From Escherichia phage vB_EcoS_HdH2, in sequence record NC_048748.1: a DNA stretch of 64,000 nucleotides; one strand, given 5' to 3'. This document shows, piece after piece, positions 1-64,000 of this stretch. The notes below the pieces were generated by a model. That model searched no databases and had not been told where the DNA came from. It worked only from the letters and a program-made list of their open reading frames with translations. The translations under genes and the position numbers were made by a program. Positions within the stretch are counted from its first letter, which is position 1. Each line of letters begins with the position of its first letter.

Positions 1-71
1 TGTCCAGTGGCCCCCCAGATGAGAATGAGTCTCATTACCGCCCGTTACTATTACCATGCTAACTGTTTCAC

Positions 72-108
72 CCTGCAACCATTTTAATTGCAAGGTGAAA
101 CAATATCA
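72..108. repeat. Imperfect hairpin (gtttcaccctgcaa / ttgcaaggtgaaac) downstream of dmp; possible terminator
   Basis: Inverted repeat read directly; one G-T position. Confidence 0.4.
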
Positions 109-118
109 ACTTTAATTA

Positions 119-853
119 TTACGCAACTTTTAATTTCTCGATATATTGTTGCGGGCTGCAACTATATTCTGCGCGTTCTTCTTCTGTCATACTTTCCCAA
201 CATAATTGCAAGCGATCGGCTAGGAACTGATAATCATTATCATCCTCAAGAGATTCATCAATAAAGGTTTCACCTATCAATGTGACGCCGATTGATAGAA
301 TATCGTTAATAGCTTGCGCGTCCAGCGTTTTAAATCCATATGATGCCGCCGCTGATAGCACGCCTTTATGATCGTCGATCATCGTGAAATCAGCGTTCGG
401 GTATAGCTGTTTGAATAGCTCAAAATAATGGCTTTTATAAATAGCGTCCTTACTGTGGTATATTTCGCTAACTTTATCAGCCGTAAAATATTTGTGAAGT
501 GTATCGCGGGAAAATACACGGATATTACTATCCCCACGCCCTCGCAATCCTTGCTTGCGCAAATAATAATAGTCCGACTTGCTCATCAGTCGAGCGGTAC
601 AAATAATGTTTAACGTGTTGGCGTCATTCATGCACTGGCGCATATATGTAACAAGCGGCAATAAAGTATCCTGCATTATTAAATCATGTTTACATGCTTC
701 ATTTTTATACTTATTTAAATCTAAATTCCCATCGCTATCAAAGCAAGGCGCTACGCGATGAAATGAATTGATGATTGTTCCGTCCAGATCCCAAATCATG
801 ACGCGGGAAATATGCGGGAAATTACGGGTAATATTCGTTTTAACTTGATTCAT
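119..853 (-). CDS. dmp: 5'-deoxyribonucleotidase Dmp (HAD-type phosphatase)
   Basis: 244 aa; N-terminal DLDGT motif (HAD motif I); position and size match T5 dmp. Confidence 0.75.
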   Translation of the reverse strand: MNQVKTNITRNFPHISRVMIWDLDGTIINSFHRVAPCFDSDGNLDLNKYKNEACKHDLIMQDTLLPLVTYMRQCMNDANTLNIICTARLMSKSDYYYLRKQGLRGRGDSNIRVFSRDTLHKYFTADKVSEIYHSKDAIYKSHYFELFKQLYPNADFTMIDDHKGVLSAAASYGFKTLDAQAINDILSIGVTLIGETFIDESLEDDNDYQFLADRLQLCWESMTEEERAEYSCSPQQYIEKLKVA

Positions 854-927
854 TTTGTTACGTTCTCCGTTTAAGGGATTAAATTAAATTAATCCAGCCC
901 ACTGGATGGGCCGGACTATTCCAGCTA

Positions 928-1320
928 TTAAAGACCATAAGCCAACGCATCAGCGATAAAACTAATATCCTCACCTGATACATCGGAACGGATGCCCGCG
1001 CATGTAAATACCTTCGCGCTCATTAGCTGATCATCAAGGCAAGCGGGGCAAGGGGCAACTACTGCGAAAGCTAACCCCGATTTCACCGCGTCGATGATAG
1101 TCGTTTCTTGTTTCATCGTGTCAATATAAACGCCTTTCGCCTTGATGCGGCTGGATAGTTTGCCCGTGGTATAGGCAAAGGTAGTAACCTGCAAAGCGTC
1201 ATTAAAATCTAATAGGTCATCAACAACGTGCCCCGCCTCAACGTGATACCGCTCACCATTAGAATAAACTAGGACGATGGAAGAATGAGCGCGATCGAAT
1301 GGAATATTTTGCTTTTTCAT
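928..1320 (-). CDS. hypothetical protein
   Basis: 130-aa ORF, compact spacing with neighbours. Confidence 0.45.
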   Translation of the reverse strand: MKKQNIPFDRAHSSIVLVYSNGERYHVEAGHVVDDLLDFNDALQVTTFAYTTGKLSSRIKAKGVYIDTMKQETTIIDAVKSGLAFAVVAPCPACLDDQLMSAKVFTCAGIRSDVSGEDISFIADALAYGL

Positions 1321-1341
1321 ATTTATAAAACTCCAATTAGT

Positions 1342-1851
1342 TTAATAAGGGATATTAAATTCTTTACACTTTGATTTAACCCATTCTAAAAGAATAGATA
1401 AATCATAATTGCCTTTTGAAACATATTTATTTGTTATAGGGTTTTTAATTTTTGCCCTGTAATATTCTCCCGCTATGGGATCAACTTTATCAAGATAAAT
1501 ATATTTCGGTAGTTTATTACGCCTTTTATAATCACTCTTATTTGTCATATTAACCGCATGAGTAACTAGGCGTAAATTATTTATATCGTTGTTAACGGGG
1601 TAAGAAATTATTTTATGATCTATATCTAAATCAGGGTTAATTTCTTTATTAAATAAAACCCAAATTAAACGATGAGCTTTATATAATTCACCATTAATCA
1701 TTACATCATAATAGCCTGTCTGATTTAATGTTCCCGCTACACTTCCAGCTTTCACACCGGGCTTACTTATTTTCCATCGTAAAAATGATGGGCTAGATTC
1801 ATCATAATAAACATTCTCGTTAACTTCATTAAAATCTATTTCTTTTGCCAT
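1342..1851 (-). CDS. HNH homing endonuclease
   Basis: YYDESSPSFLRWK ... IDHKI...NNDINNLRLVTHAVN pattern typical of phage HNH_3 endonucleases. Confidence 0.65.
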   Translation of the reverse strand: MAKEIDFNEVNENVYYDESSPSFLRWKISKPGVKAGSVAGTLNQTGYYDVMINGELYKAHRLIWVLFNKEINPDLDIDHKIISYPVNNDINNLRLVTHAVNMTNKSDYKRRNKLPKYIYLDKVDPIAGEYYRAKIKNPITNKYVSKGNYDLSILLEWVKSKCKEFNIPY

Positions 1852-1921
1852 TTATATTCCTCCAATTAATATTATCTCATTAATTGGAGGATTTAGGCAA
1901 ATAAGGTTTTAATTTATCGGC

Positions 1922-3595
1922 TTACTGTACAAAGAATTTACCGTTCTTAAAGTCGATCAAAGTACGCTGGCCGTTCGCATAGGTAATAACATGCGTTTGC
2001 GTCCAGCTTGACGCGCCAACGTTGTAACCCATATCCAGACTACCAGACACGCCGGCAGTGTATACGCCGCCGTAAATGCTGGCGGTGTGAGTGTGCCCCG
2101 TGTTTAATTTGCCCAATTTCTTAAATTGCTTCGGATTGCCACGGCTCCCGTTAATGCCATTGTGACCGTGTACGCCGCATTCAATGCCTGCAATTTTAAA
2201 TGATTGGTCAGTGGTCAGGAAAATAGCGTTAAATTCACAACCTGCAACCTTGCGCAGCGCATAATCTAGCACGTTGAAAGTATCGTCTTTTTCTGCAATA
2301 GCTCCGTAAATCGCAGCATTAAGGCGGTGATATAGTTCCGCGTTGGCTGGATCGTCTTTAATGTTAGCATTACGATCATCAAGCCAACGGGATAACGCCA
2401 GATCATGGTTAGATTCAACAATGATCGTTTGAGCAAAATCGCGCTCCATTGATTCCAGTACGCGCCCGGTATCGATCAAATCATCAATAACCTTATCACG
2501 TCCGGCGGCGTATTGTTTTGCTAGGAATACACCAGACGCACGATTATGATGATTGCGTGATGTAAAATCATGCACGTCATGCACAAACTGATATTTTGGC
2601 TTCAGAATATCAACAAGCCCGTAGGTGTCACCATGCCCCCACGACGCAGCGGCGCACTCCTCATCTAATTTTTCAGCGTGAATATCGCCATATTGTAAAC
2701 CTAAAACGTGCCCCGTTGTTTCATAGCATCCGGCGGGAGTGGCGCAAATATTCAAATCGTAAAACATGCCGCTTTCGTCCATCGTTTCAAGCTGGCGAAC
2801 AAAAAATTCCCCGTCCTCGTCGAACTCAACGACAAGCGCACCAAAGTTATGTAGCGCCTCGGCCTTTTGCCCTGCTTTCTGCTGGATGTAGTTTTTAAGC
2901 GTTGCCGTGCCCGTTGAATACATGCGGCGCACTACTTCACCTTTTAAAGCTGGCACGCTTTCGGCGGTGATTTTAGCCGCCCCGATTGCCAGACCTTCCA
3001 GATTAAGCGCCGTTGCAGTTTCAGCGAATCCAGAAAGCGGATAATCTGCGGTAGGTAACACGTTAATCTCCGCCATGAAAGCAAAACGGCGATTATTTAA
3101 AAACACGTTTTTGCTGCAAATATATTTATCAAATGCAGAATCATATTTGATTCCGTCCGCGCCCTCACCATTTTGGAATCCGTTTTTATTATAAATATAC
3201 TTAGAAACAAGCAAATCAGCGCCGATAAACTGGGCATATTGTTCAAGCGAGGCTAAAAAGTTTTTATGCGGGAAAGTATTATTCTGAATCGAGGTAATAA
3301 TAAAGCGTTTGCCTTGTTTTACTTCCCAGCTTTCCACCGTGCTAGAAATAACTCCGGCGGCTTCAGGGCGGTCATCGTTTTTAATAGCTTTTACAGTTTT
3401 TGCCGCTTTTGGTTTCGCTGGTTTATTTGCTTCCAGCCAATCACAAATAGCGGTGGAATGCTTTGGAGTATCGTAAACCGCTTTCGAAATATCGTCGCAT
3501 ACTTCCAGTTTAGTAGCGCGCAGACGTTTACCATAGAAATTGAAGTCAGCGGCAAGGTTCAGGATAACGGTTTGTTTTTCTGCGGAAATAATCAT
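1922..3595 (-). CDS. A1: Pre-early protein A1 (metallophosphoesterase-like)
   Basis: 557 aa; GDIH and HGHNG...GHTH phosphoesterase-like motifs; size and position match T5 A1. Confidence 0.7.
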   Translation of the reverse strand: MIISAEKQTVILNLAADFNFYGKRLRATKLEVCDDISKAVYDTPKHSTAICDWLEANKPAKPKAAKTVKAIKNDDRPEAAGVISSTVESWEVKQGKRFIITSIQNNTFPHKNFLASLEQYAQFIGADLLVSKYIYNKNGFQNGEGADGIKYDSAFDKYICSKNVFLNNRRFAFMAEINVLPTADYPLSGFAETATALNLEGLAIGAAKITAESVPALKGEVVRRMYSTGTATLKNYIQQKAGQKAEALHNFGALVVEFDEDGEFFVRQLETMDESGMFYDLNICATPAGCYETTGHVLGLQYGDIHAEKLDEECAAASWGHGDTYGLVDILKPKYQFVHDVHDFTSRNHHNRASGVFLAKQYAAGRDKVIDDLIDTGRVLESMERDFAQTIIVESNHDLALSRWLDDRNANIKDDPANAELYHRLNAAIYGAIAEKDDTFNVLDYALRKVAGCEFNAIFLTTDQSFKIAGIECGVHGHNGINGSRGNPKQFKKLGKLNTGHTHTASIYGGVYTAGVSGSLDMGYNVGASSWTQTHVITYANGQRTLIDFKNGKFFVQ

Positions 3596-3692
3596 AGTAA
3601 TAAAGCTCCATTAAAGGGATTAAAAACGTTTGTTATTGGCAAATATTGCCAGATATAACGCCGCTTATTTACAGCGTTATAACTTGCAATAT

Positions 3693-3938
3693 TTAACTAA
3701 TCGGCATAAGGCTAGAACTAACACCACAAGCAACGGCGGCAATAAAGCAAAGTAAGCCCAACCGCTTTGCTAATTTAGATTTACGTTTAAAATAATATGA
3801 ATCTAAATCATTTTGAAAATAAGCGAACAATAATGAGGCCGCTACAATAAATAAGCCTAAAATTAGCGATTCAGTGGGGTAAAAGATCATTTTAATAACT
3901 CCAGTCAAAGGGAAATTATAGTGGGGAATATTCCCCAC
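3693..3938 (-). CDS. small membrane protein
   Basis: 81 aa with two hydrophobic segments. Confidence 0.4.
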   Translation of the reverse strand: MGNIPHYNFPLTGVIKMIFYPTESLILGLFIVAASLLFAYFQNDLDSYYFKRKSKLAKRLGLLCFIAAVACGVSSSLMPIS

Positions 3939-3947
3939 TAATTAAAT

Positions 3948-4355
3948 TTATTCGCCTGCGGCTTGTTTTACTTCATCGGCAACGCCTAACAGCTGCGCCA
4001 CGGCGTCCAACGTTTCTAATTTTGCGCTTTCCAGTGATGCCAGATCGTCAACGTCTTTGATAATGCCGGAATCAATGGCATGTTTAGCGATAACACGCAC
4101 ATAATGCGCTTTACGAATGGAACTGCCGCCGCCAACTTTACGCGGCTTATCGCTTTTCTGATACGCTTTCGCGCTGGTCAATTTTGAGCGAACGGACACG
4201 GGGGAGGCCGCACCTACTGCTTTCGCAATCTCTTTCAAGCCGTCGCTATTTGCGAAATCTAAACCGTTTTCATTGATTAGCTGCTGATACATGGAAACAG
4301 CCTGCTGGGTGTTTTCTTCATTCCAAGAAAATTTTGCGGTTTTAACGTTAGTCAT
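3948..4355 (-). CDS. pre-early protein, possible A2 homolog (DNA-binding)
   Basis: 135 aa, immediately downstream of A1 as in T5; identity inferred from position and size. Confidence 0.5.
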   Translation of the reverse strand: MTNVKTAKFSWNEENTQQAVSMYQQLINENGLDFANSDGLKEIAKAVGAASPVSVRSKLTSAKAYQKSDKPRKVGGGSSIRKAHYVRVIAKHAIDSGIIKDVDDLASLESAKLETLDAVAQLLGVADEVKQAAGE

Positions 4356-4456
4356 GATTATAACTCCTATTGAATTAATTTAAGGGATAAGATTAACATA
4401 ATGTTAATCGTTATATCCCCCGAACTACTGGGGGATATAAAAGTAACACTATAAAC

Positions 4457-4708
4457 TTATGCTACAGCTTCCCATTTTTCGTTACGCTGGATAACCTTTA
4501 CAGCGTCGCCGGATTTAACCCGAACGCTATAAATAGTTTTTCCGTTGTTACTCCGTTCCGTTTCAGCGTATACCGCATCAATTACATCAAACGGCATAAG
4601 CGCCGCGCCTTTGATGCGTTCGGTTTTTCCGGTTGCCTCATCCGTTTTAGTAACGAAAGGAATAAAAACGGATTGACCAATTTTAGGCGCATTAGTAACG
4701 TTTTGCAT
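4457..4708 (-). CDS. hypothetical protein
   Basis: 83-aa ORF. Confidence 0.4.
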   Translation of the reverse strand: MQNVTNAPKIGQSVFIPFVTKTDEATGKTERIKGAALMPFDVIDAVYAETERSNNGKTIYSVRVKSGDAVKVIQRNEKWEAVA

Positions 4709-4909
4709 AGTATAAACTCCAGTTTATTTAGTGGATTGTTCCGCATTACCTGCTGTAAAAGTAGTGGCAGGTAATAAGTAACAATCCGCTCGCCATTATA
4801 ATCAATTTAAGGAACTCCACTCAGGCCGCTATATCCCAGTTAGGGGGCGGGGCACATTATGGCAAGTACCGGCCGTCAAATTTTATCAAGTTATCGCTCT
4901 CATCGAACT

Positions 4910-4933
4910 GGGTACATCTTAAAGCCTATCGGC
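4910..4933. repeat. Left arm of 24-bp inverted repeat flanking ORF 4941-5144
   Basis: gggtacatcttaaagcctatcggc; reverse complement recurs at 5179-5202 with 1 mismatch. Confidence 0.6.
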
Positions 4934-4940
4934 TAGGGTG

Positions 4941-5144
4941 TCAAACAATTTTTTGCAGTTTTTTATGATTCTCTTTCAAGTCAATCATAATATTGCGCCA
5001 GATCATTTCCAACCCTTGCTGGCGGCCTTTCTTGTACTGCGTGAATCTATATTTTACGGATTGCTGAGCTATTGTCAACAATTTTTTAGTAGTACCATCC
5101 AATTTTTTGGCTGGTTTACCAGTTATTAAAAGCGTTTGTTTCAT
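4941..5144 (-). CDS. small basic protein (IR-flanked)
   Basis: 67 aa, Lys/Arg-rich; sits between the 24-bp inverted repeats. Confidence 0.4.
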   Translation of the reverse strand: MKQTLLITGKPAKKLDGTTKKLLTIAQQSVKYRFTQYKKGRQQGLEMIWRNIMIDLKENHKKLQKIV

Positions 5145-5178
5145 ATCTGCGATTCCTTATATAATTGATAAGTTTACC

Positions 5179-5202
5179 GCCGATAGACTTTAAGATGTAC
5201 CC
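5179..5202. repeat. Right arm of 24-bp inverted repeat
   Basis: gccgatagactttaagatgtaccc. Confidence 0.6.
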
Positions 5203-5639
5203 AATTTTTAAAGAGCGCGGCGGTAAACTTTCCCGCCGTGTAGTTCGTCATTGCCGCCCTACGAGATAAATAATAGGGGATACCCAAAAATGGCGCAACC
5301 TTATTTTTGTAAAGAAATGTAAAGAAGGCAACACGCCCGGCGCTCACATAAGTTTAAAGGAAACGGGCGCGCGGATACCACAAAACACAGCAGATAGGCA
5401 AGTAATTTTTTCATTTATATTTGCCTTGCCCTACTTGACAAAACTTAAAAAGCTCGTGGTAGCGATAAACGAGGGTAGGCAATGCAATGGCATACCTGAA
5501 AATTTTACCGCTTTCTAGGGCGTTTTAGGCGGCCTAAAATTGATTTAACAAATATTTAACAACTGCAAAATTGAAAAATAGTTGGAAAAGGTATTGACTT
5601 TTAAAAATCAAGACTAAATGAGTTATTTTATAAAATTAA

Positions 5640-5987
5640 TTAATTGACTTTCTTTTTATATTGTGAAGGCCGGTTTTTATTGTTTTCGGCCTGCGTTACT
5701 TGTCTAAGGTTATCCCCTTTATTATTTAGCTTGTTACGATCAATATGATCAATCATTAGATTACTATCTATTTCACCATGTAATAGTAACCATACGACAC
5801 GATGTACTAAATAACATTCTTTATTAAGTCGAACGATATAATAACCTTGTGAATAGTAAGTACCTGCAACTGTATCTTTCCTAACTCTTCCCTTATTGAC
5901 TTTCCAGCGTAGTGACGTTTTCGATGTTTCATCATAATAAAAGTAATGATTAAACAAGTCATAATCCATTTCTTTATATTTACCCAT
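5640..5987 (-). CDS. HNH homing endonuclease
   Basis: YYDETSKTSLRWK ... IDHIDRNKLNN...NLRQVT; paralogous in pattern to 1342-1851. Confidence 0.6.
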   Translation of the reverse strand: MGKYKEMDYDLFNHYFYYDETSKTSLRWKVNKGRVRKDTVAGTYYSQGYYIVRLNKECYLVHRVVWLLLHGEIDSNLMIDHIDRNKLNNKGDNLRQVTQAENNKNRPSQYKKKVN

Positions 5988-6042
5988 TGTTATAGTTTCC
6001 TTATGTTATTAATTTAATCTCTATTATATTATATCAAAACCA

Positions 6043-6115
6043 TTAGCAGACTACCTAATGAGTTTTTCAAGTTTAATTAGCAGACTACTAATCCCGGAAA
6101 ATCTCATTAGCCAAC
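6043..6115. repeat. Three direct repeats of attagc(a/c)(g/a)actac motif
   Basis: ttagcagactacc, ttagcagactact, ttagccaactaact read in tandem. Confidence 0.45.
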
Positions 6116-6251
6116 TAACTATTTCTTGAGTTATAATATAAATATAAATTAATGAGAAATAATCACTATAAAAATAATCACTACGATAATAATAACAACA
6201 AGAAACTATCGGCCTAAGTGAGAACCACTATCATTTAAGTTATTCACAAAG

Positions 6252-6321
6252 TTATCCACAGCACAAAATGATTTGACACGATAGGCGGCGATATACGGGC
6301 TTATCCACAGACTTATCCACA
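6252..6321 (+). promoter_or_regulatory. Three DnaA-box consensus sites (TTATCCACA)
   Basis: ttatccaca at 6252-6260, 6301-6309, 6313-6321. Confidence 0.6.
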
Positions 6322-6347
6322 GGTTATCCTACTGTATAAATATACAG
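6308..6347. repeat. Left 40-bp inverted repeat (includes palindrome ctgtataaatatacag) bracketing the 6.3-9.4 kb segment
   Basis: Reverse complement of 9374-9413 with about 3 mismatches. Confidence 0.65.
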
Positions 6348-6614
6348 GGTAGAAAGGTAGTGTTAACGACTGCAATCAATTTTATGCCGCCTAAAACGCT
6401 TTCTAACGAGCTAAATGCGGTGGGGTAATATTAAAGTAAAGCCGCAACGCGTCGCCCTGGTGGCTTCGCCGTGTTTTGCTCTTTACTATGCCGCTGCGCG
6501 GTTAGCATAAAACTAGGTGTTAGGCAAGGAAAATAAAAAGGTAAAATAATATTTGCCCCTAGAAAGAAAATACCTTTATCATTCACTCACCGATTAACGA
6601 GGGAGGCCGAACAA

Positions 6615-7592
6615 ATGAGGCTTTATAAACCAGATAACGCAACCGTCTTAAAAGGTGCATTGCGCAACCTGCTGGATGGTAGCAGAACAACCAGCATTAA
6701 ACACTTTGTTAACAAGGCCGAAGATATTCACCAAAATTTTTTTGATGATTTCGACGCCTATGATATGAGTAGCTTTTTGCAACTATATAAGCAAGGGGCA
6801 ACGATTATCTTATATAATCGAGATAATCACCTGCTTACTAGCAGGGGGCCGGACACTGATTTCATAATCGTAAAAGGTAACACAGTAAAAGCCTATGATA
6901 CTGGGGCGGGCTTAGAAGTTTTTTCAATAGAAAACTATGAAGCCAACCCCAATGATCTTTATGACGTTGAAAACTTTCTTGATTCATTTTGGCGTTATTT
7001 ATCCGTTGGCTGGAATCGGTCAATTGGTGACGGGTATCGTCTGGCGGCTGTAATGGCTTTTGATGATAACGGTAATTTTTTGTTACCGTCGGAAGTATAC
7101 CCATACGTATATGATGGGGATATAGAAAGCGCGGGCTTTTCTTTCTGGAAGGAGGAGGATCAGCCTATTGACAACACGGAAAAACATGCTGTAAATTCTA
7201 ACACTCAAACCATTGAAAACAAAGGAAAAAATGCCATGACCAAGATCGCTAATATCGTTGCCGCTAATAAGTCCGCCGTTGTAAATGCTGCAAAACTGGA
7301 AGCGGGTAAAATTGCACTGACTCAAATTACGAAAGTAGCGGCTAAAAAAGCACCGTTTATTATCAAGGGTTATATTGATACGCCGATTGGTCGGGTAGTG
7401 ATTGCCAACCTGCTGAGCGTAGCGGTTGACCAGTACTCCCCTAGCAACCAAAAGGCGAAAGCGGTAGCGGATGCAGCTATGGAAGCGGCTATGTTAGAAA
7501 TGGTACAAAGTTTTAACATCGCTGAAATGATTGACGAAATGGTGAAAGGTATTGATATTTCTACTTTTACCGTTAACACCGAAAACGAGTAA
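6615..7592 (+). CDS. hypothetical protein
   Basis: 325-aa ORF, RBS gagggagg upstream; Ala/Lys-rich C-terminal half. Confidence 0.55.
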   Translation: MRLYKPDNATVLKGALRNLLDGSRTTSIKHFVNKAEDIHQNFFDDFDAYDMSSFLQLYKQGATIILYNRDNHLLTSRGPDTDFIIVKGNTVKAYDTGAGLEVFSIENYEANPNDLYDVENFLDSFWRYLSVGWNRSIGDGYRLAAVMAFDDNGNFLLPSEVYPYVYDGDIESAGFSFWKEEDQPIDNTEKHAVNSNTQTIENKGKNAMTKIANIVAANKSAVVNAAKLEAGKIALTQITKVAAKKAPFIIKGYIDTPIGRVVIANLLSVAVDQYSPSNQKAKAVADAAMEAAMLEMVQSFNIAEMIDEMVKGIDISTFTVNTENE

Positions 7593-7630
7593 TAGTTAAC
7601 CTAGTGTAAAGTTTTGTAAAGGTCGCCATA

Positions 7631-7657
7631 ATCGGCGACCTTTTTTGTTATAATGCC
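7631..7657 (+). terminator. Rho-independent terminator
   Basis: ggtcgccataatcggcgacc hairpin followed by tttttt. Confidence 0.6.
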
Positions 7658-7710
7658 TTTACACCGTTCGAGGACGGTTGAAAATTTTCCCAAAAATTTG
7701 GAGGCTTAAA

Positions 7711-7941
7711 ATGGTTGCTTATTCTTCTTCTGACTCTCTTTTCACTGGAAAAGGTTGGGTGTCCAATCGCTGGATCATTCAAGAAATGGTGCAAGAATAC
7801 GGCATTGCTAAAACTTACACTACCATTCAGGCGCTTTATGATAATGATCAGATTGATCAGCAGACAGCTGGCTTTTTGCTGGATACCCTGAAGGCGGAAC
7901 ATTGTACTAAAAAACAAGCCGCCAAAATCGTTTTAATGTAA
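7711..7941 (+). CDS. hypothetical protein
   Basis: ORF 7678-7941 trimmed to the ATG preceded by ggagg. Confidence 0.45.
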   Translation: MVAYSSSDSLFTGKGWVSNRWIIQEMVQEYGIAKTYTTIQALYDNDQIDQQTAGFLLDTLKAEHCTKKQAAKIVLM

Positions 7942-7983
7942 TTAATAACGGGGCGTTATTTTCGCCCCACTAACTAGGAGAAT

Positions 7984-8139
7984 GAAAATGGTTATTTTTC
8001 GAGCTATTCTGGCGGGTATCTTGGGCGCTATTTTATCTTTGTTTGCAATAGCTTTCGACGTTCACGCGGTTATTATTGGCGCGGGTATCGCTGTTTTTTC
8101 TTATTTGCTGGGCTGCATGAATAAAGGAGAATAAAAATG
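7984..8139 (+). CDS. small hydrophobic peptide (about 51 aa)
   Basis: Below the 60-aa ORF-track cutoff; aggag RBS; hydrophobic. Confidence 0.35.
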
Positions 8140-8349
8140 ATCCGCAACGTTTCTCTTGCTCGTTCAAAAGGTTTTAAGCTGGTGGACGTTAACACGTTCG
8201 AACGGGAAGATTGTAAAATCGAATATATAGCACGGAATAAAAACGCCTTCCGTGTTACAGAAAAGAAATTCGATAAACGGGGTAACGTGATAGCTGAAAC
8301 GGTTAAATATTTTGCCACCTTTTACGCTGCGTTTCGTGGGGTACTATGA
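8137..8349 (+). CDS. hypothetical protein
   Basis: 70 aa; aaaggag RBS. Confidence 0.45.
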   Translation: MIRNVSLARSKGFKLVDVNTFEREDCKIEYIARNKNAFRVTEKKFDKRGNVIAETVKYFATFYAAFRGVL

Positions 8350-8472
8350 AAAGCGTTATTGTTATTCTCCTTGCAATGGTTGGCGGTTTTACCGCCACCT
8401 TATTTAAGAATGATCCCCTTTTACTGGGGATTTTTATGCTTTTATCTGGTTATCTGATCGGGAGGTTATAAA
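8346..8472 (+). CDS. small hydrophobic peptide (about 41 aa)
   Basis: Read from sequence; start overlaps previous stop (ATGA). Confidence 0.3.
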
Positions 8473-8817
8473 ATGGTAATTTATGAGGGCAACCGCTTTG
8501 TTACTAATTGCCGCCCGGCATTATTAGCAAACTACTTAAACCAGCTTTCACCTGAATATAAGGGCGTTGTTAATATTTACGAGGGAAAAGCGCATTATAA
8601 GATTAATGCGGTCGTTGCCCGTGAACTAGCATTTCAATTTTTGACCTTCGCATCGTGTGATATTCAGGTCATGGGTGAAGCATTAATAGCAGAAAATGAA
8701 GACGATTTTATTAATATTTTCCGCAAGGTATGCACCGAGCGCCTGATCATGAAAGGTGTATATATTCAATCAACGGCGGAAAGTATTGAAACGGCTTTTC
8801 GAAAGGTGGCACAATGA
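8473..8817 (+). CDS. hypothetical protein
   Basis: 114 aa; gggagg RBS. Confidence 0.5.
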   Translation: MVIYEGNRFVTNCRPALLANYLNQLSPEYKGVVNIYEGKAHYKINAVVARELAFQFLTFASCDIQVMGEALIAENEDDFINIFRKVCTERLIMKGVYIQSTAESIETAFRKVAQ

Positions 8818-8918
8818 GATTATATATTTTCGCGGGTAATGTTGAGGCTGCAAATGATTCCGCTGGTGGCGATAATGTTCGCCACTATTGGCAAAAATAT
8901 ATTTACTAGGAGCTATAT

Positions 8919-9114
8919 AATGGGCAAGAATATTATTGTGACCAAAATCAGTACAATGGTTGACGTTTTTTACGTGCCCGATACGCCAGAAAACCGGCAA
9001 GCGGTCGAGCGGGGCGATTATGGTAGCGTTATTTATGATCACGATGGCTATTATCGGCATTTGGTCGATTCCTATGGGGAGGAGGAGAAGATCACGCATC
9101 GACTACCAGACTAA
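8919..9114 (+). CDS. hypothetical protein
   Basis: ORF 8839-9114 trimmed to the ATG after taggag. Confidence 0.4.
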
Positions 9115-9191
9115 TAATCACGGGGCGCAACTATCAGGGAGTGCCCCAATTCCCAAATGAGAATCATTCTCATTTGACCGCGCCCGTGATG

Positions 9192-9251
9192 GTTAGCCCG
9201 CTAACGATTAGGGTGTTACGTGTTGCCTTGTGTGATCGTTAGCGGGCTAAC
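9192..9251. repeat. 17-bp inverted repeat hairpin (gttagcccgctaacgat / atcgttagcgggctaac), each arm internally palindromic
   Basis: Read directly. Confidence 0.6.
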
Positions 9252-9373
9252 TAATTTTTAAGCCTCCTCCAATTTTGCCCTTGTTTTAGTATCCCCACCA
9301 AAATTAAACGCGTTAGAATGCGATTCAGGACGTTTTAGCGGTATATTAGAATTATTCACTACATAGGAATACT

Positions 9374-9413
9374 GTATAAATATACAGTAGGATAAGCTGT
9401 GGATAAGTCTGTT
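9374..9413. repeat. Right 40-bp inverted repeat with DnaA boxes (TGTGGATAA at 9399-9407 and 9472-9480)
   Basis: Reverse complement of 6308-6347. Confidence 0.65.
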
Positions 9414-9675
9414 AATAACGCCTCAAAATGGCTAGGATTCTGTCAAGTCAAATCGTGCTGTTAATAAGTCTGTGGATAACTTAAATAACAGTGTTTCTCA
9501 CTTCCATTCTTAAACGAGAATGATTCTCATTTGCATTCCACTGTCTAACCGATAATCATTTCCTTTCTTAAATGAGAATCATTTCACTTTTTGAATAGTT
9601 CTCATTTCACTTCTTAAATGAGAATCATTATCATTCGCATTCCACTTCTTAAATGATAATGATTCTCATTCAAAG

Positions 9676-9695
9676 TCGCAGGGCAATTGCCCTGC
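9676..9695. repeat. Perfect 20-bp palindrome cgcagggcaattgccctgcg
   Basis: Read directly. Confidence 0.6.
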
Positions 9696-9700
9696 GCTTT

Positions 9701-10438
9701 TGTGCAAATCCGACATGTGCTCCAAGGGTTACGTGCTGGCGTGTATGTGCAAATCCGACAATTTTTGGTAGTGTGCAAATCCGACCCGAAAAATTTATAA
9801 ATTCGTGAGAGTGACGAATCTGTCTCCTAAAAACTCCAGCAATCACGAACTGCGTTCGAATCCTGTGGAATTAGCTAGAGTATGTGCAAATCCGACATGT
9901 GTTGAGCTGTGCGAATCCGATGAAATTTTTGTGACTTCGATGAGAGGGTGTGTGATTGTATAGGTTTGAGGAGAAGATGAGAGAGCGAGAAAAATTTGGG
10001 AGGCTAGAAGGATGTGGGTGCAGGATTGGTGCGGAGCACCTGATTTGCGGGGATTTTGGGGAAGAGTTGAGAAGATTTGGGAAGATTTGAGATAGGTGCA
10101 GAAAAAGCGAAATTTTATTAGCTAAATGGGGCAAAATAGCTTGACAAGTGAAAATTCTTGTGGCTCTAAAAACTCAGGCAATCATGGGCCTTCGGCCCGA
10201 AATAATGCTGCCATTTTCAAGAGATTATATGTTCCTAAAAACTTAGGCGTTTGTGCAAATCCGACCATAAATTTCTAGAAATGCAGTGTGCAAATCCGAC
10301 AGTAATTTCTGGAAATGTGTTTTCAAAAAATGTCTCCTAGAAATAACCGCCCTCCCTATAACCGCCCTGTATAGGAAAACCGGCCTAGGATATTTATAGT
10401 AGATGAGAAACTGCCCTAGAACATGTGCAAATCCGATT
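9701..10438 (+). repeat. Array of at least 7 copies of TGTGCAAATCCGA(C/T) in non-coding DNA
   Basis: Copies at 9701, 9746, 9772, 9883, 10252, 10287, 10425 (degenerate 9908); one extra copy inside a CDS at 12127. Confidence 0.65.
9960..10130 (+). repeat. Polypurine (G/A-rich) tract, almost C-free on the plus strand
   Basis: Strong strand composition asymmetry; ORF 9871-10134 here is low-complexity and probably spurious. Confidence 0.5.
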
Positions 10439-10811
10439 TAAAGTTTAGTGTAAACTCTAGAGTTAGTGCTCAACTATTCCTAGAAACTTAGGAGTCTAGA
10501 AGAAAGTGTTGTGCCATCCTAGCAGAAGAGCGGCAACAGGTGTATCATCTTGAACATAGATATTGCCTTTAAAAATATTTAAATAATATAAAGAAAAAGA
10601 GACCCCCAATTTCATGAGAGTCTCTCCTGGGGGCGCGTGATTAATTACGTGAGTACTCATGCCGTCATACCGCTGTTGCTAGGCCGCAAGCTATACGAGA
10701 CATTCGTGTAATAATCATCGCCCCTAGAGTTAATCAACTAGAGTAGTTGTTAATCTATGAGATTATTATAACATGTTTGGGTATGAGAATGCAAGAACTT
10801 TTTGTTAACTT

Positions 10812-11525
10812 TTATTCCTCCTTCTTGGATTTGAGTTTGATACCTAAGGATGCGAAGTAGATATAAGTTGCTAAATAGGAAGCAGTGGATCCTGTATCAC
10901 CGTAATCCATAGTTCCACGAGCTGCTCTAGTATACTCAGGAGCATAGTTTAATATCGTGTAACTTGGCATTCCTAGCGACTTACATAGCTCTTTAAATGT
11001 ATCCTCGTACTTATGGCACATGAAATGCACAGCGTTTTCTAGGGGCGTTAACTCTAGATCTTTATGGAGAGCTACAGTCAAACTCGCTAGCATTGTGCCA
11101 ATCCCACGATAAACTTCATCTTTAACTAGAGTAGGTTTCTCTTTTTCTAGTGGTGGAAGATGTGCATACTTACCATGTTTAAAAGGAATAAGATCTTCGC
11201 TAGCTAATGCTTCTTTAAATGATGCTTCCTTAAATCTTGGGAGATCTTCATCAATTAGAATATGAATAGCATTGGAAGAGAAACCTTTTGCTTCAGGATC
11301 TAAAGCCTTTAACGCTTTATTTACTTCCACATATGAACCTGACCAAACAACTTGTTTTGCATCCCGATCATACTTGATCTTTCCTTTATCCCACTTTGCA
11401 GGATAATGATCTCCTAAAAACATTACTGCATATTTTTCTTCATCAGTTAGCTGGGAAAGGCTCTTTTGTGTAGCACCACGTGCTAACTGGATAAGACGTT
11501 TTAATTTTTCAGCTTCTTTAATCAT
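10812..11525 (-). CDS. hypothetical protein
   Basis: 237-aa ORF; first gene after the repeat field. Confidence 0.5.
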   Translation of the reverse strand: MIKEAEKLKRLIQLARGATQKSLSQLTDEEKYAVMFLGDHYPAKWDKGKIKYDRDAKQVVWSGSYVEVNKALKALDPEAKGFSSNAIHILIDEDLPRFKEASFKEALASEDLIPFKHGKYAHLPPLEKEKPTLVKDEVYRGIGTMLASLTVALHKDLELTPLENAVHFMCHKYEDTFKELCKSLGMPSYTILNYAPEYTRAARGTMDYGDTGSTASYLATYIYFASLGIKLKSKKEE

Positions 11526-11869
11526 ATATCAGACGCTTGCTCCCCTGTTTCTTTCTTTTCTGGCTTAGGTTTTCTTGCAACCTCTGCAAAGGTTCCTTTA
11601 GTTCTTTCTTTAGCTGGAAGATCTACTTTATACCACAGGATTCCTAATTGTTGCGCTAAATGAGCTATATTCTTTGGTGTTATACTTGGAATATCTTCCC
11701 TATCAGAGATATTAGAGATTACACCAAGTAACTCTCCTATTTTAGGCTTATTAGTATTTATAAGAACATACTCTAATGTTTCTATTTCTACATTTTCATC
11801 CTTATAGTAGAGGCTAAGAGTAATTAAATTTTCCCCAGCAGGGGCTATTTTTGTTTTACCAAATATCAT
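11522..11869 (-). CDS. hypothetical protein
   Basis: 115 aa; overlapping stop/start with neighbours. Confidence 0.45.
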   Translation of the reverse strand: MIFGKTKIAPAGENLITLSLYYKDENVEIETLEYVLINTNKPKIGELLGVISNISDREDIPSITPKNIAHLAQQLGILWYKVDLPAKERTKGTFAEVARKPKPEKKETGEQASDI

Positions 11870-12474
11870 TAATTACCTCTTTTATCTTCATTAATAGCAG
11901 CTCCCAACGCCTCCATAATAGCATCCTCTAAACTTCCATGTTTACCAGGATTATTAAAATGAATAGTACAAACAGAACTCCTAGAAACTCCAGCATCCGC
12001 AGGTGCTACGCTTTTCATGTCAGATTCAAAAGCTTCTTGAGTATGTTTCAACTGTGCAGAAGGTCCATAATCTTCACCAACTCGATAGGACTGATTAGAC
12101 GACAGTGTACCACCACATGGAACATTGTGCAAATCCGACGTTATTTTAGGATTATTATTTAATAGTGCAATACCACTTTTTGACCATGGATCACTAACAG
12201 TGGTACTGGGGCGGTTCACCTCAGTCTTCACGAGTTTATAGCCAGCATCTATTAATGCGTTAATAAGGTTATCCGCTGGGATGCGAGCCGTGCCAAAAAT
12301 CTCACGAGCGTTGTTGAGCCTACCTTCAAAACCTTTACATGCTCTAATATTAGTGTGTGCAAAGGTTAGCTTCATAGATTTGAATTGTACAGTAGCAGTT
12401 AAATCTTTAAAGCTATAATCCCATGTATTCAGTTCATGGTCTGGTACTACTTGAATAGATTGTTGTGTAAACAT
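11869..12474 (-). CDS. hypothetical protein
   Basis: 201 aa; contains one TGTGCAAATCCGAC copy. Confidence 0.5.
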   Translation of the reverse strand: MFTQQSIQVVPDHELNTWDYSFKDLTATVQFKSMKLTFAHTNIRACKGFEGRLNNAREIFGTARIPADNLINALIDAGYKLVKTEVNRPSTTVSDPWSKSGIALLNNNPKITSDLHNVPCGGTLSSNQSYRVGEDYGPSAQLKHTQEAFESDMKSVAPADAGVSRSSVCTIHFNNPGKHGSLEDAIMEALGAAINEDKRGN

Positions 12475-12659
12475 TATTTATTCTCCAGTTTGTCTAACAG
12501 TTTATGGGCTGCTAGATTATATTGTTTGAGTTCACGATTAAGGATTTGGTTTTCACACTTTAGCTCTAGATTCTTATTATTAAGAATATTGCAGATCAGT
12601 AGAAGTGCTAATATAACTAGCAAGGAACCTACTAGCATTAAAAGAAAAAGAGTTTCCAT
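12474..12659 (-). CDS. small membrane protein
   Basis: 61 aa; N-terminal transmembrane segment then coiled-coil-like tail. Confidence 0.4.
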   Translation of the reverse strand: METLFLLMLVGSLLVILALLLICNILNNKNLELKCENQILNRELKQYNLAAHKLLDKLENK

Positions 12660-13201
12660 TATTTTATCTCCATTCTTAGCTTTGAAAACTTATTATACCA
12701 AACTATATGATTATCGTCAATTACAAATTTATGGTAACATGCTGGTACGGTATAAGTCCCATAATCCGTGACACGCTGCACAACCTTGTGTGCACACAGT
12801 CGACATCCATGACCTTCTAAATGAGATCTAGCAGTTTGCCAGTAATAACCATCGTGATCTGGGCAGTAGATCTCGACTTGCTGCTGCATTGTTTTATAAT
12901 TTACACGCTCATACCCAAAGAAAGCCCCGTGAGCTGCAATGGCTTTCTTGATAAATATAAGGTTTAGCGCTTCTTGCTGGAAGTCGGGATGTAGTTGCTT
13001 AATTTTAGTTCTATTAATAGACCCATCCGATTTTACGAATCTATTTATTGGAAAGTTGTTAGCTTCCTCGATTAATAATTCATTTACTTTTTCTCTCATA
13101 CTAAATAGTCTCACAGCTAAGGTGGAAACATTCGTAAGCATCTCCAGTAAACTCTTTATCTTGTAGTATACACTTAGCCTGGTCTTCCAGTACTCCAACA
13201 T
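12659..13201 (-). CDS. hypothetical protein with Cys/His cluster
   Basis: CPDHDGYYW...HGCRLCAHK; true start probably internal (MREKV) because of overlap with 13101-13304. Confidence 0.4.
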   Translation of the reverse strand: MLEYWKTRLSVYYKIKSLLEMLTNVSTLAVRLFSMREKVNELLIEEANNFPINRFVKSDGSINRTKIKQLHPDFQQEALNLIFIKKAIAAHGAFFGYERVNYKTMQQQVEIYCPDHDGYYWQTARSHLEGHGCRLCAHKVVQRVTDYGTYTVPACYHKFVIDDNHIVWYNKFSKLRMEIK

Positions 13202-13304
13202 CTAATAATTGTTGTTTACTTGGCTTTTCAGCGAATACTTTTACAAAATACTCGCCATCCTGATTATACTCATTTATATCTCTAGTAAGGACATATACTT
13301 GCAT
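13101..13304 (-). CDS. hypothetical protein
   Basis: 67 aa. Confidence 0.35.
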   Translation of the reverse strand: MQVYVLTRDINEYNQDGEYFVKVFAEKPSKQQLLDVGVLEDQAKCILQDKEFTGDAYECFHLSCETI

Positions 13305-13326
13305 TTGAAGTTCCTTGAAAACATAA

Positions 13327-13358
13327 AAGGCCAGAACAACTAAGTCCTGGCCTCCTAA
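13327..13358 (-). terminator. Rho-independent terminator (minus strand)
   Basis: ggccaggacttagttgttctggcc hairpin then T-run on the minus strand. Confidence 0.55.
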
Positions 13359-13360
13359 AA

Positions 13361-13798
13361 TTAATGAAGTTGTTTACCACTTCTTAACATAGTGGCCGTT
13401 TCCATAAGACCTAGCGTAGCATCACGCTTATTGATCTGTTTACCAAGTTCATCAGTACGTTTACTGATGTAAGCATTAATAGCCATATTCATAGCTGTAG
13501 CGAGATCTTCTTTGGTTATCTCTTCATCGTCTAAAGCTAATTTAGCCAAAGAATCAAATGTGCTAGAGAGTCCTATAAGATCTGAGGTTTCTCCAGCCAA
13601 AATAGGATTAATATTATCTACTGTTACTTCTAGCATGGAGTTGACAATATCTTCACCGTCTATTAGACCAGTTTCAATATTACTCTCCCACTCCTTCATC
13701 TGCTCCAATAATGGATTTTTCTTTTCTGTCATGGTAGAGGTTTCCTGTGTCAGTCGGTAAGAAGGATGATTGCGTTTTAGGTGGATGTTGTTTAGCAA
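13361..13798 (-). CDS. hypothetical acidic protein
   Basis: 145 aa; start probably at MTEKK. Confidence 0.4.
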   Translation of the reverse strand: MLNNIHLKRNHPSYRLTQETSTMTEKKNPLLEQMKEWESNIETGLIDGEDIVNSMLEVTVDNINPILAGETSDLIGLSSTFDSLAKLALDDEEITKEDLATAMNMAINAYISKRTDELGKQINKRDATLGLMETATMLRSGKQLH

Positions 13799-14141
13799 TC
13801 CAGTTAAGAATCAGCACGCGACTAGGAACAATATCGGTATTATACCAAAAATCGTGAACCCATTGACGAGCATCTTCAAACTTACCAAATTTATATGCTT
13901 TCTTAAACAATTCAAATCCAAAACAATCTGGTGTAAAGTCTACTTCGCGATATTGAATTACTTTAGAACCAGTTAGGTCTTGGATCGCTGCATTAATTTC
14001 TGTATGTGAGAATTTTGTTTCATGAAACTTATTAAAGAATCGGTAGTTGAAGCGTCCGTTCGTTTCGACAAACAACTGGATGAAAAGATCGTTAAATTGG
14101 TTATCAAACCAGTAATTCTGTAGTTGTTGTAGTGCTGTCAT
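13680..14141 (-). CDS. hypothetical protein
   Basis: 153 aa. Confidence 0.45.
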   Translation of the reverse strand: MTALQQLQNYWFDNQFNDLFIQLFVETNGRFNYRFFNKFHETKFSHTEINAAIQDLTGSKVIQYREVDFTPDCFGFELFKKAYKFGKFEDARQWVHDFWYNTDIVPSRVLILNWIAKQHPPKTQSSFLPTDTGNLYHDRKEKSIIGADEGVGE

Positions 14142-14338
14142 TTACGAACCCCGTTAATCGCCATAATGATGCCTTCATACATAAAAGGAAGTAACCCAGA
14201 AGTATAGAATATATTTTCTGTTATTCCTAGATGTCGAAAAAGTATATTAAATAATGCTGTTAGAAATACAATCTGAGGCAGTAATATAAAATACTCAGTT
14301 ACAATCTTTGGTGCCTGATAAACAAGACGTTTTACCAT
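14138..14338 (-). CDS. small membrane protein
   Basis: 66 aa hydrophobic. Confidence 0.4.
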   Translation of the reverse strand: MVKRLVYQAPKIVTEYFILLPQIVFLTALFNILFRHLGITENIFYTSGLLPFMYEGIIMAINGVRK

Positions 14339-14437
14339 TGTTTTTAAGTCTCCTTATTACTTTGGCCTGCTCCACAATAATGAAAACTGCGAGCACTAAT
14401 AGTGCTATTAGTCCCGCAGTAACTGGTACTAGATCAA

Positions 14438-14827
14438 TCATGGGAGACGCCATACATAATTAGCTGTCTGTAGAACTTCAGAAACATCATCATGTTGCAT
14501 CACTACAGACGTTGGAGAGTAACTATCCGCCAGTTCTGTACGAACCATCTCACGTTCTTCTCCGGTATTGATATTTTTAACAATCACTTTCATATTAAGG
14601 GGCGTTAATACAGAAAGTGGTTTCCAAGAGTCCTCAATTTCAATCCCTACCTTTTTCTCAATTAACAAGAGAACTTCTAGTGTGTCATCTGGAATACTAA
14701 TATTATTATTTACAAACTGTAACAACTCATGCAAAGTATTTAATTCGTTAAAATTAAGTTTCATCTTTAATAATATCCTCAACCATATCACAAGACTGTT
14801 GCAATTCGTCAGCAATGCGCTTAACAT
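14438..14827 (-). CDS. hypothetical protein
   Basis: 129 aa. Confidence 0.4.
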   Translation of the reverse strand: MLSALLTNCNSLVIWLRILLKMKLNFNELNTLHELLQFVNNNISIPDDTLEVLLLIEKKVGIEIEDSWKPLSVLTPLNMKVIVKNINTGEEREMVRTELADSYSPTSVVMQHDDVSEVLQTANYVWRLP

Positions 14828-14999
14828 CGGTCTTCGTCACTTTACCGATTAACATCACCAGTAGCATAGAAAGTATAATAAGTGGGACTGGAATAACAAA
14901 TAATGCTACCTTAGCTATATTCTTTGGTGCCCATGTATGGTACTTAGTAACTAGAACTCCCACCACGATTAGATAAAATGCTAGAATAAACATCATCAT
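14754..14999 (-). CDS. membrane protein
   Basis: 81 aa, two hydrophobic helices. Confidence 0.4.
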   Translation of the reverse strand: MMMFILAFYLIVVGVLVTKYHTWAPKNIAKVALFVIPVPLIILSMLLVMLIGKVTKTDVKRIADELQQSCDMVEDIIKDET

Positions 15000-15277
15000 T
15001 TTTTAATCTCCGTGATTATCTGTGTACGCATTACTTTAGCAGGTAATTTATTATTCCCAGCTATTGCTTCAATATTGTTTAGTTTTTCTTTTAGAATATC
15101 TGAGCGTCTTTGTGCTAGTTCAATATCTTGTTCTTGTTCTATTAAGCGGCAGTGAAGTCCACTATTAGTAGTAAGCATACTCTCTATATTTTTTCGCATG
15201 CTTACAATACCAATAACCCCACCAATCGCTACTAATGTAGTAAGAACTAGTAACCCAATAAGAATTTCAATTAACAT
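14996..15277 (-). CDS. membrane protein with coiled-coil
   Basis: 93 aa. Confidence 0.4.
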   Translation of the reverse strand: MLIEILIGLLVLTTLVAIGGVIGIVSMRKNIESMLTTNSGLHCRLIEQEQDIELAQRRSDILKEKLNNIEAIAGNNKLPAKVMRTQIITEIKK

Positions 15278-15440
15278 TAAATGTCCTTACATTTTTCATT
15301 GTTTGGAACTAGTTTACACATCTCCACATTTAACTCGTGGATAGAGTTGCCTAATTCTGCTAAACGTGTGTGAAGAGAAGCTATACTATATATTAACACT
15401 CCTAAAAGGAGTGATAGCATAAAAATGGATAGTCTTTCCA

Positions 15441-15737
15441 TTATTTCTTACCTTTCAGTTGCTTAACTTCACGTTCAAAAGATGCTGCACGACGTTCTGC
15501 CACTGCTTGATGCTCCTTAGCAAAGCGTGCCTCTTGTTTTGCTAAGTTAAAGGCCATGGCGTTCTTGTTAAGAGAATCATACATCTTCTTCATCGCCGGA
15601 ATAGACATTTTCATCAGTTGCCCCTCAAATCCTTGCATGTCGAGGAGAATTGCTAATACATTGGCCATTTCAGTCTTGGTAAGGTTAGAGGCGTCGAAGT
15701 CTTTAGTCATGTTTTCCATTAGAATTTCCTCTCTCAT
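15441..15737 (-). CDS. hypothetical protein
   Basis: 98 aa. Confidence 0.4.
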   Translation of the reverse strand: MREEILMENMTKDFDASNLTKTEMANVLAILLDMQGFEGQLMKMSIPAMKKMYDSLNKNAMAFNLAKQEARFAKEHQAVAERRAASFEREVKQLKGKK

Positions 15738-15797
15738 TAATTTATGAACTTATTATACAGAATTTTAAGGCTTAAAGCAACTGAATTTTTTAATTAC

Positions 15798-16229
15798 TTA
15801 CCAATCGTTAACAACGCCGGAGAACTCAGAAGCAAAAACTTTTTCAAATTTTTCTGCAATTTCAGGATGATCTTTGCAGATCAGTTCAATACATGCTTCT
15901 GGAGTCATTCCTTCGTCTTCAGGATCACCATAATACTTGTCCCAAAGATCATCAGGGATGATGTGCTCTGCCAAATCTTGGAAAGAGATTAGCTGATAAC
16001 GTTCTGCTTCCTCGGGGATAAGGATTTCACAAAGATCTTTATCTATATCACTACGGTAATCAGCAATTAGCAGGGCATTGCAAGCATGGCACTCCCAGAC
16101 CATCAATCGTTCAGAAATAGGATTAGACTTATCCTGAACGTAGGACTGAAATAGGGTTTGGAAAGTAGCTTTAACTTGTTCAAACTTATCTGCTGCTGCG
16201 AAAACTAGAGCTTTATCAACTTTGTTCAT
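15798..16229 (-). CDS. hypothetical protein
   Basis: 143 aa. Confidence 0.45.
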   Translation of the reverse strand: MNKVDKALVFAAADKFEQVKATFQTLFQSYVQDKSNPISERLMVWECHACNALLIADYRSDIDKDLCEILIPEEAERYQLISFQDLAEHIIPDDLWDKYYGDPEDEGMTPEACIELICKDHPEIAEKFEKVFASEFSGVVNDW

Positions 16230-16269
16230 TTTGTTTCCTTCTCATCAATTTATAAAGTAATTATACAGA

Positions 16270-16298
16270 AACTTAGGCATTTTAGCAAATAAAACTTT
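16270..16298 (-). promoter_or_regulatory. Early promoter (minus strand; -35 TTGCTA, 17-bp spacer, -10 TATAAT)
   Basis: Reverse complement of attata ... tagcaa; one member of a reiterated family. Confidence 0.55.
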
Positions 16299-16387
16299 TA
16301 ATTAAATGCCTAGTCCTGTACCAATAGCAATACAAATGATTATAAGTATTGCTACTGCTTGTATGATTCGTTTAATAATAGCAATGA

Positions 16388-16909
16388 TTAGACATTTAAC
16401 ATCCAGCTAGTTTTATCGTGGGAAGTATACCTACCACTCATGATGTCTTCCAGTCGTACTGGTGATTTTGCATACTCTACACAAACGTTAATATAACGAG
16501 GGTCTCCCATTAACTCAAAGTGAGTATGCCCATGTAAGTTCTTCTTGCCCCTTAACTCTTCTGGATGTACTGGAGCATGGGAAAGCCAAAAGTTTTTATA
16601 TTTAACTAGTGATTGTACGTTATCTACAACTCCTACTAAGTCTTTGAAAGATAACCCTTCTCGTTCTAAGTCGTGGTTTCCCAAAACTAATGTAGTTCTA
16701 ACATTGCTGAAGAGTTTCCCAAACTTCTCCAAACCATTTCTAGATACAAATGCATCTCCTAAAATATAAAATACTGTACGCTTATCTTTCATGGATGTAA
16801 TAGTATCCATAATAAATTCATCATGCTCTTCCATAGTAGAGAAGATTGGTCTGAATTTAGTAATATTTGCATGTCCTAAGTGGAGATCGCTCCAAAAGCA
16901 AACTTTCAT
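16388..16909 (-). CDS. metallophosphoesterase (calcineurin-like)
   Basis: SDLHLGH, GNHD and GHTH motifs. Confidence 0.65.
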   Translation of the reverse strand: MKVCFWSDLHLGHANITKFRPIFSTMEEHDEFIMDTITSMKDKRTVFYILGDAFVSRNGLEKFGKLFSNVRTTLVLGNHDLEREGLSFKDLVGVVDNVQSLVKYKNFWLSHAPVHPEELRGKKNLHGHTHFELMGDPRYINVCVEYAKSPVRLEDIMSGRYTSHDKTSWMLNV

Positions 16910-17772
16910 TAAAGAATCCTCTGTACACCGCAGCTATTATTTTTGTCTGTGGTAAATGTGGTGATTTTGCCAGTTTCATCATTAACCTGCGCAATCGTCA
17001 ACTGCCCGTTGAAAACACCGCCAGTATCAAGATAGACACGGTTCTTATGTAATATTGGGTAAGGAACTCCAGTATGCCCGTGAAATACGAATTCTACTCC
17101 TTCTACCTTAGGAATGGGATTAATTAAGTTTTCTGGAAGTCCAGCATATCTTTGAAAATATGGGTGGTCAGCATCCTCAGACATATGGGAAAATACATCT
17201 TGGATCACATCCCTATCCCATAGAGCATCGTCTATAATATCTGCTAAATTAATCCCTTTGGCCTGCTCTGCCTCCAGAATAAGAGTGTCCCAATTTGGGA
17301 TTTTAGATACGTTATTATCCCCTTTATGCCTGTAGGGAACCGCACCATGAACAACACCATACTTTTTACCACGATGCAATACAGTTAGGAATACTGGCAT
17401 TTTTTCAGCCATATCTTCGGCAATATTTTTAATGGTATCAGCGTCTAGCTCATTCATAGCCCACATACCGCCATTATACATCCAGTTAGCCCAATCTCCT
17501 ACAATCATAAATTGGTCATGATTACCACGAACGCTACAGAAACGTGGATTATACAGGAATTTGGCTAGAACTTGTAGGTTCTGCGTGCCCCGATCAATTA
17601 AATCCCCCACGCATACAACGCAATCTTTCTTGCTGTTATAGCCAGCTAATTGTAGTGCATCTTCTAGCAAATCATTGCACCCATGAATATCGCCAACAAA
17701 GAATAAGTTAACATCATCAGGCACTACTATTGTTTTATGCACATTAAATTCTTTTTTCATAATTATTCCCAA
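16909..17772 (-). CDS. Ser/Thr protein phosphatase (PPP family)
   Basis: GDIHG, GDLIDRG and GNHD motifs. Confidence 0.7.
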   Translation of the reverse strand: MGIIMKKEFNVHKTIVVPDDVNLFFVGDIHGCNDLLEDALQLAGYNSKKDCVVCVGDLIDRGTQNLQVLAKFLYNPRFCSVRGNHDQFMIVGDWANWMYNGGMWAMNELDADTIKNIAEDMAEKMPVFLTVLHRGKKYGVVHGAVPYRHKGDNNVSKIPNWDTLILEAEQAKGINLADIIDDALWDRDVIQDVFSHMSEDADHPYFQRYAGLPENLINPIPKVEGVEFVFHGHTGVPYPILHKNRVYLDTGGVFNGQLTIAQVNDETGKITTFTTDKNNSCGVQRIL

Positions 17773-18008
17773 ATAACAGTTAAAATAGTTGTGCCATACT
17801 CATTAGATAATTGGAGAGTATAACCCTCTTTATTGAGGGCTTTTATAGCTTCATAACTAATTTCGTCACGATTAAGCTGTACAAAAGAACCTCCAATCTC
17901 GACAGAAGATACTATCCTCCGCTTAACCCATCTATACGTTTTCTTTCGGCTCTTGAGGGACGCGGCTCTATTTATCCTAGCTAAACGTTTTGCTTGCTCT
18001 GCTAACAT
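17763..18008 (-). CDS. hypothetical protein
   Basis: 81 aa. Confidence 0.35.
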   Translation of the reverse strand: MLAEQAKRLARINRAASLKSRKKTYRWVKRRIVSSVEIGGSFVQLNRDEISYEAIKALNKEGYTLQLSNEYGTTILTVIWE

Positions 18009-18066
18009 TTAATCCTCCTATCAATCTATATAAATATTATACCAAAATTTTTAGCAAAAAGCAAGT

Positions 18067-18097
18067 AAAATAAAAGCCTGATCAGCTAAGATCAGGC
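18067..18097 (-). terminator. Rho-independent terminator (minus strand)
   Basis: agcctgatc...gatcaggct hairpin plus T-run. Confidence 0.55.
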
Positions 18098-18105
18098 TTT
18101 GTTTA

Positions 18106-18402
18106 TTAGTCTTCTGGATTATCATCCAGGAAATTTTTAATAGCTTCGTGCATAGTTTCTTTACGAAGCTGACGTCCAATCAAAATATGGTTAGCTTCTA
18201 CTCGACCATTAGGTAAGCGATCTGCCAGAACTACTACAGGAACTTGGCGCACACCAAATTTCTGCATTAATTCTGTATTATCAGTCTCTTTGTGGACTTC
18301 CAAATTATAGTCATTGACTACTTTATCAAATACTGGCTCGAAAAGAGCACAAGGACGACACGTGGAACCTTTTAATAAATAAATAACTTTGCTCATATAC
18401 AC
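18106..18402 (-). CDS. thioredoxin/glutaredoxin-like protein
   Basis: 98 aa with CRPC (CxxC) redox motif near the N-terminus. Confidence 0.5.
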   Translation of the reverse strand: MYMSKVIYLLKGSTCRPCALFEPVFDKVVNDYNLEVHKETDNTELMQKFGVRQVPVVVLADRLPNGRVEANHILIGRQLRKETMHEAIKNFLDDNPED

Positions 18403-18409
18403 TCCTATT

Positions 18410-18949
18410 TTACTTGTTAAGCTCTTCTAAATCTGGTATATATCCAAGAAACTCCTCAATTAAAGCGTACTCCCCAGCAATCTCCTGTCTAGACTTATTC
18501 GCTAAGTCTACTGCCAGAGCTAAGTCTTCATAATTGAAGGTTCCTTTCATACGTTTTCGGCCTGTTTCATCCGTAATTTGAACTCTCCATTTCTGCCTAT
18601 CTTTAGCCCACATAACATTTGCATATCCGGATTTGGACTTTTTATGCTTTTTATTACGACAATTTTGTGGTTTAGATGCAGAACGTAAATTTTTCCATCG
18701 GTTATTTTGTGGATTTCTATCTATATGATCCACAAATTCAGGTATATATCCTTCCATATATAGGAAGGCCCATCTATGGGCTCCCTGCCTCTCCCCTTCC
18801 ACCATTATCATTATGTAATCATTGTTGTACAGGGTTCCAGCTTCCATTCCCCTCTTTACATACTGATTATTACCATCTATCTTCCAGGTAAATATCCCGG
18901 TTTCTGGATTATAGTCCAGAAATTCCTTTAATCTTTCTTGTGTTATCAC
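18410..18949 (-). CDS. HNH homing endonuclease with AP2-like domain
   Basis: HIDRNPQNNRWKNLR HNH motif plus C-terminal AP2-like segment. Confidence 0.65.
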   Translation of the reverse strand: MITQERLKEFLDYNPETGIFTWKIDGNNQYVKRGMEAGTLYNNDYIMIMVEGERQGAHRWAFLYMEGYIPEFVDHIDRNPQNNRWKNLRSASKPQNCRNKKHKKSKSGYANVMWAKDRQKWRVQITDETGRKRMKGTFNYEDLALAVDLANKSRQEIAGEYALIEEFLGYIPDLEELNK

Positions 18950-19374
18950 AATTTATTAATGGCCTCTAAGAAGTTTTTCATAGTTTTTACGGTTGCGGTG
19001 CTCAGATCAAGATTTACACCCAAACACTCGGTTAATGCTTCCTGATAAGGAGCCTTTAATCTGCCTTCTGGGACTTCTACCTTTTTATATTCTTTATTTT
19101 TGACCTTTTTAATCATAGTCTCTAGTACAAGAAGTGGTAATTTAGCACCTTCAATATCAGTACCCAAAAGTTCAGTTAAAATTTTATTAAGATCAAGACG
19201 AGTTAACTTTTTGCCCTTAGACATAGATGCACCTACCTTTGTATCAATAGATTTTTCCGCTTTCTTTTCGAGCTTTTTGTACTCAGGAGAGTCATGATCA
19301 CGGAGTGCAATGTTTAGCTCGTAATGTGGTATACGAAAATGTTCCGCCATTTGAGTATAGAAACGATCAGACAT
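18946..19374 (-). CDS. hypothetical protein
   Basis: 142 aa. Confidence 0.45.
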   Translation of the reverse strand: MSDRFYTQMAEHFRIPHYELNIALRDHDSPEYKKLEKKAEKSIDTKVGASMSKGKKLTRLDLNKILTELLGTDIEGAKLPLLVLETMIKKVKNKEYKKVEVPEGRLKAPYQEALTECLGVNLDLSTATVKTMKNFLEAINKL

Positions 19375-19449
19375 AATATATACCTCTCTTAACTAATTTA
19401 TGTATATATTATATAATAACTAGGGCTAAAAGTCAACTACTTTTTTATC

Positions 19450-19866
19450 TTAATCTACTGCATGGATAAATCTTTTCCTAACTAGATACATAGTTATTGG
19501 GTAAATTGAGTACATAAGTATCGGGGAGAAAAGGGTGAAATATGCTGTAACTCCCCCAGCTAACATCAAAGGTATTAATGCTAGAGTAAGGGCCATAAGA
19601 ATCATGCCGAATGAAACAGCCAAAGCTATGGATATAGGATTCTCTAGTTCCATCCATAACCAACAATATTTCGTATCTCTATGGCAATTGCATTTACAAA
19701 CGCCGAATGAACCCATAATTATATACTCTAGTCCGTGAATAACCTTTATTAATAAGCTATTTCGGGTAGTTAATGCAAGGATAGTAAAGACTATCATTAA
19801 AACGAATACTACTAGACTTATTTTCCAGATACCTAGCAGCATCATAGTGAATAGTTCTGCAAACAT
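19450..19866 (-). CDS. integral membrane protein
   Basis: 138 aa, multiple hydrophobic helices. Confidence 0.45.
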   Translation of the reverse strand: MFAELFTMMLLGIWKISLVVFVLMIVFTILALTTRNSLLIKVIHGLEYIIMGSFGVCKCNCHRDTKYCWLWMELENPISIALAVSFGMILMALTLALIPLMLAGGVTAYFTLFSPILMYSIYPITMYLVRKRFIHAVD

Positions 19867-19943
19867 GGCTTTCTCCTATCTTCAAAAATTATTAAAGCCC
19901 CCTTTGCCTAAAAAGGCGGGAATATTCCCGCCTCAGTTATTAA

Positions 19944-20357
19944 TTAAACTAGTTCGACATGACCGCCATCATAGGTACCACGTTTTATTTCATCGTGATA
20001 GTCTCCCGAAGCATTCCAATCAGCACCAAAACGAAGTTTAATGCCTAGTTCTTTACCTGCTTGTTCAAAAGCCTTTTTAACTACCCAAAATGCTTCTAAG
20101 TCATTCCAATCAATTTTGCCATTAATAAATGGAGCAAAATCAATAGCATCCCCAGTAATATGTTTGCTTTTACTAGGATCTTTTAGAAATGAAGTACCAT
20201 TAGCAATATTCTGGGCACTTTGTGCTACTGTACGAATACCCTGTACGATCGTGAAATCATATGGAGATAATTCTAAAGCTCTACGAGCTACTTTTTGTAA
20301 CTCTGGCTTAACGGTAGCTAATTGTTTTTCGCTATTTTTACCAAATTTAAAACTCAT
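19944..20357 (-). CDS. lys: Endolysin, L-alanyl-D-glutamate peptidase (M15-like)
   Basis: 137 aa; HITGDAIDF ... DGGHVEL zinc-ligand pattern; same size as T5 endolysin. Confidence 0.75.
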   Translation of the reverse strand: MSFKFGKNSEKQLATVKPELQKVARRALELSPYDFTIVQGIRTVAQSAQNIANGTSFLKDPSKSKHITGDAIDFAPFINGKIDWNDLEAFWVVKKAFEQAGKELGIKLRFGADWNASGDYHDEIKRGTYDGGHVELV

Positions 20358-21010
20358 ATTGATCTACCTAAAGATCTCTGTTGTGGGGAACAGAGCTTCG
20401 TTAAATACTCGTTAAATTTCTCAGAATCGGCTGTATCTACAGGATTATCTTTCCAAGCAATACCAATATATCCAGCATAGATATTGTTTAGATTGAAATA
20501 CGGACAAGTGTATATGTAATTAAAAGTAACGTTCTTAAACGCAGGTATATTTAACCCCATATATTTATTTACTTTTACACTTAAATCCGATGCGTAGTTA
20601 AAGCCGTCTAAGTGACGTCTATATAGCTCAGACGTCTTATTTACCGCTTTATCGGCCAAGTCAGCCCTATCTAATTGCGCATTGCTTTCCCATGCAATAA
20701 TGTTAGAATAATCATTAATGGCATCGGGTTTATACTTGACTACAAAAACAGCATCCGCACCCGTTTGGGAAAAAAGCACCATGCTCTTTTCTCTAGCTAC
20801 GTTAGGAAAATTACTTATCCTTTGAGTTTGAACATCCTGTAGAACCGCAGACGTGGAGAAAATCTTTAAGAACGACATCACCTCACTAGTATTACTAACA
20901 AATAAGAAAATAATGACAGCAACTAAGATAGTTAGCAGACGTTTAAGAAGCGATGCTGGATCTTTCGCTTCTTGGAGCAGTACCGTTAATAATTGTAAGA
21001 ACTTTTCCAA
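20354..21010 (-). CDS. hol: Holin (T5-type, single TMD)
   Basis: 218 aa, N-terminal transmembrane segment, directly upstream of and overlapping the endolysin. Confidence 0.6.
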   Translation of the reverse strand: MEKFLQLLTVLLQEAKDPASLLKRLLTILVAVIIFLFVSNTSEVMSFLKIFSTSAVLQDVQTQRISNFPNVAREKSMVLFSQTGADAVFVVKYKPDAINDYSNIIAWESNAQLDRADLADKAVNKTSELYRRHLDGFNYASDLSVKVNKYMGLNIPAFKNVTFNYIYTCPYFNLNNIYAGYIGIAWKDNPVDTADSEKFNEYLTKLCSPQQRSLGRSI

Positions 21011-21130
21011 TTGTAACCTCCTCTAACCAGTACCATTATACTAATTTTGGAGGAAAATTACAATGTGTTTTTAAAGATCACTTCTGGAGCATAAAATTTT
21101 GTCGTTGTCAAGAAGAATTTTAGATAAAAG

Positions 21131-21163
21131 AAAAGCCAGAGTCGTTAAACCCTGGCTTAAAAT
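21131..21163 (-). terminator. Rho-independent terminator (minus strand)
   Basis: gccagggtttaacgactctggc hairpin then ttttctttt. Confidence 0.55.
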
Positions 21164-21166
21164 TAC

Positions 21167-21766
21167 TTACTCTTCGTTATGCTCCTCGGATTGAGGTAAC
21201 TGGGCTTTATTATATTGCTCAGATCGATATTTTGCCAAGATTTCAATACGCTTATGGATTTCTTTGCTATCTAGATAGATATTTTTGTTGTCTTTTACCA
21301 TCTCGTCGATTTCGTCTATTGAGAAGAACGGATAGTAGACATCTAGCATCATATCTTCTACGAACTTGTTGTAAGATTCATAGGCCTTCTTGATTTCTTG
21401 ACCCTTCTCACAGAATCCGCCAGAGAACGTGTGTCCCATTAGCGTAGCATGTGGATGTACTACCCATCCATGACAGGATAGGAAAATTGTGCAGTAAGCA
21501 GAAGCACTAGGACCAATTAGATGCCCTATAACTGTTCCACGGCAATTAGCAATTAAGTTAGATAACTGTGCAGCGGTATCAACATAGCCACCAGGGCCAT
21601 TAATCATCAGATTAATTTCGTCATCCTCATTTGCCTGCATAAGTACCATTGATAAATCACGGTATTCATCCGGCGGACCAAGTTCTTCATCAAAGAAAAA
21701 GGTATACTCGTTAGATTGGCGAATGGAGTGAAACAGGTTAGTCTTTTCTTCTTTTTTATTAGTCAT
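21167..21766 (-). CDS. ClpP-like serine protease
   Basis: INGPGGYVDTA and GPSASAY resemble ClpP INSPGG / catalytic-Ser motifs. Confidence 0.55.
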   Translation of the reverse strand: MTNKKEEKTNLFHSIRQSNEYTFFFDEELGPPDEYRDLSMVLMQANEDDEINLMINGPGGYVDTAAQLSNLIANCRGTVIGHLIGPSASAYCTIFLSCHGWVVHPHATLMGHTFSGGFCEKGQEIKKAYESYNKFVEDMMLDVYYPFFSIDEIDEMVKDNKNIYLDSKEIHKRIEILAKYRSEQYNKAQLPQSEEHNEE

Positions 21767-21778
21767 AGCGATCCTTGA

Positions 21779-22531
21779 TTATCCAACTAGTGGTTCTAGC
21801 TCTAAGTCACAGAAGTTATACACTTCTAGTTTAAGGTTATTGATACCATCGAATTTATTAACTAATTCGTGAGTGATATATTTTGCAGGAATACCACTTT
21901 CAGATGGATGATCTGATTTAATAGTGAACTTCTGCTCAGCGGGCACTACATTTACTAGTAAAGAATCCATATCTAAATGGTTCGTTTCTCTGAGTAACTC
22001 TCCTTCATTGGGGAATCTCACATCTGTTATTACGGCGACATCTGGGTCGTCTTTAGCGATGGATTGCTCCAGAATTATGAGCCAAATGCGTTCATGCACC
22101 AGCTGCCTTCCTAGCTCTGTTCCTACGAGCTGTAACATTTTTCTCGGAGAAATAAATAAACTATAAAGTCCGTCTTCTTTATTCTCTGAGATAAGTTGTT
22201 GAGGATTAAGATATTTTTCCTCAAAAATAGGCCAAACGTACGAGAAGTCTTCAAACTTATCGATACCGTACTTAAACCACACATCTCTGGCTCGCTCCAG
22301 TTGAGATTGTGTGACCGTAAACCATTGGTCAATCTCTTTTCCCCTGCGCTCTCCTAGAAACTCTGGAGTTACACCGAGGATTACGGATGCAAGTTCATAA
22401 ACGGGCTTAGCAAAACTGTAACGACGGGATAAACACGTTGGATACGTGTTATTACACCAATCGATAATTAATTTTGCAACGGTATCTTTTCCCGAACCAG
22501 CTTCACCATGTAAACCGACTAATACTGACAT
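21779..22531 (-). CDS. deoxynucleoside monophosphate kinase
   Basis: P-loop GEAGSGKDT at the N-terminus, about 250 aa as for T4/T5 dNMP kinases. Confidence 0.65.
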   Translation of the reverse strand: MSVLVGLHGEAGSGKDTVAKLIIDWCNNTYPTCLSRRYSFAKPVYELASVILGVTPEFLGERRGKEIDQWFTVTQSQLERARDVWFKYGIDKFEDFSYVWPIFEEKYLNPQQLISENKEDGLYSLFISPRKMLQLVGTELGRQLVHERIWLIILEQSIAKDDPDVAVITDVRFPNEGELLRETNHLDMDSLLVNVVPAEQKFTIKSDHPSESGIPAKYITHELVNKFDGINNLKLEVYNFCDLELEPLVG

Positions 22532-22884
22532 TAATCTTTCCTATTGTTAATTGGTGGATAGTAAACTAAGCAACGTTTTTCTTGTAAATCTTGGCGATAG
22601 AAGCAAACCATACTTGTCAGTCGTGAAATGTAAGAGTAAACTGCTTCCTCACATTTTGCTTTTGCATTCCAATCTTTATATGGTACAACAACTACTACGC
22701 CATCTTCTCCATTTGTAGCTAGTTTCTTTTCAAACTTAAAGTCAAAGCTACAAGGTTGAAGTCCTTTAGGCCAGTCTACATGAGCTTGCTTTAACTCATG
22801 AGATGGCTCTGGTTTTATTTCTTCTGCACAGCCTGTGATTGTGATTGCGGCTGCGAGCAGTATTCCAAGTTTCCAGTTAAACAT
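22531..22884 (-). CDS. lipoprotein (possible o-spanin)
   Basis: Signal peptide with lipobox ITGC; overlaps upstream gene by 70 nt. Confidence 0.45.
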   Translation of the reverse strand: MFNWKLGILLAAAITITGCAEEIKPEPSHELKQAHVDWPKGLQPCSFDFKFEKKLATNGEDGVVVVVPYKDWNAKAKCEEAVYSYISRLTSMVCFYRQDLQEKRCLVYYPPINNRKD

Positions 22885-23264
22885 GCTAATCTTTCCTCGA
22901 ACTCTTTACTCTGCTTTTTAGCAATTAATGTTACCAATCCAGGCTTTGCAGCTATAATATCTTGGCGACTAAGAGCTTTGTCTAACTGCTTAATCTTTTT
23001 GTCTAGATCTGCTTGCGAAATATTATTCATTGTGAAATACTGATTCATTCTAGTCTCACGAAGTTCGCTTTCAGCTTTCACCTTATTGAGGGAAGTCTCT
23101 AGAGAAGAAATCTTTTTAGTAGCTACCGCAAGATCTCCTGCTAAAGTCTCCACTTTATCTACTAAGTGATAAGCACCGAACCCGATGCCTATCGCTAGAC
23201 CTGCTCCCAGGATATACCACTTACCTTGCCATATTCCTGAAAGAAGTTTTTGTATCAAATCCAT
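22815..23264 (-). CDS. type II membrane coiled-coil protein (possible i-spanin)
   Basis: N-terminal transmembrane segment then long coiled coil; overlaps lipoprotein gene. Confidence 0.4.
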   Translation of the reverse strand: MDLIQKLLSGIWQGKWYILGAGLAIGIGFGAYHLVDKVETLAGDLAVATKKISSLETSLNKVKAESELRETRMNQYFTMNNISQADLDKKIKQLDKALSRQDIIAAKPGLVTLIAKKQSKEFEERLACLTGNLEYCSQPQSQSQAVQKK

Positions 23265-23919
23265 GCGCTGCTAACCTATCTTTATCTGATACTTTAATCA
23301 TATCAGGCTCACCAGTTCCTAATACACCAAAGATATACTGTTCGAGAACTTGGTGTAAACGGTATAAGTTACTTTCAATTTCCTGCCACGGAATACCTGA
23401 CTGATGGAAACGAATGTTAGTCTGAATTACGAAGTTACGAACATCATCGTTATCGTTCTTTTTAATACCTTTCACATATGCAATCGGTACACGCAGTTCG
23501 GATAAGATACGTTCTGCTTTAGGTTTTGCTTCAGCGAGCAGATCACGCATTGTTTCACGAACATCTCCACGACTCTTATCCATTAAGTAAGAGCGAGCAT
23601 GCAATCCCATCTCTTCCATTTTATCGAACATAGTGTCGAGGTCGAACGTTTTGAAGCTAAATGCTGGATGCCAGCAGTACAGCTCGTGTAACCAGTAAAC
23701 TTCACCTGCAACAAATAGCGGGTTTACAAAATATTCGAAATCACCACGGAAAGATAGCGAACCATCACGAAATACCTGGCGACTATGCACGATGTTCTTT
23801 TCTGCATCATCAGTTACTTTAACCAGTAGCTCTTCAGTTTTACGCTCCCAAACACGATCTGCATCAAATAAACTGTTCTGCAAATCATATACATCGGCGA
23901 ATTTAGAAATGATCCTCAT
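23221..23919 (-). CDS. hypothetical protein
   Basis: 232 aa. Confidence 0.5.
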   Translation of the reverse strand: MRIISKFADVYDLQNSLFDADRVWERKTEELLVKVTDDAEKNIVHSRQVFRDGSLSFRGDFEYFVNPLFVAGEVYWLHELYCWHPAFSFKTFDLDTMFDKMEEMGLHARSYLMDKSRGDVRETMRDLLAEAKPKAERILSELRVPIAYVKGIKKNDNDDVRNFVIQTNIRFHQSGIPWQEIESNLYRLHQVLEQYIFGVLGTGEPDMIKVSDKDRLAAHGFDTKTSFRNMAR

Positions 23920-24002
23920 ATTTAATCCTCTTGCCTCAATCTATAAACATATTATACAAAAGTTTGGGCATCTAAGCAACTAAAATTTTATTATAAAAAT
24001 AG

Positions 24003-24037
24003 CCCAGTCGCAAAAGTGCAGGCTGGGCTTTGTCATT
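24003..24037 (-). terminator. Rho-independent terminator (minus strand)
   Basis: agcccagcctgcacttttgcgactgggct hairpin then T-run. Confidence 0.55.
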
Positions 24038-24073
24038 ATTTGCTTTTGCTAGTAAGTTGACTTAGTGTCAATC

Positions 24074-24454
24074 TCATGTAATATTAGTTTCTCTAGCTTT
24101 GCGTAGTACCCCTGCATTTCTCCATAACTTAATATCGTCTACTGTTTCTTTATAAGGAGCTATGGTAAAACCTAGTGGGCCAGCACTAAATAGCCCTAAG
24201 AATCCTATTGCACGCATATAGAATAAGCATTCTTCGCCTGTCATTTCTTCAACTGCTTTTCTTTGTTTTTCGTTTTCAAACTCGTGCTCCTTGTTGTCTA
24301 TACGAAGGTGTTTAATGAACCATTCAGCAGAATATTCATCTAAGTGTCTAAGTATAGCTACTGCATACCCAGTGCCAATTAAAAACCAAGTGGTAACAAG
24401 AATTAGTACTATAGTCATATAATCTCCGGTTAAGGTCAGCGACCAACTCACCAC
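24074..24454 (-). CDS. membrane protein
   Basis: 126 aa with hydrophobic segments. Confidence 0.4.
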   Translation of the reverse strand: MVSWSLTLTGDYMTIVLILVTTWFLIGTGYAVAILRHLDEYSAEWFIKHLRIDNKEHEFENEKQRKAVEEMTGEECLFYMRAIGFLGLFSAGPLGFTIAPYKETVDDIKLWRNAGVLRKARETNIT

Positions 24455-24528
24455 TTACCGCACTAAGGGGCACGACTCCCTTATCCGTAACAGTTGCAGG
24501 TGACGCAACTCGGTCCTACGCGAGTTCT

Positions 24529-24813
24529 TTACTTCCCAAAGTATTTAGCTTTGAGTTGTTTCATCTTGCGGGTTTTACGATAGAATCCGTAGAGAGCTAC
24601 TGGCCCTAATAATGTGTCAATTATAATAAACATCACTAGGGCGATCTTGTATCCCTTTTCCACACCAAAGAAGGTTAAGATATCTGGGGAAGTTCGCCAC
24701 AGATGCTTTAATAATACAGCCTTGTTTTTCGAGAAGAACACATCATCAACACAGCTGTAAATAGCAACCACAGAACCAATGACAAACCAAAGAGCAAATG
24801 GAGAGATAATCAT
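24529..24813 (-). CDS. membrane protein
   Basis: 94 aa. Confidence 0.4.
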   Translation of the reverse strand: MIISPFALWFVIGSVVAIYSCVDDVFFSKNKAVLLKHLWRTSPDILTFFGVEKGYKIALVMFIIIDTLLGPVALYGFYRKTRKMKQLKAKYFGK

Positions 24814-25106
24814 TTCAGATCCTTTTCATTAATTAGAATATTAGTAAACAGCGGAGTAAACCCTAGACTCATAGTGGGTCCAAAGGTTTTCATAGCTATC
24901 CATAACTGCATGGTAATCATCCCATCTTTAATCTCTGGATCTTTATATTCACCAATACGTTTCTTGGCAAAAGCAACTATGTCTGGATTATTTTTATTTT
25001 CCTGAATATAGTCATGCCAAAACTGGGTATTCTCACTACGTAGGAATGTTAAAACATCCTTAGTTGCTGGAATCTGCACTGTGCTGTTGATGTTTAGTCT
25101 TTTCAC
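24810..25106 (-). CDS. hypothetical protein
   Basis: 98 aa. Confidence 0.4.
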   Translation of the reverse strand: MKRLNINSTVQIPATKDVLTFLRSENTQFWHDYIQENKNNPDIVAFAKKRIGEYKDPEIKDGMITMQLWIAMKTFGPTMSLGFTPLFTNILINEKDLK

Positions 25107-25503
25107 GTTCTTCTCTCTGACGTTTGCGTTCTTTCATCATATGAGCTGCTACAACTTCATGGTAGTAGTCATTAATGTTACCTTCTGGCAAGAAATGCTT
25201 AATAGTCACTAGCTGACAAATAACTCGATGAAGATGGTTATTTGGTAGACACAATTTTATACCTGCAACAAATCCAGAGAAGCCTGGAACACTGAACATG
25301 GGTTGGGCTTCTACTCTACCTTCAGAGTTGATATTAAGCTCAATTGAGATACCCATTTTCATGCTATAAAGCTGGCAATATTCTCCATTACCAGACCTTG
25401 ACCAAACAGTGAAGTCCTCATCAATTTGATCTTGGATTTCTGTAATAGCAAATTTAATTCTAGGATCTAAATTATTCATCTTCACCTTCAAAGTCGCAAT
25501 CAT
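25060..25503 (-). CDS. hypothetical protein
   Basis: 147 aa. Confidence 0.4.
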   Translation of the reverse strand: MIATLKVKMNNLDPRIKFAITEIQDQIDEDFTVWSRSGNGEYCQLYSMKMGISIELNINSEGRVEAQPMFSVPGFSGFVAGIKLCLPNNHLHRVICQLVTIKHFLPEGNINDYYHEVVAAHMMKERKRQREEREKTKHQQHSADSSN

Positions 25504-25837
25504 AACGACAAGTAAAAGAATCAGAATTATTAGTACGTTGAGTGGTTATTTCACCGCGTTTGCTAATAGTAACGGCTGGAGTAGAGAAGTTTTTATTAGT
25601 ATATATTTCTACTTTACCATTACGTTCCTTAACATCACGAACTTTACCATACTCGGTAATAATGCCGTTCTGTTGTATTCTAACATTCCCATTTTTCATA
25701 AAAACTTTGGTAGATGCTAGAGAACCGAAACTAACCGTGGAGATCATCAGTGCAATAATAAACTTATCCATCTTCATCCTCCCCACTACAATCACGACAT
25801 ACATCATAATCGTTGAAAGAACGTTCGTGAGCTTCAC
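25472..25837 (-). CDS. secreted/membrane-anchored protein
   Basis: 121 aa with N-terminal hydrophobic signal-like segment. Confidence 0.4.
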   Translation of the reverse strand: MKLTNVLSTIMMYVVIVVGRMKMDKFIIALMISTVSFGSLASTKVFMKNGNVRIQQNGIITEYGKVRDVKERNGKVEIYTNKNFSTPAVTISKRGEITTQRTNNSDSFTCRYDCDFEGEDE

Positions 25838-26045
25838 ACCACCAAGAACAAGAATCGCAGAGAAACATTTCGGTTTTCTCTAGTGCTTGACCTAAAAGAT
25901 CATCAGCTTCCTCAGCAGTAATCTTCAATCCGCACACATCTGCCACACGTTCTTTAATTAAACGACCTGCCTCATGGTAAGACATACAGGTTCCAACAAC
26001 ACTATGCTCGACAACGTGAATAGCACAGTCTAGACGAGTTTTCAT
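25764..26045 (-). CDS. Cys-rich protein (zinc-ribbon-like)
   Basis: CDSCSWWC ... CRDC motifs. Confidence 0.4.
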   Translation of the reverse strand: MKTRLDCAIHVVEHSVVGTCMSYHEAGRLIKERVADVCGLKITAEEADDLLGQALEKTEMFLCDSCSWWCEAHERSFNDYDVCRDCSGEDEDG

Positions 26046-26121
26046 TTCAAACCTCTCTCATCAATTTATAAATATATTATAGCAAGAAAAGAGAGGTTTA
26101 GCAAATGAATTATTTCAGAAT

Positions 26122-26469
26122 TTAGTCATAGCACCACCATAACCCACGCTTACGCATGTCATGATCGCGATTATAGTCGTAATTTTCTGGGTCTTTCATC
26201 ACGCGGTGGAGTTCTTGACGATTCCCTTGACGAACCATTTTATTAGAATGCCACTTAACATTCTTACTAACAGAATTCCAGCTATAACCATCCTTTTTCT
26301 CATTACGAATGGTTGCTTCTTCCATTTCCTGTTCTACCTCATCCCAGGATTTAGCATAAGTAACACGAATCCAGTAGCCACTTGCTTTGAGGAAAGTATA
26401 TCCCTGGGTGTAATTAGCTTTAGACTTCCACCACTGATCACCAGATTGTTTACGATAAGTACGGCTCAT
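26122..26469 (-). CDS. hypothetical protein
   Basis: 115 aa, Trp-rich. Confidence 0.4.
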   Translation of the reverse strand: MSRTYRKQSGDQWWKSKANYTQGYTFLKASGYWIRVTYAKSWDEVEQEMEEATIRNEKKDGYSWNSVSKNVKWHSNKMVRQGNRQELHRVMKDPENYDYNRDHDMRKRGLWWCYD

Positions 26470-26548
26470 ATTACCTCCATTAAGTCTTTTAAATTAACCT
26501 AATGTGGATGAATTTTATTATACATAAATTATTTACCTGTATATAGAA

Positions 26549-26582
26549 AAACCCCAGACTACTTATTCAATAGCTGGGGTTT
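26549..26582 (-). terminator. Rho-independent terminator (minus strand)
   Basis: aaaccccagctattgaataagtagtctggggttt hairpin. Confidence 0.5.
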
Positions 26583-26590
26583 GTTATTAA

Positions 26591-26905
26591 TCACAGATCG
26601 GGGCGTTCATCTTCGAAACAGCCTGAGCTAATTCCTTCTCCGAATCCTACAAAGCCATCAAATTCATCATTTGAAATATCCGTAATCATTGCTTCCATTT
26701 TCCTAATTTCCGAGGTTTTCATCCCTGCTTTACTATTCTTAAAGTGTTTGCGAGGATTCCCACACATCCAACAAGAACAGATACAAGGAGTAGTAGTGAT
26801 AATACCTAACCGTTTAGGGCTTTCTTCATGTGGGAAGACTGTCCAGTATTTCTTGCGGTTGTTCTTCACACGTTGCCGGTGATGACGTCTTAATGCTCGA
26901 TCCAC
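26591..26905 (-). CDS. Cys-rich hypothetical protein
   Basis: 104 aa; CICSCWMC motif. Confidence 0.4.
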   Translation of the reverse strand: MDRALRRHHRQRVKNNRKKYWTVFPHEESPKRLGIITTTPCICSCWMCGNPRKHFKNSKAGMKTSEIRKMEAMITDISNDEFDGFVGFGEGISSGCFEDERPDL

Positions 26906-26986
26906 ACATTTCTCCTAAAACTTGGGAGATAAATGGAGTTTGCTCGACTACCTTACGTAGTTCGTAGAAACCGTATCCAAGCCCCA

Positions 26987-27355
26987 TTACATCGCCTGAG
27001 TAAATGTACGACTAATAACATCGTTCTGTTGTTCACGCGTCAGTGCATTAAAACGTACAGCGTACCCTGAAACACGGATAGTTAATTGAGGGTATTTTTC
27101 AGGATGTTTCTGTGCATCCAAAAGCTGATCACGACTTAACACATTGACGTTTAGGTGTTGACCACCTTCAATTTGAGGGGCGACTTCCACCTTGACTTCA
27201 CGAAAGGACTCTGGGTCAAAGTGAGGTGTGATACCTTCTAGATCCTCAACTAGAACTTTTTGTTTAAGTTCACCATCTTTAGAGTATAATTGAATAATCT
27301 GATTATTATGAACAATATTAATTACGCCAGATTTAAGATTTTGGTACGCTTTCAT
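26987..27355 (-). CDS. grcA: Autonomous glycyl radical cofactor GrcA/YfiD-like
   Basis: C-terminus [10 protein letters not shown]...[20 protein letters not shown] closely matches E. coli GrcA (as recalled) including RVSGY; start trimmed to MKAYQ (about 123 aa). Confidence 0.7.
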
Positions 27356-27540
27356 TAGATCTCCTGTTTGGTAGTTAGTAGTGGATTTGAACCACTGTAG
27401 TCGCTCCGTATGAAGGAGGTGCATAACCACTCTGCCAACTAACTATTATGTTTTACTAGACTAAGTAAGTATTCTTTATACTCTTTAGACCAATTAGCTT
27501 TTTTAAACTTTCCTGGACGCATAGTCTTAATTCCTAAATT

Positions 27541-27617
27541 TGGTACTCCGGGAGGGATTTAAACCCCCGATCTCTCGGTTATCAGCTGAGTGCTTTAGAT
27601 CGCTAAGCTACCGAAGC
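27541..27617 (-). tRNA. tRNA, anticodon GAT (Ile) by manual fold
   Basis: Encoded CCA; acceptor with 2 G-U; T arm GGGGG/TTTAAAT/CCCTC. Confidence 0.45.
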
Positions 27618-27632
27618 ATTAAAATATTTACA

Positions 27633-27938
27633 TCACACACTGTCTAAGTAAGAAGTATAATGGAATTTAGTTTCTCCAGTCTTATCTACTTCTACCTCAG
27701 TTCGTGGTACTTGACGCACTATACCATGAATCATCTTATAGCGAATGCCTTTAGCTGGTTCATGATCTTTTGGAAATACTTGTTTAACCGTTACTACTTT
27801 ATACTCTTCACGCGGGGTTAGCACAACTACTTGATCACCTTCTTTGATTTTCCAAGAAGATGGAAATTCATAGGTATATCTTTGGCCACTAGTTTGGAAT
27901 ACTACAGAAAGATAACGTTTCATTTGGTTTCCTCTCAT
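27633..27938 (-). CDS. hypothetical protein
   Basis: 101 aa. Confidence 0.45.
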   Translation of the reverse strand: MRGNQMKRYLSVVFQTSGQRYTYEFPSSWKIKEGDQVVVLTPREEYKVVTVKQVFPKDHEPAKGIRYKMIHGIVRQVPRTEVEVDKTGETKFHYTSYLDSV

Positions 27939-27996
27939 TAATTTATATAAATATTATAGCAATAAATAAGAGAGAAAGCAAATGAATTTTTAAATT

Positions 27997-28071
27997 TGGT
28001 GCTCCCACCAGGAATCGAACCCGGTTCCACGGTTTACAAGACCGTTGCATCGCCAGCAATGCTTTAAGAGC
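27997..28071 (-). tRNA. tRNA-Thr (anticodon TGT)
   Basis: GGTTCGATTCC T-loop, CCA encoded, loop CTTGTAA. Confidence 0.55.
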
Positions 28072-28463
28072 TATCGTTGTCTTGTTGAAACTCTATTTCT
28101 GGCCCTATGCGTAGGGGTCATAGAGTGACAGTTAGGGCAGAGAATCTTTAGATTTTCTGGAGAACAGTTAGTTGCATCTCCATCTATATGATCTACCTCA
28201 GTTAAAACTGCTCCGTCAATTGGATGTTTCCCATCCCAACCACATACTTCACAAGCAGTACCACGAGTATCCCACAGCCACTTCCTAACAAAAGGTTTTA
28301 ATTGTGCAGCTTTACCAGTATAACCAGGTTCTTCACCTGCCAACCACTTTAATACTTTTTGCTTTGTCTGGTACTCCTGCTGACAAGCAGGACCACAATA
28401 CTTACCTGCGGAGCCCCTACTTTTAGGTTTTGTGATTCCGCAATTTAAACAAGTAAACTCCAT
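28071..28463 (-). CDS. HNH endonuclease
   Basis: EVDHIDGDATNCSPENLKILCPNCH HNH core plus N-terminal Cys-rich region. Confidence 0.65.
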   Translation of the reverse strand: MEFTCLNCGITKPKSRGSAGKYCGPACQQEYQTKQKVLKWLAGEEPGYTGKAAQLKPFVRKWLWDTRGTACEVCGWDGKHPIDGAVLTEVDHIDGDATNCSPENLKILCPNCHSMTPTHRARNRVSTRQR

Positions 28464-28628
28464 GTTGCTTCCTATTTCAACGGGATTTCTTTTTCAATAA
28501 CGGGAGACTTATCAGTCATAACTGCCATAGCCAACTGCTGAAGAAACTCGAAAGTTAGCTTTAAGCGTTCTTCGCCTAATTCAACCTCAACGTATTTCTT
28601 TTGTTTGTCAACCTTTAATTTTAGGTTA

Positions 28629-28850
28629 TCAGCCATCTTCGGATTCTCGTTGCTCGGCTACTGCTAGCCAGTCTGGTAAAAGAAACTTAGTACGAAACTC
28701 TTCATAAGATTCTTCTGGATAAAAGCTAAAACCTCCTTTCTCATCATTCAAGATAACAGAGCCGTCAGTTTGTTCATATGCTCGATATGTTTCTCCAATA
28801 ATGATAACTCGCTTATCAGTACTTTTATTACGAAACTCAAAAACGTGCAT
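28629..28850 (-). CDS. hypothetical protein
   Basis: 73 aa. Confidence 0.4.
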   Translation of the reverse strand: MHVFEFRNKSTDKRVIIIGETYRAYEQTDGSVILNDEKGGFSFYPEESYEEFRTKFLLPDWLAVAEQRESEDG

Positions 28851-28867
28851 AGAGATTCCTTAAAGAT

Positions 28868-28943
28868 TGGTGCGGGATACGAGAGTCGAACTCGTGTCTA
28901 CTGGTTGGAAGCCAGTTATTCTAGCCACTGAACTAATCACGCA
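28868..28943 (-). tRNA. tRNA-Gly (anticodon TCC)
   Basis: TTCGACT T-loop, CCA encoded, anticodon loop CTTCCAA; one acceptor mismatch. Confidence 0.5.
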
Positions 28944-28948
28944 TAAAT

Positions 28949-29023
28949 TGGCAGGAAAGTAGGGATTCGAACCCTAACTAAGAGATTCAAAATCTCCAGT
29001 GCTAACCGTTACACTACTCTCCA
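28949..29023 (-). tRNA. tRNA-Gln-like (anticodon TTG); acceptor/T-stem register ambiguous
   Basis: TTCGAAT T-loop, anticodon loop TTTTGAA. Confidence 0.4.
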
Positions 29024-29029
29024 ATTGTT

Positions 29030-29105
29030 TGGCTGGGATGCCACGGATCGAACGTGGAACCTTCGGAGTCAGAGGCCGACGATCTGCCAATTGATCTACA
29101 TCCCA
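29030..29105 (-). tRNA. tRNA, probable anticodon CTG (Gln)
   Basis: CCACG/TTCGATC/CGTGG T arm, perfect acceptor TGGGATG/CATCCCA. Confidence 0.45.
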
Positions 29106-29118
29106 ATAATTCTTTACT

Positions 29119-29313
29119 CTACGGAAATAGAGTAACTGGCTCAGGGTCTTCAAGACGCTTACCTTCATGATCTACTCGAATGACTCCACATCCTTCGCAA
29201 ACCACAACTGCACCATAACCTTCTTTGACTTCGGCTTCTGTAATCAAACCAGAAAGATCACCAGTATCTCTGCCCCACATATCAATGGAGCATTGTTTGC
29301 AGAAATCAGCCAT
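29119..29313 (-). CDS. small Cys-rich protein (zinc ribbon)
   Basis: CKQC ... CEGC pairs. Confidence 0.35.
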   Translation of the reverse strand: MADFCKQCSIDMWGRDTGDLSGLITEAEVKEGYGAVVVCEGCGVIRVDHEGKRLEDPEPVTLFP

Positions 29314-29338
29314 ATTTTATTTCCTATTTAAGTTAACT

Positions 29339-29415
29339 TGGGGTGGCTAGTGGAATTCGAATCCACATAGGCCTGATTCACAATCAGGATCATTAACCAA
29401 TTATGATATAGCCAC
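29339..29415 (-). tRNA. tRNA-His (anticodon GTG)
   Basis: Anticodon arm CCTGA/TTGTGAA/TCAGG, extra 5' G typical of tRNA-His. Confidence 0.55.
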
Positions 29416-29782
29416 AATTGAAAACTCGCAGGGTTAGCGAAACCTTCCTCAATTAGCATGTTCTAGAATACTAATCAAGTTATCTCCTATTGCACGCAGC
29501 TCAAGACGAGTACGAATTTTCAATTGTGGTGGCTCTCAGAAACTCTTCTATTCTAGCCTCAGAAGCTTACCCCCGAACGCCTGTCGGGAAAGTCTTTCCA
29601 AGAGCATCAAATAGCACCGTTACACTTTGAGCCATTGATGTATCGAGGAATAGAAGGACTTGAACCTTCATGAGTTAGACCATTTAACTCAACCGCTTTT
29701 AAGGTATATTTCTAGGAGTGGATGTTCCTAGTAAACCTATTGGGCAGTCCCATCTACCAATTCCGGCATATTCCAAGAACTT

Positions 29783-29965
29783 TTATAAACCAGCAGAAGC
29801 CTCATTTAAAGCATCAACAATAGCCTGTTGTTGAGTCCATCCTCTACCAGTAGAATTAACGTGTGGAAGATATACTTCCCAATAACCGTCTTCTAGTAAA
29901 GTTATTTGTGCACTAAACTCTGTGCCATCAGTTAGTGTAACCTTCACAGTTTTCGTTAAAGACAT
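29783..29965 (-). CDS. hypothetical protein
   Basis: 60 aa. Confidence 0.35.
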   Translation of the reverse strand: MSLTKTVKVTLTDGTEFSAQITLLEDGYWEVYLPHVNSTGRGWTQQQAIVDALNEASAGL

Positions 29966-29980
29966 ATATTACCCTATAAG

Positions 29981-30070
29981 TTGGCAGAAGGTAATGGAGT
30001 CGAACCATCACCGTATCACTACAGCGGGCTAGTTTTCAAGACTAGTTGCGTACCACTACGCCCTACCTTC
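29981..30070 (-). tRNA. tRNA-Ser (anticodon TGA), type II
   Basis: 90 nt with long variable arm; anticodon arm CTAGT/CTTGAAA/ACTAG. Confidence 0.55.
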
Positions 30071-30077
30071 TATTTGT

Positions 30078-30168
30078 TTGGCGGAAGAGGAGAGATTTGA
30101 ACTCTCAAGCCGTTTTACCAGTCAGCCACTTTCCAAGCGGTTTTCGTCGCCAATTCGATTTGCTCTTC
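30078..30168 (-). tRNA. type II tRNA (Ser/Leu class; anticodon possibly GGA)
   Basis: 91 nt, TTCAAAT T-loop, perfect 7-bp acceptor. Confidence 0.45.
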
Positions 30169-30280
30169 CAATAATAAGATGATGCCTCTATCACACCAGG
30201 CAGTTACGCCCCACTGGGATTCGAACCCATTAAAACAGCTCAACCGAGATAGTAGGTTTAATTTACTCTGAACATCAAAT

Positions 30281-30357
30281 TTGGTGCGTGACAAGGGATT
30301 CGAACCCTCAAAACCCGACTTCTAAGGACGGTATGTATGCCCATTCCATCAATCACG
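30281..30357 (-). tRNA. tRNA (anticodon unresolved, possibly TAG)
   Basis: GAGGG/TTCGAAT/CCCTT T arm and acceptor GCGTGAT/GTCACGC. Confidence 0.4.
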
Positions 30358-30362
30358 CGTAT

Positions 30363-30441
30363 TTGGTGGAGAATAACGGAATCGAACCGTTCTGATGTCC
30401 TCGGTGCAAGCGAGGTGTCCACTCCATGCAGACCCATTCCC
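30363..30441 (-). tRNA. tRNA-Ala (anticodon TGC)
   Basis: Anticodon arm CCTCG/CTTGCAC/CGAGG, T-loop TTCGATT. Confidence 0.5.
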
Positions 30442-30700
30442 CAAATTCTTTAGTTTACTAAGGCTATTAGCTCGGCGTAACTACAGCACCTTCGCTTCGA
30501 GCGGAAGGAACCGCGTCATCTCGCAAACCCGATACACTATTCAGTTGCCATGAATCTAGTGGACTAATCTAGAACTTCTCCCAAATCGTAGGGATCGTGC
30601 TTTTTGGCAGCCAGTCCTAGGTCGAGCTAATACCTTAGTGAACTATGATGAGGATTTCTCCCCATCAATTTATATAAATATTATAACAAGAAATTAAGCA

Positions 30701-31060
30701 TTAAGCAAGTACATTTTTGCAGATTTCTTGTAGTTCCTTTACATCACGAACGTAAAGATAGTCTGAACTTCCAGAGTGCATACTTTGCATAAACACACCC
30801 TCATCTGGCGCAGTATCCTTCAAAGTAATTCCTAACCAGAACTCGGCAAAACTAGGTGTTATCTCACCTTGACTTGCCTTGAATACATCGGCTTCTGTGA
30901 TCTCCTGACCAGTAGAAAGTCCCATATACGGTACGTTCAGATCAATATCTTTGTAGAATTCAGCTAGGTCTTGTTCGAAGTCCCAACCTTTAGAGATAGC
31001 GAACTCTATTGTTACATGACCGAAATAGCCTTGAACCTTGCTTGATAATTGCATTTGCAA
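30701..31060 (-). CDS. hypothetical protein
   Basis: 119 aa. Confidence 0.45.
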   Translation of the reverse strand: MQMQLSSKVQGYFGHVTIEFAISKGWDFEQDLAEFYKDIDLNVPYMGLSTGQEITEADVFKASQGEITPSFAEFWLGITLKDTAPDEGVFMQSMHSGSSDYLYVRDVKELQEICKNVLA

Positions 31061-31079
31061 TTCCTTATTTTGAGTTAAT

Positions 31080-31152
31080 TGGTACTCGGTGATAGAATCG
31101 AACTATCGCAACCGCCGTGTAAAGACGGGGTTCTCCCATTAAACTAACCGAG
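31080..31152 (-). tRNA. tRNA-Val (anticodon TAC)
   Basis: Loop TTTACAC, T arm GATAG/TTCGATT/CTATC. Confidence 0.5.
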
Positions 31153-31286
31153 CAAAAGATTTGCTACTAAAAATGCTTCGAACAGAAATTCACAAAATCC
31201 CGCTAAAAACATACCTATTGTAAAATCGGCAGAAAATACATAGGAATCTTTTATTTTCTGCTTCATTAAGTAAAACCAGATAGTCA

Positions 31287-31604
31287 TTAAAATCTCTCCA
31301 TTCTAAAGCCAATGAAGTAAGGTGCATTACACGGAACATGCTTAAGATCTTTGAGAGTAATTTTACGTCCTAAGCGTCGTTCCATACAAGTGAAACATAG
31401 AACAATATCTTTGGGCTGCTCTTTTCTTATCTGATCCCAGACCCAATCTTCAACCATACACATTTCATGGTATTGTTCACAGTCTCGACAATAATGACAC
31501 TGATGTTCTGGTACTTTTTGATTTTTAATACACAGTTCGGTAAAGCGTTTTCCGGCTCTGCCAGACATTTCTGATATTGTTTCTAGAACTTTGTTAATAT
31601 TCAT
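31287..31604 (-). CDS. Cys-rich hypothetical protein
   Basis: 105 aa; CHYCRDC ... CFTC. Confidence 0.45.
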   Translation of the reverse strand: MNINKVLETISEMSGRAGKRFTELCIKNQKVPEHQCHYCRDCEQYHEMCMVEDWVWDQIRKEQPKDIVLCFTCMERRLGRKITLKDLKHVPCNAPYFIGFRMERF

Positions 31605-31621
31605 AACAAATTCCTTTAAAT

Positions 31622-31700
31622 TGGTAGATCGCCTGGGACTCGAACCCAGAACCTTCCGATTAAAAGTCGGATGCTGCTAAACCTATTGCGCTAGCGACCT
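31622..31700 (-). tRNA. tRNA-Lys (anticodon TTT)
   Basis: Anticodon arm TCCGA/CTTTTAA/TCGGA, T arm CTGGG/TTCGAGT/CCCAG. Confidence 0.55.
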
Positions 31701-31889
31701 ATTAGTAGCCATTATATACTTCTTTAATAGAATGGACTTTTAAGTAAGAATGATTAATCCCAAACTCCGCCATTACTTCTTTTTCATCTTTTCCATAATG
31801 TGCAAGTAAGGATCTTGAGGTATTATTACCTAAACGTTTGTCACTTACTACTAATCGAAATACTTTCATTTCGAAATCCTCTATTAAAA

Positions 31890-31967
31890 TGGAAGCGGGT
31901 GCAGGAATCGAACCTACCTCTTTCTAGCTTATGAGACTAGCGATCTCTACCAGAGATCTAACCCGCA
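31890..31967 (-). tRNA. tRNA with CAT anticodon (Met/fMet/Ile2)
   Basis: Anticodon loop CTCATAA; U-U at acceptor 1:72. Confidence 0.45.
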
Positions 31968-31973
31968 ATTGTT

Positions 31974-32049
31974 TGGTCAGTGCGGCAGGACTCGAACCTG
32001 CGACCCGAAGCATCCAAGGCTCCCACGCTACCAACTGCGCTACGCACTG
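31974..32049 (-). tRNA. tRNA-Pro (anticodon TGG)
   Basis: Perfect acceptor CAGTGCG/CGCACTG, anticodon arm GGAGC/CTTGGAT/GCTTC. Confidence 0.55.
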
Positions 32050-32258
32050 TTAATTTTTGTTAACTCACTTTATAAAATATATTATACAGATAATTAAGCA
32101 TAATAGCAAATGAATTTTTAATAAATTTACTTATTGTGTAGGCCACCTGGAGGCTACCAACCCCACGGCTGACAAAGAAGTTTGCGAGACTTCTCTTAAA
32201 AGCCAGAATAGACCCGCCGATCTATCGGAACCTACATAATAAGTAAACTTTATAGTGT

Positions 32259-32379
32259 CATTCTAGACAGGATTCGAACCTGTTATCCCTTGTGCGGACT
32301 TACGAGAACCCTTCTTTCACTCGAATCGAACGAGCTTCTGCCCTCGCCAAGTTGGTTTCCCCATCAACCACGCTAGAAT
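32259..32379 (-). ncRNA. tRNA-like element about 121 nt with two T-arm-like hairpins and a matched acceptor-like stem
   Basis: ATTCTAG/CTAGAAT ends, D-arm-like TGGT...ACCA, hairpins GCTCG-TTCGATT-CGAGT and ACAGG-TTCGAAT-CCTGT. Confidence 0.35.
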
Positions 32380-32501
32380 GTTTGGTTGTTTTCAGTGCAA
32401 GAGTCCGAGTCTTGGACACGACCGCTTCGCAAGTACATAGGCAGCTTATCATGAGTCAGCACTTCCGAATTGCTAGCTCCGTGTTCTGCACTGAAATTTT
32501 A

Positions 32502-32849
32502 TTAGTTTAACCGTAAAGTATTATCTACTTCAACATTAATTGTTCGGCATTCCTCTGGGATTGCTGGGGTGGCCTTGTATTCCCACCACTCAGCACCGTC
32601 ATACTCCCCACGTTCTAGCCAAGTTCCATCGGCAAACCATACATTACCATAAAGTAATTGTCCACCGTATCCAGAATCATATTCAAAGTCTAGGTTATTA
32701 AGAAAATCCTCAATATCTTCTTCTGTATAGCCTAAAGGTAGTACCCAAATTTTTTTATCCCCATAATACCCGAATTCTATTTTAATACACTTAACTTTAG
32801 AATTGGTATTTTTTAAGGCGAGTAACAGCTCTTCTTTAGCATTACGCAT
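32502..32849 (-). CDS. hypothetical protein
   Basis: 115 aa. Confidence 0.45.
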   Translation of the reverse strand: MRNAKEELLLALKNTNSKVKCIKIEFGYYGDKKIWVLPLGYTEEDIEDFLNNLDFEYDSGYGGQLLYGNVWFADGTWLERGEYDGAEWWEYKATPAIPEECRTINVEVDNTLRLN

Positions 32850-32874
32850 AGTATATTCTCATACTGAATTAATT

Positions 32875-32951
32875 TGGCGCGACCGATGGGATTTGAACCC
32901 ACATTCCCTCCCGTGACAGGGGAGTACCATTACCAAGCCAGCCCCGGTCGC
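32875..32951 (-). tRNA. tRNA-Asp (anticodon GTC)
   Basis: Perfect acceptor GCGACCG/CGGTCGC, anticodon arm CTCCC/CTGTCAC/GGGAG. Confidence 0.55.
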
Positions 32952-32960
32952 ATAATTTAT

Positions 32961-33146
32961 TTACTCAGCTTTGAGTTTTTCAATAGCTGCATTAAGTTCT
33001 TTAAGAAACTCTTTTCGTACATTAAGACGATTGAGACTTACTAGTATATCATGTTTAAGTTCTTCGATGTATTTCTTCTCAACTTCAATATTGTTGATAG
33101 TGCTATCACGATGAACTTCTAGCTGCGCAATCACATTCTTGGACAT
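32961..33146 (-). CDS. hypothetical coiled-coil protein
   Basis: 61 aa. Confidence 0.35.
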   Translation of the reverse strand: MSKNVIAQLEVHRDSTINNIEVEKKYIEELKHDILVSLNRLNVRKEFLKELNAAIEKLKAE

Positions 33147-33247
33147 GCTTGTTTCCTCAGTTATTAATGAAAATGGTATCTGTGGCTGAATTCGATGTCA
33201 GCAATGATAGCTGGTTGGCTACCGGTTTACTTAACTCTACACAGAAT

Positions 33248-33330
33248 TTGGCGGGCCGTGTAGGATTCGAACCTACGTTGTCTTTCGACATGGATTAACA
33301 GTCCACCGCCAAACCGCTTGGCTAACGACC
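33248..33330 (-). tRNA. tRNA, anticodon GTT (Asn) by manual fold, unusually long variable region
   Basis: 83 nt; D arm GCCA...TGGC, loop CTGTTAA. Confidence 0.4.
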
Positions 33331-33483
33331 CTAAATTTATATTGCTGACTAGGATTTTCACCTAGACGGAGTTAGCACCGTAGCGTGTAGCGGCATACCT
33401 CTCCAAACCGTGCCTCATCTTTCAATTACGGAGACAGTGTTCCTACGCGTGCCTGAATTGATTTAACAATTCTTTCAGCAAAT

Positions 33484-33559
33484 TGGACGACCGCATGAGA
33501 TTTGAACTCACATAAAAAGGATTTGCAATCCTTCGCCTAAGCCATTCAGCCAACGGTCG
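33484..33559 (-). tRNA. tRNA-Cys (anticodon GCA)
   Basis: Anticodon arm AAGGA/TTGCAAA/TCCTT, T-loop TTCAAAT. Confidence 0.5.
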
Positions 33560-33628
33560 GTTTATCTTGTTCTGTTATGTTGCTTCTCCAGTTCAATTTA
33601 TGTAATTATTATACAGAACTTTCGGAAA

Positions 33629-33901
33629 CTAAGCAACTACATTTTTTAAGAATTTGATGCCTTTCTTTTTCTTCTTATATTTCCACGTTAATGGATTCTG
33701 TCGATTATGAACGCTTGAGATCTTCGTCTCGTCAAAGTTCTTCAATATCATGTAATCACAAGATAATTGTTCTAGTGGAATGTGATCACCGTCAAAAGCA
33801 TATACATAAGGCTGTTGACTAGCACGATAATGATAGACTTTATTAATTCTACGTTTCAGCGACTTATCCGCGCAGTAAATAAAGAAGTTTTCAGGATGCA
33901 T
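33629..33901 (-). CDS. hypothetical protein
   Basis: 90 aa. Confidence 0.4.
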   Translation of the reverse strand: MHPENFFIYCADKSLKRRINKVYHYRASQQPYVYAFDGDHIPLEQLSCDYMILKNFDETKISSVHNRQNPLTWKYKKKKKGIKFLKNVVA

Positions 33902-33918
33902 CAGCAGCTCCTTTAATT

Positions 33919-33993
33919 TGGTGCACCCTGTTCGTATCGAACGAACCTCTCAAGCTCTTCAGGCAAGCGCTAATCCATCTCAGCTAAAGGTGC
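33919..33993 (-). tRNA. tRNA (anticodon unresolved)
   Basis: T arm GTTCG/TTCGATA/CGAAC, CCA encoded, 7-bp acceptor with G-U. Confidence 0.4.
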
Positions 33994-33999
33994 AAATTT

Positions 34000-34076
34000 T
34001 GGCAAACCTACTAGGACTCGAACCTAGACCGTACGGTTTTGGAGACCGACATGCTGTCCAGTAACACTCTAGGAAT
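34000..34076 (-). tRNA. tRNA-like, possible anticodon CCA (Trp); acceptor pairing poor
   Basis: T arm CTAGG/TTCGAGT/CCTAG, loop CTCCAAA. Confidence 0.3.
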
Positions 34077-34083
34077 GCAGAAA

Positions 34084-34161
34084 TTGGCGTCCTGTGCGGG
34101 GATCGAACCCGCAAATCCTACCTTGAAAGGGTAGTGACTTTACCAGTTTGTCTAACAGGAC
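34084..34161 (-). tRNA. tRNA-Glu (anticodon TTC)
   Basis: Perfect acceptor, anticodon arm CTACC/CTTTCAA/GGTAG. Confidence 0.55.
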
Positions 34162-34168
34162 TTAAATT

Positions 34169-34259
34169 TGGTGTTGGATGATGGAGTCGAACCACCCGAG
34201 ACCCTTCCGAGTCGGCAGATTTACAGTCTGCTTCGCTACCTCTACGATACTAATCCAAC
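34169..34259 (-). tRNA. tRNA-Tyr (anticodon GTA), type II
   Basis: 91 nt, anticodon arm GCAGA/CTGTAAA/TCTGC, long variable arm. Confidence 0.55.
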
Positions 34260-34387
34260 ATATTTAAAAGTATTCAAATACTAGTTTAAACACTTTTAAA
34301 TATGTTTCCGAATTAGATAACTATTATACCAAGTTTTAAGGCACTGAGCAAGTCAAATTTTAAAGAACTTGCTCAGTGCTGTATTAG

Positions 34388-34663
34388 TTAGTCGAACTTA
34401 GGAGTGACAGTTAAGGAGAACGGAAGTTCGAAAACTTCTTCGCCCTCATTACTAACGGTAACTACACGACCTTTAAGTTCAGACATTAAAATATCAATAT
34501 CAGCTTTTGCATCTGGAGCCATGCCAGCTTCAATACATTTAGCTTTAACTTCCGGTAAAAGCTCTACGTTATAGAGATAGAGCCACTCAATCTCACCTTC
34601 CCAGTCTTCCCAGGATTTGCAGATTGCACTTTCAATACCAGTTGCTACAACACGATTTTGCAT
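34388..34663 (-). CDS. hypothetical protein
   Basis: 91 aa. Confidence 0.4.
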   Translation of the reverse strand: MQNRVVATGIESAICKSWEDWEGEIEWLYLYNVELLPEVKAKCIEAGMAPDAKADIDILMSELKGRVVTVSNEGEEVFELPFSLTVTPKFD

Positions 34664-34753
34664 TCGTTAACTCCTTCATCAATTTATACAACTATTATAT
34701 CAGAAATTTAAAGCAAAAGGCAAGTACATTTTTAAAAATTCTGTTTGGAGGAG

Positions 34754-34960
34754 CTAAACTCCAGATTCTTCAGCTAAGTCTAGACTAATAAGAGTTATAG
34801 CCATAATTGCTGCACCGTGTTCTTTTTCTCCGGTGTTTTTAGCAGAGTCTATAATATCCTTAATCTGTTCGTAATAACTTTTTACTTCTTGTTCAATGCC
34901 TGCCTCGGCTATCATGCCTTTAGCCATGAATCGTTGCATGGTAATTTCAGGATTAGCCAT
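34754..34960 (-). CDS. hypothetical protein
   Basis: 68 aa. Confidence 0.35.
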   Translation of the reverse strand: MANPEITMQRFMAKGMIAEAGIEQEVKSYYEQIKDIIDSAKNTGEKEHGAAIMAITLISLDLAEESGV

Positions 34961-35134
34961 GTTGTTTCTCCAGTTTCATTTTTAATAGTTTACAGAGGAA
35001 ATCAACGTCTTCATCTGTGCCTAAGTCTCTATCCTCAAGGGTCGCCTTGAAGTTTTTCGTCAATTCCATGAGGATGACTTCCCTAGAACGACGTGTTAGC
35101 GGAGGTGGATGTCTATACATCTTATTTCCTTAAT

Positions 35135-35211
35135 TTGGTAGGGGTGGTGGGATTCGAACCCACAAAACCTGAATTTTAAGTCCAGTACCTATGCCAATTC
35201 GATTACACCCC
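35135..35211 (-). tRNA. tRNA (type I length; apparent anticodon TAA, assignment uncertain)
   Basis: T arm GTGGG/TTCGAAT/CCCAC, acceptor GGGGGTG/CACCCCT. Confidence 0.4.
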
Positions 35212-35428
35212 CGTGTAATTTAGTCAATTACTTTTGAAGCTTCAAGGTAGTCGATATAGTGTACGTTTTCTACCGTAATCATATAATCTGCCACTTTATC
35301 CATAGCTTGGGCTTCAGAGGTAGCTCTGGCTAACCTATATCCTTTTTTATATTCATCAGGGTATTCTCTATCTTGAATAAACACAACATAAACTATGTAT
35401 AATTCCACTTGTAATCCCCTAATTAAGT

Positions 35429-35506
35429 TGGTGGCTCCCCGAGGATTCGAACCTACGTACCTTCCGGTTATGAGCCGGGTGCTCATACCATATGAGCTTG
35501 AGAACC
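35429..35506 (-). tRNA. tRNA-like with CAT anticodon; T stem has a bulge
   Basis: Acceptor GGTTCTC/GGGAGCC pairs with G-U; loop CTCATAA. Confidence 0.35.
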
Positions 35507-35512
35507 AGAATT

Positions 35513-35601
35513 TGGCGGAAGAAGTGGGAATCGAACCCACAAGGCTATATTTCAAACCGACAGATTAGCAATCTGCTGCAATACCGTTATGCTATTCTTC
35601 C
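35513..35601 (-). tRNA. tRNA-Ser (anticodon GCT), type II
   Basis: 89 nt, perfect acceptor GGAAGAA/TTCTTCC, loop TTGCTAA. Confidence 0.5.
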
Positions 35602-35621
35602 GAATTTATAAATATATTATA

Positions 35622-36191
35622 TTAGAAATTTAACTTCATAGCAAGAAAATTTTTCAAGTTTTCGGTAGACATCTCATCCACATCTATAGGAGAAACAAAC
35701 CCATTTAATTGTCTAGCAAACTTTTCGCCAGCAGGATCATTATCCCCAACAGCTACCAATTTAAAAGGTAGTAATTTCAATTGCTTTAACAACGCTTTTC
35801 CGGGGGAAGAACCCAACATTGCTAGGGCAGGATAACCAGCGTTATGTAACGCAACTGCCTTAAATACAGATTCAGCAATCAATACTACTTTTTCATCTCC
35901 ATTGAGAGTTTCTAGTCCCCATACACACTGTGTAGTAGAATAAGTAAAATATTTAGCCTCAAAGGGACACTTACCATGACCTTTTGGAGCAGAAGGATTA
36001 TAAGTCTGATAGCCTCTCAACATCCCAGAGAAGTCATACAATGGGACTGTTAGCCAGCCTTCTGGGCTTAACCAGCAATGATATTTATCTGTATCAAACC
36101 CTCTAGATAAGAGATGTTCTGTTAGTTCATCAACAGTCATATTAGATTCCTCTCTCAAATTTATAAATATATTATACAGAGAATTTAGCAT
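35622..36191 (-). CDS. hypothetical protein, possible Toprim-like fold
   Basis: LIAESVFKAVAL ... VAVGDNDPAGEKFA resembles E...DxD Toprim signature; weak. Confidence 0.4.
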   Translation of the reverse strand: MLNSLYNIFINLREESNMTVDELTEHLLSRGFDTDKYHCWLSPEGWLTVPLYDFSGMLRGYQTYNPSAPKGHGKCPFEAKYFTYSTTQCVWGLETLNGDEKVVLIAESVFKAVALHNAGYPALAMLGSSPGKALLKQLKLLPFKLVAVGDNDPAGEKFARQLNGFVSPIDVDEMSTENLKNFLAMKLNF

Positions 36192-36315
36192 TCAAGCAAT
36201 TGAATTTTTTAACTTTTTAGAGGAAAATCATAGGATGCTTAAGGGTAGCAGATAAGTGGTGAGTACCGAAATTTGTGACCCCACTAAAAATCTGGGGGCA
36301 ATTTTTAAAGACCCC

Positions 36316-36344
36316 TTGACATTTTCGCCGGGGTAGTGTAAAGT
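36316..36344 (+). promoter_or_regulatory. sigma70-type promoter (TTGACA-17-TAAAGT, TG-extended)
   Basis: Consensus -35; precedes the plus-strand three-gene cassette. Confidence 0.5.
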
Positions 36345-36406
36345 ATATGTTATGGATGAGTGATCAAAGAGACACACATTTTCTATATACTAGGAGGTGT
36401 CAAAAA

Positions 36407-37396
36407 ATGACAGAAGAAGTAGCTAAGAGTCCTGAAACCGTCGCTAGCGTAGCAGCAGAACTGCATCGTCACGAGGAATCAGATAAGAAAAAGTGGGAGA
36501 AAGTCAAAGCCTACGAAGAAGAACATCGTGAACACGATGATAAAGATGAAGAAGATGACGATGATGAACATTGTCATAAATATGGAAAACATAAAATGCA
36601 AGAACCAGTAAACGTATTTACTAACGGCTTCCCTGGCATGGGTGCATTCCCAGCTAACGCAAGTGCTTTCGGTGGAGAAGGTATGGGCCTATTCGGAGCT
36701 ATCCTAATCGGTGCTCTATTAACAGGCGGATTTGGTGGTTTCGGTGGATTCGGTGGACGTGGTGTAGTTAGTGATGGTACCGCAGTTGATGCAGTACTTC
36801 AGAACCAAGATACCGCTAGTATTCTAGCAGCTATTAACACTACTCGTACAGAAGCTAATCAGGGTACTGGAGCTGTTTTAAGCGCAGTTAACAATGGTTT
36901 TAGCCAGACATCCCAAAACCAGAGCCGTGATACTCAGTCTGTACTAACTACGATCTATGGTACAGGTGCTAATCTGTCTAATCAGATCTGCCAGGAAACT
37001 CGCAACGTTATTCAGGGTCAGTTCGATCTTTCTCGCCAGATTGATCAATCTTTCGCAGCTAACCAGATAGCTCGTGCACAAGATAAGTTTGATTCTGCAC
37101 AGATCGCTTTCCAGCAGACTTTACAAACTAATAACCAGTTTGCCGCTGTTCAGGCTCAGATGTGTGCTAACCAGAACTCTCTGGAACGTCAGATCGCTGA
37201 ATGTTGCTGTGAACTTCAGACTGCGATCGCTGGTGTAACTACTGCGCGTATCCAGGATGAGTTAGACGCATGTCGCCTACGTGAAGCAATCGCTGCGGGT
37301 AGCGGTGCTAACGGTCAGGTAATTAATCAAATCGCTTTAAGTCTTGGTGCTATCACTCAGACTCTGGCTGGTCTGCAGGCTAAACTGCCGGCTTAA
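36407..37396 (+). CDS. membrane protein: acidic His-rich N-terminus, Gly-zipper TM segment, Q/N/T/A-rich C-terminal domain
   Basis: ORF 36347-37396 trimmed to MTEEV after aggagg RBS; GLFGAILIGALLTGGFGGFGGFGG segment. Confidence 0.5.
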   Translation: MTEEVAKSPETVASVAAELHRHEESDKKKWEKVKAYEEEHREHDDKDEEDDDDEHCHKYGKHKMQEPVNVFTNGFPGMGAFPANASAFGGEGMGLFGAILIGALLTGGFGGFGGFGGRGVVSDGTAVDAVLQNQDTASILAAINTTRTEANQGTGAVLSAVNNGFSQTSQNQSRDTQSVLTTIYGTGANLSNQICQETRNVIQGQFDLSRQIDQSFAANQIARAQDKFDSAQIAFQQTLQTNNQFAAVQAQMCANQNSLERQIAECCCELQTAIAGVTTARIQDELDACRLREAIAAGSGANGQVINQIALSLGAITQTLAGLQAKLPA

Positions 37397-37417
37397 TATT
37401 AAGGGGAGGAGCCCATT

Positions 37418-46684: not shown

Positions 46685-47524
46685 TTAGGAAGACATTTTA
46701 GCTTTAAGAGCTGGGTGAGGATCATACCCTTCCAAATGGAATGACCAAGCTGCCGTATTATTTTCTAGCAAGTCGTAAAGATCTACAAACTCTGGCATTA
46801 CTAGAGTTGGCAGAGGGCGTGGCTTGCGTTTTACCTGTTCTTCTACCTGTTCCATGTGGTCATTATAGATATGAGTATCCCCGCCACTAAAGATAAGATA
46901 ACGAGGTTTTAATCCTGTCAGTTTTGCTAATATATGCGTTAATAAAGCATAACTAGCAATATTGAAAGGTAAACCGAGGAAACAATCCACAGAGCGTTGT
47001 GTCCATTTAAGATCTAGGTATCCATCGTTACTTACATAGCACTGGAAGCCGTAGTGACAAGGTGGTAATGCCATTTTATCAAGTTCAGCTACGTTCCACG
47101 CAGAAACTAGATGTCTGCGGCCATGAGGATTATTCTTGAGTCCTTCAATAAGTTCTAGAATCTGATCTCGCCCACCAAAGTTACGCCACTGTTTACCATA
47201 TACTGGTCCTAGATTACCCTTATCATACCCCATACTTATAGCTTGGTCTTCATAATTTGGAGTCCAGATGGTCCACTGTCCTTCGTCACGACCAAATGTG
47301 AATACACGTAGATCATGAAGATTTGTGGAACCAGACAAGAACCATAAGAGTTCTCCTACTACGGATTTCCAAGCTAGACGTTTGGTAGTGACGGCAGGAA
47401 ACCCATCACGTAGATCGAATTTAGCGTAAGAATCAAAAATTGAAACTGTGCCTGTTCCTGTACGGTCATTACGGGGTTCACCTAGTAAAATTACATCTGT
47501 CAAAATTTTTAAGTATTGTTGCAT
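46685..47524 (-). CDS. thyA: Thymidylate synthase
   Basis: RNDRTGTGT, FPAVTTKR, ELLWFLSG, PPCH signatures. Confidence 0.85.
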   Translation of the reverse strand: MQQYLKILTDVILLGEPRNDRTGTGTVSIFDSYAKFDLRDGFPAVTTKRLAWKSVVGELLWFLSGSTNLHDLRVFTFGRDEGQWTIWTPNYEDQAISMGYDKGNLGPVYGKQWRNFGGRDQILELIEGLKNNPHGRRHLVSAWNVAELDKMALPPCHYGFQCYVSNDGYLDLKWTQRSVDCFLGLPFNIASYALLTHILAKLTGLKPRYLIFSGGDTHIYNDHMEQVEEQVKRKPRPLPTLVMPEFVDLYDLLENNTAAWSFHLEGYDPHPALKAKMSS

Positions 47525-48057
47525 TAATAAGTAACCAATTCCTGTACAAATCGCAGGCTGTTATCACTGTTTGCGCCAACTGCATAGACTAATCGAGTGG
47601 ATTCATAGTTATAATCCAGTATCATACTATCTAGGTGTACATCTGACTCTAGCTTCTGCTCACTAAAGATTGTAGATACAAAAGCACTTTCTATATGCCC
47701 ATGCTGATACATTTCTAGGAGAAGATTAGCTCCGCCTAGAACTACTGTCTGTTGATCTTTTAAGAATGTAGGTAATGTATCCCCAATCTTTGAAATTGGG
47801 GTATAGATACCCTGTTTAATATCATCAGGCAGAGGACGATCCGCACGAATAAAGAGGTCGGATTCTCCAATCATACGTTGCCGAACAACTTCTGGAAGTG
47901 CTAAATAAGTACCCGCACCAATGATGATGTTATCTGGATTCAACACGTCCAGTTGAGAATAGAAAGCATCTAGCTCTTCTTTGAAGGAACCCCAGGGAAG
48001 TTTACCTCGGAGGCCGAACTCTCCATTCGGCCCAACTGCATACATTGCTGTAATCAT
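47524..48057 (-). CDS. Dihydrofolate reductase
   Basis: 177 aa, N-terminal MITAMYAVGPNGEFG...LPW DHFR pattern; immediately downstream of thyA. Confidence 0.65.
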   Translation of the reverse strand: MITAMYAVGPNGEFGLRGKLPWGSFKEELDAFYSQLDVLNPDNIIIGAGTYLALPEVVRQRMIGESDLFIRADRPLPDDIKQGIYTPISKIGDTLPTFLKDQQTVVLGGANLLLEMYQHGHIESAFVSTIFSEQKLESDVHLDSMILDYNYESTRLVYAVGANSDNSLRFVQELVTY

Positions 48058-49199
48058 AAGAAATCTCCAAATTCATTACCCAGATCTTTCAGAGTATCAG
48101 TAGAGGTCTCAGTTACCTGACCTACACGGTAGGCTGCACCAATCTGGATTTCTTGCGGAGCAGGCTGTAGAGAAGTAGTATCCAACCAGTTCATGATCCA
48201 CGGAATAGGGTTTTTGGTGATTACCGGCAGATTACTTGGCCATTCTACACCGATGTGCATAAATGCATTACGCCCCACAAAGTACAAGTATTCTTCTAGA
48301 AGTTCTGCATTCAAACCGATTAGACTACGACCTTTGAAGATGAAATGACCCCATTCAATTTCAGTTTTCAGAGTTTTCAGGAGCTGTGCTGGTGCTTTAG
48401 CCACTGCTTCATCTACCAGATCTTTGTCAAACTGCTGGAACATAATCTGGATGATTGCTTTAGACATCTGGGTGTGCAGAGCCTCATCTTTAGCGATTAA
48501 TTGCAGGTTCTTAGCAATACCTTGCAGAATATCGTTCTCTGCTAGAGCAAAAGTACATGCAAAGGATGCGTAGAACTGCATTGCTTCCAGACCGTAGATT
48601 GCAAAATAAGCATCTAACAGTTTAGCCTGAGTTTCACGCTTAACTTCAGGGAACTCAGTTTCTGGATATGTATTGTCACCACGATGATCACGTACTGCGA
48701 TGAAATACTGACCTAACTGGTACAGTTCATCGAACAGTTCAACAGAATCTGCGATACGTGCAAATGCTTCTTGGTTTTTAGTTACAGAATCAATAAATTC
48801 TGCTGGATCAGTCAGCACATTACGAATAATATTGCTATAGGCACGACTATGCAGGTCTTCGAAGTAGCTCCACTGCTTTAGCATACCTTCCAATTCTGGA
48901 CGACTTACAAGTGGCATAATAGCTGCTTCAGGCGCTCGACTGATAAAGGAATCAGTTTGAGTCTGCCATGCTAAATTCAGAAGTGTAATTTCCTGAATTT
49001 CACGTGGGAGGTTAGGCCATTGTTTCTTATCGGCTTCTAAACTGATTTCTGTCTCAGTCCAAAATTGAGAGCGTTGCAGAAGTGCCAGACGTTCTAGTTC
49101 TGGATGTGCTACACGTACATAATCTGCGATACCTAGAGAATCGCCCAGGAAAAGATCAGCGTTAGTATGATCCCAATTCAGGTTTAGTAAAGTAGTCAT
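48054..49199 (-). CDS. nrdB: Ribonucleotide reductase small subunit (class Ia beta)
   Basis: 381 aa ferritin-like; adjacent to nrdA. Confidence 0.8.
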   Translation of the reverse strand: MTTLLNLNWDHTNADLFLGDSLGIADYVRVAHPELERLALLQRSQFWTETEISLEADKKQWPNLPREIQEITLLNLAWQTQTDSFISRAPEAAIMPLVSRPELEGMLKQWSYFEDLHSRAYSNIIRNVLTDPAEFIDSVTKNQEAFARIADSVELFDELYQLGQYFIAVRDHRGDNTYPETEFPEVKRETQAKLLDAYFAIYGLEAMQFYASFACTFALAENDILQGIAKNLQLIAKDEALHTQMSKAIIQIMFQQFDKDLVDEAVAKAPAQLLKTLKTEIEWGHFIFKGRSLIGLNAELLEEYLYFVGRNAFMHIGVEWPSNLPVITKNPIPWIMNWLDTTSLQPAPQEIQIGAAYRVGQVTETSTDTLKDLGNEFGDFL

Positions 49200-49306
49200 T
49201 GATTTTCCTCTTTCTCACTATTTCAGGAATATTATAGCAAATCAGGTAGCGATTAGCAAGTAAAATTTCAAAGAAAAAGGAGACCCGAAGATCTCCTTGT
49301 CTTTTA

Positions 49307-51637
49307 TTACAACTGGCAACCACCAGAAGCACAACCCGCTGCTTCTTCACCCGCTCCTCCACCATTCGCAGTGTTGAAGTTTGCGTAGTACCAAGTCTTC
49401 CAACCATATTTAACAGCAGTCATGAAATCACGAACTACTACTGGGCCAGGAATGATTTCATTCTCAAACTTGGTGTAGTCGTAGTACATATTAGTACTGA
49501 TAGACTGGCTGAAGAATTTCTGCATAGTTGCTACCCATTTGATCCATTCAATACGATCCACATCATAAGCCAGTTTATAGCTCATTAAAGTTTCCCAATC
49601 AGTTGCACCTGGGGCAATTGCAATTACTTTATTCACTGCACTACCCTTGATAGATACAATCTTACGAGGTGGTTCAATAGAGTTAGTAACGCCTAACAGA
49701 ACAGAAGAACTTTCTCCCGGCATCTGCGCAGTCAGAACAGAGTTACGCATACCGTACTTCAGAATATCTGCACGCAGAGACTCCCAATCCATTTCTAGAC
49801 CTACTGATACCAGTTCATCAACAGTTTTCTTGTACGTGTCGATTACTAGTATTCCTTTAGATGGTTTAGTACGATCGAACCACTCACATGCACCTTGCTC
49901 TTTGGCTAGACGTACAGAGGCTTTATGCAGGAAGTAAGACAGTTTTTCAGCTTCACGATGGATCCAGTTACGTGCTTCAACGCCTTCATAAGCCAGACCT
50001 TCTGCTGCCATTGCACCTGCTGCGTTCATAAGGCCAATACCAACGTTACGACGTTTCTTAGCTGTATATTCCATAGTTGGGAACGGATAGTCCTGAATTT
50101 CAATGATGGTATCAACGAATTTCAGAAGAATATAGCAAGTCTTTTCCCACTCAGCCAGAGATTCCATGCGTCCTAGTACAACACCACCTAAGTTACACAG
50201 AGATACTTCACCAATATCCTCCGGCTTCATTTGATCAAGTTGTTCTTTTGTTTTATACAGTTCCGTGATATGATGGAACGGACGTGTAGGCTGAGTAATT
50301 TCAACACAAAGGTTTGTCATACGGATCGGATCAAGGAAGTTACCGTGACGATTAGATTCCCCGATGTGGTGAGCATACATACGTCCTGTTTCCATTCGGA
50401 TACGTAGCCAAGTATCTAGGATTTCTTTTGCAGAGACTTTAGGAGCTGCTGGAACTGTTTTTCCTTCGTGGTCGATCTTTGTAAGAGATGCCACACGTTT
50501 CTCCGCTGCCACATAGATTTTTTCAAATTTAGCCTCGTCATCACTATAAAACGCTTCATGAACTTCTGGGGCATAGAAGTATGACATTAGCGTAATATCT
50601 TCATTTTTCAGATAACGTTTTAACAAAAGATTGTTGAAGCTCAGAGAATAATCCATCTTATCGATTTTATTCTCATCTGTAGCACGTTGTTGCTTAACCT
50701 GCATCAACTGAATGATTTCAGGGTCAAAGTAAGGATAAGACACTGTAGCAGAACCACCACGAGTTTGCTGAGTATTGGCCTTTACTGAGCGGTCAATGTG
50801 TCGATAATATGGCAGTTTTCCGGAATGCGGGAATGCCCCATTTCGCACCGGATCAGCAATTGATCGGCTTTCAAGATGATACCCGATTCCCGCTCTGGCT
50901 GCGACCATTTTGAAGACGATGTGCTCGGCTGTGTCGATTGAATCCAATGTGTCAGTGGAATCAACGAGGCAACAACTAGCAAATCCACGGTCACTAGAGC
51001 GCAAGCCAACCAATGGCGGCGTAGGAACGTTGATTTTGTGGAGCGACATTGCATTGTAGAGATCGATTGCATCTAGAATTGTCCAGTTAGGTTGAGATAG
51101 CATCGCCATTGCCATACCCATGTAGGCAAACTGCGGGGTTTCGTAAATTTCGCCAGTTGCGATATTACGACGGGAATACTTATCAAAGAATTGTTTCAAT
51201 CCTCCGCTAGTGAAAAGACGGTCGCGATCATGGTCGATAACCTGATTCAGAGCTTCAAATTGCTCATCGGTAATCCATGCACTCATGTCTTCCCATGCAC
51301 CTACACTAACCATATGATCGTGGAAAAAGCGTAGAGAAGGTGGTTCGAAGGAATCATAAAGGCGTTTACGCATCTGCGCAAGACGTAATTCCTTTGCTGG
51401 CACGTCGTATGCTGGATTATCTTTGATAAGACTTTCAGCAGCTTTAATTAAAGCATCCATCAGAGTGTCGGAATCTACAACCCCTTTAGGCAGAGTTTTT
51501 TGAGCAGCCATAGTAATGGCTGACCAACTTACATCAACTGTTTTGCAACCATACTCTGCCCAACCATTGAGTTTTTCAGGAGCAAAGTCTTCTACAGTAC
51601 CGTCACGTTTAATTACTTTTTCGATGCGATGGCTCAT
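49307..51637 (-). CDS. nrdA: Ribonucleotide reductase large subunit (class Ia alpha)
   Basis: ATP-cone VIKRDGTVEDF at N-terminus; C-terminal Cys pair; ORF trimmed to MSHRIEK start. Confidence 0.85.
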   Translation of the reverse strand: MSHRIEKVIKRDGTVEDFAPEKLNGWAEYGCKTVDVSWSAITMAAQKTLPKGVVDSDTLMDALIKAAESLIKDNPAYDVPAKELRLAQMRKRLYDSFEPPSLRFFHDHMVSVGAWEDMSAWITDEQFEALNQVIDHDRDRLFTSGGLKQFFDKYSRRNIATGEIYETPQFAYMGMAMAMLSQPNWTILDAIDLYNAMSLHKINVPTPPLVGLRSSDRGFASCCLVDSTDTLDSIDTAEHIVFKMVAARAGIGYHLESRSIADPVRNGAFPHSGKLPYYRHIDRSVKANTQQTRGGSATVSYPYFDPEIIQLMQVKQQRATDENKIDKMDYSLSFNNLLLKRYLKNEDITLMSYFYAPEVHEAFYSDDEAKFEKIYVAAEKRVASLTKIDHEGKTVPAAPKVSAKEILDTWLRIRMETGRMYAHHIGESNRHGNFLDPIRMTNLCVEITQPTRPFHHITELYKTKEQLDQMKPEDIGEVSLCNLGGVVLGRMESLAEWEKTCYILLKFVDTIIEIQDYPFPTMEYTAKKRRNVGIGLMNAAGAMAAEGLAYEGVEARNWIHREAEKLSYFLHKASVRLAKEQGACEWFDRTKPSKGILVIDTYKKTVDELVSVGLEMDWESLRADILKYGMRNSVLTAQMPGESSSVLLGVTNSIEPPRKIVSIKGSAVNKVIAIAPGATDWETLMSYKLAYDVDRIEWIKWVATMQKFFSQSISTNMYYDYTKFENEIIPGPVVVRDFMTAVKYGWKTWYYANFNTANGGGAGEEAAGCASGGCQL

Positions 51638-51779
51638 TTGGCTTTCCTTTTTATAGTTATCAGGATTTAAGGAATATTCTACTTTATTATTGGTCATTAG
51701 GCAAATAAAATTTTCTGATAGAAAAGGCCCGAGTATTTTCATACCCAGGCCCTGTATATTACCAGTCTAGCTTTTTAGC

Positions 51780-52070
51780 TTATTCAATTACTTTAGCTCT
51801 AGCTACTTCTTTTAATAGAATATCTATGGAGGTGCTCAGCTCGTTATAATTGAATGGTTTATTTGGATTTGAGGTTACAATTTTCCACGCTAGGGTTGTC
51901 TTAGGACTTTCTTCCCCTTCCTTACGTGTAATCATATTAGCAGCACTCAGTGAAGTACGATGTATTTTAGTTTTACGGCTCAGATGAACGACGTTTTCCA
52001 TATTACACCTTCCCCATGTCTTTAAAAATATCATAGAATGCTTTAGACTCAACAGAACGAACGTTATCAA
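51780..52070 (-). CDS. hypothetical protein
   Basis: 96-aa ORF; start probably internal (MENVV). Confidence 0.35.
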   Translation of the reverse strand: MITFVLLSLKHSMIFLKTWGRCNMENVVHLSRKTKIHRTSLSAANMITRKEGEESPKTTLAWKIVTSNPNKPFNYNELSTSIDILLKEVARAKVIE

Positions 52071-52764
52071 TCAATTCGATCATTGAGAATGGAGCATTTT
52101 CATATTTCTCATAAACTTCCATAAGAAGTGCTAGACCTGAGTCACCTTTAATGTCTTTCTGAGCTATATCCCCGCAGATAATTAAACGGCAGTCTTGTCC
52201 TACACGAGTTAGGAGACAAACCATTGCCTCAACGGAAATATTCTGAGCTTCATCGACAATTACATAGGAGTTGTTGAAAGTTCTGCCACGAGCATGTTCT
52301 ATAGCCAAAAATTTAATTTTCTGACGTTCGACATATCCCTTATAGGCATGATCACCGATGGCCCATTTCATACCATCAGCTATTGGCTCTAACCAAGGCT
52401 CTAGCTTTTCTGCTAGATCACCAGGAAGCATACCAAGAGACTTACCTAGAGGTTCATTAGGACGTACGAGGATCACTTGCTCAATATCTGAGTGAATGTC
52501 TATGAGTTCCTGAGCTGCAAGAACAGACGGGATAAAGGTTTTACCAGTACCTGGCTCACCAATACCCACAGTCACTGTGTTGTTCTTGATCATATTGATA
52601 TATGATTTTTGCTCGCGGTTTTTACCTACTAGGGATTTAGCAACTGGGTTAGCGTAATCATTAGAAAAATCAGCCTGAATTACGTTATTCTCATATTTGT
52701 TGCCACGCTTTCTTGAACCATTGCGGTTCTCTCTTTTTTGACGTGCTTTTCCCATAAATAACAC
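52003..52764 (-). CDS. phoH: PhoH-like ATPase
   Basis: Walker A GEPGTGKTF and PhoH-family core. Confidence 0.8.
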   Translation of the reverse strand: MLFMGKARQKRENRNGSRKRGNKYENNVIQADFSNDYANPVAKSLVGKNREQKSYINMIKNNTVTVGIGEPGTGKTFIPSVLAAQELIDIHSDIEQVILVRPNEPLGKSLGMLPGDLAEKLEPWLEPIADGMKWAIGDHAYKGYVERQKIKFLAIEHARGRTFNNSYVIVDEAQNISVEAMVCLLTRVGQDCRLIICGDIAQKDIKGDSGLALLMEVYEKYENAPFSMIELIDNVRSVESKAFYDIFKDMGKV

Positions 52765-52828
52765 TCCTATAGTGTACTTCGCTAACAGAGGATCAACAAA
52801 AAGATCTTGTTTATCAACTTACAAATAT

Positions 52829-52857
52829 ATTATACCAATATGTACAGTAAAAAGCAA
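52829..52857 (-). promoter_or_regulatory. Early promoter (minus strand) upstream of phoH
   Basis: Reverse complement of attata-17-aagcaa gives TTGCTT-17-TATAAT. Confidence 0.55.
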
Positions 52858-53049
52858 CTACAATTTTAAATAAGCCTATGATATTGCATTTAAATAAAAA
52901 ATTTGCTTGCTTTTAACGTGAGATGTGTGATACTAGATAATCATTTTATATCGCGTGCACGAGTGCGTGATTATACAATTTTTAATAGAGATTGGCAAAT
53001 AAAATTTTTTGACTCAGATCATGTTACAGAACTTTATAGTAAAATATTG

Positions 53050-53078
53050 TTGACATCCGCCCTCGAATGAGTTATAAT
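53050..53078 (+). promoter_or_regulatory. Consensus sigma70 promoter TTGACA-17-TATAAT upstream of nrdD
   Basis: Perfect consensus hexamers with 17-bp spacer. Confidence 0.65.
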
Positions 53079-53107
53079 AGTAGTCTTAGTTAGAGAAGGA
53101 GAGTATA

Positions 53108-55079
53108 ATGAATCGCAATGAAGAACTAAAGTATAAAGAAATGCAGGCGTTAATTAGAAACTGCAAAGAGATTATCGAAGGGTCAGCAGATGAAGAGCTG
53201 CTGTTTAATAATGCCAATAAACCCTCAGAACGTTTCCCTACACAAAGGGATATGCTTGCAGGTGAATTGAGTAAGTATCTGATTCTAGAAGAAATGCCAA
53301 TTCAGATTCGAAATGCTCATATGATTGGGGATATTCATTTCCATGATGCTGATTATGCTGCATTAGGCATGACTAACTGTTGCCTGGTAGCTCTGGAAGA
53401 TATGTTGAAGAATGGTATGAAGGTTGGTAATGCTGAAATTAGCACTCCAAACTCTATCACTACTGCGGCGGCTATCACTGCTCAGATTATCACTCAAGTT
53501 AGCTCCCATCAGTATGGTGGTACTTCTGTAGACCGATTAGATGAAGTATTGGCTCCTTATGTTCGTAAGTCTTATGATAAGAATCATGCGTTTGCAAAAC
53601 GTTGGACTAAGGATGAAGCCAAAGCATCCGTAATGGCTACGGAGATGACTGAAAAAGAAGTCTATGATGCTTGTCAAGGTTTAGAATATGAAATCAATAC
53701 CATGTTCAACTCTAATGGTCAGAGCCCATTTATTACCTTTGGTTTTGGTCTAGGGACTTCTTGGGAAGCTCGTCTAGTACAGAAAGCAATACTGAAAGTA
53801 CGTATGGATGGTTTAGGTATCAATAAACGTACAGCTATCTTTCCGAAACTGGTGTTTGTTCTGCGTGATGGCGTAAATATGAAGCCAGGAGATGTTAATT
53901 ATGACATCAAGAAGTTAGCTATGAAATGTACTGCTGAACGTATGTATCCCGACTATATCAGCTACGATAAGGTTGTGGAAGTTACTGGTGACTATAAAGT
54001 TTCTATGGGCTGCCGTTCATTCCTAGCTGCTACAGAAGATGGTGAAACTGCAGGTCGTAATAACTTAGGTGTTGTTTCTGTAAACTTGCCTAGAATTGCT
54101 ATCGAAGCTGAAGGGAATATTGATCTATTCTTTGATTTGCTTGAGCTACGTGTGGATACAGCGTTAAAAGCATTGGAGTGGAGAGTTGATCGCTTAAAAT
54201 ACATTCAAGCTAAAGCCGCGCCCATCCTCTATATGTCAGGAGCCTTTGGGTTACGCTTGGGGCCTGATGAATATGTATTCGATCATTTCTATAACCGTGC
54301 TTTTATGCAGGTCTCGGACATTGTGTCTACATCTTTGCCAAACATGAACTGTAGCATTTCATGGCAACCAATATACCCTAGAGATACAGAAGCACCGTTC
54401 TGTATCTCTAGGGTATATTGGTTGCCATGAAATGCTACAGTTCATGTTTGGCAAAGATGTAGACACAATGTCCGAGACCTGCATAAAGTTTGTTCAGCGT
54501 GTATTGCAGTACATGCGAGATAGAGTCGATCAGAAGAAGGAAGAAACTAAGTTAGGTTATAGCCTGTATGCTACACCATCAGAATCCCTATGTGACCGTT
54601 TTTGTCGTCTAGACCGGGAATATTTCCCGGAGCATGAAGATATTCTGTCCAAAGGATACTACACTAACTCTCACCACCTTGATGTGGAACGTAAAGTTGC
54701 TCCTAACGTGAAATTTGATTATGAATCTAACTTTACTCCTATTGCTTCTGGTGGGTGTATTTCCTATGTAGAACTACCGGATATGAAACGATTCCCAGAT
54801 GCACTGGAATGGGTTATTAATTATGCTGCTAGTAAAGTTCATTACTTCGGTATTAATACTCCAGTGGATTCTTGTGGTAAATGTGGATTCTTAGGTGAAA
54901 CAATAGCATCCGAAGATGGGTTTAAGTGCCCTATCTGTGGTAATCATGACCCAGAAACTCTTGAAGTAACTCGTCGAGTTTGTGGATATCTTGGAAATCC
55001 AGGTGCTCGTCCATTTAACCCTGGCAAACAGCACGAGGTTATGGGCAGGGTGAAACACCAGGATATTCGAGCTAAATAA
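53108..55079 (+). pseudogene. nrdD: Anaerobic ribonucleotide reductase NrdD, reading frame split at 54302-54398 by an inverted duplication
   Basis: ORFs 53108-54430 and 54432-55079 match the N- and C-terminal parts of NrdD (C-terminal CPICG/RVCGYLG glycyl-radical region); removing 97 nt restores one frame. Confidence 0.7.
54302..54487. repeat. Perfect palindrome: 88-bp arms (54302-54389 and 54400-54487) around a 10-bp spacer
   Basis: Right arm is the exact reverse complement of the left arm, verified base by base. Confidence 0.85.
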
Positions 55080-55084
55080 GATAA

Positions 55085-55120
55085 TCAGCCGGGTTGCTAG
55101 TCGACCTGGCTTTTATTTTA
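55085..55120 (+). terminator. Terminator-like hairpin after nrdD
   Basis: agccgggttgctagtcgacctggct then ttttatttt. Confidence 0.45.
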
Positions 55121-55121
55121 T

Positions 55122-55150
55122 TTGCTTTCAGCCAAAAATTTATATATAAT
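55122..55150 (+). promoter_or_regulatory. PN25-like early promoter (TTGCTT-17-TATAAT)
   Basis: Nearly identical to the promoter at 61877-61905, including the downstream agatt(t/c)ataaatttgagag box. Confidence 0.65.
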
Positions 55151-55177
55151 AGATTTATAAATTTGAGAGGAGAGTAT

Positions 55178-55537
55178 ATGGAACTAAAGCCATTTATTGT
55201 TGTATCTAAGTTAGGACATTATCACTTAGGAGTAGATACTATTCAGGAAGCTATTTTTGCTGCTACAGGTGATTACTCATTACTAGAAGGTATTGGATAT
55301 CCTACATTACTAGGTGACTTTGTAGAGCAAGAATTAGATATTACTGTTTATAATCCTATATATGAAGAACCTGAAGACTTAAAAGAGACCCTAGAATTTG
55401 TATATTGGAACCACCTGCAAGTGTTTAATGTTACCTCTAATGGCACAGAGGATTTCTCTTCTGTTATTAAACATCATATTAAGCAGGTTTACTACGATTA
55501 TTTCTATGAGGATATTGGAACGGAGCTAAAAGTATGA
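55178..55537 (+). CDS. hypothetical acidic protein
   Basis: ORF 55094-55537 trimmed to MELKP after gagaggagag RBS. Confidence 0.45.
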   Translation: MELKPFIVVSKLGHYHLGVDTIQEAIFAATGDYSLLEGIGYPTLLGDFVEQELDITVYNPIYEEPEDLKETLEFVYWNHLQVFNVTSNGTEDFSSVIKHHIKQVYYDYFYEDIGTELKV

Positions 55538-55737
55538 AAAACGTAAAACATCTTAAATATCGCTTAATTTACAACGGACGTATGGAAACAGAAGACCTGG
55601 CCCAGTTAGCTATTAATTCTAATGAGGTTATAGTGCGTGCGCTGGCAATTGAAAAGTTGCGTGCTTCTTATGAAAATCGTGTTATGGAACTAGAGGAGAA
55701 ACTTTATGGCATTCTCGAAGCCGATGCTACCAGATAA
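55534..55737 (+). CDS. hypothetical protein
   Basis: 67 aa. Confidence 0.4.
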   Translation: MKNVKHLKYRLIYNGRMETEDLAQLAINSNEVIVRALAIEKLRASYENRVMELEEKLYGILEADATR

Positions 55738-55927
55738 GGGTTTAAACTCCGTTTTGGAAAACGCATTAATGCAGCACTGGGAAACTGGCTATAAGGATGG
55801 TGTTGAATCCTGCGCTACTATGCTAGAAGTTATTGCTAATACCTTAATGGAGAAAGACAATAAAGAATTAGCTGAGCTATTAGACAGTATTGGGCAAAAC
55901 TTCAGAGAACAGGTGAAAAATGCGTAG
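55706..55927 (+). CDS. hypothetical protein
   Basis: 73 aa. Confidence 0.4.
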   Translation: MAFSKPMLPDKGLNSVLENALMQHWETGYKDGVESCATMLEVIANTLMEKDNKELAELLDSIGQNFREQVKNA

Positions 55928-56744
55928 ATTAATTATTATTAGCGGTGCAGGTTTGAGTGTTGAAAGTGGCGTACGAGCTTTTCGTACTGATACTGCTAGT
56001 GGTAAAGCACTGTGGGATGATTATGATCTAGAAGAAGTATGTAATATTCATGCCTTTCGTGGTAATTTTTATCATAAAACCCATATGTTTTACAACAAGC
56101 GTCGTGAAGAGTTAGAAACTGTTGAACCTAATCTTGCACACTTGCGTATTGGTGAATGGTATAAGAAATATCCGGGTCAAGTAGTAAATTTGACTACTAA
56201 CGTTGATGACCTTATTGAGCGTGCTGGTGTTCCGCATAGTGACATTTTGCATATTCATGGATATTTAAAAGAGGTTGTTGTAGCTGACAGCTACAATAGT
56301 AGCAATAAACGAGTTATTGATGTTGGGTATAGCTCTATTGACCCAGATGATTATAAATGGGCTAAACCTAATGTAATCTTCTTTGGTGAGCATGCTCCAG
56401 CGTACGCAGAAATGTACAATATTTTTGATGGTATTACCAGTCAAGATATGATCGTTGTGGTTGGTTGCTCTAACCAAGTAATTAACTTCTACTGGGAATT
56501 ATTTCCTGTTCTTAATTTGACTGCTGCCAAATTAATGGTAGTTAACTACTATGATAGTGCCCTAGCGACAGAGCCAGGCTATCAAGGTATGACTCGTAGT
56601 GAGATGTACCAGCTGGAAGAACGCGGTATCCCTTACTGGAGTAAAGGGGCTGTAGATGCCTTCAGTGACCCTGATTTTATTGCTCGTGTAGAAGCTCATC
56701 TAGAGGGTAGACCTTATATGCCGGGGAAACAAATATGTCCATAA
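55920..56744 (+). CDS. Sir2-family (sirtuin-like) NAD-dependent enzyme
   Basis: GAGLSVESGVRAFR, TTNVDDLIERAG, HIHGYL, PNVIFFGE, VVGCS mirror the sirtuin motifs GAGIS..SGIP.FR, TQN.D.LH.RAG, HG, P.VV.FGE, VVGTS. Confidence 0.65.
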   Translation: MRRLIIISGAGLSVESGVRAFRTDTASGKALWDDYDLEEVCNIHAFRGNFYHKTHMFYNKRREELETVEPNLAHLRIGEWYKKYPGQVVNLTTNVDDLIERAGVPHSDILHIHGYLKEVVVADSYNSSNKRVIDVGYSSIDPDDYKWAKPNVIFFGEHAPAYAEMYNIFDGITSQDMIVVVGCSNQVINFYWELFPVLNLTAAKLMVVNYYDSALATEPGYQGMTRSEMYQLEERGIPYWSKGAVDAFSDPDFIARVEAHLEGRPYMPGKQICP

Positions 56745-56917
56745 TTAAATCTGTGTATACACACCCTGATGATATATTTGTATGGGCGGACGGTAGTTGG
56801 TGCTATCGCTGTGAGTTGTGGGAAATGGACTATAAATCCGATGACTATGGTGTTATATATGTGGATACGGTTGAGTATGATACGTTCTTAGAAAGGAACA
56901 AAAATGGAAATAAGTAA
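56735..56917 (+). CDS. hypothetical protein
   Basis: 60 aa. Confidence 0.35.
   Translation: MSIIKSVYTHPDDIFVWADGSWCYRCELWEMDYKSDDYGVIYVDTVEYDTFLERNKNGNK

Positions 56918-64000: not shown

Follow-up and report, generated by a model that had tools for sequence, protein, structure and literature searches.

The 64,000-nt stretch of Escherichia phage vB_EcoS_HdH2 analysed here (the window) carries the same short motif in one intergenic region after another, raising the question of what the motif is and how the neighboring genes depend on it. The window belongs to a T5-like phage (Tequintavirus) with ~95-97% identity to known isolates. The motif copies are almost certainly early-class promoters of this T5-like phage, near-consensus for the host sigma-70 RNA polymerase; the early timing class, assigned from T5 literature and annotation, probably holds here as well.

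The reiterated motif is real. TTGCTW-N17-TATAAT occurs 23 times in the window against 0.15 expected from 100 dinucleotide-preserving shuffles (shuffle maximum of 1), which bears out a preliminary description of a repeated motif in more than 20 intergenic regions; 20 exact matches are on the minus strand (15752-52857) and three on the plus strand (55122, 61877, and 62905), and the count rises to 25 if the -35 hexamer may carry one mismatch. The plus-strand string quoted in that description, ttataaatatattatacag ... ttagcaa ... aattttt, is the reverse complement of the derived consensus; its example coordinates are exact at 40032-40060, 52829-52857, 55122-55150, and 61877-61905, and off by 10 at 16270-16298, where the true core is 16260-16288. 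A position weight matrix scan, the check suggested with the description, finds 30 sites above 5 bits with 66 columns, the best score in 20 Markov-random windows being 3.6; the matrix yields six weaker copies, with totals of ~27 minus-strand and four plus-strand sites (Table 1). The six variants beyond the exact 23 deviate in one hexamer or in having an 18-bp spacer. No promoter copies were found by the matrix scan in the pre-early region, the first 10.7 kb of the window.

Table 1. Predicted promoter copies in the window, with spans, cores, strand, and supporting evidence (scores from the weight matrix; T5 coordinates from record AY543070)
Feature	Span	Core	Strand	Evidence or remark
promoter-like, TTGCCA-17-TATAAT	52943..53014	52998-52970	-	5.6 bits; syntenic T5 promoter 53776-53850
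early promoter copy, upstream of phoH-like gene	52802..52873	52829-52857	-	52.8 bits; syntenic T5 promoter 53638-53712
weak variant TTGCCT-17-TAGAAT	51649..51720	51704-51676	-	15.3 bits
early promoter copy, upstream of nrdB-frd-thy	49204..49275	49231-49259	-	syntenic T5 promoter 50061-50135
early promoter copy	46590..46661	46617-46645	-	46.0 bits; syntenic T5 promoter 46937-47011
early promoter copy	45517..45588	45544-45572	-	syntenic T5 promoter 46337-46411
early promoter copy, ortholog T5 P-H207	44722..44793	44749-44777	-	best local T5 alignment (334 bp, 100% identical) covers site
early promoter copy	42854..42925	42881-42909	-	64.9 bits; syntenic T5 promoter 44393-44467
early promoter copy	41527..41598	41554-41582	-	syntenic T5 promoter 43067-43141
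early promoter copy, ortholog T5 P-D/E33	40687..40758	40714-40742	-	66.4 bits
early promoter copy, ortholog T5 P16-17	40005..40076	40032-40060	-	69.7 bits
early promoter copy, ortholog T5 P15a	36144..36215	36171-36199	-	matrix, exact match, T5 synteny
early promoter copy, ortholog T5 P15b	35589..35660	35616-35644	-	tRNA-Ser starts ~8 nt past predicted start
early promoter copy, TTGCCT-18-TATAAT (18-bp spacer), ortholog T5 P15c	34667..34739	34723-34694	-	
early promoter copy, ortholog T5 P14a	34296..34367	34323-34351	-	drives four-tRNA cluster
early promoter copy, ortholog T5 P14b	33581..33652	33608-33636	-	matrix, exact match, T5 synteny
early promoter copy, ortholog T5 P13a	32054..32125	32081-32109	-	matrix, exact match, T5 synteny
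early promoter copy, ortholog T5 P13b	30653..30724	30680-30708	-	matrix, exact match, T5 synteny
early promoter copy, ortholog of AY543070 feature P11	27926..27997	27953-27981	-	
early promoter copy	26049..26120	26076-26104	-	syntenic T5 promoter 26722-26796
early promoter copy, hairpin + T-run before it	23924..23995	23951-23979	-	syntenic T5 promoter 24443-24517
variant TTGACT-17-TATAAT with family transcript start	19381..19452	19436-19408	-	27.0 bits; syntenic T5 promoter 19368-19442
early promoter copy	18009..18080	18036-18064	-	syntenic T5 promoter 18550-18624
early promoter copy, ortholog T5 P-F30	16233..16304	16260-16288	-	
early promoter copy, best consensus match	15725..15796	15752-15780	-	70.6 bits; heads nine-ORF unit
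weak variant TTGACG-17-TATAAT, inside ORF 3' end	12665..12736	12720-12692	-	11.5 bits; syntenic T5 promoter 13212-13286
related promoter TTGCAT-18-TATAAT, transcript start ATAGATTAA	10738..10810	10794-10765	-	
early promoter copy	55106..55177	55122-55150	+	syntenic T5 promoter 55708-55782
early promoter copy, TTGCAT-17-TATAAT	58319..58390	58335-58363	+	46.8 bits; syntenic T5 promoter 58999-59073
ortholog T5 P-N25, upstream of D2 gene	61861..61932	61877-61905	+	direct T5 alignment
ortholog T5 P-N26, upstream of D3 gene	62889..62960	62905-62933	+	direct T5 alignment

Were the matches chance occurrences in an AT-rich genome, or a dispersed repeat without promoter function, the 39% G+C of the genome would be in keeping, as would the loose sigma-70 scan, which is equally productive in shuffled sequence; a generic TTGACA/TATAAT search shows no excess over shuffles, so the signal depends on a family-specific model. 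Such a reading deserves practically no credence and is refuted by the shuffle counts above, by the orientation of all 31 sites, which is that of the adjacent genes, by a near-fixed distance to start codons, and by orthology to annotated T5 promoters that include the experimentally studied PN25; it is further contradicted by hexamers that are more conserved than the flanks. The flanks themselves also refute it: flank columns played no part in picking sites, and when they alone are scored in a leave-one-out design 24 of 25 sites reach +7.6 to +46 bits, against a background with a mean of -49.6 bits and a 99.9th percentile of -4.7. The weak members of the family are sites 52998, 51704, and 12720. 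Site 52998, in tandem upstream of site 52857, has the upstream A-tract without the family spacer, discriminator, or transcript start (leave-one-out flank score of -42); site 51704 comes after a terminator-like hairpin, and the site itself is ~32 nt ahead of the nrdA start codon (51637); the predicted start of site 12720 is 26 nt ahead of an ATG at 12659.

Synteny places 25 of the 27 minus-strand sites on annotated promoters of T5 record AY543070 (P-F30, P11, P13-P16, and P-H207 among them), along with the two plus-strand sites that the compared T5 stretch covers (55122 and 58335), in agreement with the earlier proposal of sigma-70 promoters of the T5 early type; T5 identity around individual sites is ~83-100%. 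The same proposal held that the plus-strand copies match PN25: this is correct for 61877-61905, the P-N25 ortholog, which is identical over the promoter and as far as the 16th transcribed base, with a short indel at the ribosome-binding site, while 55122 is a paralog of the same design. Site 62905 matches T5 P-N26 throughout the promoter. There are 21 orthologous promoter pairs with phage BF23, and among orthologs from the window, T5, and BF23 the -10 hexamer is 100% identical, the -35 hexamer 98.5%, positions +1 to +8 96%, and the flanks 84-88%; picking the sites by matrix score in each genome inflates these values. This orthology to T5 argues that the copies are functional; primer extension detected products for 11 of the 19 T5 promoters known from in vitro work (Klimuk 2020, PMC7472727), and some of the copies may accordingly be inactive in vivo. 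The design is also found in Serratia phage Slocum and Vibrio phage AG74, and the motif serves as the lineage marker it was taken for, since the viral contigs matching the extended pattern in IMG/VR are almost all of 104-128 kb.

The derived consensus reads tAAAAAtTtA / TTGCTw / ..AAattTctg / TATAAT / AtaTTc / ATAAATTgatGAGAgg, and the features shared beyond the hexamers are an A-tract at ~-45, an AT-rich spacer, TATAATA, an ATATTy discriminator, and the transcript start ATAAATTGA. The A-rich block 5' of the -35 hexamer (the '-43 region' or UP element) carries ~10 bits over 12 columns, with a run of at least four A in 20 of 25 sites. In the discriminator the first-position A is present in 95-100% of sites and the remaining positions are conserved in 45-100%; PN25 has AGATTC, and all known T5 early promoters have ATATT in this element (Klimuk 2020, PMC7472727). 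Transcription probably initiates at the predicted +1, the seventh base after TATAAT, where the start ATAAATT(T/G)(A)GAG is conserved from +1 to +7 at 68-86% in protein-first sites and 67-100% in RNA-first sites. Protein-coding units continue with a purine-rich ribosome-binding site, and the distance from the predicted +1 to the ATG is 18-34 nt, mostly 21-27, with the exception of 52857 (67-nt leader); a tRNA begins 8-57 nt from the predicted +1 at four sites.

The role proposed for each block is drawn by analogy from work on PN25. The N25 design comprises TTGctt, a 17-bp spacer, TATAAT, an UP element, an AT-rich spacer, and a six-base discriminator; its kon is 2.9e8 per M per s, and promoter escape is aided by the native transcript start (Hsu and Han 2025, PMC12464699). 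The template proposed here is likewise a proximal UP-like A-tract at ~-45 to -41, a -35 of TTGCTT or TTGCTA, a 17-bp spacer with an AT-rich downstream half, TATAAT followed by A, a six-base discriminator near ATATTy, and a start of ATAAATT; the A-tract and hexamers may give very fast and stable polymerase binding, and the AT-rich spacer and native transcript start may let the polymerase leave this tight promoter more easily. Repeated about every 1.6 kb, the unit would capture host polymerase at many points, the predicted outcome being that early genes and tRNAs from ~26 short operons are expressed at once.

The -1 to +9 block (CATAAATTGA) is conserved across Demerecviridae, as far as a Vibrio phage, and could have a second function: the segment from the discriminator to ~+9 (ATATTcATAAATTGA) may also be the recognition site through which a phage-encoded factor turns early transcription off or modulates it, with the polymerase-binding protein gpT5.026 and the D5 DNA-binding protein as candidates, although this is rather doubtful. 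The segment is conserved in ~28 paralogs, and as it is equally kept at tRNA- and stable-RNA-first promoters, it does not serve as a signal for translation. A Vibrio phage with only 45% identity in the origin-binding protein still has it as CATAAATTGA, and D5 homologs are annotated in both Slocum and AG74. An early-specific discriminator has been proposed to underlie the differential effect of gpT5.026, yet the effects of that protein in vitro are two-fold or smaller (Klimuk 2020, PMC7472727). Moreover, promoter escape already accounts for the native N25 transcript start: with polymerase alone, the yield of full-length RNA drops about tenfold in the N25 'anti' version (PMC12464699). A reading in which a conserved phage factor times early transcription through the -1 to +9 block, making it a class-specific control element and not merely an escape-tuned start, is a tentative suggestion from conservation with the odds well against it.

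As early promoters, the copies each drive a small operon and not a single gene. The preliminary description placed a copy in nearly every minus-strand intergenic gap and considered most small genes to be individually promoter-driven; neither statement is supported, as 22 of 36 co-directional minus-strand gaps of at least 50 bp (61%) carry a copy, and 79 ORFs and 24 tRNAs (~103) share ~26 minus-strand promoters, roughly four per promoter. Copies are present at 24 of ~101 gene junctions, 62 of which are shorter than 30 bp or overlapping, and only four promoter-to-next-promoter units contain a single gene (51704, 36199, 34723, and 16288). Several other gaps contain terminators, stable-RNA sequence, or differently designed promoters (the holin and P10a gaps). 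Promoter 40032-40060 drives a non-coding stretch of ~800 nt (T5 'RNAX') followed by tRNA-Arg; promoter 58335 has a 491-nt leader before the replication-origin-binding protein gene, and promoter 10794, past the last early ORF, drives a 168-nt structured non-coding unit ending at terminator 10628-10595. Terminators adjoin some copies: hairpin 49298-49277 abuts promoter 49231-49259, terminator 55087-55111 abuts the plus-strand promoter 55122-55150, and the T-tail of hairpin 18100-18073 extends into the upstream region of promoter 18036-18064.

The reiterated copies recall the promoter-early stem-loop (PeSL) of T4-type phages (Arbiol 2010, PMC2839356), on whose model the copies would be portable regulatory cassettes promoting recombination and gene shuffling between T5-like phages. 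As with PeSL, small early genes are separated by a reiterated early promoter, and where relatives differ in gene content the difference tends to adjoin a unit: 9 of 39 synteny-break ends against T5 and 8 of 30 against BF23 are no more than 5 nt away from a copy (p ~6e-5 versus a genome-wide null), and the breaks cluster between +1 and the ribosome-binding site. With a null limited to non-coding DNA, the excess is not significant (p = 0.13 and 0.18). Four inspected junctions show single genes, such as that of the HNH endonuclease hegH, inserted between promoter and first gene, with no second flanking copy or hybrid cassette seen at these four. In addition, PeSL joins early promoter and stem-loop as one repeated unit, whereas here a hairpin and T-run within 75 nt upstream is found under a strict criterion at 4 of 31 sites (two or three more by eye) and is not a regular part of the unit. 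A recombination role is thus improbable.

Read as promoters, the copies identify the window as a T5-like phage and give its early transcription map of ~31 promoters and ~26 short minus-strand operons, a kind of map mostly omitted by annotation pipelines. Knowledge of the T5 early promoters goes back to the 1980s, and PN25 is a laboratory standard, thus nothing new is added on how they work. The first nine or so transcribed bases are as strongly conserved as the hexamers, also at tRNA-first promoters and in Vibrio-phage relatives; this bears on the early-to-late transcription switch of T5, which is made without a sigma factor of its own.

Among known systems, rrnB P1 is an example of a strong sigma-70 promoter with an UP element; the A-tract of the present copies appears to fit the proximal UP subsite, but here the proximal half alone is conserved. 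In BF23 (OR083247.1; PMC10644984), early promoters are predicted in homologous gaps, often adjoining predicted terminators; these features come from a general sigma-70 predictor and comparison with T5, and are predictions, not experimental results. The closest system is T5, whose early set is already known (Gentz and Bujard 1985, as relayed by Klimuk 2020, PMC7472727). HdH2 is a separate isolate, site 51704 has no promoter annotated at the equivalent place in AY543070, and promoter 10794 lies within a stretch not alignable to T5; nothing of substance differs, and the T5 early promoters (PN25, PN26, PH207, PF30, PD/E33, and P11-P16) share the template, syntenic positions, and orientation of those described here.

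In Megablast searches two large stretches of the window matched T5-like phages by the hundred, from Escherichia, Salmonella and Klebsiella, with 95-97% identity for the best. Phage vB_EcoS_FFH_1 has an origin-binding protein with 99.8% identity to that of the window, whose layout is the same as that of T5 (Table). The window contains 23 copies of the motif TTGCTW-N17-TATAAT, whereas shuffling it 100 times with dinucleotides preserved gives an expectation of 0.15; the flanks are conserved too, and the repeated motif of the preliminary description is therefore real, although the core placed there at 16270-16298 is ten bases off and lies at 16260-16288. Alignment of 25 sites, with one mismatch tolerated in the -35 hexamer, gives the consensus tAAAAAtTtA / TTGCTw / ...AAattTctg / TATAAT / AtaTTc / ATAAATTgatGAGAgg, which holds ~55 bits of information, ~30 of them beyond the two hexamers used for selection. 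When each site was left out in turn and scored on the non-hexamer columns only, 24 of the 25 reached +7.6 to +46 bits, against a background mean of -49.6 and a 99.9th percentile of -4.7; the exception, site 52998 (sites are named by the -35 end of the core), carries none of the blocks apart from the hexamers and the A-tract. A 66-column matrix places 30 sites above 5 bits, compared with a top score of 3.6 over 20 random windows. Generic sigma-70 scans of the three segments holding the copies gave no excess of matches over shuffles and are useless in this AT-rich genome; only the family-specific model parts signal from noise. The canonical extended -10 element (TGnTATAAT) is present at only 8/25 sites and is therefore not a defining feature of the copies; TG stands directly against the hexamer in 12/25.

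Coordinates of the promoters and other features in the window
Feature	Position (nt)	Strand	Detail
Pre-early block	first ~10 kb		
Block of small ORFs and 24 tRNA genes	~10.8 to 52.8 kb	minus	
Replication-gene block	from 53 kb	plus	
Strict copies (n = 20)	15752 to 52857	minus	TTGCTW-N17-TATAAT
Strict copies (n = 3)	55122, 61877, 62905	plus	TTGCTW-N17-TATAAT
Matrix-added site	12720		TTGACG; within ORF
Matrix-added site	19436		TTGACT
Matrix-added site	34723		TTGCCT; 18-bp spacer
Matrix-added site	51704		TTGCCT..TAGAAT
Matrix-added site	58335	plus	TTGCAT
Related promoter	10794-10765		found by eye among remaining gaps
Promoter with structured non-coding unit	10591-10794	minus	TTGCAT-18-TATAAT; strong terminator 10628-10595
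Ordinary promoter, P12 equivalent	36316-36344	plus	TTGACA form
Island of three or four ORFs	36316-38193	plus	promoter TTGACA-17-TAAAGT; strong terminator hairpin 38109-38139
Promoter before nrdD	53050-53078	plus	TTGACA-17-TATAAT; perfect sigma-70 consensus
nrdD	53108-55079	plus	adjacent ORFs of 440 aa and 215 aa; stop 54428-54430, ATG 54432
tRNA-like match	35432-35506	minus	40.3 bits
tRNA-like match	39722-39793	minus	35.5 bits
ORF-free leader	58370-58860	plus	491 nt
Gene-content breaks (among others)	12663-12673, 18013-18020, 46606-46609, 49224-49229		

The transcript start is predicted at the seventh base past TATAAT. At protein-first sites, where the first product is an ORF, it lies 18-34 nt, mostly 21-27, upstream of the ATG, the sole exception being site 52857 with a leader of 67 nt; this spacing, the shuffle counts and the leave-one-out flank scores together exclude the copies as products of chance. 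At RNA-first sites the predicted start is either 8-57 nt upstream of a tRNA (four sites) or followed by non-coding RNA of ~230 nt at 30708 and ~800 nt at 40060; an Rfam scan returned tRNAs only and placed no known RNA family on or beside the copies. Bases +1 to +8 are equally conserved at six RNA-first and 22 protein-first promoters, and a translation signal is therefore rejected for this block; a purine-rich stretch past +9 is found only ahead of ORFs; the first eight bases would therefore serve transcription, and +9 to +20 at protein-first sites is the predicted ribosome-binding site. The discriminator and start block may possibly be a regulatory operator as well, which would be compatible with promoter function. 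The T5 promoter N25 has a core of TTGctt, a 17-bp spacer and TATAAT, together with an UP element, a discriminator of six bases and an AT-rich spacer that is similar to a second UP element; its binding is very fast (2.9e8 per M per s), its open complex is very stable, and its native transcript start speeds escape, whereas with an 'anti' start the yield of full-length RNA is about tenfold lower (Hsu and Han 2025, PMC12464699). All of these sequence blocks are conserved among the window paralogs, and by analogy with T5 each would be expected to play the part assigned to it in that literature.

The preliminary description placed a promoter in nearly every minus-strand gap and described most small genes as individually driven, both of which are overstated. 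On an approximate ORF map (longest ORFs, a ribosome-binding-site check and hand curation, plus tRNAs), 62 of ~101 minus-strand feature junctions overlap or span <30 bp, and a copy is present in 22/36 gaps of at least 50 bp; on the same map 79 ORFs and 24 tRNAs are shared among ~26 minus-strand promoters, about four features to each, with only four single-gene units, and the block is therefore organised as many short operons rather than one promoter per gene. In the gaps free of copies there are terminators (13357, 19900, 21158), stretches of stable RNA, or promoters built differently; the holin gap has a -10 only, and the P10a equivalent reads tatgTATAAT with no -35. Two plus-strand promoters located within the region or at its border are of the ordinary TTGACA form: the P12 equivalent, which drives the small plus-strand island, and the promoter before nrdD, which diverges from minus-strand promoters 52998 and 52857 and is without the early-family flanks. 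A terminator and promoter forming one module was considered as well; a strict adjacent hairpin occurs at just 4/31 sites, and the terminator is therefore outside the repeated unit. The copies might instead be mobile cassettes or recombination hot spots like the PeSLs of T4-type phages (PMC2839356), as synteny breaks relative to T5 and BF23 are enriched at them under a genome-wide null (p ~6e-5); however, the excess is gone once only non-coding DNA serves as the null (p = 0.13 and 0.18), and four junctions are plain gene insertions just past the promoter, such as that of the HNH endonuclease hegH, with no second copy. A mobile-cassette role is thus considered unlikely. As a separate observation, gene content often starts to differ from that of T5 and BF23 between the early-promoter +1 and the ribosome-binding site, extra genes (hegH in T5, for example) being wedged between the promoter and the usual first gene.

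Several further features were recorded along the window. Just past the last early ORF lies the promoter at 10794, whose transcript start is ATAGATTAA. The 168-nt stretch downstream of it, as far as the terminator, contains no convincing ORF; it has a folding energy of -63.2 kcal/mol (z = -6.3) and homologs in ~66 T5-like records, mostly without annotation. Its ~20-bp helix, GGGGCGATGATTATTAC / GTAATTAATCACGCGCCCC, is invariant across six diverged copies while the interior varies; covariation is uninformative, with a compensatory change in 3/49 predicted pairs. The stretch may encode a small RNA, or may be an inverted repeat at the level of the DNA, close to the inner end of the terminal repeat. 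The gene for anaerobic ribonucleotide reductase, nrdD, reads as two ORFs; ~240 bp of the window at this point (54286-54525) have no T5 alignment, and Rfam found no intron there. The weak promoter 51704 and a hairpin lie inside the longest nrdA frame (minus strand, start 51742), and their T5 counterpart (AY543070 52560-52598) is likewise inside the annotated nrdA CDS; nrdA more probably starts at the ATG at 51637, which has a good ribosome-binding site, and the T5 annotation may therefore be ~35 codons too long. Of two tRNA-like Rfam matches missed by ARAGORN, the first is at the position of T5 tRNA-Ile2 and the second falls in the ~800 nt of non-coding sequence that follow promoter 40060, the equivalent of which is annotated in T5 as the stable 'RNAX'. 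The hairpin closing the plus-strand island, which sits inside the minus-strand block, corresponds to an annotated efficient bidirectional terminator in T5. Promoter 58335 is followed by the ORF-free leader and then by the origin-binding protein gene, which has a GTG start; the arrangement in T5 is identical.

The extended pattern was found in >114 stretches in IMG/VR, nearly all from contigs of 104-128 kb. Serratia phage Slocum, whose origin-binding protein is 62% identical, has 16 matrix matches, each co-oriented with genes; in Vibrio phage AG74, of a different subfamily and with an origin-binding protein 45% identical, TTG-N20-TATAAT occurs ten times (expected, 0.4), and nine of these sites begin TTGC and most carry TATAAT-a-NNNN-CATAAATTGA. 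Since both phages share the template, including the CATAAATTGA start block, it is a trait of the whole family Demerecviridae; no statement of a family-wide template that includes the first transcribed bases was found in the literature examined, and the point is an incremental one. The T5 record AY543070 has 75-bp promoter features across the whole region, many bearing historical names; with each site plus 250 bp of flank placed on T5 by synteny, 25/27 minus-strand sites coincide with such features (named matches: P-F30, P11, P13a, P13b, P14a, P14b, P15a, P15b, P15c, P16-17, P-D/E33 and P-H207), as do plus-strand sites 55122 and 58335. By direct alignment site 62905 is P-N26 and site 61877 is P-N25, the promoter and first 16 transcribed bases being identical and a short indel at the ribosome-binding site the sole difference. 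The promoter reading is therefore correct, and the copies are already known and annotated in T5; early promoters are predicted within the same gaps in the BF23 record. Orthologous sites of the window, T5 and BF23 are 100% identical at the -10, 98.5% at the -35 and 96% over +1 to +8, compared with 84-88% in the flanks, figures that carry some upward bias through site selection. Of 19 T5 promoters that Gentz and Bujard had originally defined in vitro, 11 were confirmed by primer extension, and all T5 early promoters identified so far share the discriminator ATATT (Klimuk et al. 2020, PMC7472727); early timing of the window copies would follow by analogy with this T5 literature, and the same discriminator is the consensus of the window copies.

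What the first reader, a model, noticed from the sequence alone, without database searches (positions are those of the whole stretch)
22531..23264. Overlapping type II membrane protein and lipoprotein (spanin-like) separated from the holin-endolysin pair
The gene at 22815-23264 encodes an N-terminal transmembrane segment plus coiled coil, and overlaps a downstream lipoprotein gene (lipobox ITGC) by 70 nt. That architecture is typical of i-spanin/o-spanin pairs. Here the pair is 1.8 kb from the holin/endolysin (19944-21010), with dNMP kinase and a ClpP-like protease in between. The lipoprotein is longer and more Cys-rich than typical o-spanins, so the assignment is tentative.
Basis: inference. 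Interest (0 to 1): 0.4.

Follow-up and report, generated by a model that had tools for sequence, protein, structure and literature searches.

The report
T5-type two-component spanin gene pair
These two overlapping genes are the already catalogued inner-membrane and outer-membrane spanin subunits of a T5-like phage, homologues of the tested phage T4 proteins that break the host outer membrane at lysis, so the finding is correct but ordinary.

Summary
On the minus strand, 22815-23264 encodes a 149-aa protein with one N-terminal transmembrane segment and a helical heptad-repeat domain. 22531-22884 encodes a 117-aa lipoprotein precursor (lipobox ITGC, Cys19, Ala at +2). The genes overlap by 70 nt.

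The window is a T5-like phage (Tequintavirus, 98.6% identical to Citrobacter phage Cit2 over this stretch). The pair corresponds to T5.045/T5.044, annotated "Rz-like spanin" in the T5 reference genome and i-spanin/o-spanin in many related records. Kongari et al. 2018 list a "T5 family" of spanins and state that the T5 genes overlap by 70 bp.

Both proteins match PHROG 739 and 812. The T4 spanins PseT.3/PseT.2, which complement a lambda Rz/Rz1 defect, match the same families. The two Cys essential in T4 PseT.2 are conserved here (C94, C105).

Long, Cys-rich o-spanins are normal for this family. So is the 1.5-1.8 kb separation from holin-endolysin, which is conserved in T5, Klebsiella phage Sealy and Pectobacterium phage My1.

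I found no direct experiment on T5 spanins. The only unexplored detail is a set of cysteine pairs seen only in the T5-like (Demerecviridae) members examined. Verdict: already known, low interest.

The parts
22815..23264 (-). i-spanin gene (149 aa), orthologue of T5.045 and homologue of T4 PseT.3. Type II inner-membrane protein.
   Evidence: ORF. PHROG 739, E 1.4e-37. 88% identical to T5.045. 28% identical to T4 PseT.3, E 5e-6.
23160..23216 (-). N-terminal transmembrane segment of the i-spanin (residues 17-35).
   Evidence: Best 19-aa Kyte-Doolittle window, score 1.55.
23028..23159 (-). Periplasmic helix alpha1 with heptad repeat (residues 36-79).
   Evidence: AlphaFold2 helix at 30-79, pLDDT 81-90 over residues 41-70. 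9 of 12 a/d positions hydrophobic, reached by 52 of 5000 shuffles.
22857..22883 (-). C-terminal C-x7-C motif of the i-spanin (Cys128, Cys136), encoded inside the overlap. Found in the T5-like members compared and absent from the T4-like i-spanins.
   Evidence: Alignment A1. Cys positions across 39 loci. The motif is kept even where the two genes are separated (L030).
22531..22884 (-). o-spanin gene (117-aa precursor, 98-aa mature lipoprotein), orthologue of T5.044 and homologue of T4 PseT.2.
   Evidence: ORF. PHROG 812, E 3.5e-30. 93% identical to T5.044. 29% identical to T4 PseT.2, E 1e-7.
22828..22884 (-). Lipoprotein signal peptide with lipobox ITGC (residues 1-19). Residue +2 is Ala, so sorting to the outer membrane is expected.
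   Evidence: G18 and C19 are invariant in alignment A2.
22570..22605 (-). Conserved C-terminal motif C94-x-Y-R-x-x-L-x-E-x-x-C105, equivalent to the essential Cys87/Cys98 of T4 PseT.2.
   Evidence: Invariant columns of A2. Essentiality in T4 is from Kongari 2018.
22815..22884 (-). 70-nt region read in two frames: the i-spanin C-terminal tail and the o-spanin signal peptide.
   Evidence: The same 70-nt overlap occurs in the 18 T5-like loci the script scored directly, and the 5 GTG-start loci checked by hand show the same reading-frame junction. Diversity is lower here. Kongari 2018 states that the T5 spanins overlap by 70 bp.
22894..22898 (-). Shine-Dalgarno-like GAGGA, 9 nt upstream of the o-spanin ATG, inside the i-spanin gene.
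   Evidence: Read directly from the sequence.
20354..21010 (-). Holin of the T4 T-holin family. A functional partner, in the next transcription unit.
   Evidence: PF11031, E 2.4e-112. PHROG 860.
19944..20357 (-). Endolysin (M15 peptidase family; annotated L-alanyl-D-glutamate peptidase in phage Sealy). A functional partner.
   Evidence: PHROG 465, E 1.1e-53, and PF13539. Product name from the Sealy record.
21133..21158 (-). Terminator-like hairpin after the Clp-like protease gene. It would close the transcription unit that holds the spanin genes.
   Evidence: It lies in the same place as the terminator annotated in T5.
21035..21063 (-). Promoter-like site upstream of the holin gene.
   Evidence: A promoter is annotated at the equivalent place in T5.

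Best explanation
The two genes encode the two-component spanin of a T5-like phage.

The 149-aa protein would sit in the inner membrane, held by its N-terminal transmembrane helix, with a helical, partly coiled-coil domain extending into the periplasm. The 117-aa precursor would be lipidated at Cys19, cleaved by signal peptidase II, and sorted to the outer membrane, because residue +2 is Ala rather than Asp. Its periplasmic domain is a small beta/alpha domain.

The C-terminal regions of the two proteins would bind each other and form a bridge across the periplasm, stabilised by disulfide bonds. Once the T-type holin has released the M15 endolysin and the cell wall is degraded, the complexes would be free to change shape and fuse or rupture the outer membrane. 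That completes lysis.

Shown here: gene structure, membrane-targeting signals, homology to the T4 spanins, conservation and synteny. Inferred from the lambda and T4 work: complex formation, the role of the disulfides, and the membrane-fusion step.
For: - Exact ORFs, transmembrane segment, lipobox and 70-nt overlap.
- PHROG 739 (E 1.4e-37) and 812 (E 3.5e-30), both labelled 'Rz-like spanin'. T4 PseT.3 and PseT.2 fall in the same two families (E 1.3e-37 and 5e-42).
- BLASTP to T4 PseT.3 gives E 5e-6 and to PseT.2 gives E 1e-7.
- The T4 pair complements lambda Rz-am/Rz1-am, and PseT.2 Cys87 and Cys98 are essential (PMC6139136). These two Cys are invariant in the alignment, as C94 and C105 here.
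- The T5 reference genome annotates T5.045/T5.044 as spanins, with notes pointing to T4 PseT.3/PseT.2. Many related records say i-spanin/o-spanin.
- Kongari 2018 lists T5 i-spanin and o-spanin families and the 70-bp overlap.
- Both ORFs show third-codon-position diversity patterns, and the o-spanin ORF is intact in 39 of 39 viral contigs.
- Predicted secondary structure is helix-linker-helix for the i-spanin and a beta/alpha/beta core for the o-spanin. This agrees with the published description of the T4 family.
- The order i-spanin, o-spanin, dNMP kinase, Clp-like protease, holin, endolysin is conserved in T5, Klebsiella phage Sealy and Pectobacterium phage My1.
Against: - I found no direct experiment on the T5-type proteins. 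Function rests on 25-30% identity to the tested T4 proteins.
- No Pfam or NCBIfam model covers either protein above its cut-off, and no solved structure exists.
- The structure models are single-sequence and of low confidence overall (mean pLDDT 60 and 63).
- The T5-type proteins carry extra cysteines that T4 lacks, two in the i-spanin and two in the o-spanin. Their disulfide chemistry may therefore differ from T4's.
Confidence: 0.9

Rival explanations
1. The pair descends from spanins but is dispensable or has another main role in T5-like phages. Outer-membrane disruption would then be done by something else, which would explain why the genes sit in a unit with nucleotide-metabolism genes rather than next to the holin.
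For: The genes share an apparent transcription unit with dNMP kinase and a Clp-like protease, and are separated from holin-endolysin by a terminator-like and a promoter-like site. No T5 experiment was found.
Against: Both ORFs are kept intact with purifying-selection patterns in every relative examined. The Cys residues essential in T4 are invariant. In T4 the functional spanin genes are likewise not located near the holin and endolysin genes, so placement says little about function.
Confidence: 0.06
2. The lipoprotein is a receptor-blocking or superinfection-exclusion lipoprotein, like T5 Llp or the Cor proteins. The membrane protein would be an unrelated accessory.
For: T5-like phages are known to encode a receptor-blocking lipoprotein, Llp (mentioned in PMC4342426). 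The protein here is larger and more Cys-rich than lambda Rz1.
Against: It matches the T4 PseT.2 family at E 3.5e-30 over its full length, including the essential Cys pair. It is always paired with, and usually overlaps, a PseT.3-type gene.
Confidence: 0.02
3. The 149-aa type II membrane protein is an antiholin or lysis-inhibition factor, like T4 RI, acting on the T-type holin rather than as a spanin subunit.
For: The holin is of the T4 T family (PF11031). In T4 that holin is regulated through its periplasmic domain by a membrane-tethered protein (established knowledge).
Against: The protein matches the PseT.3 family (PHROG 739, E 1.4e-37) over residues 13-131 and shares the conserved KPGL motif. 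No antiholin family was hit.
Confidence: 0.01

Closest known systems
Phage T5 spanins T5.045 (i-spanin) and T5.044 (o-spanin); 'T5 family' in SpaninDB (Kongari et al. 2018, PMC6139136)
   Same: 88% and 93% amino-acid identity. Same 70-nt overlap, same lipobox ITGC, same cysteine positions, and the same downstream neighbours: dNMP kinase, Clp-like protease, holin, endolysin.
   Different: The first 15 or so cytoplasmic residues of the i-spanin differ (149 aa against 147 aa). T5 has the HNH homing endonuclease gene hegF immediately upstream of the i-spanin gene and this window does not. Here the upstream 232-aa ORF overlaps the i-spanin start by 44 nt.
Phage T4 PseT.3 / PseT.2 spanins (experimentally validated)
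   Same: Same PHROG families, 739 and 812. Same topology. The KPGL motif in the i-spanin is conserved. In the o-spanin, the H-x-x-W-P motif and the C-x-Y-R-x-x-L-x-E-x-x-C motif containing T4's essential Cys87/Cys98 are conserved. In both phages the spanin genes are not next to the holin.
   Different: Only 25-30% identity. The T4 genes overlap by 4 nt ('separated' class), against 70 nt here. The T4 i-spanin has no periplasmic Cys, while this one has two in a C-terminal extension. This o-spanin has two extra Cys (C45, C78).
Lambda Rz / Rz1
   Same: Same functional class and topology: a type II inner-membrane protein with a helical periplasmic domain, plus an outer-membrane lipoprotein encoded in another frame of partly shared DNA.
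   Different: No detectable sequence match at E 0.01 or better. Rz1 is fully embedded in Rz, is only 40 aa when mature, is proline-rich and is unstructured. The lipoprotein here is 98 aa when mature, has a predicted beta/alpha fold and no proline-rich stretch. The database label 'Rz-like' describes function, not family.

Membership tests
Two-component spanin (functional class) | i-spanin: small protein with a single N-terminal transmembrane domain and a periplasmic C-terminal domain (type II topology) | tested here: met
   Only one hydrophobic segment, residues 17-35 (Kyte-Doolittle 1.55). The rest is hydrophilic and helical.
Two-component spanin (functional class) | o-spanin: signal peptidase II lipobox with Cys, and no inner-membrane retention residue (Asp) at +2 | tested here: met
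   ITGC with Cys19 and Ala at +2. G18 and C19 are invariant among relatives. Tested by motif only; no dedicated SPII predictor was available.
Two-component spanin (functional class) | The two genes are adjacent: embedded, overlapped or separated | tested here: met
   70-nt overlap, the 'overlapped' class.
Two-component spanin (functional class) | Periplasmic cysteine(s) available for intermolecular disulfide bonds | tested here: met
   Two in the i-spanin and four in the mature o-spanin. Whether they form disulfides was not testable.
Two-component spanin (functional class) | The subunits bind through their C-termini, span the periplasm, and are needed for outer-membrane disruption | not testable with these tools
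   Needs genetics or biochemistry. No T5 experiment was found in the literature searched.
T4 PseT.3/PseT.2 sequence superfamily (PHROG 739 / 812) | Significant full-length profile match to both families | tested here: met
   E 1.4e-37 and 3.5e-30. The T4 proteins hit the same families.
T4 PseT.3/PseT.2 sequence superfamily (PHROG 739 / 812) | Two conserved C-terminal Cys in the o-spanin (T4 Cys87 and Cys98, both essential) | tested here: met
   C94 and C105 are invariant columns of alignment A2.
T4 family in the strict sense (SpaninDB T4 families) | i-spanin without periplasmic Cys; genes of the 'separated' class (4-nt overlap) | tested here: not met
   The i-spanin has Cys128 and Cys136, and the overlap is 70 nt. 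It therefore belongs to the sister 'T5 family', not the T4 family proper.
T5 spanin family (SpaninDB, Kongari 2018) | Close sequence identity to T5.045/T5.044, with the 70-bp overlapped architecture | tested here: met
   88% and 93% identity. 70-nt overlap as published.
Lambda Rz/Rz1 family | Sequence similarity to Rz/Rz1; o-spanin embedded in the i-spanin gene; proline-rich, unstructured o-spanin | tested here: not met
   No hit to other 'Rz-like' PHROGs at E 0.01 or better. The genes overlap rather than one being embedded. The o-spanin has predicted strands and a helix.

The most novel reading that the evidence does not exclude
The T5-type spanin may use a different disulfide arrangement from both tested systems (lambda and T4).

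In the T5-like (Demerecviridae) members compared, the i-spanin carries a conserved C-terminal C-x7-C motif, encoded inside the gene overlap. The o-spanin carries an extra conserved Cys pair (C45, C78) on top of the T4-type essential pair. This could mean a covalent link between the i-spanin and the o-spanin, or an extra intramolecular staple. Neither has been described for a spanin.

The motif persists when a homing-endonuclease gene splits the overlap (L030). That suggests it is selected for itself and is not a by-product of dual coding.
Probability: 0.2. Interest if true: 0.3.

Novelty: already known. Interest (0 to 1): 0.07.

Why it matters
It matters little beyond correct annotation. The pair completes the lysis gene set of this T5-like phage: a T-type holin, an M15 endolysin and a two-component spanin.

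About half of the listed GenBank records for close relatives still call one or both genes "hypothetical protein", so the result is useful for annotation transfer.

The family is a textbook case of overlapped spanin genes, and of homing endonucleases converting an overlapped layout into a separated one. Both points are already published (PMC6139136).

Tried and rejected
- **Pfam and NCBIfam scans.** Only sub-threshold, coiled-coil-type hits such as FtsL, MctB and CNOT1, all far below their curated cut-offs. I rejected them as compositional.
- **PDB profile searches.** Nothing for the o-spanin. For the i-spanin, only E 0.01-0.15 hits to the coiled coils of influenza HA2 and coronavirus S2. I treated these as heptad-repeat composition, not homology.
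- **Single-sequence AlphaFold2 models.** Both came out at mean pLDDT 60-63. I used them for secondary structure only. I ran no fold search because the confidence is too low. I did not build deep alignments with the expensive protein searches, because the identification was already settled.
- **Literature.** A full-text search for T5.044, T5.045, T5p044 and T5p045 found no paper. Summer et al. 2007 (J Mol Biol 373:1098) is not held in the library. The T1-spanin paper PMC10954549 does not mention T5.
- **Alternative functions considered and rejected.** Llp/Cor-type exclusion lipoprotein, RI-type antiholin, and chance ORF overlap. See the rival explanations.

Full report
**Observation**

- ORF 22815-23264 encodes 149 aa. 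Its only strongly hydrophobic stretch is residues 17-35, YILGAGLAIGIGFGAYHLV (Kyte-Doolittle 1.55), and it has Cys at 128 and 136.
- ORF 22531-22884 encodes 117 aa, beginning MFNWKLGILLAAAITITGC. That is a lipoprotein signal peptide with lipobox ITGC, Cys19 and Ala at +2. Further Cys lie at 45, 78, 94 and 105.
- The ORFs share 70 nt (22815-22884) in different frames.
- A GAGGA Shine-Dalgarno-like sequence sits 9 nt upstream of the lipoprotein ATG.

| Gene | Coordinates | Evidence |
|---|---|---|
| Holin | 20354-21010 | PF11031 T-holin, E 2.4e-112 |
| M15 peptidase endolysin | 19944-20357 | PHROG 465, E 1.1e-53 |
| Clp-like protease | 21167-21766 | PF00574; PHROG 1827 |
| dNMP kinase | 21779-22531 | PF21448; PHROG 139 |

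**What the window is**

A 1-kb query across the pair matches 445 phage records, 437 of them over at least 80% of its length. Nearly all are Salmonella or Escherichia T5-like phages. The best match is Citrobacter phage vB_CfrD-Cit2 at 98.6% identity. The window is therefore part of a Tequintavirus genome (family Demerecviridae).

In the T5 reference genome (NC_005859) the orthologues are T5.045 and T5.044. Both are annotated "Rz-like spanin", with notes pointing to T4 PseT.3/PseT.2. Identity to the window proteins is 88% and 93%. Many other records annotate the pair as i-spanin/o-spanin or "Rz-like spanin (x2)". About half of the listed records still say "hypothetical protein".

**Homology to tested spanins**

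- The 149-aa protein matches PHROG 739 (E 1.4e-37) and the 117-aa protein matches PHROG 812 (E 3.5e-30). Both families are labelled "Rz-like spanin".
- T4 PseT.3 and PseT.2 fall in the same two families (E 1.3e-37 and 5e-42). So do the pairs from Proteus phage PM2 and Pectobacterium phage My1.
- Kongari et al. 2018 (PMC6139136) showed that T4 pseT.3/pseT.2 complement a lambda Rz-am/Rz1-am lysis defect. They also showed that PseT.2 Cys87 and Cys98 are both essential.
- In my alignment of six o-spanins, those two Cys are invariant, as C94 and C105 here. Also invariant are G18, C19, H35, W38, P39, Y96, R97, L100 and E102.
- In the i-spanin alignment, K107, P108 and L110 are invariant and Gly109 is present in five of the six sequences (the K-P-G-L motif), together with L94.

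**The literature already describes this pair**

Kongari et al. 2018 list a "T5" i-spanin family and a "T5" o-spanin family of 10 members each, including T5, EPS7, SPC35, DT57C and My1. They state that "the T5 spanins overlap by 70 bp". [quoted passage not shown] The same paper reports that the maximum number of periplasmic Cys in any o-spanin is 4. This one has exactly 4. The length (98 aa mature) is also normal for the T4/T5 group: T4 PseT.2 is 83 aa mature, against 40 aa for lambda Rz1.

**Comparative check**

I examined 39 viral contigs encoding relatives of the o-spanin. The o-spanin ORF is intact in all of them. An upstream PseT.3-type ORF was identified in all but one (L041).

| Group | Loci | Spacing of the two genes |
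|---|---|---|
| T5-like, scored by script | 18 | 70-nt overlap |
| T5-like with GTG start, checked by hand | 5 | same reading-frame junction as the 70-nt group |
| T5-like, split | L030, L031, L033 | 666-nt gap holding a 232-aa ORF |
| Klebsiella T5-like | 2 | 88-nt overlap |
| My1 | 1 | 34-nt overlap |
| T4-like with both genes identified | 9 | 4-nt overlap |

- The five GTG-start loci use GTG instead of ATG for the o-spanin. That change is synonymous (GCA to GCG, Ala) in the i-spanin frame.
- Among 24 distinct T5-like sequences, nucleotide diversity by codon position is 0.042/0.013/0.157 in the i-spanin-only part and 0.053/0.040/0.182 in the o-spanin-only part. This is the pattern expected for two real protein-coding genes. 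Mean diversity drops to 0.045 in the overlap.

**Structure-level features**

- The single-sequence AlphaFold2 model of the i-spanin (mean pLDDT 63) has a long helix at 30-79, with pLDDT 81-90 over residues 41-70. A short break and a second helix at 84-98 follow.
- Residues 36-79 have hydrophobic residues at 9 of 12 heptad a/d positions, which 52 of 5000 shuffles reach.
- The o-spanin model (mean pLDDT 60, rising to 71-83 over residues 61-110) has strands at 51-55 and 61-69, a helix at 72-85, and strands at 91-97 and 102-109.
- Both agree with the published secondary-structure description of the T4 family: two helices joined by a short linker in the i-spanin, and a beta-alpha-beta organisation in the o-spanin.
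- No solved structure of a relative exists, and neither Pfam nor NCBIfam has a model for these proteins.

**Gene context**

A terminator-like hairpin (21158-21133) follows the Clp-like protease gene. A promoter-like site (21063-21035) precedes the holin gene. Another promoter-like site (24013-23985) precedes the 232-aa ORF upstream of the i-spanin. All three coincide with promoters and terminators annotated in T5.

The spanin genes therefore probably belong to the unit [232-aa ORF, i-spanin, o-spanin, dNMP kinase, Clp-like protease], and holin-endolysin to the next unit. This is inferred from consensus matches and the T5 annotation. The same gene order is found in T5, Klebsiella phage Sealy and Pectobacterium phage My1, so it is the ancestral layout among these T5-like (Demerecviridae) phages and not a peculiarity of this window. 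In T4 the spanin genes are likewise not located near the holin and endolysin genes.

**Mechanism**

This is inferred from the lambda and T4 work summarised in PMC6139136.

1. The i-spanin is anchored in the inner membrane and the lipidated o-spanin in the outer membrane.
2. Their C-terminal regions bind and form a disulfide-stabilised complex across the periplasm.
3. After holin triggering and endolysin action remove the cell wall, the complexes fuse the two membranes. This destroys the outer membrane.

None of these steps has been tested for the T5-type proteins in any paper I could find.

**What differs from the tested systems**

The T5-like members compared (T5, Sealy, My1) share a C-terminal i-spanin extension with a C-x7-C motif (Cys128 and Cys136 here). 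They also share two extra o-spanin Cys (C45, C78). The T4-like proteins lack all four. The C-x7-C motif is encoded in the overlap but is retained (LACLSGSLEYC) in L030, where an inserted gene has split the overlap. So the motif appears to be selected for itself. Whether this changes the disulfide arrangement is unknown, and it is the only open point.

**Verdict**

The feature is already known as the T5.045/T5.044-type two-component spanin. Interest is low.

Noticed in passing
window 23221-23264 (junction of the 232-aa ORF 23221-23919 and the i-spanin gene): T5 has the HNH homing endonuclease gene hegF (T5.046) between T5.047 and the i-spanin gene. This window lacks it, and the T5.047 homologue overlaps the i-spanin start by 44 nt. 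hegF sits directly upstream of the i-spanin gene in 7 of 29 T5-like viral contigs. All 7 have the T5-type i-spanin N-terminus (147 or 141 aa) rather than the 149-aa form seen here.
   Followed up: yes
L030, L031, L033 (positions 2315-3013 of each locus): In three T5-like contigs a 232-aa ORF is inserted between the spanin genes, leaving a 666-nt gap. [quoted passage not shown] The insertion rewrites the last residues of the i-spanin and the first residues of the o-spanin signal peptide, but it keeps the C-x7-C motif and the lipobox.
   Followed up: partly
window 22882-22884; loci L012, L014, L015, L018, L019: Five related contigs use GTG instead of ATG as the o-spanin start codon. The change is synonymous (Ala GCA to GCG) in the overlapping i-spanin frame.
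   Followed up: yes
window 19450-19866 (-): A 138-aa protein of unknown function lies directly downstream of the endolysin gene. It matches PHROG 5944, has no Pfam or NCBIfam hit, and its T5 orthologue T5.039 is annotated with four transmembrane domains. It is conserved in T5 and Sealy. Its position next to the lysis genes raises the possibility of a lysis-related role.
   Followed up: no
window 20354-21010 (-): The holin belongs to the T4 T-holin family (PF11031, E 2.4e-112). This T5-like phage therefore shares both its holin and its spanins with T4-like phages, but it uses an M15 peptidase endolysin rather than a T4-type lysozyme.
   Followed up: partly
window 22346-22350 (-), inside the dNMP kinase gene: The sequence A-GCGC lies at the position equivalent to the 'major DNA single-chain interruption' (nick site consensus Pu-pGCGC) annotated in T5 at 22336-22337. 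The window may therefore carry the same nick site.
   Followed up: no
window 27369-39219 (-): A cluster of 24 tRNA genes, all on the minus strand, as in the T5 tRNA region.
   Followed up: no
i-spanin residues about 30-90 (window 22995-23177): The i-spanin profile gives weak PDB hits (E 0.01-0.15) almost exclusively to the coiled-coil cores of influenza HA2 and coronavirus S2 HR1. This is probably heptad-repeat composition, though it echoes the published analogy between spanins and class I viral fusion proteins.
   Followed up: no

What the first reader, a model, noticed from the sequence alone, without database searches (positions are those of the whole stretch)
26987..27355. Phage-encoded GrcA/YfiD-like autonomous glycyl radical cofactor
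The C-terminal 60 residues ([10 protein letters not shown]...[20 protein letters not shown]...) are near-identical to E. coli GrcA as I recall it, including the RVSGY glycyl-radical loop. GrcA repairs oxygen-damaged pyruvate formate-lyase, so a phage copy suggests maintenance of host anaerobic metabolism during infection, in line with the phage nrdD. The high identity points to recent capture from an enterobacterial host.
Basis: partly seen in the sequence, partly recalled or inferred. Interest (0 to 1): 0.5.

Follow-up and report, generated by a model that had tools for sequence, protein, structure and literature searches.

The report
T5 phage GrcA-like glycyl radical protein
This is the already catalogued phage T5 copy of the small "spare part" protein that can replace the oxygen-broken radical tip of the host enzyme pyruvate formate-lyase; it is an old, phage-adapted gene rather than a recent theft from the host.

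Summary
The ORF is real: window 26987-27355, minus strand, 122 aa, with an AGGAG ribosome-binding site. It sits 14 nt downstream of tRNA-Met in the tRNA region of a T5-like phage. The protein is 100% identical to phage T5 gene T5.056.

Its C-terminal 62 residues are a PFL-type glycyl radical domain with an exact RVSGYAV loop (Pfam 3.6e-18; E. coli GrcA structure 6OWR 1.6e-30; PflB 4.8e-27). Among 28 distinct T5-like alleles dN/dS is 0.065, so the gene is maintained.

The best reading is a GrcA/YfiD-type spare part. It would be activated by host PflA and would rescue O2-cleaved host PflB, as shown biochemically for the T4 homologue Y06I.

- The C-terminus is 77% identical to E. coli GrcA and 79% to PflB, not near-identical.
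- Capture was not recent. DNA identity is about 70%, third codon positions about 42%, GC3 is phage-like, and no named cellular homologue among the 120 listed hits exceeds about 81%.

Recent exchange does hold for T4 vs.6, which is 98% nt-identical to grcA over 185 nt.

The phage nrdD exists but is interrupted here by a 97-nt inverted duplication. This is ordinary and already known.

The parts
26987..27355 (-). CDS of the GrcA-like protein (122 aa plus TAA stop), identical in protein sequence to phage T5 T5.056
   Evidence: ORF list and sequence. It is 100% aa and 96.5% nt identical to T5.056.
26990..27175 (-). C-terminal glycyl radical domain, residues 61-122, equivalent to PflB 698-759 and GrcA 66-127
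   Evidence: HMMER alignments to 6OWR and 1H16/1CM5. 34 invariant columns across 76-78 homologues. dN/dS 0.016. The AF2 model of this half matches 6OWR and 2PFL.
27065..27067 (-). Codon of Gly97, the predicted radical-bearing glycine in RVSGYAV (equivalent to PflB G734 and GrcA G102)
   Evidence: Reverse complement of 27056-27079 reads IRVSGYAV. G97 is invariant in alignments A1-A3.
27176..27355 (-). N-terminal half, residues 1-60, phage-type and strongly diverged from bacterial GrcA
   Evidence: It is not matched by the GrcA model TIGR04365. hhalign against the jumbo/T4-type N-halves gives probability 76%, E 2e-5. Against bacterial GrcA N-halves only residues 50-61 align. dN/dS 0.10. AF2 predicts beta strands with pLDDT about 87.
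27361..27365 (-). Shine-Dalgarno sequence AGGAG, 5 nt upstream of the ATG
   Evidence: Read directly from the sequence.
27369..27444 (-). tRNA-Met (CAU) immediately upstream, co-oriented with the gene
   Evidence: ARAGORN and Rfam. The arrangement is the same in T5.
27541..27617 (-). tRNA-Ile (GAU), in the same transcription unit
27633..27938 (-). First ORF of the unit (101 aa, T5.058 homologue, PHROG 4760, function unknown)
27953..27981 (-). Sigma-70-type promoter TTGCTT-17 nt-TATAAT, at the position of T5 promoter P11
   Evidence: Read from the sequence. The position corresponds to the promoter P11 annotated in T5. The simple scan missed it because the -35 hexamer matches only 3 of 6.
26591..26905 (-). 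Downstream ORF (104 aa, T5.055 homologue, Cys-rich, PHROG 4499/6828, function unknown)
26546..26582 (-). Intrinsic terminator hairpin followed by UUUUUCU, which ends the unit
   Evidence: RNA fold -19 kcal/mol, z -4.6. It matches the position of the terminator annotated in T5.

Best explanation
[quoted passage not shown] It is transcribed from an early sigma-70 promoter together with phage tRNAs.

The proposed mechanism has three steps, all inferred by homology.
1. The 122-aa protein binds host pyruvate formate-lyase whose C-terminal 25 residues have been lost through O2 attack on the Gly734 radical.
2. Its C-terminal 62 residues take the place of the PflB 698-759 module.
3. Host PflA (PFL-AE) installs a radical on Gly97 within the exact RVSGYAV recognition sequence, and the radical is passed to PflB Cys419. 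This restores acetyl-CoA and formate production.

T5-type phages destroy host DNA early in infection (general knowledge of T5, not tested here). The host could then neither induce its own grcA nor remake PflB, so a phage-supplied spare part would keep fermentative energy and acetyl-CoA supply running during infection in microaerobic, gut-like conditions.

Shown here: homology, conserved motif, purifying selection, operon anatomy, and the absence of any phage PflA or PflB body in the window. Radical installation, binding to cleaved PFL and any benefit to the phage are inferred.
For: Motif and homology:
- The C-terminal domain matches 6OWR (GrcA, E 1.6e-30) and PflB (E 4.8e-27) with [10 protein letters not shown] intact.
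- Pfam Gly_radical E 3.6e-18.
- 34 invariant columns, including G97, across 76-78 phage and bacterial homologues.
- Full-length match to PHROG 1209, with 52% overall identity to T4 vs.6.

Precedent: YfiD and T4 Y06I are the two biochemically validated PFL spare parts (PMC8683613, citing Wagner 2001).

Selection and spread:
- dN/dS 0.065 over 378 pairs of 28 distinct T5-like alleles. The comparison with T5 itself shows 13 synonymous and 0 non-synonymous differences.
- 427 phage records are at least 90% identical.

Dependence on the host: tblastn with E. coli PflA, NrdG and PflB finds no activase and no PFL barrel in the 64-kb window.

Expression signals: the RBS, promoter and terminator are consistent with expression.

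Structure: the AF2 model has mean pLDDT 79.5 and its C-half superposes on YfiD and PFL.
Against: - No experiment on the T5 protein was found in the searchable literature.
- The protein scores below NCBIfam's equivalog cut-offs for GrcA (121.5 against 170), GrcA3 (116 against 158) and GrcA2 (91 against 145).
- Its first 50 or so residues cannot be aligned directly to bacterial GrcA. In YfiD the N-terminal half matters for binding cleaved PFL and for activation (PMC8683613).
- 14 of 62 C-terminal residues differ from both host proteins, so the fit to PflB is assumed, not shown.
Confidence: 0.78

Rival explanations
1. A recently captured host grcA (or pflB 3' end) that has not yet diverged.
For: The glycyl radical loop and its flanks are identical to the host proteins. 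Such capture or conversion clearly does happen in T4-like phages: the last 185 nt of T4 vs.6 are 98% identical to E. coli K-12 grcA, and 633 phage records are 95-99% identical.
Against: - For this gene, nt identity to grcA and pflB is 69-71% and third-position identity is 42%.
- Only 44-45% of identical residues use the same codon.
- GC3 is 0.29, against 0.41 for grcA and 0.59 for pflB.
- The best E. coli DNA hit is 73% over 186 nt, and it is to pflB, not grcA.
- No named cellular protein among the 120 listed hits from the 5.8-billion-sequence search is above about 81% in the C-terminal domain.
- The alleles have diverged within T5-like phages to dS as high as 0.99.
Confidence: 0.03
2. A spare part for a glycyl radical enzyme other than PflB. 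Candidates are the phage's own NrdD, or host TdcE or another PFL-family enzyme.
For: The phage carries an nrdD with its own glycyl radical domain. The authors of PMC8683613 speculate that spare parts for other glycyl radical enzymes may exist. TdcE is a close PflB paralogue (general knowledge), so it could be an additional target.
Against: There is no detectable similarity to the NrdD C-terminal ORF (BLASTP E 0.69). The domain is 79% identical to PflB 698-759, but matches other PFL-family enzymes only at E 1e-12 or weaker. TdcE would be an extra target, not an alternative one.
Confidence: 0.06
3. A decoy or inhibitor. The phage protein would soak up PflA activity or occupy PFL to shut down or redirect host pyruvate metabolism, rather than repair it.
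For: The N-terminal half is phage-specific and conserved (dN/dS 0.10). AF2 predicts it to be folded, unlike the disordered YfiD N-terminus. That could mean altered binding behaviour.
Against: Every residue invariant in functional GrcA and PflB, including G97 and the RVSGYAV activase site, is kept under very strong constraint (dN/dS 0.016). A decoy would not need a radical-competent glycine. The T4 homologue, which has a related phage-type N-half, restores activity.
Confidence: 0.08
4. A non-functional remnant or annotation artefact in the variable tRNA region.
For: The region is mosaic, with HNH endonuclease insertions. GenBank names for the gene are inconsistent, including hypothetical protein, acetyltransferase-related and pyruvate formate-lyase.
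Against: dN/dS is 0.065 with no frame disruption in 30 loci. The RBS is good. The gene is conserved in more than 400 T5-like genomes.
Confidence: 0.01

Closest known systems
Phage T5 gene T5.056 (YP_006884.1, 'putative acetyltransferase-related protein') and its orthologues in Tequintavirus and other Demerecviridae
   Same: The protein is 100% identical and the DNA 96.5% identical. The position is the same: promoter P11, T5.058, tRNA-Ile, tRNA-Met, the gene, T5.055, terminator. Several relatives already name it 'autonomous glycyl radical cofactor' (VAH1, T5_ev219, falkor).
   Different: Nothing of substance differs. There are only 13 synonymous substitutions relative to T5.
Phage T4 Vs.6 / Y06I (biochemically validated phage spare part for PFL)
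   Same: Same size (120 aa against 122). Same two-part build and the same MKAYQ start. Same PHROG 1209, with 52% overall identity.
   Different: The T4 C-terminal module is 97% aa and 98% nt identical to E. coli grcA, which indicates recent exchange with the host. The T5-type module is an old phage-adapted lineage: 79% aa and 71% nt identity to T4's. The N-halves are only weakly related (hhalign probability 76% over residues 31-61).
E. coli GrcA / YfiD (P68066; PDB 6OWR)
   Same: A stand-alone protein of 122-127 aa. The C-terminal glycyl radical domain has the [10 protein letters not shown] loop and is 77% identical over 62 residues.
   Different: It falls below the NCBIfam equivalog cut-off. 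N-terminal residues 1-49 are not alignable directly. It carries the phage-type signature DAQ where named bacterial GrcAs have DAV, DAI or DAA and PflB-type C-termini have DAM. It has AT-rich phage codon usage.
C-terminal glycyl radical domain of E. coli pyruvate formate-lyase PflB (residues 698-759)
   Same: 79% identical over 62 residues, and PflB is the best DNA-level match in E. coli (73% over 186 nt).
   Different: The phage protein lacks the entire 10-stranded barrel and the Cys418/Cys419 active site. It scores 86 bits against a cut-off of 994 for TIGR01255. The GenBank names 'pyruvate formate-lyase' and 'formate acetyltransferase' are therefore misnomers.

Membership tests
GrcA/YfiD autonomous glycyl radical cofactor (NCBIfam TIGR04365) | Small stand-alone protein (about 120-130 aa) without the PFL catalytic barrel | tested here: met
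   The ORF is 122 aa. There is no PflB-body homology anywhere in the window.
GrcA/YfiD autonomous glycyl radical cofactor (NCBIfam TIGR04365) | C-terminal PFL-type glycyl radical domain with the RVSGY(AV) loop | tested here: met
   Pfam PF01228 gives 66.5 bits against a cut-off of 22.2. G97 is invariant.
GrcA/YfiD autonomous glycyl radical cofactor (NCBIfam TIGR04365) | Whole-protein score above the curated equivalog cut-off | tested here: not met
   121.5 bits against a cut-off of 170, and only residues 50-122 align. It is also below the cut-offs for GrcA3 (116 against 158) and GrcA2 (91 against 145).
GrcA/YfiD autonomous glycyl radical cofactor (NCBIfam TIGR04365) | N-terminal half homologous to that of bacterial GrcA | tested here: inconclusive
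   The direct profile comparison aligns only residues 50-61 (probability 2.7%). A transitive link exists: T5-type to jumbo/T4-type at probability 76%, and jumbo/T4-type to bacterial at probability 93%, E 3e-7. The T5-type profile is shallow (Neff 1.26).
GrcA/YfiD autonomous glycyl radical cofactor (NCBIfam TIGR04365) | Glycyl radical installed by PFL-activating enzyme, and activity restored to O2-cleaved PFL | not testable with these tools
   This has been shown only for YfiD and T4 Y06I (PMC8683613). The PFL-AE recognition sequence RVSGYAV (known from the literature, recalled) is intact here.
Phage Vs.6/Y06I-like family (PHROG 1209) | Full-length match to the family profile | tested here: met
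   E 5.8e-48, residues 1-122 on profile positions 1-121 of 121.
Pyruvate formate-lyase / formate C-acetyltransferase (TIGR01255), as many GenBank records name it | About 750-aa barrel with the Cys418/Cys419 active site, and a score above the cut-off | tested here: not met
   Only profile positions 683-744 match, at 86 bits against a cut-off of 994.

The most novel reading that the evidence does not exclude
T5-like phages, together with jumbo phages and some Vibrio phages, may carry an old, phage-specific lineage of GrcA. Its N-terminal half would be a folded beta domain rather than the disordered tail of E. coli YfiD. That could give it different recognition behaviour, for example docking on PFL before damage, faster recruitment of PflA, or use on TdcE. 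T4-like phages instead keep re-copying the host's C-terminal module. Phages would then have two distinct evolutionary strategies for the same spare part.
Probability: 0.12. Interest if true: 0.4.

Novelty: already known. Interest (0 to 1): 0.15.

Why it matters
It matters little as a discovery. The identical protein is in the reference T5 genome and is already labelled GrcA in several relatives. The kind was validated for T4 in 2001.

Three modest points are of use.
- Many GenBank names for it are wrong ('pyruvate formate-lyase', '2-ketobutyrate formate-lyase', 'acetyltransferase-related protein', 'ribonucleotide reductase subunit').
- It is a clean example of a widespread phage auxiliary gene (more than 1,500 phage records) that supports host fermentation in oxygen-fluctuating habitats such as the gut.
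- The contrast between the ameliorated T5-type gene and the host-identical T4-type module shows that 'conserved motif' must not be read as 'recent transfer'.

Tried and rejected
- A neighbour-joining tree of the 62-residue domain (78 distinct sequences, 200 bootstraps) places the T5 type with jumbo-phage sequences. Every relevant node has under 5% support, so I do not rely on the topology. A first attempt with Biopython bootstrapping timed out.
- The simple promoter/terminator scan found nothing relevant on the minus strand. Both were then read directly, checked against T5 annotation and checked by folding.
It was rerun without them.
- The afdb50 fold library was unavailable. The PDB and BFVD searches gave no significant fold match for the N-terminal half.
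- Literature searches for T5 or Tequintavirus combined with GrcA, glycyl radical or PFL returned nothing relevant.
- Rfam found only tRNAs, so there is no intron in nrdD.
- I considered and rejected a role as spare part for the phage NrdD.

Full report
**What is there.** On the minus strand an ORF runs from ATG 27355 to TAA 26987-26989 and encodes 122 aa. An AGGAG sequence lies 5 nt upstream of the ATG (27361-27365). The longer GTG-started ORF in the mechanical list (to 27430) would run through tRNA-Met (27369-27444) and is not credible.

The window is a T5-like phage. The region 26500-28000 is 96% identical to phage T5 and to many Salmonella and Escherichia Tequintavirus genomes. The protein is 100% identical to T5.056 (YP_006884.1), with 13 synonymous and no non-synonymous differences.

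**Is the similarity real?** Yes.
- Pfam Gly_radical: E 3.6e-18, 66.5 bits against a cut-off of 22.2.
- The best solved-structure relative is E. coli GrcA/YfiD (6OWR, E 1.6e-30), followed by PflB (E 4.8e-27).
- The NCBIfam GrcA model gives E 2.5e-35.
- The reverse complement of 27056-27079 reads IRVSGYAV, so Gly97 (codon 27065-27067) is the counterpart of PflB G734 and GrcA G102.

'Near-identical' is too strong. Over the last 62 residues the protein is 77% identical to E. coli GrcA, 79% to PflB 698-759 and 79% to T4 Vs.6. At positions where GrcA and PflB differ, it sides sometimes with one, sometimes with the other, and often with neither.

**Family placement.** The whole protein matches PHROG 1209 end to end (E 5.8e-48). 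That is the phage family containing T4 Vs.6/Y06I, to which it is 52% identical overall.

It does not reach NCBIfam's equivalog cut-off for GrcA (121.5 against 170 bits), because only residues 50-122 align. Profile comparisons of the N-terminal halves give:
- jumbo-phage/T4-type against bacterial GrcA: clearly homologous (probability 93%, E 3e-7);
- T5-type against jumbo/T4-type: related over residues 31-61 (probability 76%, E 2e-5);
- T5-type against bacterial GrcA: only the last 12 residues align.

So the N-half is probably a very diverged GrcA N-half, linked through phage intermediates. This is not proven, and the T5 profile is shallow.

AF2 with a 76-sequence alignment gives mean pLDDT 79.5. 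The C-half superposes on YfiD and PFL. The N-half is predicted as beta strands at pLDDT about 87 and has no significant fold match in PDB or BFVD. In E. coli YfiD the N-half is disordered by NMR, yet it is important for binding cleaved PFL and for activation (PMC8683613).

**Is it functional?** Among 28 distinct alleles from T5-like genomes (loci L007-L035 plus the window):
- mean dS is 0.40 (maximum 0.99) and mean dN is 0.026, giving dN/dS 0.065;
- dN/dS is 0.016 for the C-half and 0.10 for the N-half;
- no allele has a disrupted frame.

tblastn finds 427 phage records at 90% identity or more, and 1,582 phage records with a homologue overall. These include T5-like, T4-like, jumbo, Aeromonas and Vibrio phages.

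**Expression context.** The unit reads, in order:
- a TTGCTT-17-TATAAT promoter (27981-27953), at the position of T5 promoter P11;
- a 101-aa ORF (27938-27633);
- tRNA-Ile and tRNA-Met;
- the GrcA-like gene;
- a Cys-rich 104-aa ORF (26905-26591);
- a hairpin terminator (26582-26546; -19 kcal/mol, z -4.6).

The gene therefore belongs to the early, tRNA-rich region. The neighbouring ORFs have no known function.

**Mechanism.** YfiD and T4 Y06I are the two validated 'spare part' proteins. After O2 cleaves PFL at the Gly734 radical, the small protein binds, is radicalised by PFL-AE, and restores catalysis (PMC8683613 citing Wagner et al. 2001; radical transfer from GrcA G102 to PflB C419, PMC12338860).

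The window protein keeps all 34 columns that are invariant across phage and bacterial homologues, including RVSGYAV. The window encodes no PflA, NrdG or PFL barrel. The phage protein must therefore work with host PflA and host PflB.

The biological rationale is inference: T5 destroys host DNA early, so the host could neither induce grcA nor replace PflB. Confidence that this is a working PFL spare part is about 0.78.

**Origin.**
- DNA identity to E. coli grcA is 69% and to pflB 71% over the 186 conserved nucleotides.
- Third positions are 42% identical, and only 44-45% of identical residues share a codon.
- GC3 is 0.29 in both halves of the phage gene, against 0.41 for grcA and 0.59 for pflB.
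- The best E. coli DNA match is 73% over 186 nt, and it is to pflB.
- In a search of 5.8 billion proteins, the 120 best hits were listed. After the T5-like group (88-98%) the score drops from 226 to 132 bits. The next relatives are jumbo phages (SE_PL, K64-1, fHe-Yen9-03), 330-360-kb contigs and Vibrio phage D479. Named bacterial GrcAs (Vibrio, Aeromonas, Photobacterium) reach at most about 81% in the C-domain.
- Phage-type sequences share DAQ/EAQ, where named bacterial GrcAs have DAV, DAI or DAA and PflB-type C-termini have DAM.

An NJ tree groups the T5 type with the jumbo-phage set but with no bootstrap support, so I claim only 'old and phage-adapted'.

By contrast, the last 185 nt of T4 vs.6 are 182/185 identical to E. 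coli K-12 grcA. The similarity starts abruptly at the EGG codons, and 633 phage records, those listed being T4-like genomes of about 160-190 kb, are 95-99% identical to that host segment.

**nrdD.** The supporting remark about a phage nrdD needs a caveat. nrdD is present (53108-55079) but split into 440-aa and 215-aa ORFs. The cause is a perfect 90-nt inverted repeat with a 6-nt loop (54302-54391 and 54398-54487). No other phage record has it (best coverage 81%). Deleting 54302-54398 restores a 624-aa NrdD that is 100% identical to that of phage slur09. Rfam sees no intron. It is either a fold-back assembly artefact or a fresh inverted duplication. The GrcA-like protein has no similarity to the NrdD radical domain.

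**Verdict.** The functional interpretation is reasonable and matches existing annotation and the T4 precedent. The evolutionary interpretation is wrong for this phage. The feature is already known, and interest is low.

Noticed in passing
window 54302-54398 (within nrdD, 53108-55079, + strand): nrdD is interrupted by a 97-nt insertion that forms a perfect 90-nt inverted repeat with the following native sequence (arms 54302-54391 and 54398-54487, 6-nt loop). Removing it restores a 624-aa NrdD that is 100% identical to phage slur09 NrdD. No other phage record carries it. It is either a fold-back assembly artefact or a very recent inverted duplication.
   Followed up: yes
L005:4179-4363 (T4 vs.6 3' part) versus L003 (E. 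coli K-12 grcA): T4 vs.6/Y06I is a chimera. It has a phage-type N-half joined to a C-terminal module that is 182/185 nt identical to E. coli grcA, with the similarity starting abruptly at the EGG codons. 633 phage records (those listed being T4-like genomes of about 160-190 kb) are 95-99% identical to this host segment. This indicates recent or recurrent exchange with the host gene.
   Followed up: yes
L006:7962-9686 (T5 reference nrdD, NC_005859): The reference T5 NrdD (574 aa) is 50 aa shorter than NrdD of slur09 and of the repaired window (624 aa). It lacks the segment HFYNRASVSLGYIGCHEMLQFMFGKD...RDRVD between DEYVFD and QKKEETK. This is a deletion of a conserved part of the enzyme in the reference strain or sequence.
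   Followed up: partly
proteins P0113, P0116, P0097, P0099, P0078, P0106: Several 127-aa GrcA-sized proteins from metagenome or isolate assemblies have C-terminal 62 residues identical or nearly identical to the PflB C-terminus rather than to GrcA. Others look chimeric. This suggests gene conversion between grcA and pflB within bacterial genomes.
   Followed up: no
window 28071-28463 (-): A 130-aa HNH endonuclease ORF (Pfam HNH and HNH_3) sits between tRNA-Thr and the 54-aa ORF at 28472-28636. In T5, tRNA-Thr is followed directly by a 54-aa ORF (T5.059). This looks like an extra homing-endonuclease insertion in this phage's tRNA region.
   Followed up: partly
window 27176-27355 (residues 1-60 of the protein): AF2 predicts the N-terminal half as a beta-strand domain at pLDDT about 87. 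The equivalent half of E. coli YfiD is reported as disordered by NMR. No fold match was found in PDB or BFVD.
   Followed up: partly
window 35432-35506 and 39722-39793 (-): Rfam's tRNA model reports two tRNA-like hits (40.3 and 35.5 bits) that ARAGORN did not call. ARAGORN calls tRNA-Ala at 30364-30442, which Rfam did not list.
   Followed up: no

What the first reader, a model, noticed from the sequence alone, without database searches (positions are those of the whole stretch)
27541..35601. Dense array of about 25 tRNA genes, several non-canonical
tRNAs are interleaved with small ORFs and HNH endonucleases, and all are on the minus strand. Hand-folded anticodons cover Ile, Thr, Gly, Gln, His, Ser, Ala, Val, Lys, Met, Pro, Asp, Asn, Cys, Glu, Tyr and Arg. 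Several candidates show acceptor mismatches, a bulged T stem or type I length with a Leu-like anticodon, which may mark variants that escape host anticodon nucleases. As I recall, T5 tRNAs, notably tRNA-Lys, have been reported to counter tRNA-cleaving defences such as PARIS and PrrC-type enzymes.
Basis: partly seen in the sequence, partly recalled or inferred. Interest (0 to 1): 0.45.

Follow-up and report, generated by a model that had tools for sequence, protein, structure and literature searches.

The report
T5-type phage tRNA gene array
This is the well-known cluster of about 25 transfer-RNA genes carried by T5-like phages, which lets the virus keep making protein when the host's tRNAs are scarce or cut by defence enzymes; it is real and functional, but already described.

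Summary
The array is real. ARAGORN and Rfam together give 25 tRNA genes with an encoded CCA end, plus one tRNA-like element. All lie on the minus strand between 27369 and 39793, and 23 fall inside the stated coordinates. The window is a Tequintavirus (T5-like) genome: 95.8% identical to Salmonella phage oldekolle here and syntenic with the annotated tRNA regions of T5, BF23 and SP15.

The odd features are confirmed. They include two 77-nt class I tRNA-Leu, a bulged T stem in tRNA-Ile2(CAU), U·U mismatches in Trp and Phe, a bulged D stem in Lys, and a hairpin-bearing variable arm in Asn. These are conserved alleles, not pseudogenes. Near-identical copies acted as amber suppressors (BF23, T5) or rescued phages from Retron-Eco7 and PrrC170 (SP15).

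However, the flagged oddities do not coincide with known escape determinants. The anticodon loops of Lys, Thr, Asn and Tyr are identical to E. coli's, and the whole Tyr anticodon arm is identical.

Verdict: already known, modest interest.

The parts
27369..27444 (-). tRNA-Met(CAU), elongator type, 76 nt; lies just outside the stated start
   Evidence: 51.5 bits; 100% identical to T5 tRNAM
27541..27617 (-). tRNA-Ile(GAU); D loop lacks GG; T loop is UUUAAAU (U56)
   Evidence: 97% identical to T5 tRNAI1, which is annotated as convertible to an amber suppressor
27997..28071 (-). tRNA-Thr(UGU); A8; rare allele with anticodon-arm 3' side UAAACC
   Evidence: only 83-87% identical to other T5-like alleles
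28071..28463 (-). HNH endonuclease ORF (130 aa) abutting the 5' end of tRNA-Thr; sporadically distributed, homing-type element
   Evidence: Pfam HNH/HNH_3, PHROG HNH families; absent from oldekolle; full-length match in about 6 phage records
28868..28942 (-). tRNA-Gly(UCC); U4.C69 mismatch; A73 where E. coli has U73
   Evidence: (65.5 bits)
28949..29023 (-). tRNA-Gln(UUG); U1.U72; rare allele
29030..29105 (-). tRNA-Gln(CUG); intact here (in T5 a pseudogene overlapped by hegD)
29339..29415 (-). tRNA-His(GUG); C73; U rather than G at -1; A53-U61
   Evidence: 100% identical to T5 tRNAH, annotated as an effective amber suppressor after anticodon change
29982..30071 (-). tRNA-Ser(UGA), class II, 90 nt
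30282..30358 (-). tRNA-Leu(UAG), class I architecture (77 nt, 5-nt variable loop), A73
   Evidence: 98.7% identical to BF23 tRNAL1, noted as an 'effective amber suppressor'; covariation
30364..30442 (-). tRNA-Ala(UGC), 79 nt; G3.U70; G8; 7-nt variable loop
   Evidence: ARAGORN; 36.3 bits in Rfam when searched alone; cloverleaf is the minimum-free-energy fold
31080..31153 (-). tRNA-Val(UAC)
31622..31700 (-). tRNA-Lys(UUU), 79 nt; extra bulged nucleotide in the 3' strand of the D stem; UAAUCG
   Evidence: 97% identical to the SP15 tRNA-Lys that rescued phages from PrrC170
31890..31967 (-). initiator-type tRNA-Met(CAU); U1.U72 mismatch
   Evidence: 100% identical to T5 tRNAfM
31974..32049 (-). 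tRNA-Pro(UGG)
32875..32951 (-). tRNA-Asp(GUC)
33249..33331 (-). tRNA-Asn(GUU), 83 nt; 13-nt variable arm forming a GUC-GAAA-GAC hairpin; anticodon arm nearly identical to the host's
   Evidence: 100% identical to SP15; hairpin kept by compensatory changes in other phages
33484..33559 (-). tRNA-Cys(GCA), U73
33919..33993 (-). tRNA-Phe(GAA); two U.U mismatches in the anticodon stem; G37
   Evidence: 97% identical to T5 tRNAF
34000..34076 (-). tRNA-Trp(CCA); U2.U71 and U3.U70; thermodynamically the weakest candidate
   Evidence: (36.3 bits); minimum-free-energy fold is not a cloverleaf, z = 0.10; at least 97% conserved in 10 genomes
34085..34161 (-). tRNA-Glu(UUC)
34169..34259 (-). tRNA-Tyr(GUA), class II, 91 nt; anticodon arm 17/17 identical to E. 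coli
   Evidence: 100% identical to the SP15 tRNA-Tyr that rescues from Retron-Eco7
34323..34351 (-). promoter upstream of tRNA-Tyr (TTGCTC, 17-nt spacer, TGG-TATAAT), homologous to T5 promoter P14a
   Evidence: alignment with T5 and SP15; T5 annotation
35136..35212 (-). tRNA-Leu(UAA), class I architecture (77 nt), A73; absent from T5, where hegA sits
35429..35506 (-). tRNA-Ile2 type (CAU) with a one-nucleotide bulge in the T stem; missed by ARAGORN
   Evidence: Rfam 40.3 bits; fold; T5 tRNAI2 differs only by one compensatory pair and is annotated as functional
35513..35601 (-). tRNA-Ser(GCU), class II
   Evidence: 100% identical to T5
39145..39219 (-). tRNA-Arg(UCU); outside the stated range
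39722..39793 (-). tRNA-like element without CCA and without a canonical anticodon arm, inside the region T5 annotates as stable 'RNAX'
   Evidence: Rfam 35.5 bits; compensatory acceptor change between T5 and BF23; T5 annotation

Best explanation
This is the tRNA gene region of a T5-like (Tequintavirus) phage. It holds 25 tRNA genes with encoded CCA ends, arranged in short tandem groups with 5-8 nt spacers. Conserved small ORFs and one mobile HNH gene lie between the groups. The genes are transcribed on the minus strand from phage early promoters. By inference from T5, the transcripts are processed and charged by host enzymes. The set decodes every codon family except CGN. It works as a spare translation kit in two ways. 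First, it replaces or out-numbers host tRNAs that defence nucleases destroy: PARIS AriB (Lys, Thr, Asn), Retron-Eco7 PtuAB (Tyr) and PrrC (Lys). Second, it supplies the isoacceptors for A-ending and rare codons that this AT-rich genome over-uses. The unusual structures are inherited, conserved features of phage tRNA lineages that remain functional. They are neither decay nor, on present evidence, the determinants of nuclease escape. Shown here: gene identity, structures, synteny, conservation, covariation and codon bias. Taken from the literature: expression, suppression and rescue. Inferred: that this phage's own alleles behave like their near-identical relatives.
For: Detection and structure. 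Source and synteny with oldekolle, T5, SP15, chee24 and BF23. Thirteen tRNAs are 96-100% identical to T5's. Function of near-identical alleles comes from two sources. GenBank notes for T5 and BF23 record amber suppression after anticodon replacement. SP15 tRNA-Tyr (100% identical) rescues from Retron-Eco7 and SP15 tRNA-Lys (97%) from PrrC170. The promoter upstream of Tyr is conserved, matching the 'strong promoter'. Codon bias: AGA 8.2x, AGG 6.9x, CUA 4.8x, AUA 2.8x, GGA 2.5x, UUA 2.4x, CCA 2.3x, ACA 2.2x and GUA 2.2x more used in phage ORFs than in an E. coli sample, each read by a phage tRNA. Class I tRNA-Leu: A73, A14, A15 and G18G19 are invariant; 96.9% of cells are paired; 12 of 20 pairs change on both sides across six phage taxa; 0 of 500 shuffles reach this. 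E. coli LeuRS needs A73 and the D/T-loop tertiary elements, not the long arm (PMC9976931).
Against: No expression or charging data exist for this exact phage. tRNA-Trp is weak: two acceptor U.U mismatches, and the minimum-free-energy fold is not a cloverleaf. tRNA-Gly has A73 where E. coli GlyRS expects U73 (the identity rule is from my own knowledge). The region is dispensable in the laboratory for T5, and four of 18 related genomes carry only 9-12 tRNAs here, one of them a truncated locus. CGU, the phage's commonest Arg codon (50%), has no phage tRNA. The window's tRNA-Lys and tRNA-Asn lack the T5 substitutions shown to block AriB, so PARIS resistance of this phage cannot be assumed.
Confidence: 0.85

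Rival explanations
1. The odd structural features are themselves adaptations that let the phage tRNAs escape host anticodon nucleases.
For: Resistance to AriB depends on positions outside the loop: U39, A41 and U16. The window's tRNA-Thr carries UAAACC, the same 36-41 sequence as the resistant T5 tRNA-Lys. Reported target tRNAs are polymorphic among 18 T5-like genomes: Lys has 3 allele clusters, Tyr 5, Asn 2. Asn and Lys carry extra structure (variable hairpin, D-stem bulge) that could hinder nuclease docking.
Against: Anticodon loops are identical to the host's in 14 of 25 tRNAs, including Lys, Thr, Asn and Tyr, and the Tyr anticodon arm is 17/17 identical. Non-targets (Leu 5 clusters, Ala 4, Pro 4, Glu 4) are as polymorphic as targets. 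For Tyr the authors propose over-supply from a strong promoter, not resistance.
Confidence: 0.2
2. Codon compensation is the main function: the array supplies tRNAs for codons that are common in the AT-rich phage and rare in the host.
For: The window is 39% G+C. In every box of four or six codons the phage tRNA is the U34 isoacceptor, and its Watson-Crick cognate A-ending codon is 1.2-8x over-represented. The host-rare codons AGA, CUA, AUA and GGA are all covered.
Against: Taken over all codons, cognate and non-cognate codons do not differ significantly (Mann-Whitney p = 0.20). U-ending codons are the phage's commonest, and CGU has no phage tRNA. PMC11464382 states that measured tRNA abundances versus codon frequencies do not directly support this hypothesis. 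This reading does not explain why alleles differ so much between close relatives. It is compatible with the best explanation rather than exclusive of it.
Confidence: 0.4
3. The odd candidates are decaying pseudogenes in a dispensable region.
For: T5 deletion mutants lacking up to 16 tRNAs are viable. Natural relatives carry large deletions. T5 Gln(CUG) is annotated as a pseudogene. Trp folds poorly. The element at 39722-39793 has lost CCA and its anticodon arm.
Against: All 25 exceed the Rfam cut-off and keep U33, a purine at position 37 and an encoded CCA; all keep the TΨC loop, apart from U56 in tRNA-Ile(GAU). The odd alleles are at least 96% conserved across many genomes, and stems are kept by compensatory changes. 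Near-identical Leu(UAG), Ile2, His, Lys and Tyr are functional.
Confidence: 0.08
4. The mosaic of very different alleles at the same positions is driven mainly by homing-endonuclease traffic and recombination between co-infecting T5-like phages, not by selection from tRNA nucleases.
For: The window's HNH gene abuts the rare tRNA-Thr allele and is found in only about 6 records. In T5 and BF23 four HNH genes sit next to or overlap tRNA genes: hegD over Gln2, hegC over Ser2, hegA beside Ile2, and in T5 hegA occupies the place of the window's Leu(UAA). Allele combinations are shuffled between genomes; for example chee24 has T5-type Asn and Tyr but window-type Leu, Lys and Pro.
Against: A window-like Thr allele also occurs without the HNH gene. 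Most polymorphic tRNAs in this window have no adjacent endonuclease. Homing explains spread but not why divergent alleles stay functional.
Confidence: 0.3

Closest known systems
Bacteriophage T5 tRNA gene region (AY543070, about 28.0-41.6 kb)
   Same: Same gene order, strand, small ORFs, promoters and stable-RNA regions. Thirteen tRNAs are 96-100% identical: Met, Ile1, His, Ser1, Val, fMet, Asp, Cys, Phe, Glu, Ile2, Ser3 and Arg.
   Different: Ten positions carry alleles only about 50-70% identical: Gly, both Gln, Leu-UAG, Ala, Lys, Pro, Asn, Trp and Tyr. Thr is 83% identical. T5 Leu(UAG) is an 85-nt class II tRNA, whereas the window's is a 77-nt class I tRNA. T5 Asn is 78 nt without the variable hairpin. 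T5 has Ser(GGA) and four HNH genes; the window has Leu(UAA) and one different HNH gene. T5 tRNA-Lys has the PARIS-escape sequence UAAACC and C16; the window's has UAAUCG and U16.
Phage BF23 tRNA gene region (AJ604530)
   Same: Its tRNAL1 is the same 77-nt class I tRNA-Leu(UAG) (98.7% identical) and is annotated as an effective amber suppressor after anticodon change. The overall layout is the same.
   Different: BF23 carries T5-type Asn and Tyr, an extra Gly(GCC), hegA and no Leu(UAA). Its tRNA-Lys allele has the loop CCUUUAA, with C33.
Escherichia phage SP15 tRNA-rich region (AP019559; Azam et al. 2024)
   Same: Tyr and Asn are 100% identical and Lys 97%. The promoter upstream of Tyr is the same. 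SP15 Tyr counters Retron-Eco7 and SP15 Lys counters PrrC170.
   Different: SP15 has a different Thr and Gln(UUG) allele and no HNH gene upstream of Thr.
Anticodon-loop escape variants of mycobacteriophage tRNAs (van den Berg et al. 2023, PMC10264068)
   Same: Phage tRNA arrays are read as a counter to tRNA-targeting defence.
   Different: That model rests on changes in the 7-nt anticodon loop. Here 14 of 25 loops, including all reported targets, equal the host's; differences lie in the stems and the tRNA body.

Membership tests
tRNA (Rfam RF00005) | Cloverleaf sequence and structure score at or above the gathering score of 29 bits | tested here: met
   Met by 25 genes plus one tRNA-like element, 32.6-65.5 bits; ARAGORN agrees for 24.
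tRNA (Rfam RF00005) | Usable decoding and acceptor ends: U33, purine at 37, 7-nt anticodon loop, 3' CCA | tested here: met
   Met by all 25. Not met by 39722-39793, which has no CCA, A at position 33 and a 3-bp anticodon stem, so that element is not filed as a tRNA gene.
T5-like (Tequintavirus) tRNA gene region | Nucleotide similarity and conserved gene order with the annotated T5, BF23 and SP15 regions | tested here: met
   656 phage records match, best 95.8%; order is Met-Ile-Thr-Gly-Gln-Gln-His-Ser-Leu-Ala-Val-Lys-fMet-Pro-Asp-Asn-Cys-Phe-Trp-Glu-Tyr-(Leu)-Ile2-Ser ... Arg.
T5-like (Tequintavirus) tRNA gene region | Expression as stable, chargeable tRNAs during infection | not testable with these tools
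   Supported only by GenBank notes and papers on near-identical alleles.
Bacterial tRNA-Leu (class II) | Long variable arm | tested here: not met
   Both Leu-anticodon genes are 77 nt with the 5-nt variable loop GUUUU. They are therefore not class II tRNA-Leu by architecture.
E. coli LeuRS identity set | A73, A14, A15 with U48, G18G19 and the A at position 20a in the D loop (PMC9976931) | tested here: met
   Present in both genes, and invariant in eight class I tRNA-Leu from six phage taxa. Actual leucylation was not tested; BF23 suppression is indirect.
PARIS-resistant tRNA-Lys of T5 | U39A, A41C and U16C relative to E. coli tRNA-Lys(UUU) | tested here: not met
   The window's Lys keeps U39 and U16 and has A41G and U17A. 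It is a different allele, 71% identical to T5's.
PARIS-resistant tRNA-Lys of T5 | Not cleaved by AriB | not testable with these tools
   Needs an in vitro cleavage or plating assay.
Retron-Eco7-countering tRNA-Tyr (SP15 type) | Same tRNA sequence and same upstream promoter as the tested SP15 gene | tested here: met
   91/91 nt identical; promoter core identical.
HNH homing endonuclease | HNH catalytic motif | tested here: met
   PF01844 at 23.6 bits and PF13392 at 24.9 bits, both above their cut-offs; 13 PHROG HNH families.
HNH homing endonuclease | Sporadic presence or absence between close relatives at one site | tested here: met
   Absent from oldekolle, SP15, chee24 and T5 at this site; full-length match in about 6 records. 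Cleavage specificity was not tested.

The most novel reading that the evidence does not exclude
Virulent phages of several unrelated groups maintain tRNAs whose architectural class differs from every cellular counterpart. One is a class I tRNA-Leu lacking the long arm, seen in Tequintavirus, a Vibrio Demerecviridae phage, Seunavirus, Felixounavirus, a Schitoviridae phage and an Aeromonas phage. The other is a tRNA-Asn that has gained a hairpin variable arm capped by a GNRA loop, seen in Tequintavirus, Priunavirus and a 166-kb Klebsiella phage. The novel reading is that these class switches are selected because they remove or mask body features that host tRNA-targeting nucleases or decay pathways read, while host synthetases still accept the tRNAs. 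I found no paper in the searched library that describes either family.
Probability: 0.2. Interest if true: 0.55.

Novelty: already known. Interest (0 to 1): 0.25.

Why it matters
The array as such adds nothing new. T5-type tRNA clusters have been mapped and annotated for decades, and their anti-defence role was shown in 2024-2025. This window adds a worked example showing that close relatives of T5 carry quite different alleles of the very tRNAs shown to matter (Lys, Thr, Asn, Tyr). Results obtained with T5 alleles therefore cannot simply be transferred. This phage's Lys and Asn lack the T5 escape substitutions, while its Thr has them. The window also shows that class I tRNA-Leu and hairpin-armed tRNA-Asn are conserved phage tRNA families. 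This is an exception to the textbook statement that tRNA-Leu always has a long arm outside animal mitochondria (PMC9976931).

Tried and rejected
1. Ancestry of the class I tRNA-Leu from global similarity to E. coli tRNAs was uninformative: all isotypes give about 50-57 matches.
2. The sigma-70 consensus scan was not enriched (29 sites against 31.2 expected). It missed the conserved promoter upstream of Tyr because the -35 hexamer matches only 3/6. Promoter claims therefore rest on alignment to annotated T5 promoters.
3. Whole-window Rfam scans, even at E up to 5, missed tRNA-Ala. This was a filter artefact.
4. ARAGORN misses the bulged-T-stem Ile2 and some T5-type alleles (Gly, Trp), so the allele counts are lower bounds.
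5. A Mann-Whitney test of codon enrichment over all codons was not significant (p = 0.20). The signal is confined to boxes of four or six codons.
6. Three literature searches for class I tRNA-Leu or long-arm tRNA-Asn in phages found nothing relevant. The library lacks most subscription papers, including the Russian T5/BF23 tRNA literature.
7. I considered that the HNH gene explains the rare Thr allele. A similar allele exists without it, so the link is loose.
8. Minimum-free-energy folds of single tRNAs were a weak test: both Leu and Trp do not give a cloverleaf, although Leu has strong covariation support.
9. tRNAscan-SE isotype models were not available.

Full report
**Observation**

ARAGORN reports 24 tRNA genes in the 64-kb window. 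All are on the minus strand and all lie between 27369 and 39219. Rfam reports 25 matches to RF00005 above the gathering score. The two lists differ at three places.

- Rfam adds a CAU-anticodon tRNA at 35432-35506. Its T stem carries a one-base bulge, and it is followed by ACCA.
- Rfam also adds a tRNA-like sequence at 39722-39793. This element has no CCA and no canonical anticodon arm.
- Rfam lacks tRNA-Ala at 30364-30442. Searched alone, that sequence scores 36.3 bits, so it had been lost to speed filters.

The union is 25 tRNA genes, each with an encoded CCA, plus one tRNA-like element. Twenty-three lie within 27541-35601. Met(CAU) at 27369-27444 lies just before the range, and Arg(UCU) at 39145-39219 well after it.

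Tandem groups have spacers of 5-8 nt: Gly-Gln-Gln, Leu-Ala, fMet-Pro, Phe-Trp-Glu-Tyr and Ile2-Ser. Only one ORF in the range is an HNH endonuclease (28071-28463). The other interleaved ORFs match phage families of unknown function.

**Source**

The region matches 656 phage records. The best is Salmonella phage oldekolle (Tequintavirus) at 95.8%. Gene order is the same as in the annotated tRNA regions of oldekolle, T5, SP15, chee24 and BF23. Against T5 itself the set is a mosaic.

- Thirteen tRNAs are 96-100% identical.
- Thr is 83% identical.
- Ten are only about 50-70% identical despite the same position and anticodon: Gly, Gln-UUG, Gln-CUG, Leu-UAG, Ala, Lys, Pro, Asn, Trp and Tyr.

Across 18 T5-like genomes (public records plus IMG/VR loci), alleles fall into several clusters at 90% identity. 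Leu-UAG and Tyr have five clusters each. Ala, Pro and Glu have four. Lys and each Gln have three. Asn has two, split 8:8 between 83 nt and 78 nt. His, Phe, Leu-UAA, Ser-UGA, Trp and Gly have one each.

**The non-canonical features**

These are real.

- Two genes with Leu anticodons (UAG, UAA) are 77 nt with a 5-nt variable loop, which is class I architecture.
- Ile2(CAU) has the bulged T stem.
- Trp has U2.U71 and U3.U70, and its minimum-free-energy fold is not a cloverleaf (z = 0.10).
- Phe has two U.U mismatches in the anticodon stem.
- Lys has an extra nucleotide in the 3' strand of the D stem. The window's two substitutions shift that bulge but do not remove it.
- Asn has a 13-nt variable region that folds as a GUC-GAAA-GAC hairpin.
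- Ile(GAU) lacks GG in the D loop and has U56.
- His has U at -1 and A53-U61.
- Gly has A73.

They are not signs of decay.

- The class I Leu(UAG) is 98.7% identical to BF23 tRNAL1. The depositors annotate that gene as an effective amber suppressor after anticodon replacement.
- T5 Ile2, His and Ile1, which are near-identical to the window's, carry similar notes.
- The window's Tyr and Asn are identical to SP15's, and its Lys is 97% identical. SP15 Tyr rescued phages from Retron-Eco7 and SP15 Lys from PrrC170 (PMC11555353).

**Class I tRNA-Leu**

Both genes have A73 and a D loop (GAAUUGGCAUA and GAAUGGGCAUA) that keeps A14, A15, G18G19 and the A at position 20a, together with U48. For E. coli LeuRS these are the identity elements, and the long arm is dispensable (PMC9976931).

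Similar 77-78-nt Leu tRNAs occur in a Seunavirus pair, a Felixounavirus, a Pseudomonas Schitoviridae phage, a Vibrio Demerecviridae phage and an Aeromonas phage. On an alignment of eight such sequences the cloverleaf is 96.9% paired. Twelve of 20 pairs change on both sides. No shuffle out of 500 and no slid register comes close. This is a conserved phage tRNA family.

**Hairpin-armed tRNA-Asn**

This allele is at least 95% conserved in more than 260 phage records. In Bas33, a Priunavirus and a 166-kb Klebsiella phage the variable hairpin is kept by compensatory changes under GNRA loops: AUCC-GCAA-GGAU, GUUC-GAAA-GGAC and GUCA-GAAA-UGAC.

**Comparison with the host**

I fetched the E. coli K-12 isoacceptor for every phage anticodon. 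Phage tRNAs are 53-71% identical to them overall. The 7-nt anticodon loop is identical in 14 of 25. For the tRNAs reported as nuclease targets:

- Tyr has an anticodon arm 17/17 identical to E. coli's.
- Asn differs by one compensatory pair and keeps the host site UAAUC|C.
- Lys has the host loop and UAAUCG, against host UAAUC|A and T5 UAAACC.
- Thr has UAAACC.

Belukhina et al. showed that U39A abolishes AriB cleavage and that A41C and U16C impair it. They also showed that restoring the site in T5 Lys does not restore cleavage. The window's Lys keeps U39 and U16 (with A41G and U17A), so its resistance cannot be inferred. Its Thr has both anticodon-arm substitutions.

For Tyr, Azam et al. propose over-supply from a strong promoter. 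That promoter (TTGCTC, 17 nt, TGG-TATAAT, at 34351-34323) is conserved in the window, T5 and SP15.

**Codon usage**

The window is 39% G+C. In 52 long ORFs, compared with 39 E. coli genes, these codons are over-used: AGA (8.2x), AGG (6.9x), CUA (4.8x), AUA (2.8x), GGA (2.5x), UUA (2.4x), CCA (2.3x), ACA (2.2x) and GUA (2.2x). Each is read by a phage tRNA. Over all codons the contrast is not significant (p = 0.20). CGU, half of the phage's Arg codons, has no phage tRNA. The set decodes every family except CGN. Codon matching and insurance against tRNA loss are therefore both plausible and not exclusive. The PARIS paper notes that abundance data do not directly support pure codon compensation.

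**Mobile element**

The HNH gene abuts the 5' end of tRNA-Thr, whose allele is rare. The gene occurs full-length in about six records, and a similar Thr allele exists without it. In T5 and BF23, HNH genes overlap or flank Gln2, Ser2 and Ile2. Endonuclease traffic and recombination probably contribute to the allele mosaic.

**Verdict**

This is a real, functional and already well-described feature. The link drawn between the particular oddities and nuclease escape is not supported by the sequence comparison. The residual interest lies in two points: the allele differences at Lys, Thr, Asn and Tyr relative to T5, and the two conserved phage tRNA families with a switched architectural class.

Noticed in passing
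window 40069-40512 (-): A 147-aa protein at the upstream edge of the tRNA region matches PHROG 1460 'tRNA amidotransferase' (E = 3.6e-46). It also matches Pfam YqeY weakly (26.3 bits, cut-off 27) and B. subtilis YqeY (1ng6) weakly (E = 0.031). It looks like a stand-alone GatB/YqeY-type module, a domain I recall as tRNA-binding, encoded next to a tRNA array. oldekolle labels the homologue 'recombination related exonuclease'.
   Followed up: partly
window 39722-39793 (-): A conserved tRNA-like element with no CCA, A at position 33 and a 3-bp anticodon stem. It lies inside the region T5 annotates as stable 'RNAX'. The acceptor pair 5:68 is A-U in T5, U-A in BF23 and U.U here, which is why ARAGORN misses it in this window.
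   Followed up: partly
window 29645-29713 (-): A sub-threshold tRNA match (22.8 bits, E = 0.61) in the gap after tRNA-His, where T5 and BF23 annotate stable RNAs RNAIII, RNAI and the 'tRNA-like' RNA1.
   Followed up: no
L029 (IMGVR_UViG_2974654585, 108,640 bp), the tRNA at the Trp position: The same odd Trp-type tRNA carries anticodon CUA instead of CCA through a single substitution. ARAGORN calls it 'Pyl'. It is a possible natural amber suppressor in a T5-like phage.
   Followed up: no
L019 (BF23), L026, L028, L029: tRNA-Lys: The BF23-type tRNA-Lys allele has the anticodon loop CCUUUAA, with C at the almost universally U position 33. BF23's annotation nevertheless calls it an effective amber suppressor after anticodon change. 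C33 lies next to the site where, as I recall, PrrC cuts.
   Followed up: no
window 26987-27355 (-): A 122-aa glycyl-radical protein (Pfam Gly_radical, 66.5 bits, RVSGYAVRF motif), a GrcA-like spare part for pyruvate formate-lyase. It lies immediately upstream of the first tRNA. The mechanically listed ORF (from GTG) runs into tRNA-Met.
   Followed up: partly
window 35622-36191 (-): A 189-aa Toprim-domain protein (Pfam Toprim_2; PHROG 'DNA primase') flanks the array, conserved in T5 as T5.076. It is noted only because the tRNA-cleaving effectors AriB and OLD are also Toprim enzymes. No link was tested.
   Followed up: no
window 36347-37837 (+) and 38163-39110 (-): A plus-strand island splits the tRNA region. 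It holds a 349-aa Gly/Gln-rich protein and a 139-aa Gln-rich protein, both with PHROG matches of unknown function only. It is followed by a strong bidirectional-type terminator hairpin (38139-38109) and an SPFH/Band 7 protein.
   Followed up: no
L020, L021 (Arg-ACG); L023, L031 (Lys-CUU); L019 (Gly-GCC); L002 (Ser-GGA): Relatives carry extra tRNAs absent from this window, including Arg(ACG), which would fill the window's only missing codon family (CGN). Four relatives (L021, L022, L027, L034) have only 9-12 tRNAs in the region.
   Followed up: partly

What the first reader, a model, noticed from the sequence alone, without database searches (positions are those of the whole stretch)
29415..29780. 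Structured non-coding interval inside the tRNA cluster without a canonical tRNA
caattgaaaactcg at 29415 pairs with cgagtacgaattttcaattg at about 29509, enclosing about 80 nt. Further on there is a GGTTCAAGTCC-type T-arm (about 29653-29669) with no matching 5' acceptor. No ORF of 60 aa or more explains the interval. It may hold a small stable RNA, a degenerate tRNA or a processing signal.
Basis: seen in the sequence. Interest (0 to 1): 0.4.

Follow-up and report, generated by a model that had tools for sequence, protein, structure and literature searches.

The report
Three known T5 stable small RNAs
The flagged gap in this T5-like phage's tRNA cluster holds three small structured RNAs already annotated in phage T5 (RNAIII, RNAI and the tRNA-like RNA1), whose function has been unknown since the 1980s.

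Summary
The window is a T5-like coliphage (Tequintavirus). All its tRNA genes are on the minus strand.

The interval 29416-29782 is about 96-97% identical to the stretch of the phage T5 reference genome that carries three annotated misc_RNAs. In window coordinates, minus strand:
- **RNAIII:** 29417-29522.
- **RNAI:** 29527-29633.
- **RNA1:** 29634-29777.

It is the 15-bp terminal stem of RNAIII, far beyond chance, and specific to the minus strand through G-U pairs.

RNA1 is a class II, tRNA-Leu-like cloverleaf. Its anticodon loop is replaced by a 47-nt helical extension capped by a nearly invariant ACAUCCAC loop. Comparative support is strong: 95% of cells paired and 14 compensatory pairs.

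RNAI is a rod-shaped hairpin with tRNA-type ends (G1 ... NCCA).

The position of RNAIII is a variable slot. At least six cassette classes (33-148 nt) share only the terminal stem.

None of these RNAs has an Rfam family. A viable T5 deletion mutant lacks all three. They are most likely excised from the polycistronic tRNA transcript by host tRNA-processing nucleases. Their function remains unknown. The feature is already known, so interest is modest.

The parts
29417..29522 (-). RNAIII homologue, 106 nt. It is a three-way junction closed by a long terminal stem.
   Evidence: It is 99% identical to T5 misc_RNA rnaIII (NC_005859 30284-30389) by alignment A1. The MFE is -31.4 kcal/mol with z = -3.27 on the minus strand, against z = -0.69 on the plus strand.
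29511..29525 (-). 5' strand of the 15-bp terminal stem (AAUUGAAAAUUCGUA).
   Evidence: It pairs with 29416-29430. Across five cassette classes, 98.7% of cells are paired, 8 of 15 pairs show compensatory changes, and 0 of 500 shuffles reach this.
29416..29430 (-). 3' strand of the terminal stem (UGCGAGUUUUCAAUU). Position 29416 is the -1 nucleotide of tRNA-His.
29448..29479 (-). Internal hairpin of RNAIII (11-12 bp, including G-U pairs).
   Evidence: Predicted by the MFE fold and by RNAalifold. No covariation is available because the sequence is 95-100% conserved.
29523..29526 (-). 4-nt spacer CAAU between the CCA end of RNAI and the annotated 5' end of RNAIII.
   Evidence: T5 annotation mapped through alignment A1.
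29527..29633 (-). RNAI homologue, 107 nt. It is an irregular rod-shaped hairpin with a 5-bp terminal stem GGCUC/GAGCC and an encoded 3' ACCA.
   Evidence: It is 96% identical to T5 rnaI. The consensus fold of 23 sequences keeps all 30 pairs, with one compensatory pair. A second type (100 nt) shares only the base of the rod and has 3 compensatory pairs. The leader and trailer look like those of the neighbouring tRNAs.
29634..29777 (-). RNA1 homologue (144 nt as annotated in T5). The tRNA-like core is 29645-29775.
   Evidence: It is 93% identical to T5 rna1. The covariance model R1 scores it at 163.8 bits.
29769..29775 (-). RNA1 acceptor stem, 5' strand (UGGAAUA).
   Evidence: It pairs with 29646-29652, and 4 of 7 pairs show changes on both sides.
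29750..29766 (-). RNA1 D arm (CCG-GAAUUGGUAGA-UGG), of the tRNA-Leu type.
   Evidence: 100% of cells are paired. The next-best matches of model R1 are phage tRNA-Leu genes.
29692..29748 (-). RNA1 extended 'anticodon' arm. A 5-bp stem (29744-29748 with 29692-29696) closes a 47-nt insert that contains two further helices.
   Evidence: Helices 3-5 show 9 pairs with compensatory changes. ARAGORN -i reads 40 nt of the insert as an 'intron'.
29718..29725 (-). ACAUCCAC octaloop capping the extended arm. It is identical in 38 of 39 distinct homologues; T5 itself has ACAUCCGC.
   Evidence: Alignment A2, columns 53-60, across Tequintavirus, Epseptimavirus and Klebsiella Sugarlandvirus sequences.
29672..29690 (-). 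RNA1 long variable arm (6-bp stem with AAUGGUC loop).
   Evidence: 100% of cells are paired, and pair 92-104 occurs as AU, UA and CG.
29653..29669 (-). RNA1 T arm GAAGG-UUCAAGU-CCUUC.
29646..29652 (-). RNA1 acceptor stem, 3' strand (UAUUCCU). The discriminator is C at 29645. No CCA is encoded.
29339..29415 (-). tRNA-His(GUG), immediately 3' of RNAIII. Its first four bases, GUGG, can extend the RNAIII terminal helix by pairing with the CCA end of RNAI plus the C that follows it.

Best explanation
The interval encodes, on the minus strand, the homologues of three small stable RNAs of bacteriophage T5: RNA1, RNAI and RNAIII, in 5'-to-3' order. They lie between a 60-aa ORF and tRNA-His, inside a polycistronic early transcript that also carries tRNAs.

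**Shown**
- Identity with the T5 RNAs by sequence and by gene order.
- RNA1 is a class II, tRNA-Leu-like cloverleaf. Its 7-nt anticodon loop is replaced by a 47-nt helical extension ending in a nearly invariant ACAUCCAC loop, so it cannot decode. It has no encoded CCA and a U-U mismatch at position 1:72.
- RNAI is a rod-like hairpin whose ends are built like a tRNA acceptor end (G1, a 5-bp stem, then an N-CCA 3' tail).
- RNAIII is a three-way junction closed by a 15-bp helix. This helix is the only part shared by at least six alternative cassettes that occupy the same slot in related phages.

**Inferred**
- The three RNAs are cut out of the precursor by host tRNA-maturation enzymes. RNase P would cut at the 5' end of RNAI and at tRNA-His. 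3' exonucleases would trim back to the CCA of RNAI.
- RNase III may cut the 19-bp precursor helix CCACAAUUGAAAAUUCGUA / UGCGAGUUUUCAAUUGUGG. The RNAIII ends annotated in T5 leave exactly the 2-nt 3' overhang that RNase III produces.
- The RNAs persist because their ends are buried in helices.
- They are accessory. They are dispensable in the laboratory, and their trans-acting role, if any, is unknown. A tRNA or acceptor-end mimic that engages a tRNA-binding host factor is the most plausible guess.
For: **Identity**
- The window is 96-97% identical to T5 over the interval.
- T5 RefSeq NC_005859 annotates rnaIII 30284-30389, rnaI 30394-30500 and rna1 30501-30644 between tRNA-His and T5.063.
- BF23 and Salmonella phage 5 carry the same annotations.
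- 497 phage records match the interval, and 260 of them cover at least 80% of it.

**RNA1 structure**
- 95.0% of 1404 cells are paired, against 40-50% for slid controls.
- 14 of 36 pairs show changes on both sides, and 0 of 500 shuffles reach this.
- RNAalifold independently finds the same helices apart from the D stem.
- ARAGORN -i calls it a tRNA-Leu with a 40-nt insert.
- After the RNA1 homologues themselves, model R1 scores phage tRNA-Leu genes best (37 and 30 bits).

**RNAI**
- Consensus folds for both types.
- A tRNA-like leader ending in U and an encoded CCA.

**RNAIII**
- z = -3.3 to -3.5 on the minus strand only.
- Covariation of the terminal stem across cassette classes.

**Co-transcription**
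- T5 annotates no promoter or terminator between P13b and P11.
- No minus-strand promoter-like site was found in 28500-31500.

**Precedent**
- E. coli RNase III takes part in T4 tRNA maturation (PMC4810235).

**Dispensability**
- The T5-123 deletion 29191-32442 is viable (PMC11464382). It spans 30284-30644.
Against: - No expression or end-mapping data could be examined for this phage. The ends are transferred from the T5 annotation, and I could not read its experimental basis.
- RNAIII itself shows no covariation because it is 95-100% conserved. Its internal hairpin acquires a U-U mismatch in Epseptimavirus variants.
- The RNAI fold has only a modest z-score (-1.33) and only one compensatory pair in type A.
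- RNAI lacks the continuous 12-bp acceptor/T stack that RNase P prefers.
- The RNase III step rests on geometry alone. One variant (L012) breaks a pair next to the proposed cut.
- No target, partner or phenotype is known. No antisense match above chance was found in the 64-kb window.
Confidence: 0.85

Rival explanations
1. RNA1 is a functional tRNA gene (Leu, or Phe as annotated in one genome) interrupted by a 40-nt intron that is spliced out to restore a 7-nt anticodon loop.
For: ARAGORN with introns allowed returns tRNA-Leu(taa), 91 nt, plus a 40-nt intron. Phage JLBYU43 annotates the homologue as tRNA-Phe(aaa), 135 nt. All other tRNA elements are intact.
Against: - The would-be anticodon differs between close relatives: UAA in this window, CAU-like or GAA-like in others, sometimes with an 8-nt loop (alignment A2).
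- The 'intron' sits at the non-canonical position 32/33.
- From my own knowledge, not tested here: bacteria have no known machinery for splicing 40-nt tRNA introns, and the insert has no group I features. No Rfam match was found.
- The insert is itself under structural selection and carries a nearly invariant loop. That is the opposite of a disposable intron.
- No CCA is encoded, the discriminator is C or U rather than the A73 of tRNA-Leu, and position 1:72 is a U-U mismatch.
Confidence: 0.03
2. The inverted repeat at 29412-29529 acts at the DNA level (cruciform, protein-binding palindrome, recombination or homing site, or transcription terminator) rather than as an RNA helix.
For: - CAATTG is a palindrome.
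- The slot holds different cassettes in different phages, as an insertion or recombination hotspot would.
- T5-like tRNA regions carry HNH homing endonucleases.
- A weak terminator-like pattern overlaps the 3' arm.
Against: - The stem keeps G-U pairs that are A-C mismatches on the other strand. Folding is significant only for the minus-strand RNA (z = -3.27 against -0.69).
- 8 of 15 stem pairs covary between cassette classes.
- The U-run lies inside the helix, and the terminator-like pattern is absent from the other cassettes.
- tRNA-His follows immediately and must be transcribed through the element.
- The motif occurs only once in the window.
Confidence: 0.05
3. The interval encodes one or more small peptides, as several GenBank annotations of relatives suggest, and the structures are incidental.
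For: Automatic annotations place 'hypothetical protein' CDSs over parts of the interval in SSP1, JLBYU43, Sw2 and OSY-STA. A 24-aa TTG ORF at 29449-29523 shows two synonymous-looking changes.
Against: - The called ORFs differ from genome to genome and overlap tRNA-His or RNA boundaries.
- The TTG start is lost in L012 (CAATAG), and no Shine-Dalgarno sequence precedes it.
- The middle of RNAI and the whole of RNAIII are replaced by unrelated sequence in relatives while the paired ends are kept.
- The substitutions in RNA1 are compensatory base-pair changes, not codon-patterned changes.
Confidence: 0.03
4. The three RNAs are functionless processing by-products. They are decayed tRNA genes and spacer hairpins that merely survive because they are structured.
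For: - A viable T5 deletion mutant lacks them.
- RNAIII and RNAI are absent or replaced in many relatives.
- No target was found.
- The window also carries other degenerate tRNA-like pieces.
Against: - RNA1 is retained from Tequintavirus to Klebsiella Sugarlandvirus, with 14 compensatory pairs and two nearly invariant loops, ACAUCCAC and AAUGGUC. That indicates purifying selection on more than stability.
- RNAIII is 95-100% identical where the neighbouring RNA1 is only 77-97% identical.
- The conserved internal loops at the base of RNAI are shared by two otherwise different RNAI types.
Confidence: 0.25

Closest known systems
Bacteriophage T5 / BF23 / Salmonella phage 5 stable RNAs RNAIII, RNAI and RNA1 (GenBank misc_RNA rnaIII, rnaI, rna1; Ksenzenko et al. 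1982 BBA 697:235)
   Same: Sequence is 93-99% identical per RNA. The order and neighbours are the same (60-aa ORF, RNA1, RNAI, CAAU spacer, RNAIII, tRNA-His), and so is the strand.
   Different: Nothing of substance; this is the same set of genes in a different Tequintavirus isolate. The discriminator before the CCA of RNAI is A here and G in T5. There are a few compensatory differences in RNA1.
Canonical class II tRNA-Leu (Rfam RF00005)
   Same: RNA1 has an acceptor stem, U8-G9, a Leu-type D arm (GAAUUGGUAGA), a 5-bp anticodon stem, a long variable arm and a GGUUCAAGUCC T arm in the standard spacing. tRNA-Leu genes are the best non-self matches of its model.
   Different: - The anticodon loop is replaced by a 47-nt structured extension.
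- No CCA is encoded.
- The discriminator is C or U, not A73.
- Position 1:72 is a U-U mismatch.
- The Rfam tRNA score is 22.8 bits, below the threshold of 29, and that only for a partial alternative alignment.
Phage T4 RNAC and RNAD (species 1 and 2 RNAs of the T4 tRNA cluster)
   Same: They are small stable RNAs co-located with phage tRNA genes, they are made during infection, and their biological role is still unknown (PMC3014915; PMC9697503).
   Different: No sequence relationship was tested or is expected. T4 and T5 are unrelated phages, and PMC9697503 classifies the T4 RNAs as late.
RNase III processing stems in polycistronic stable-RNA precursors (rRNA operons, T4 tRNA precursors)
   Same: A long helix of 15-19 bp is formed by sequences flanking a module in a multi-RNA precursor. 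The annotated RNAIII ends are staggered by 2 nt on the 3' side. RNase III takes part in T4 tRNA maturation (PMC4810235).
   Different: Cleavage has not been demonstrated here. The helix is at the short end for E. coli RNase III (my own knowledge, not tested). Four of its base pairs compete with the tRNA-His acceptor stem.
RNase P-matured phage hairpin RNAs (P1/P7 C4 and P4 CI antisense RNAs) and 4.5S RNA. Recalled from memory, not checked here.
   Same: Like RNAI, these are rod- or hairpin-shaped RNAs rather than cloverleaves. Their 5' ends are made by RNase P and their 3' ends resemble an acceptor end.
   Different: C4 and CI act as antisense RNAs on known phage targets. No complementary target above chance was found for RNAI in this window. 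There is no sequence similarity and no Rfam match.

Membership tests
T5 stable RNAs RNAIII / RNAI / RNA1 (as annotated in NC_005859, NC_042564, AJ604531) | Sequence homology to the annotated RNAs over their full length | tested here: met
   RNAIII 99%, RNAI 96% and RNA1 93% identity to T5, each over its full length.
T5 stable RNAs RNAIII / RNAI / RNA1 (as annotated in NC_005859, NC_042564, AJ604531) | Same genomic position and strand: between the T5.063-like ORF and tRNA-His, in the sense of the tRNA genes | tested here: met
   ORF 29783-29965 (-), then RNA1, RNAI, RNAIII, then tRNA-His 29339-29415 (-).
T5 stable RNAs RNAIII / RNAI / RNA1 (as annotated in NC_005859, NC_042564, AJ604531) | Accumulation as discrete stable RNA species in infected cells | not testable with these tools
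   No RNA data are available for this phage. The 1982 paper is known to me only from a reference list.
tRNA (Rfam RF00005), for RNA1 | Reaches the family's gathering score | tested here: not met
   22.8 bits against a threshold of 29, for a partial alignment of 29645-29713. ARAGORN in default mode makes no call.
tRNA (Rfam RF00005), for RNA1 | Acceptor stem, D arm, T arm with a GTTCRANYC-type loop, and a variable region in standard spacing | tested here: met
   All are present and supported by covariation. The acceptor stem has 6 bp plus a U-U mismatch at 1:72.
tRNA (Rfam RF00005), for RNA1 | 7-nt anticodon loop with U33 and a conserved anticodon | tested here: not met
   47 nt lie between the two strands of the anticodon stem. 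The triplet that ARAGORN reads differs between relatives.
tRNA (Rfam RF00005), for RNA1 | 3' CCA end and aminoacylation | tested here: not met
   No CCA is encoded; the trailer is C/U-GAUA, unlike all 24 tRNAs of the cluster. This row is 'not met' for the encoded CCA only. Post-transcriptional CCA addition and charging cannot be tested here.
RNase III substrate, for the RNAIII terminal helix | Uninterrupted double-stranded RNA of about two helical turns | tested here: inconclusive
   There are 15 bp within the slot. The helix reaches 19 bp if the CCA of RNAI plus the following C pairs with GUGG of tRNA-His.
RNase III substrate, for the RNAIII terminal helix | Product ends staggered with a 2-nt 3' overhang | tested here: met
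   In the 111-nt slot, the annotated 5' end (position 5) pairs with position 108, and the annotated 3' end is position 110. This relies on the T5 annotation.
RNase III substrate, for the RNAIII terminal helix | Cleavage depends on rnc | not testable with these tools
   This needs RNA end mapping in rnc mutant hosts.
Any other curated RNA family (Rfam 15: ribozymes, sRNAs, tmRNA, Y RNA and others) | Match to a covariance model | tested here: not met
   The window and related loci give only tRNA matches at the gathering threshold. The permissive search of the interval, at E up to 10, gave only the sub-threshold tRNA match and two E>4 chance matches (SNORD57, RgsA). The search of four loci carrying alternative cassettes, at E up to 1, gave no match over the cassettes.

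The most novel reading that the evidence does not exclude
The tRNA cluster of T5-like phages carries a modular, fast-swapping array of tRNA-mimicking RNAs that act as anti-defence decoys.
- RNA1 is a tRNA-Leu body whose anticodon is replaced by a rigid extension with a nearly invariant loop. It would titrate or block a host tRNA-targeting factor such as an anticodon nuclease, a toxin or a sensor.
- RNAI would be an acceptor-end mimic.
- The RNAIII slot, with at least six unrelated cassettes held by one conserved stem, would be an arms-race locus where RNA cargoes are exchanged between phages.
Probability: 0.12. Interest if true: 0.75.

Novelty: already known. Interest (0 to 1): 0.3.

Why it matters
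As a scan result this is ordinary. The flagged gap is explained by three RNAs that have been annotated in the T5 reference genome for about two decades and were described in the 1980s.

It still has some value.
- **Curation gap.** These RNAs have no Rfam family. They are left blank or mis-annotated in most of the roughly 500 related genomes, for example as 'hypothetical protein' or 'tRNA-Phe(aaa)'.
- **Open question.** Their function is unknown, as it is for T4 RNAC and RNAD.
- **Starting points for experiments.** The comparative structures derived here give concrete handles: the RNA1 cloverleaf with an extended anticodon arm and a nearly invariant loop, the tRNA-like ends of RNAI, and the cassette polymorphism around a conserved 15-bp stem. 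This is timely because T5 tRNAs have been shown to neutralise tRNA-cleaving defences such as PARIS.

Tried and rejected
- **Rfam.** At the gathering threshold the window and 7 loci gave only tRNAs. At permissive E-values the interval and the alternative cassettes gave only a sub-threshold tRNA match and chance matches.
- **Antisense targets.** I searched the 64-kb window for targets of the three RNAs. The longest complementarities were 11-14 nt, within the range of shuffled controls. The 14-mer at 24203 is a same-sense repeat inside a minus-strand ORF, so it is not a target.
- **Host mimicry.** The interval has no blastn match in 5,426 complete E. coli genomes.
- **More distant RNA1 relatives.** An IMG/VR pattern scan returned only T5-like genomes plus chance hits in coding sequence.
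- **RNA1 paralogues.** Model R1 finds one copy per genome. T5 RNA2 and RNA3 are not detectable relatives.
- **Module shuffling.** The alternative cassettes have no homologue elsewhere in the window or in the T5 tRNA region.
- **Other explanations.** Terminator, small-ORF and intron readings were rejected; see the rival explanations.
- **Literature.** I could not find or read the primary 1980s papers in the held library. The T4 genome review is not held.
Full report
**What the window is.** ARAGORN finds 24 tRNA genes, all on the minus strand, between 27.3 and 39.2 kb. Rfam at the gathering threshold finds only tRNAs. An 801-nt query around the finding matches 440 phage records, nearly all Escherichia or Salmonella T5-like phages (Demerecviridae, Tequintavirus and Epseptimavirus). 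The best match is 98% identical. The window is therefore a T5-like phage genome, and the finding lies in its tRNA cluster.

**Checking the observation.**
- The repeat finder reports the pair as 29412-29428 / 29513-29529: 17 nt, 94% complementary, 84 nt apart.
- None of 100 dinucleotide-preserving shuffles of the 13.5-kb tRNA region produced an inverted repeat of at least 16/17 within 20-260 nt.
- The T-arm GAAGG-TTCAAGT-CCTTC, read on the minus strand, is exactly at 29653-29669.
- No ORF of 60 aa or more lies in the interval.
- These points are confirmed. The statement that the T-arm has no 5' acceptor partner is wrong, as shown below.

**What is annotated there in relatives.** The T5 reference genome NC_005859 carries three misc_RNA features between tRNA-His and the small ORF T5.063:
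- rnaIII, 30284-30389, 106 nt, 'stable RNA with unknown functions'.
- rnaI, 30394-30500, 107 nt, with the same note.
- rna1, 30501-30644, 144 nt, 'tRNA-like stable RNA with unknown functions'.

The tRNA-region records of BF23 and Salmonella phage 5 carry the same three features. The window aligns to T5 across the whole interval with 97% mean column identity and one indel, which lies outside the three RNAs. This maps the RNAs to window coordinates, minus strand:
- RNA1, 29634-29777.
- RNAI, 29527-29633.
- A 4-nt spacer, CAAU, 29523-29526.
- RNAIII, 29417-29522.
- The -1 nucleotide of tRNA-His, 29416.

Most other deposited genomes leave the interval blank or place ad hoc 'hypothetical protein' CDSs on it. 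One annotates RNA1 as a 135-nt 'tRNA-Phe(aaa)'. [quoted passage not shown] I could see only its citation.

**RNA1 is a degenerate class II tRNA.** I collected 39 distinct homologues from GenBank phages and IMG/VR, including Klebsiella Sugarlandvirus phages at about 72% identity. On this alignment I tested a structure read from the sequence, given here from 5' to 3':
- Acceptor stem, 29769-29775 with 29646-29652.
- U8-G9.
- A 3-bp D stem with the loop GAAUUGGUAGA.
- A 5-bp anticodon stem, 29744-29748 with 29692-29696.
- A 6-bp variable arm with the loop AAUGGUC.
- The T arm.

In place of a 7-nt anticodon loop, 47 nt separate the two strands of the anticodon stem. These fold into two further helices capped by the octaloop ACAUCCAC (29718-29725).

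The counts support this structure:
- 95.0% of 1404 cells form standard pairs, against 40-50% when the 3' partners are slid by 1-3 columns.
- 14 of 36 pairs have changes on both sides.
- 0 of 500 shuffles reach the observed values.

RNAalifold independently recovers every helix except the short D stem. The octaloop is identical in 38 of the 39 sequences (T5 has ACAUCCGC) and the variable-arm loop in 38 of 39. A covariance model of RNA1 gives phage tRNA-Leu genes as its best non-self matches: T5 Leu1 at 37 bits and the window's tRNA-Leu(UAA) at 30 bits.

RNA1 is not a working tRNA, for four reasons:
- The triplet at the would-be anticodon differs between close relatives.
- No CCA is encoded, whereas every tRNA of the cluster encodes one.
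- The discriminator is C or U.
- Position 1:72 is a U-U mismatch.

Its Rfam tRNA score is 22.8 bits, below the threshold of 29.

**RNAI.** This 107-nt RNA begins GGCUC, immediately after a leader ending ...AUCAAU. It ends GAGCC-A-CCA and is followed by CAAUUG. This is the same boundary pattern as the neighbouring tRNAs. The consensus fold of 23 distinct sequences is an irregular rod. It keeps all 30 predicted pairs, mostly through G-U/A-U/G-C transitions, with one compensatory pair. A second type, 100 nt long and found in Epseptimavirus genomes, has the same first 20 and last 22 nt but an unrelated middle. It folds into the same kind of rod, with three compensatory pairs. The single-sequence z-score is modest (-1.33). 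I see no D or T arm. RNAI is an acceptor-end mimic on a rod, not a cloverleaf.

**RNAIII and its slot.** The minus-strand RNA folds to -31.4 kcal/mol (z = -3.27; 0 of 200 shuffles do as well). The plus strand gives z = -0.69. The structure is a 15-bp terminal stem with two G-U pairs, closing a three-way junction. The G-U pairs would be A-C mismatches on the other strand.

RNAIII is 95-100% identical in every genome that has it, while RNA1 next door is 77-97% identical. There is consequently no covariation within RNAIII.

The position between the CCA of RNAI and tRNA-His is occupied by at least six different cassettes, of 33, 68, 111 (the T5 type), 126, 138 and 148 nt.
- Their interiors are unrelated by BLAST, except that two classes share their 3' 34 nt.
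- None has an Rfam match.
- All begin CAAUU(G/A)A, end UCAAUU or UUAAUU, and fold with a 9-16 bp terminal stem. Five of the six have z between -2.3 and -4.6; the 138-nt class is weaker at z = -1.23.
- On an alignment of the stems of five classes, 98.7% of cells pair, 8 of 15 pairs have compensatory changes, and 0 of 500 shuffles reach this.

The helix is therefore the selected feature of the slot. Some genomes also have an extra cassette of about 116 nt between RNA1 and RNAI. The region behaves as a modular array of structured RNAs.

**How it most likely works.**

Shown:
- Three structured RNA modules lie on the tRNA strand, with tRNA-like features at their ends.
- In T5 there is no annotated promoter or terminator between P13b and P11.
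- The window has no minus-strand promoter-like site in 28.5-31.5 kb.

Inferred:
- The modules are co-transcribed with the tRNAs and released by host tRNA-maturation enzymes.
- RNase P would cut before G1 of RNAI and at tRNA-His. 3' exonucleases would trim to the CCA of RNAI.
- The helix around RNAIII can extend to 19 bp in the precursor (CCACAAUUGAAAAUUCGUA / UGCGAGUUUUCAAUUGUGG). It may be an RNase III site.
- The RNAIII ends annotated in T5 support this. In the 111-nt slot, the 5' end is at position 5 and pairs with position 108, and the 3' end is at position 110. This leaves exactly the 2-nt 3' overhang typical of RNase III.
- E. coli RNase III is reported to take part in T4 tRNA maturation (PMC4810235).

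This step rests on geometry only.

**Function.** Function is unknown.
- The RNAs are dispensable in the laboratory. The viable mutant T5-123 carries the deletion 29191-32442, which spans all three. It is PARIS-sensitive, and rescue mapped to a fragment carrying tRNA-Pro, fMet, Lys and Val (tRNA-Lys being the PARIS-resistant species), not to the segment holding these RNAs (PMC11464382).
- I found no antisense target above chance in the window.
- I found no similarity to any of 5,426 complete E. coli genomes.
- The strong conservation of the RNA1 architecture and loops from Escherichia to Klebsiella phages argues for a selected trans-acting role. A tRNA mimic that engages a tRNA-binding factor is the most plausible guess, but it is only a guess.

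**Comparison with what is known.**
- The element is a member of the T5 RNAIII/RNAI/RNA1 set, by homology and gene order.
- RNA1 works like a tRNA body but fails the tRNA membership tests on the anticodon loop, the CCA end and the Rfam score.
- The closest analogues elsewhere are T4 RNAC and RNAD. They are small RNAs from the T4 tRNA region whose roles are also unknown (PMC3014915; PMC9697503).
- RNase P-matured hairpin RNAs of P1 and P4 are a further analogy, recalled from memory and not checked.

**Verdict.**
- The interpretation ('small stable RNA, degenerate tRNA or processing signal') is supported.
- The feature is already known and annotated in the type phage, so novelty is low and interest modest.
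- What is possibly new here, though I could not check it against the old literature, is the covariation-backed RNA1 structure, the two RNAI types, and the cassette polymorphism around a conserved stem.

Noticed in passing
window 30080-30170 (-): This is the homologue of T5 tRNA-Ser2(GGA). ARAGORN and the Rfam tRNA model do not call it here. The only match is a sub-threshold tRNA-Sec hit (19.7 bits, threshold 47). T5's own note says this tRNA cannot be converted into a suppressor, so it may be another degenerate class II tRNA-like RNA.
   Followed up: partly
window about 30205-30280 (-): The spacer between tRNA-Leu(UAG) and the Ser2-like gene contains a T-arm-like GGGTTCGAATCCC with no tRNA call. 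T5 carries the HNH homing endonuclease hegC at this position and the window does not. It may be a tRNA remnant or a homing-site scar.
   Followed up: no
window 30462-30632, 32135-32237, 32256-32380, 33174-33246 (all -): These are homologues (97-100% identity) of four further T5 'stable RNAs of unknown function': RNA2H, RNAIV, RNA2 and RNA3. All fold with paired 5' and 3' ends. RNA2 has an acceptor stem plus a T arm, and RNA3 ends in ACCA. None is called by ARAGORN, and none is detectable with the RNA1 model.
   Followed up: partly
window 29415-29416 (-): The phage tRNA-His has U rather than G at position -1. The T5 annotation nevertheless includes this nucleotide in a 78-nt tRNA-His. From my own knowledge, bacterial tRNA-His normally needs an encoded G-1 opposite C73.
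   Followed up: no
L010 640-755, L012, L017, L031 (Epseptimavirus / Tequintavirus relatives): An additional structured cassette of about 116 nt is inserted between RNA1 and RNAI. It ends in CAAU just before RNAI. It has no Rfam match and no homologue in the window.
   Followed up: partly
L010 504-638 (Escherichia phage JLBYU43, OK272477): The RNA1 homologue is deposited as 'tRNA-Phe(aaa)', 135 nt. This is almost certainly an intron-mode tRNA-finder artefact. Several other records place hypothetical-protein CDSs over RNAI and RNAIII.
   Followed up: yes
window 35432-35506 and 39722-39793 (-): Rfam calls two tRNAs here (40.3 and 35.5 bits) that ARAGORN does not list. The first sits where T5 annotates tRNA-Ile2(CAU).
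   Followed up: no
window 34257-34306: A 22-nt, 91% complementary inverted repeat with a 6-nt loop lies just upstream of tRNA-Tyr. It is the strongest hairpin-type repeat in the tRNA region after the RNA-flanking stems.
   Followed up: no
L018-L020 (Klebsiella Sugarlandvirus phages), about 380-600 and 740-1000: In these phages the RNA1 homologue has different neighbours (tRNA-Ile, Met and Val) and no RNAI or RNAIII. The flanks contain further G+C-rich hairpins on which only short hypothetical CDSs are annotated.
   Followed up: no
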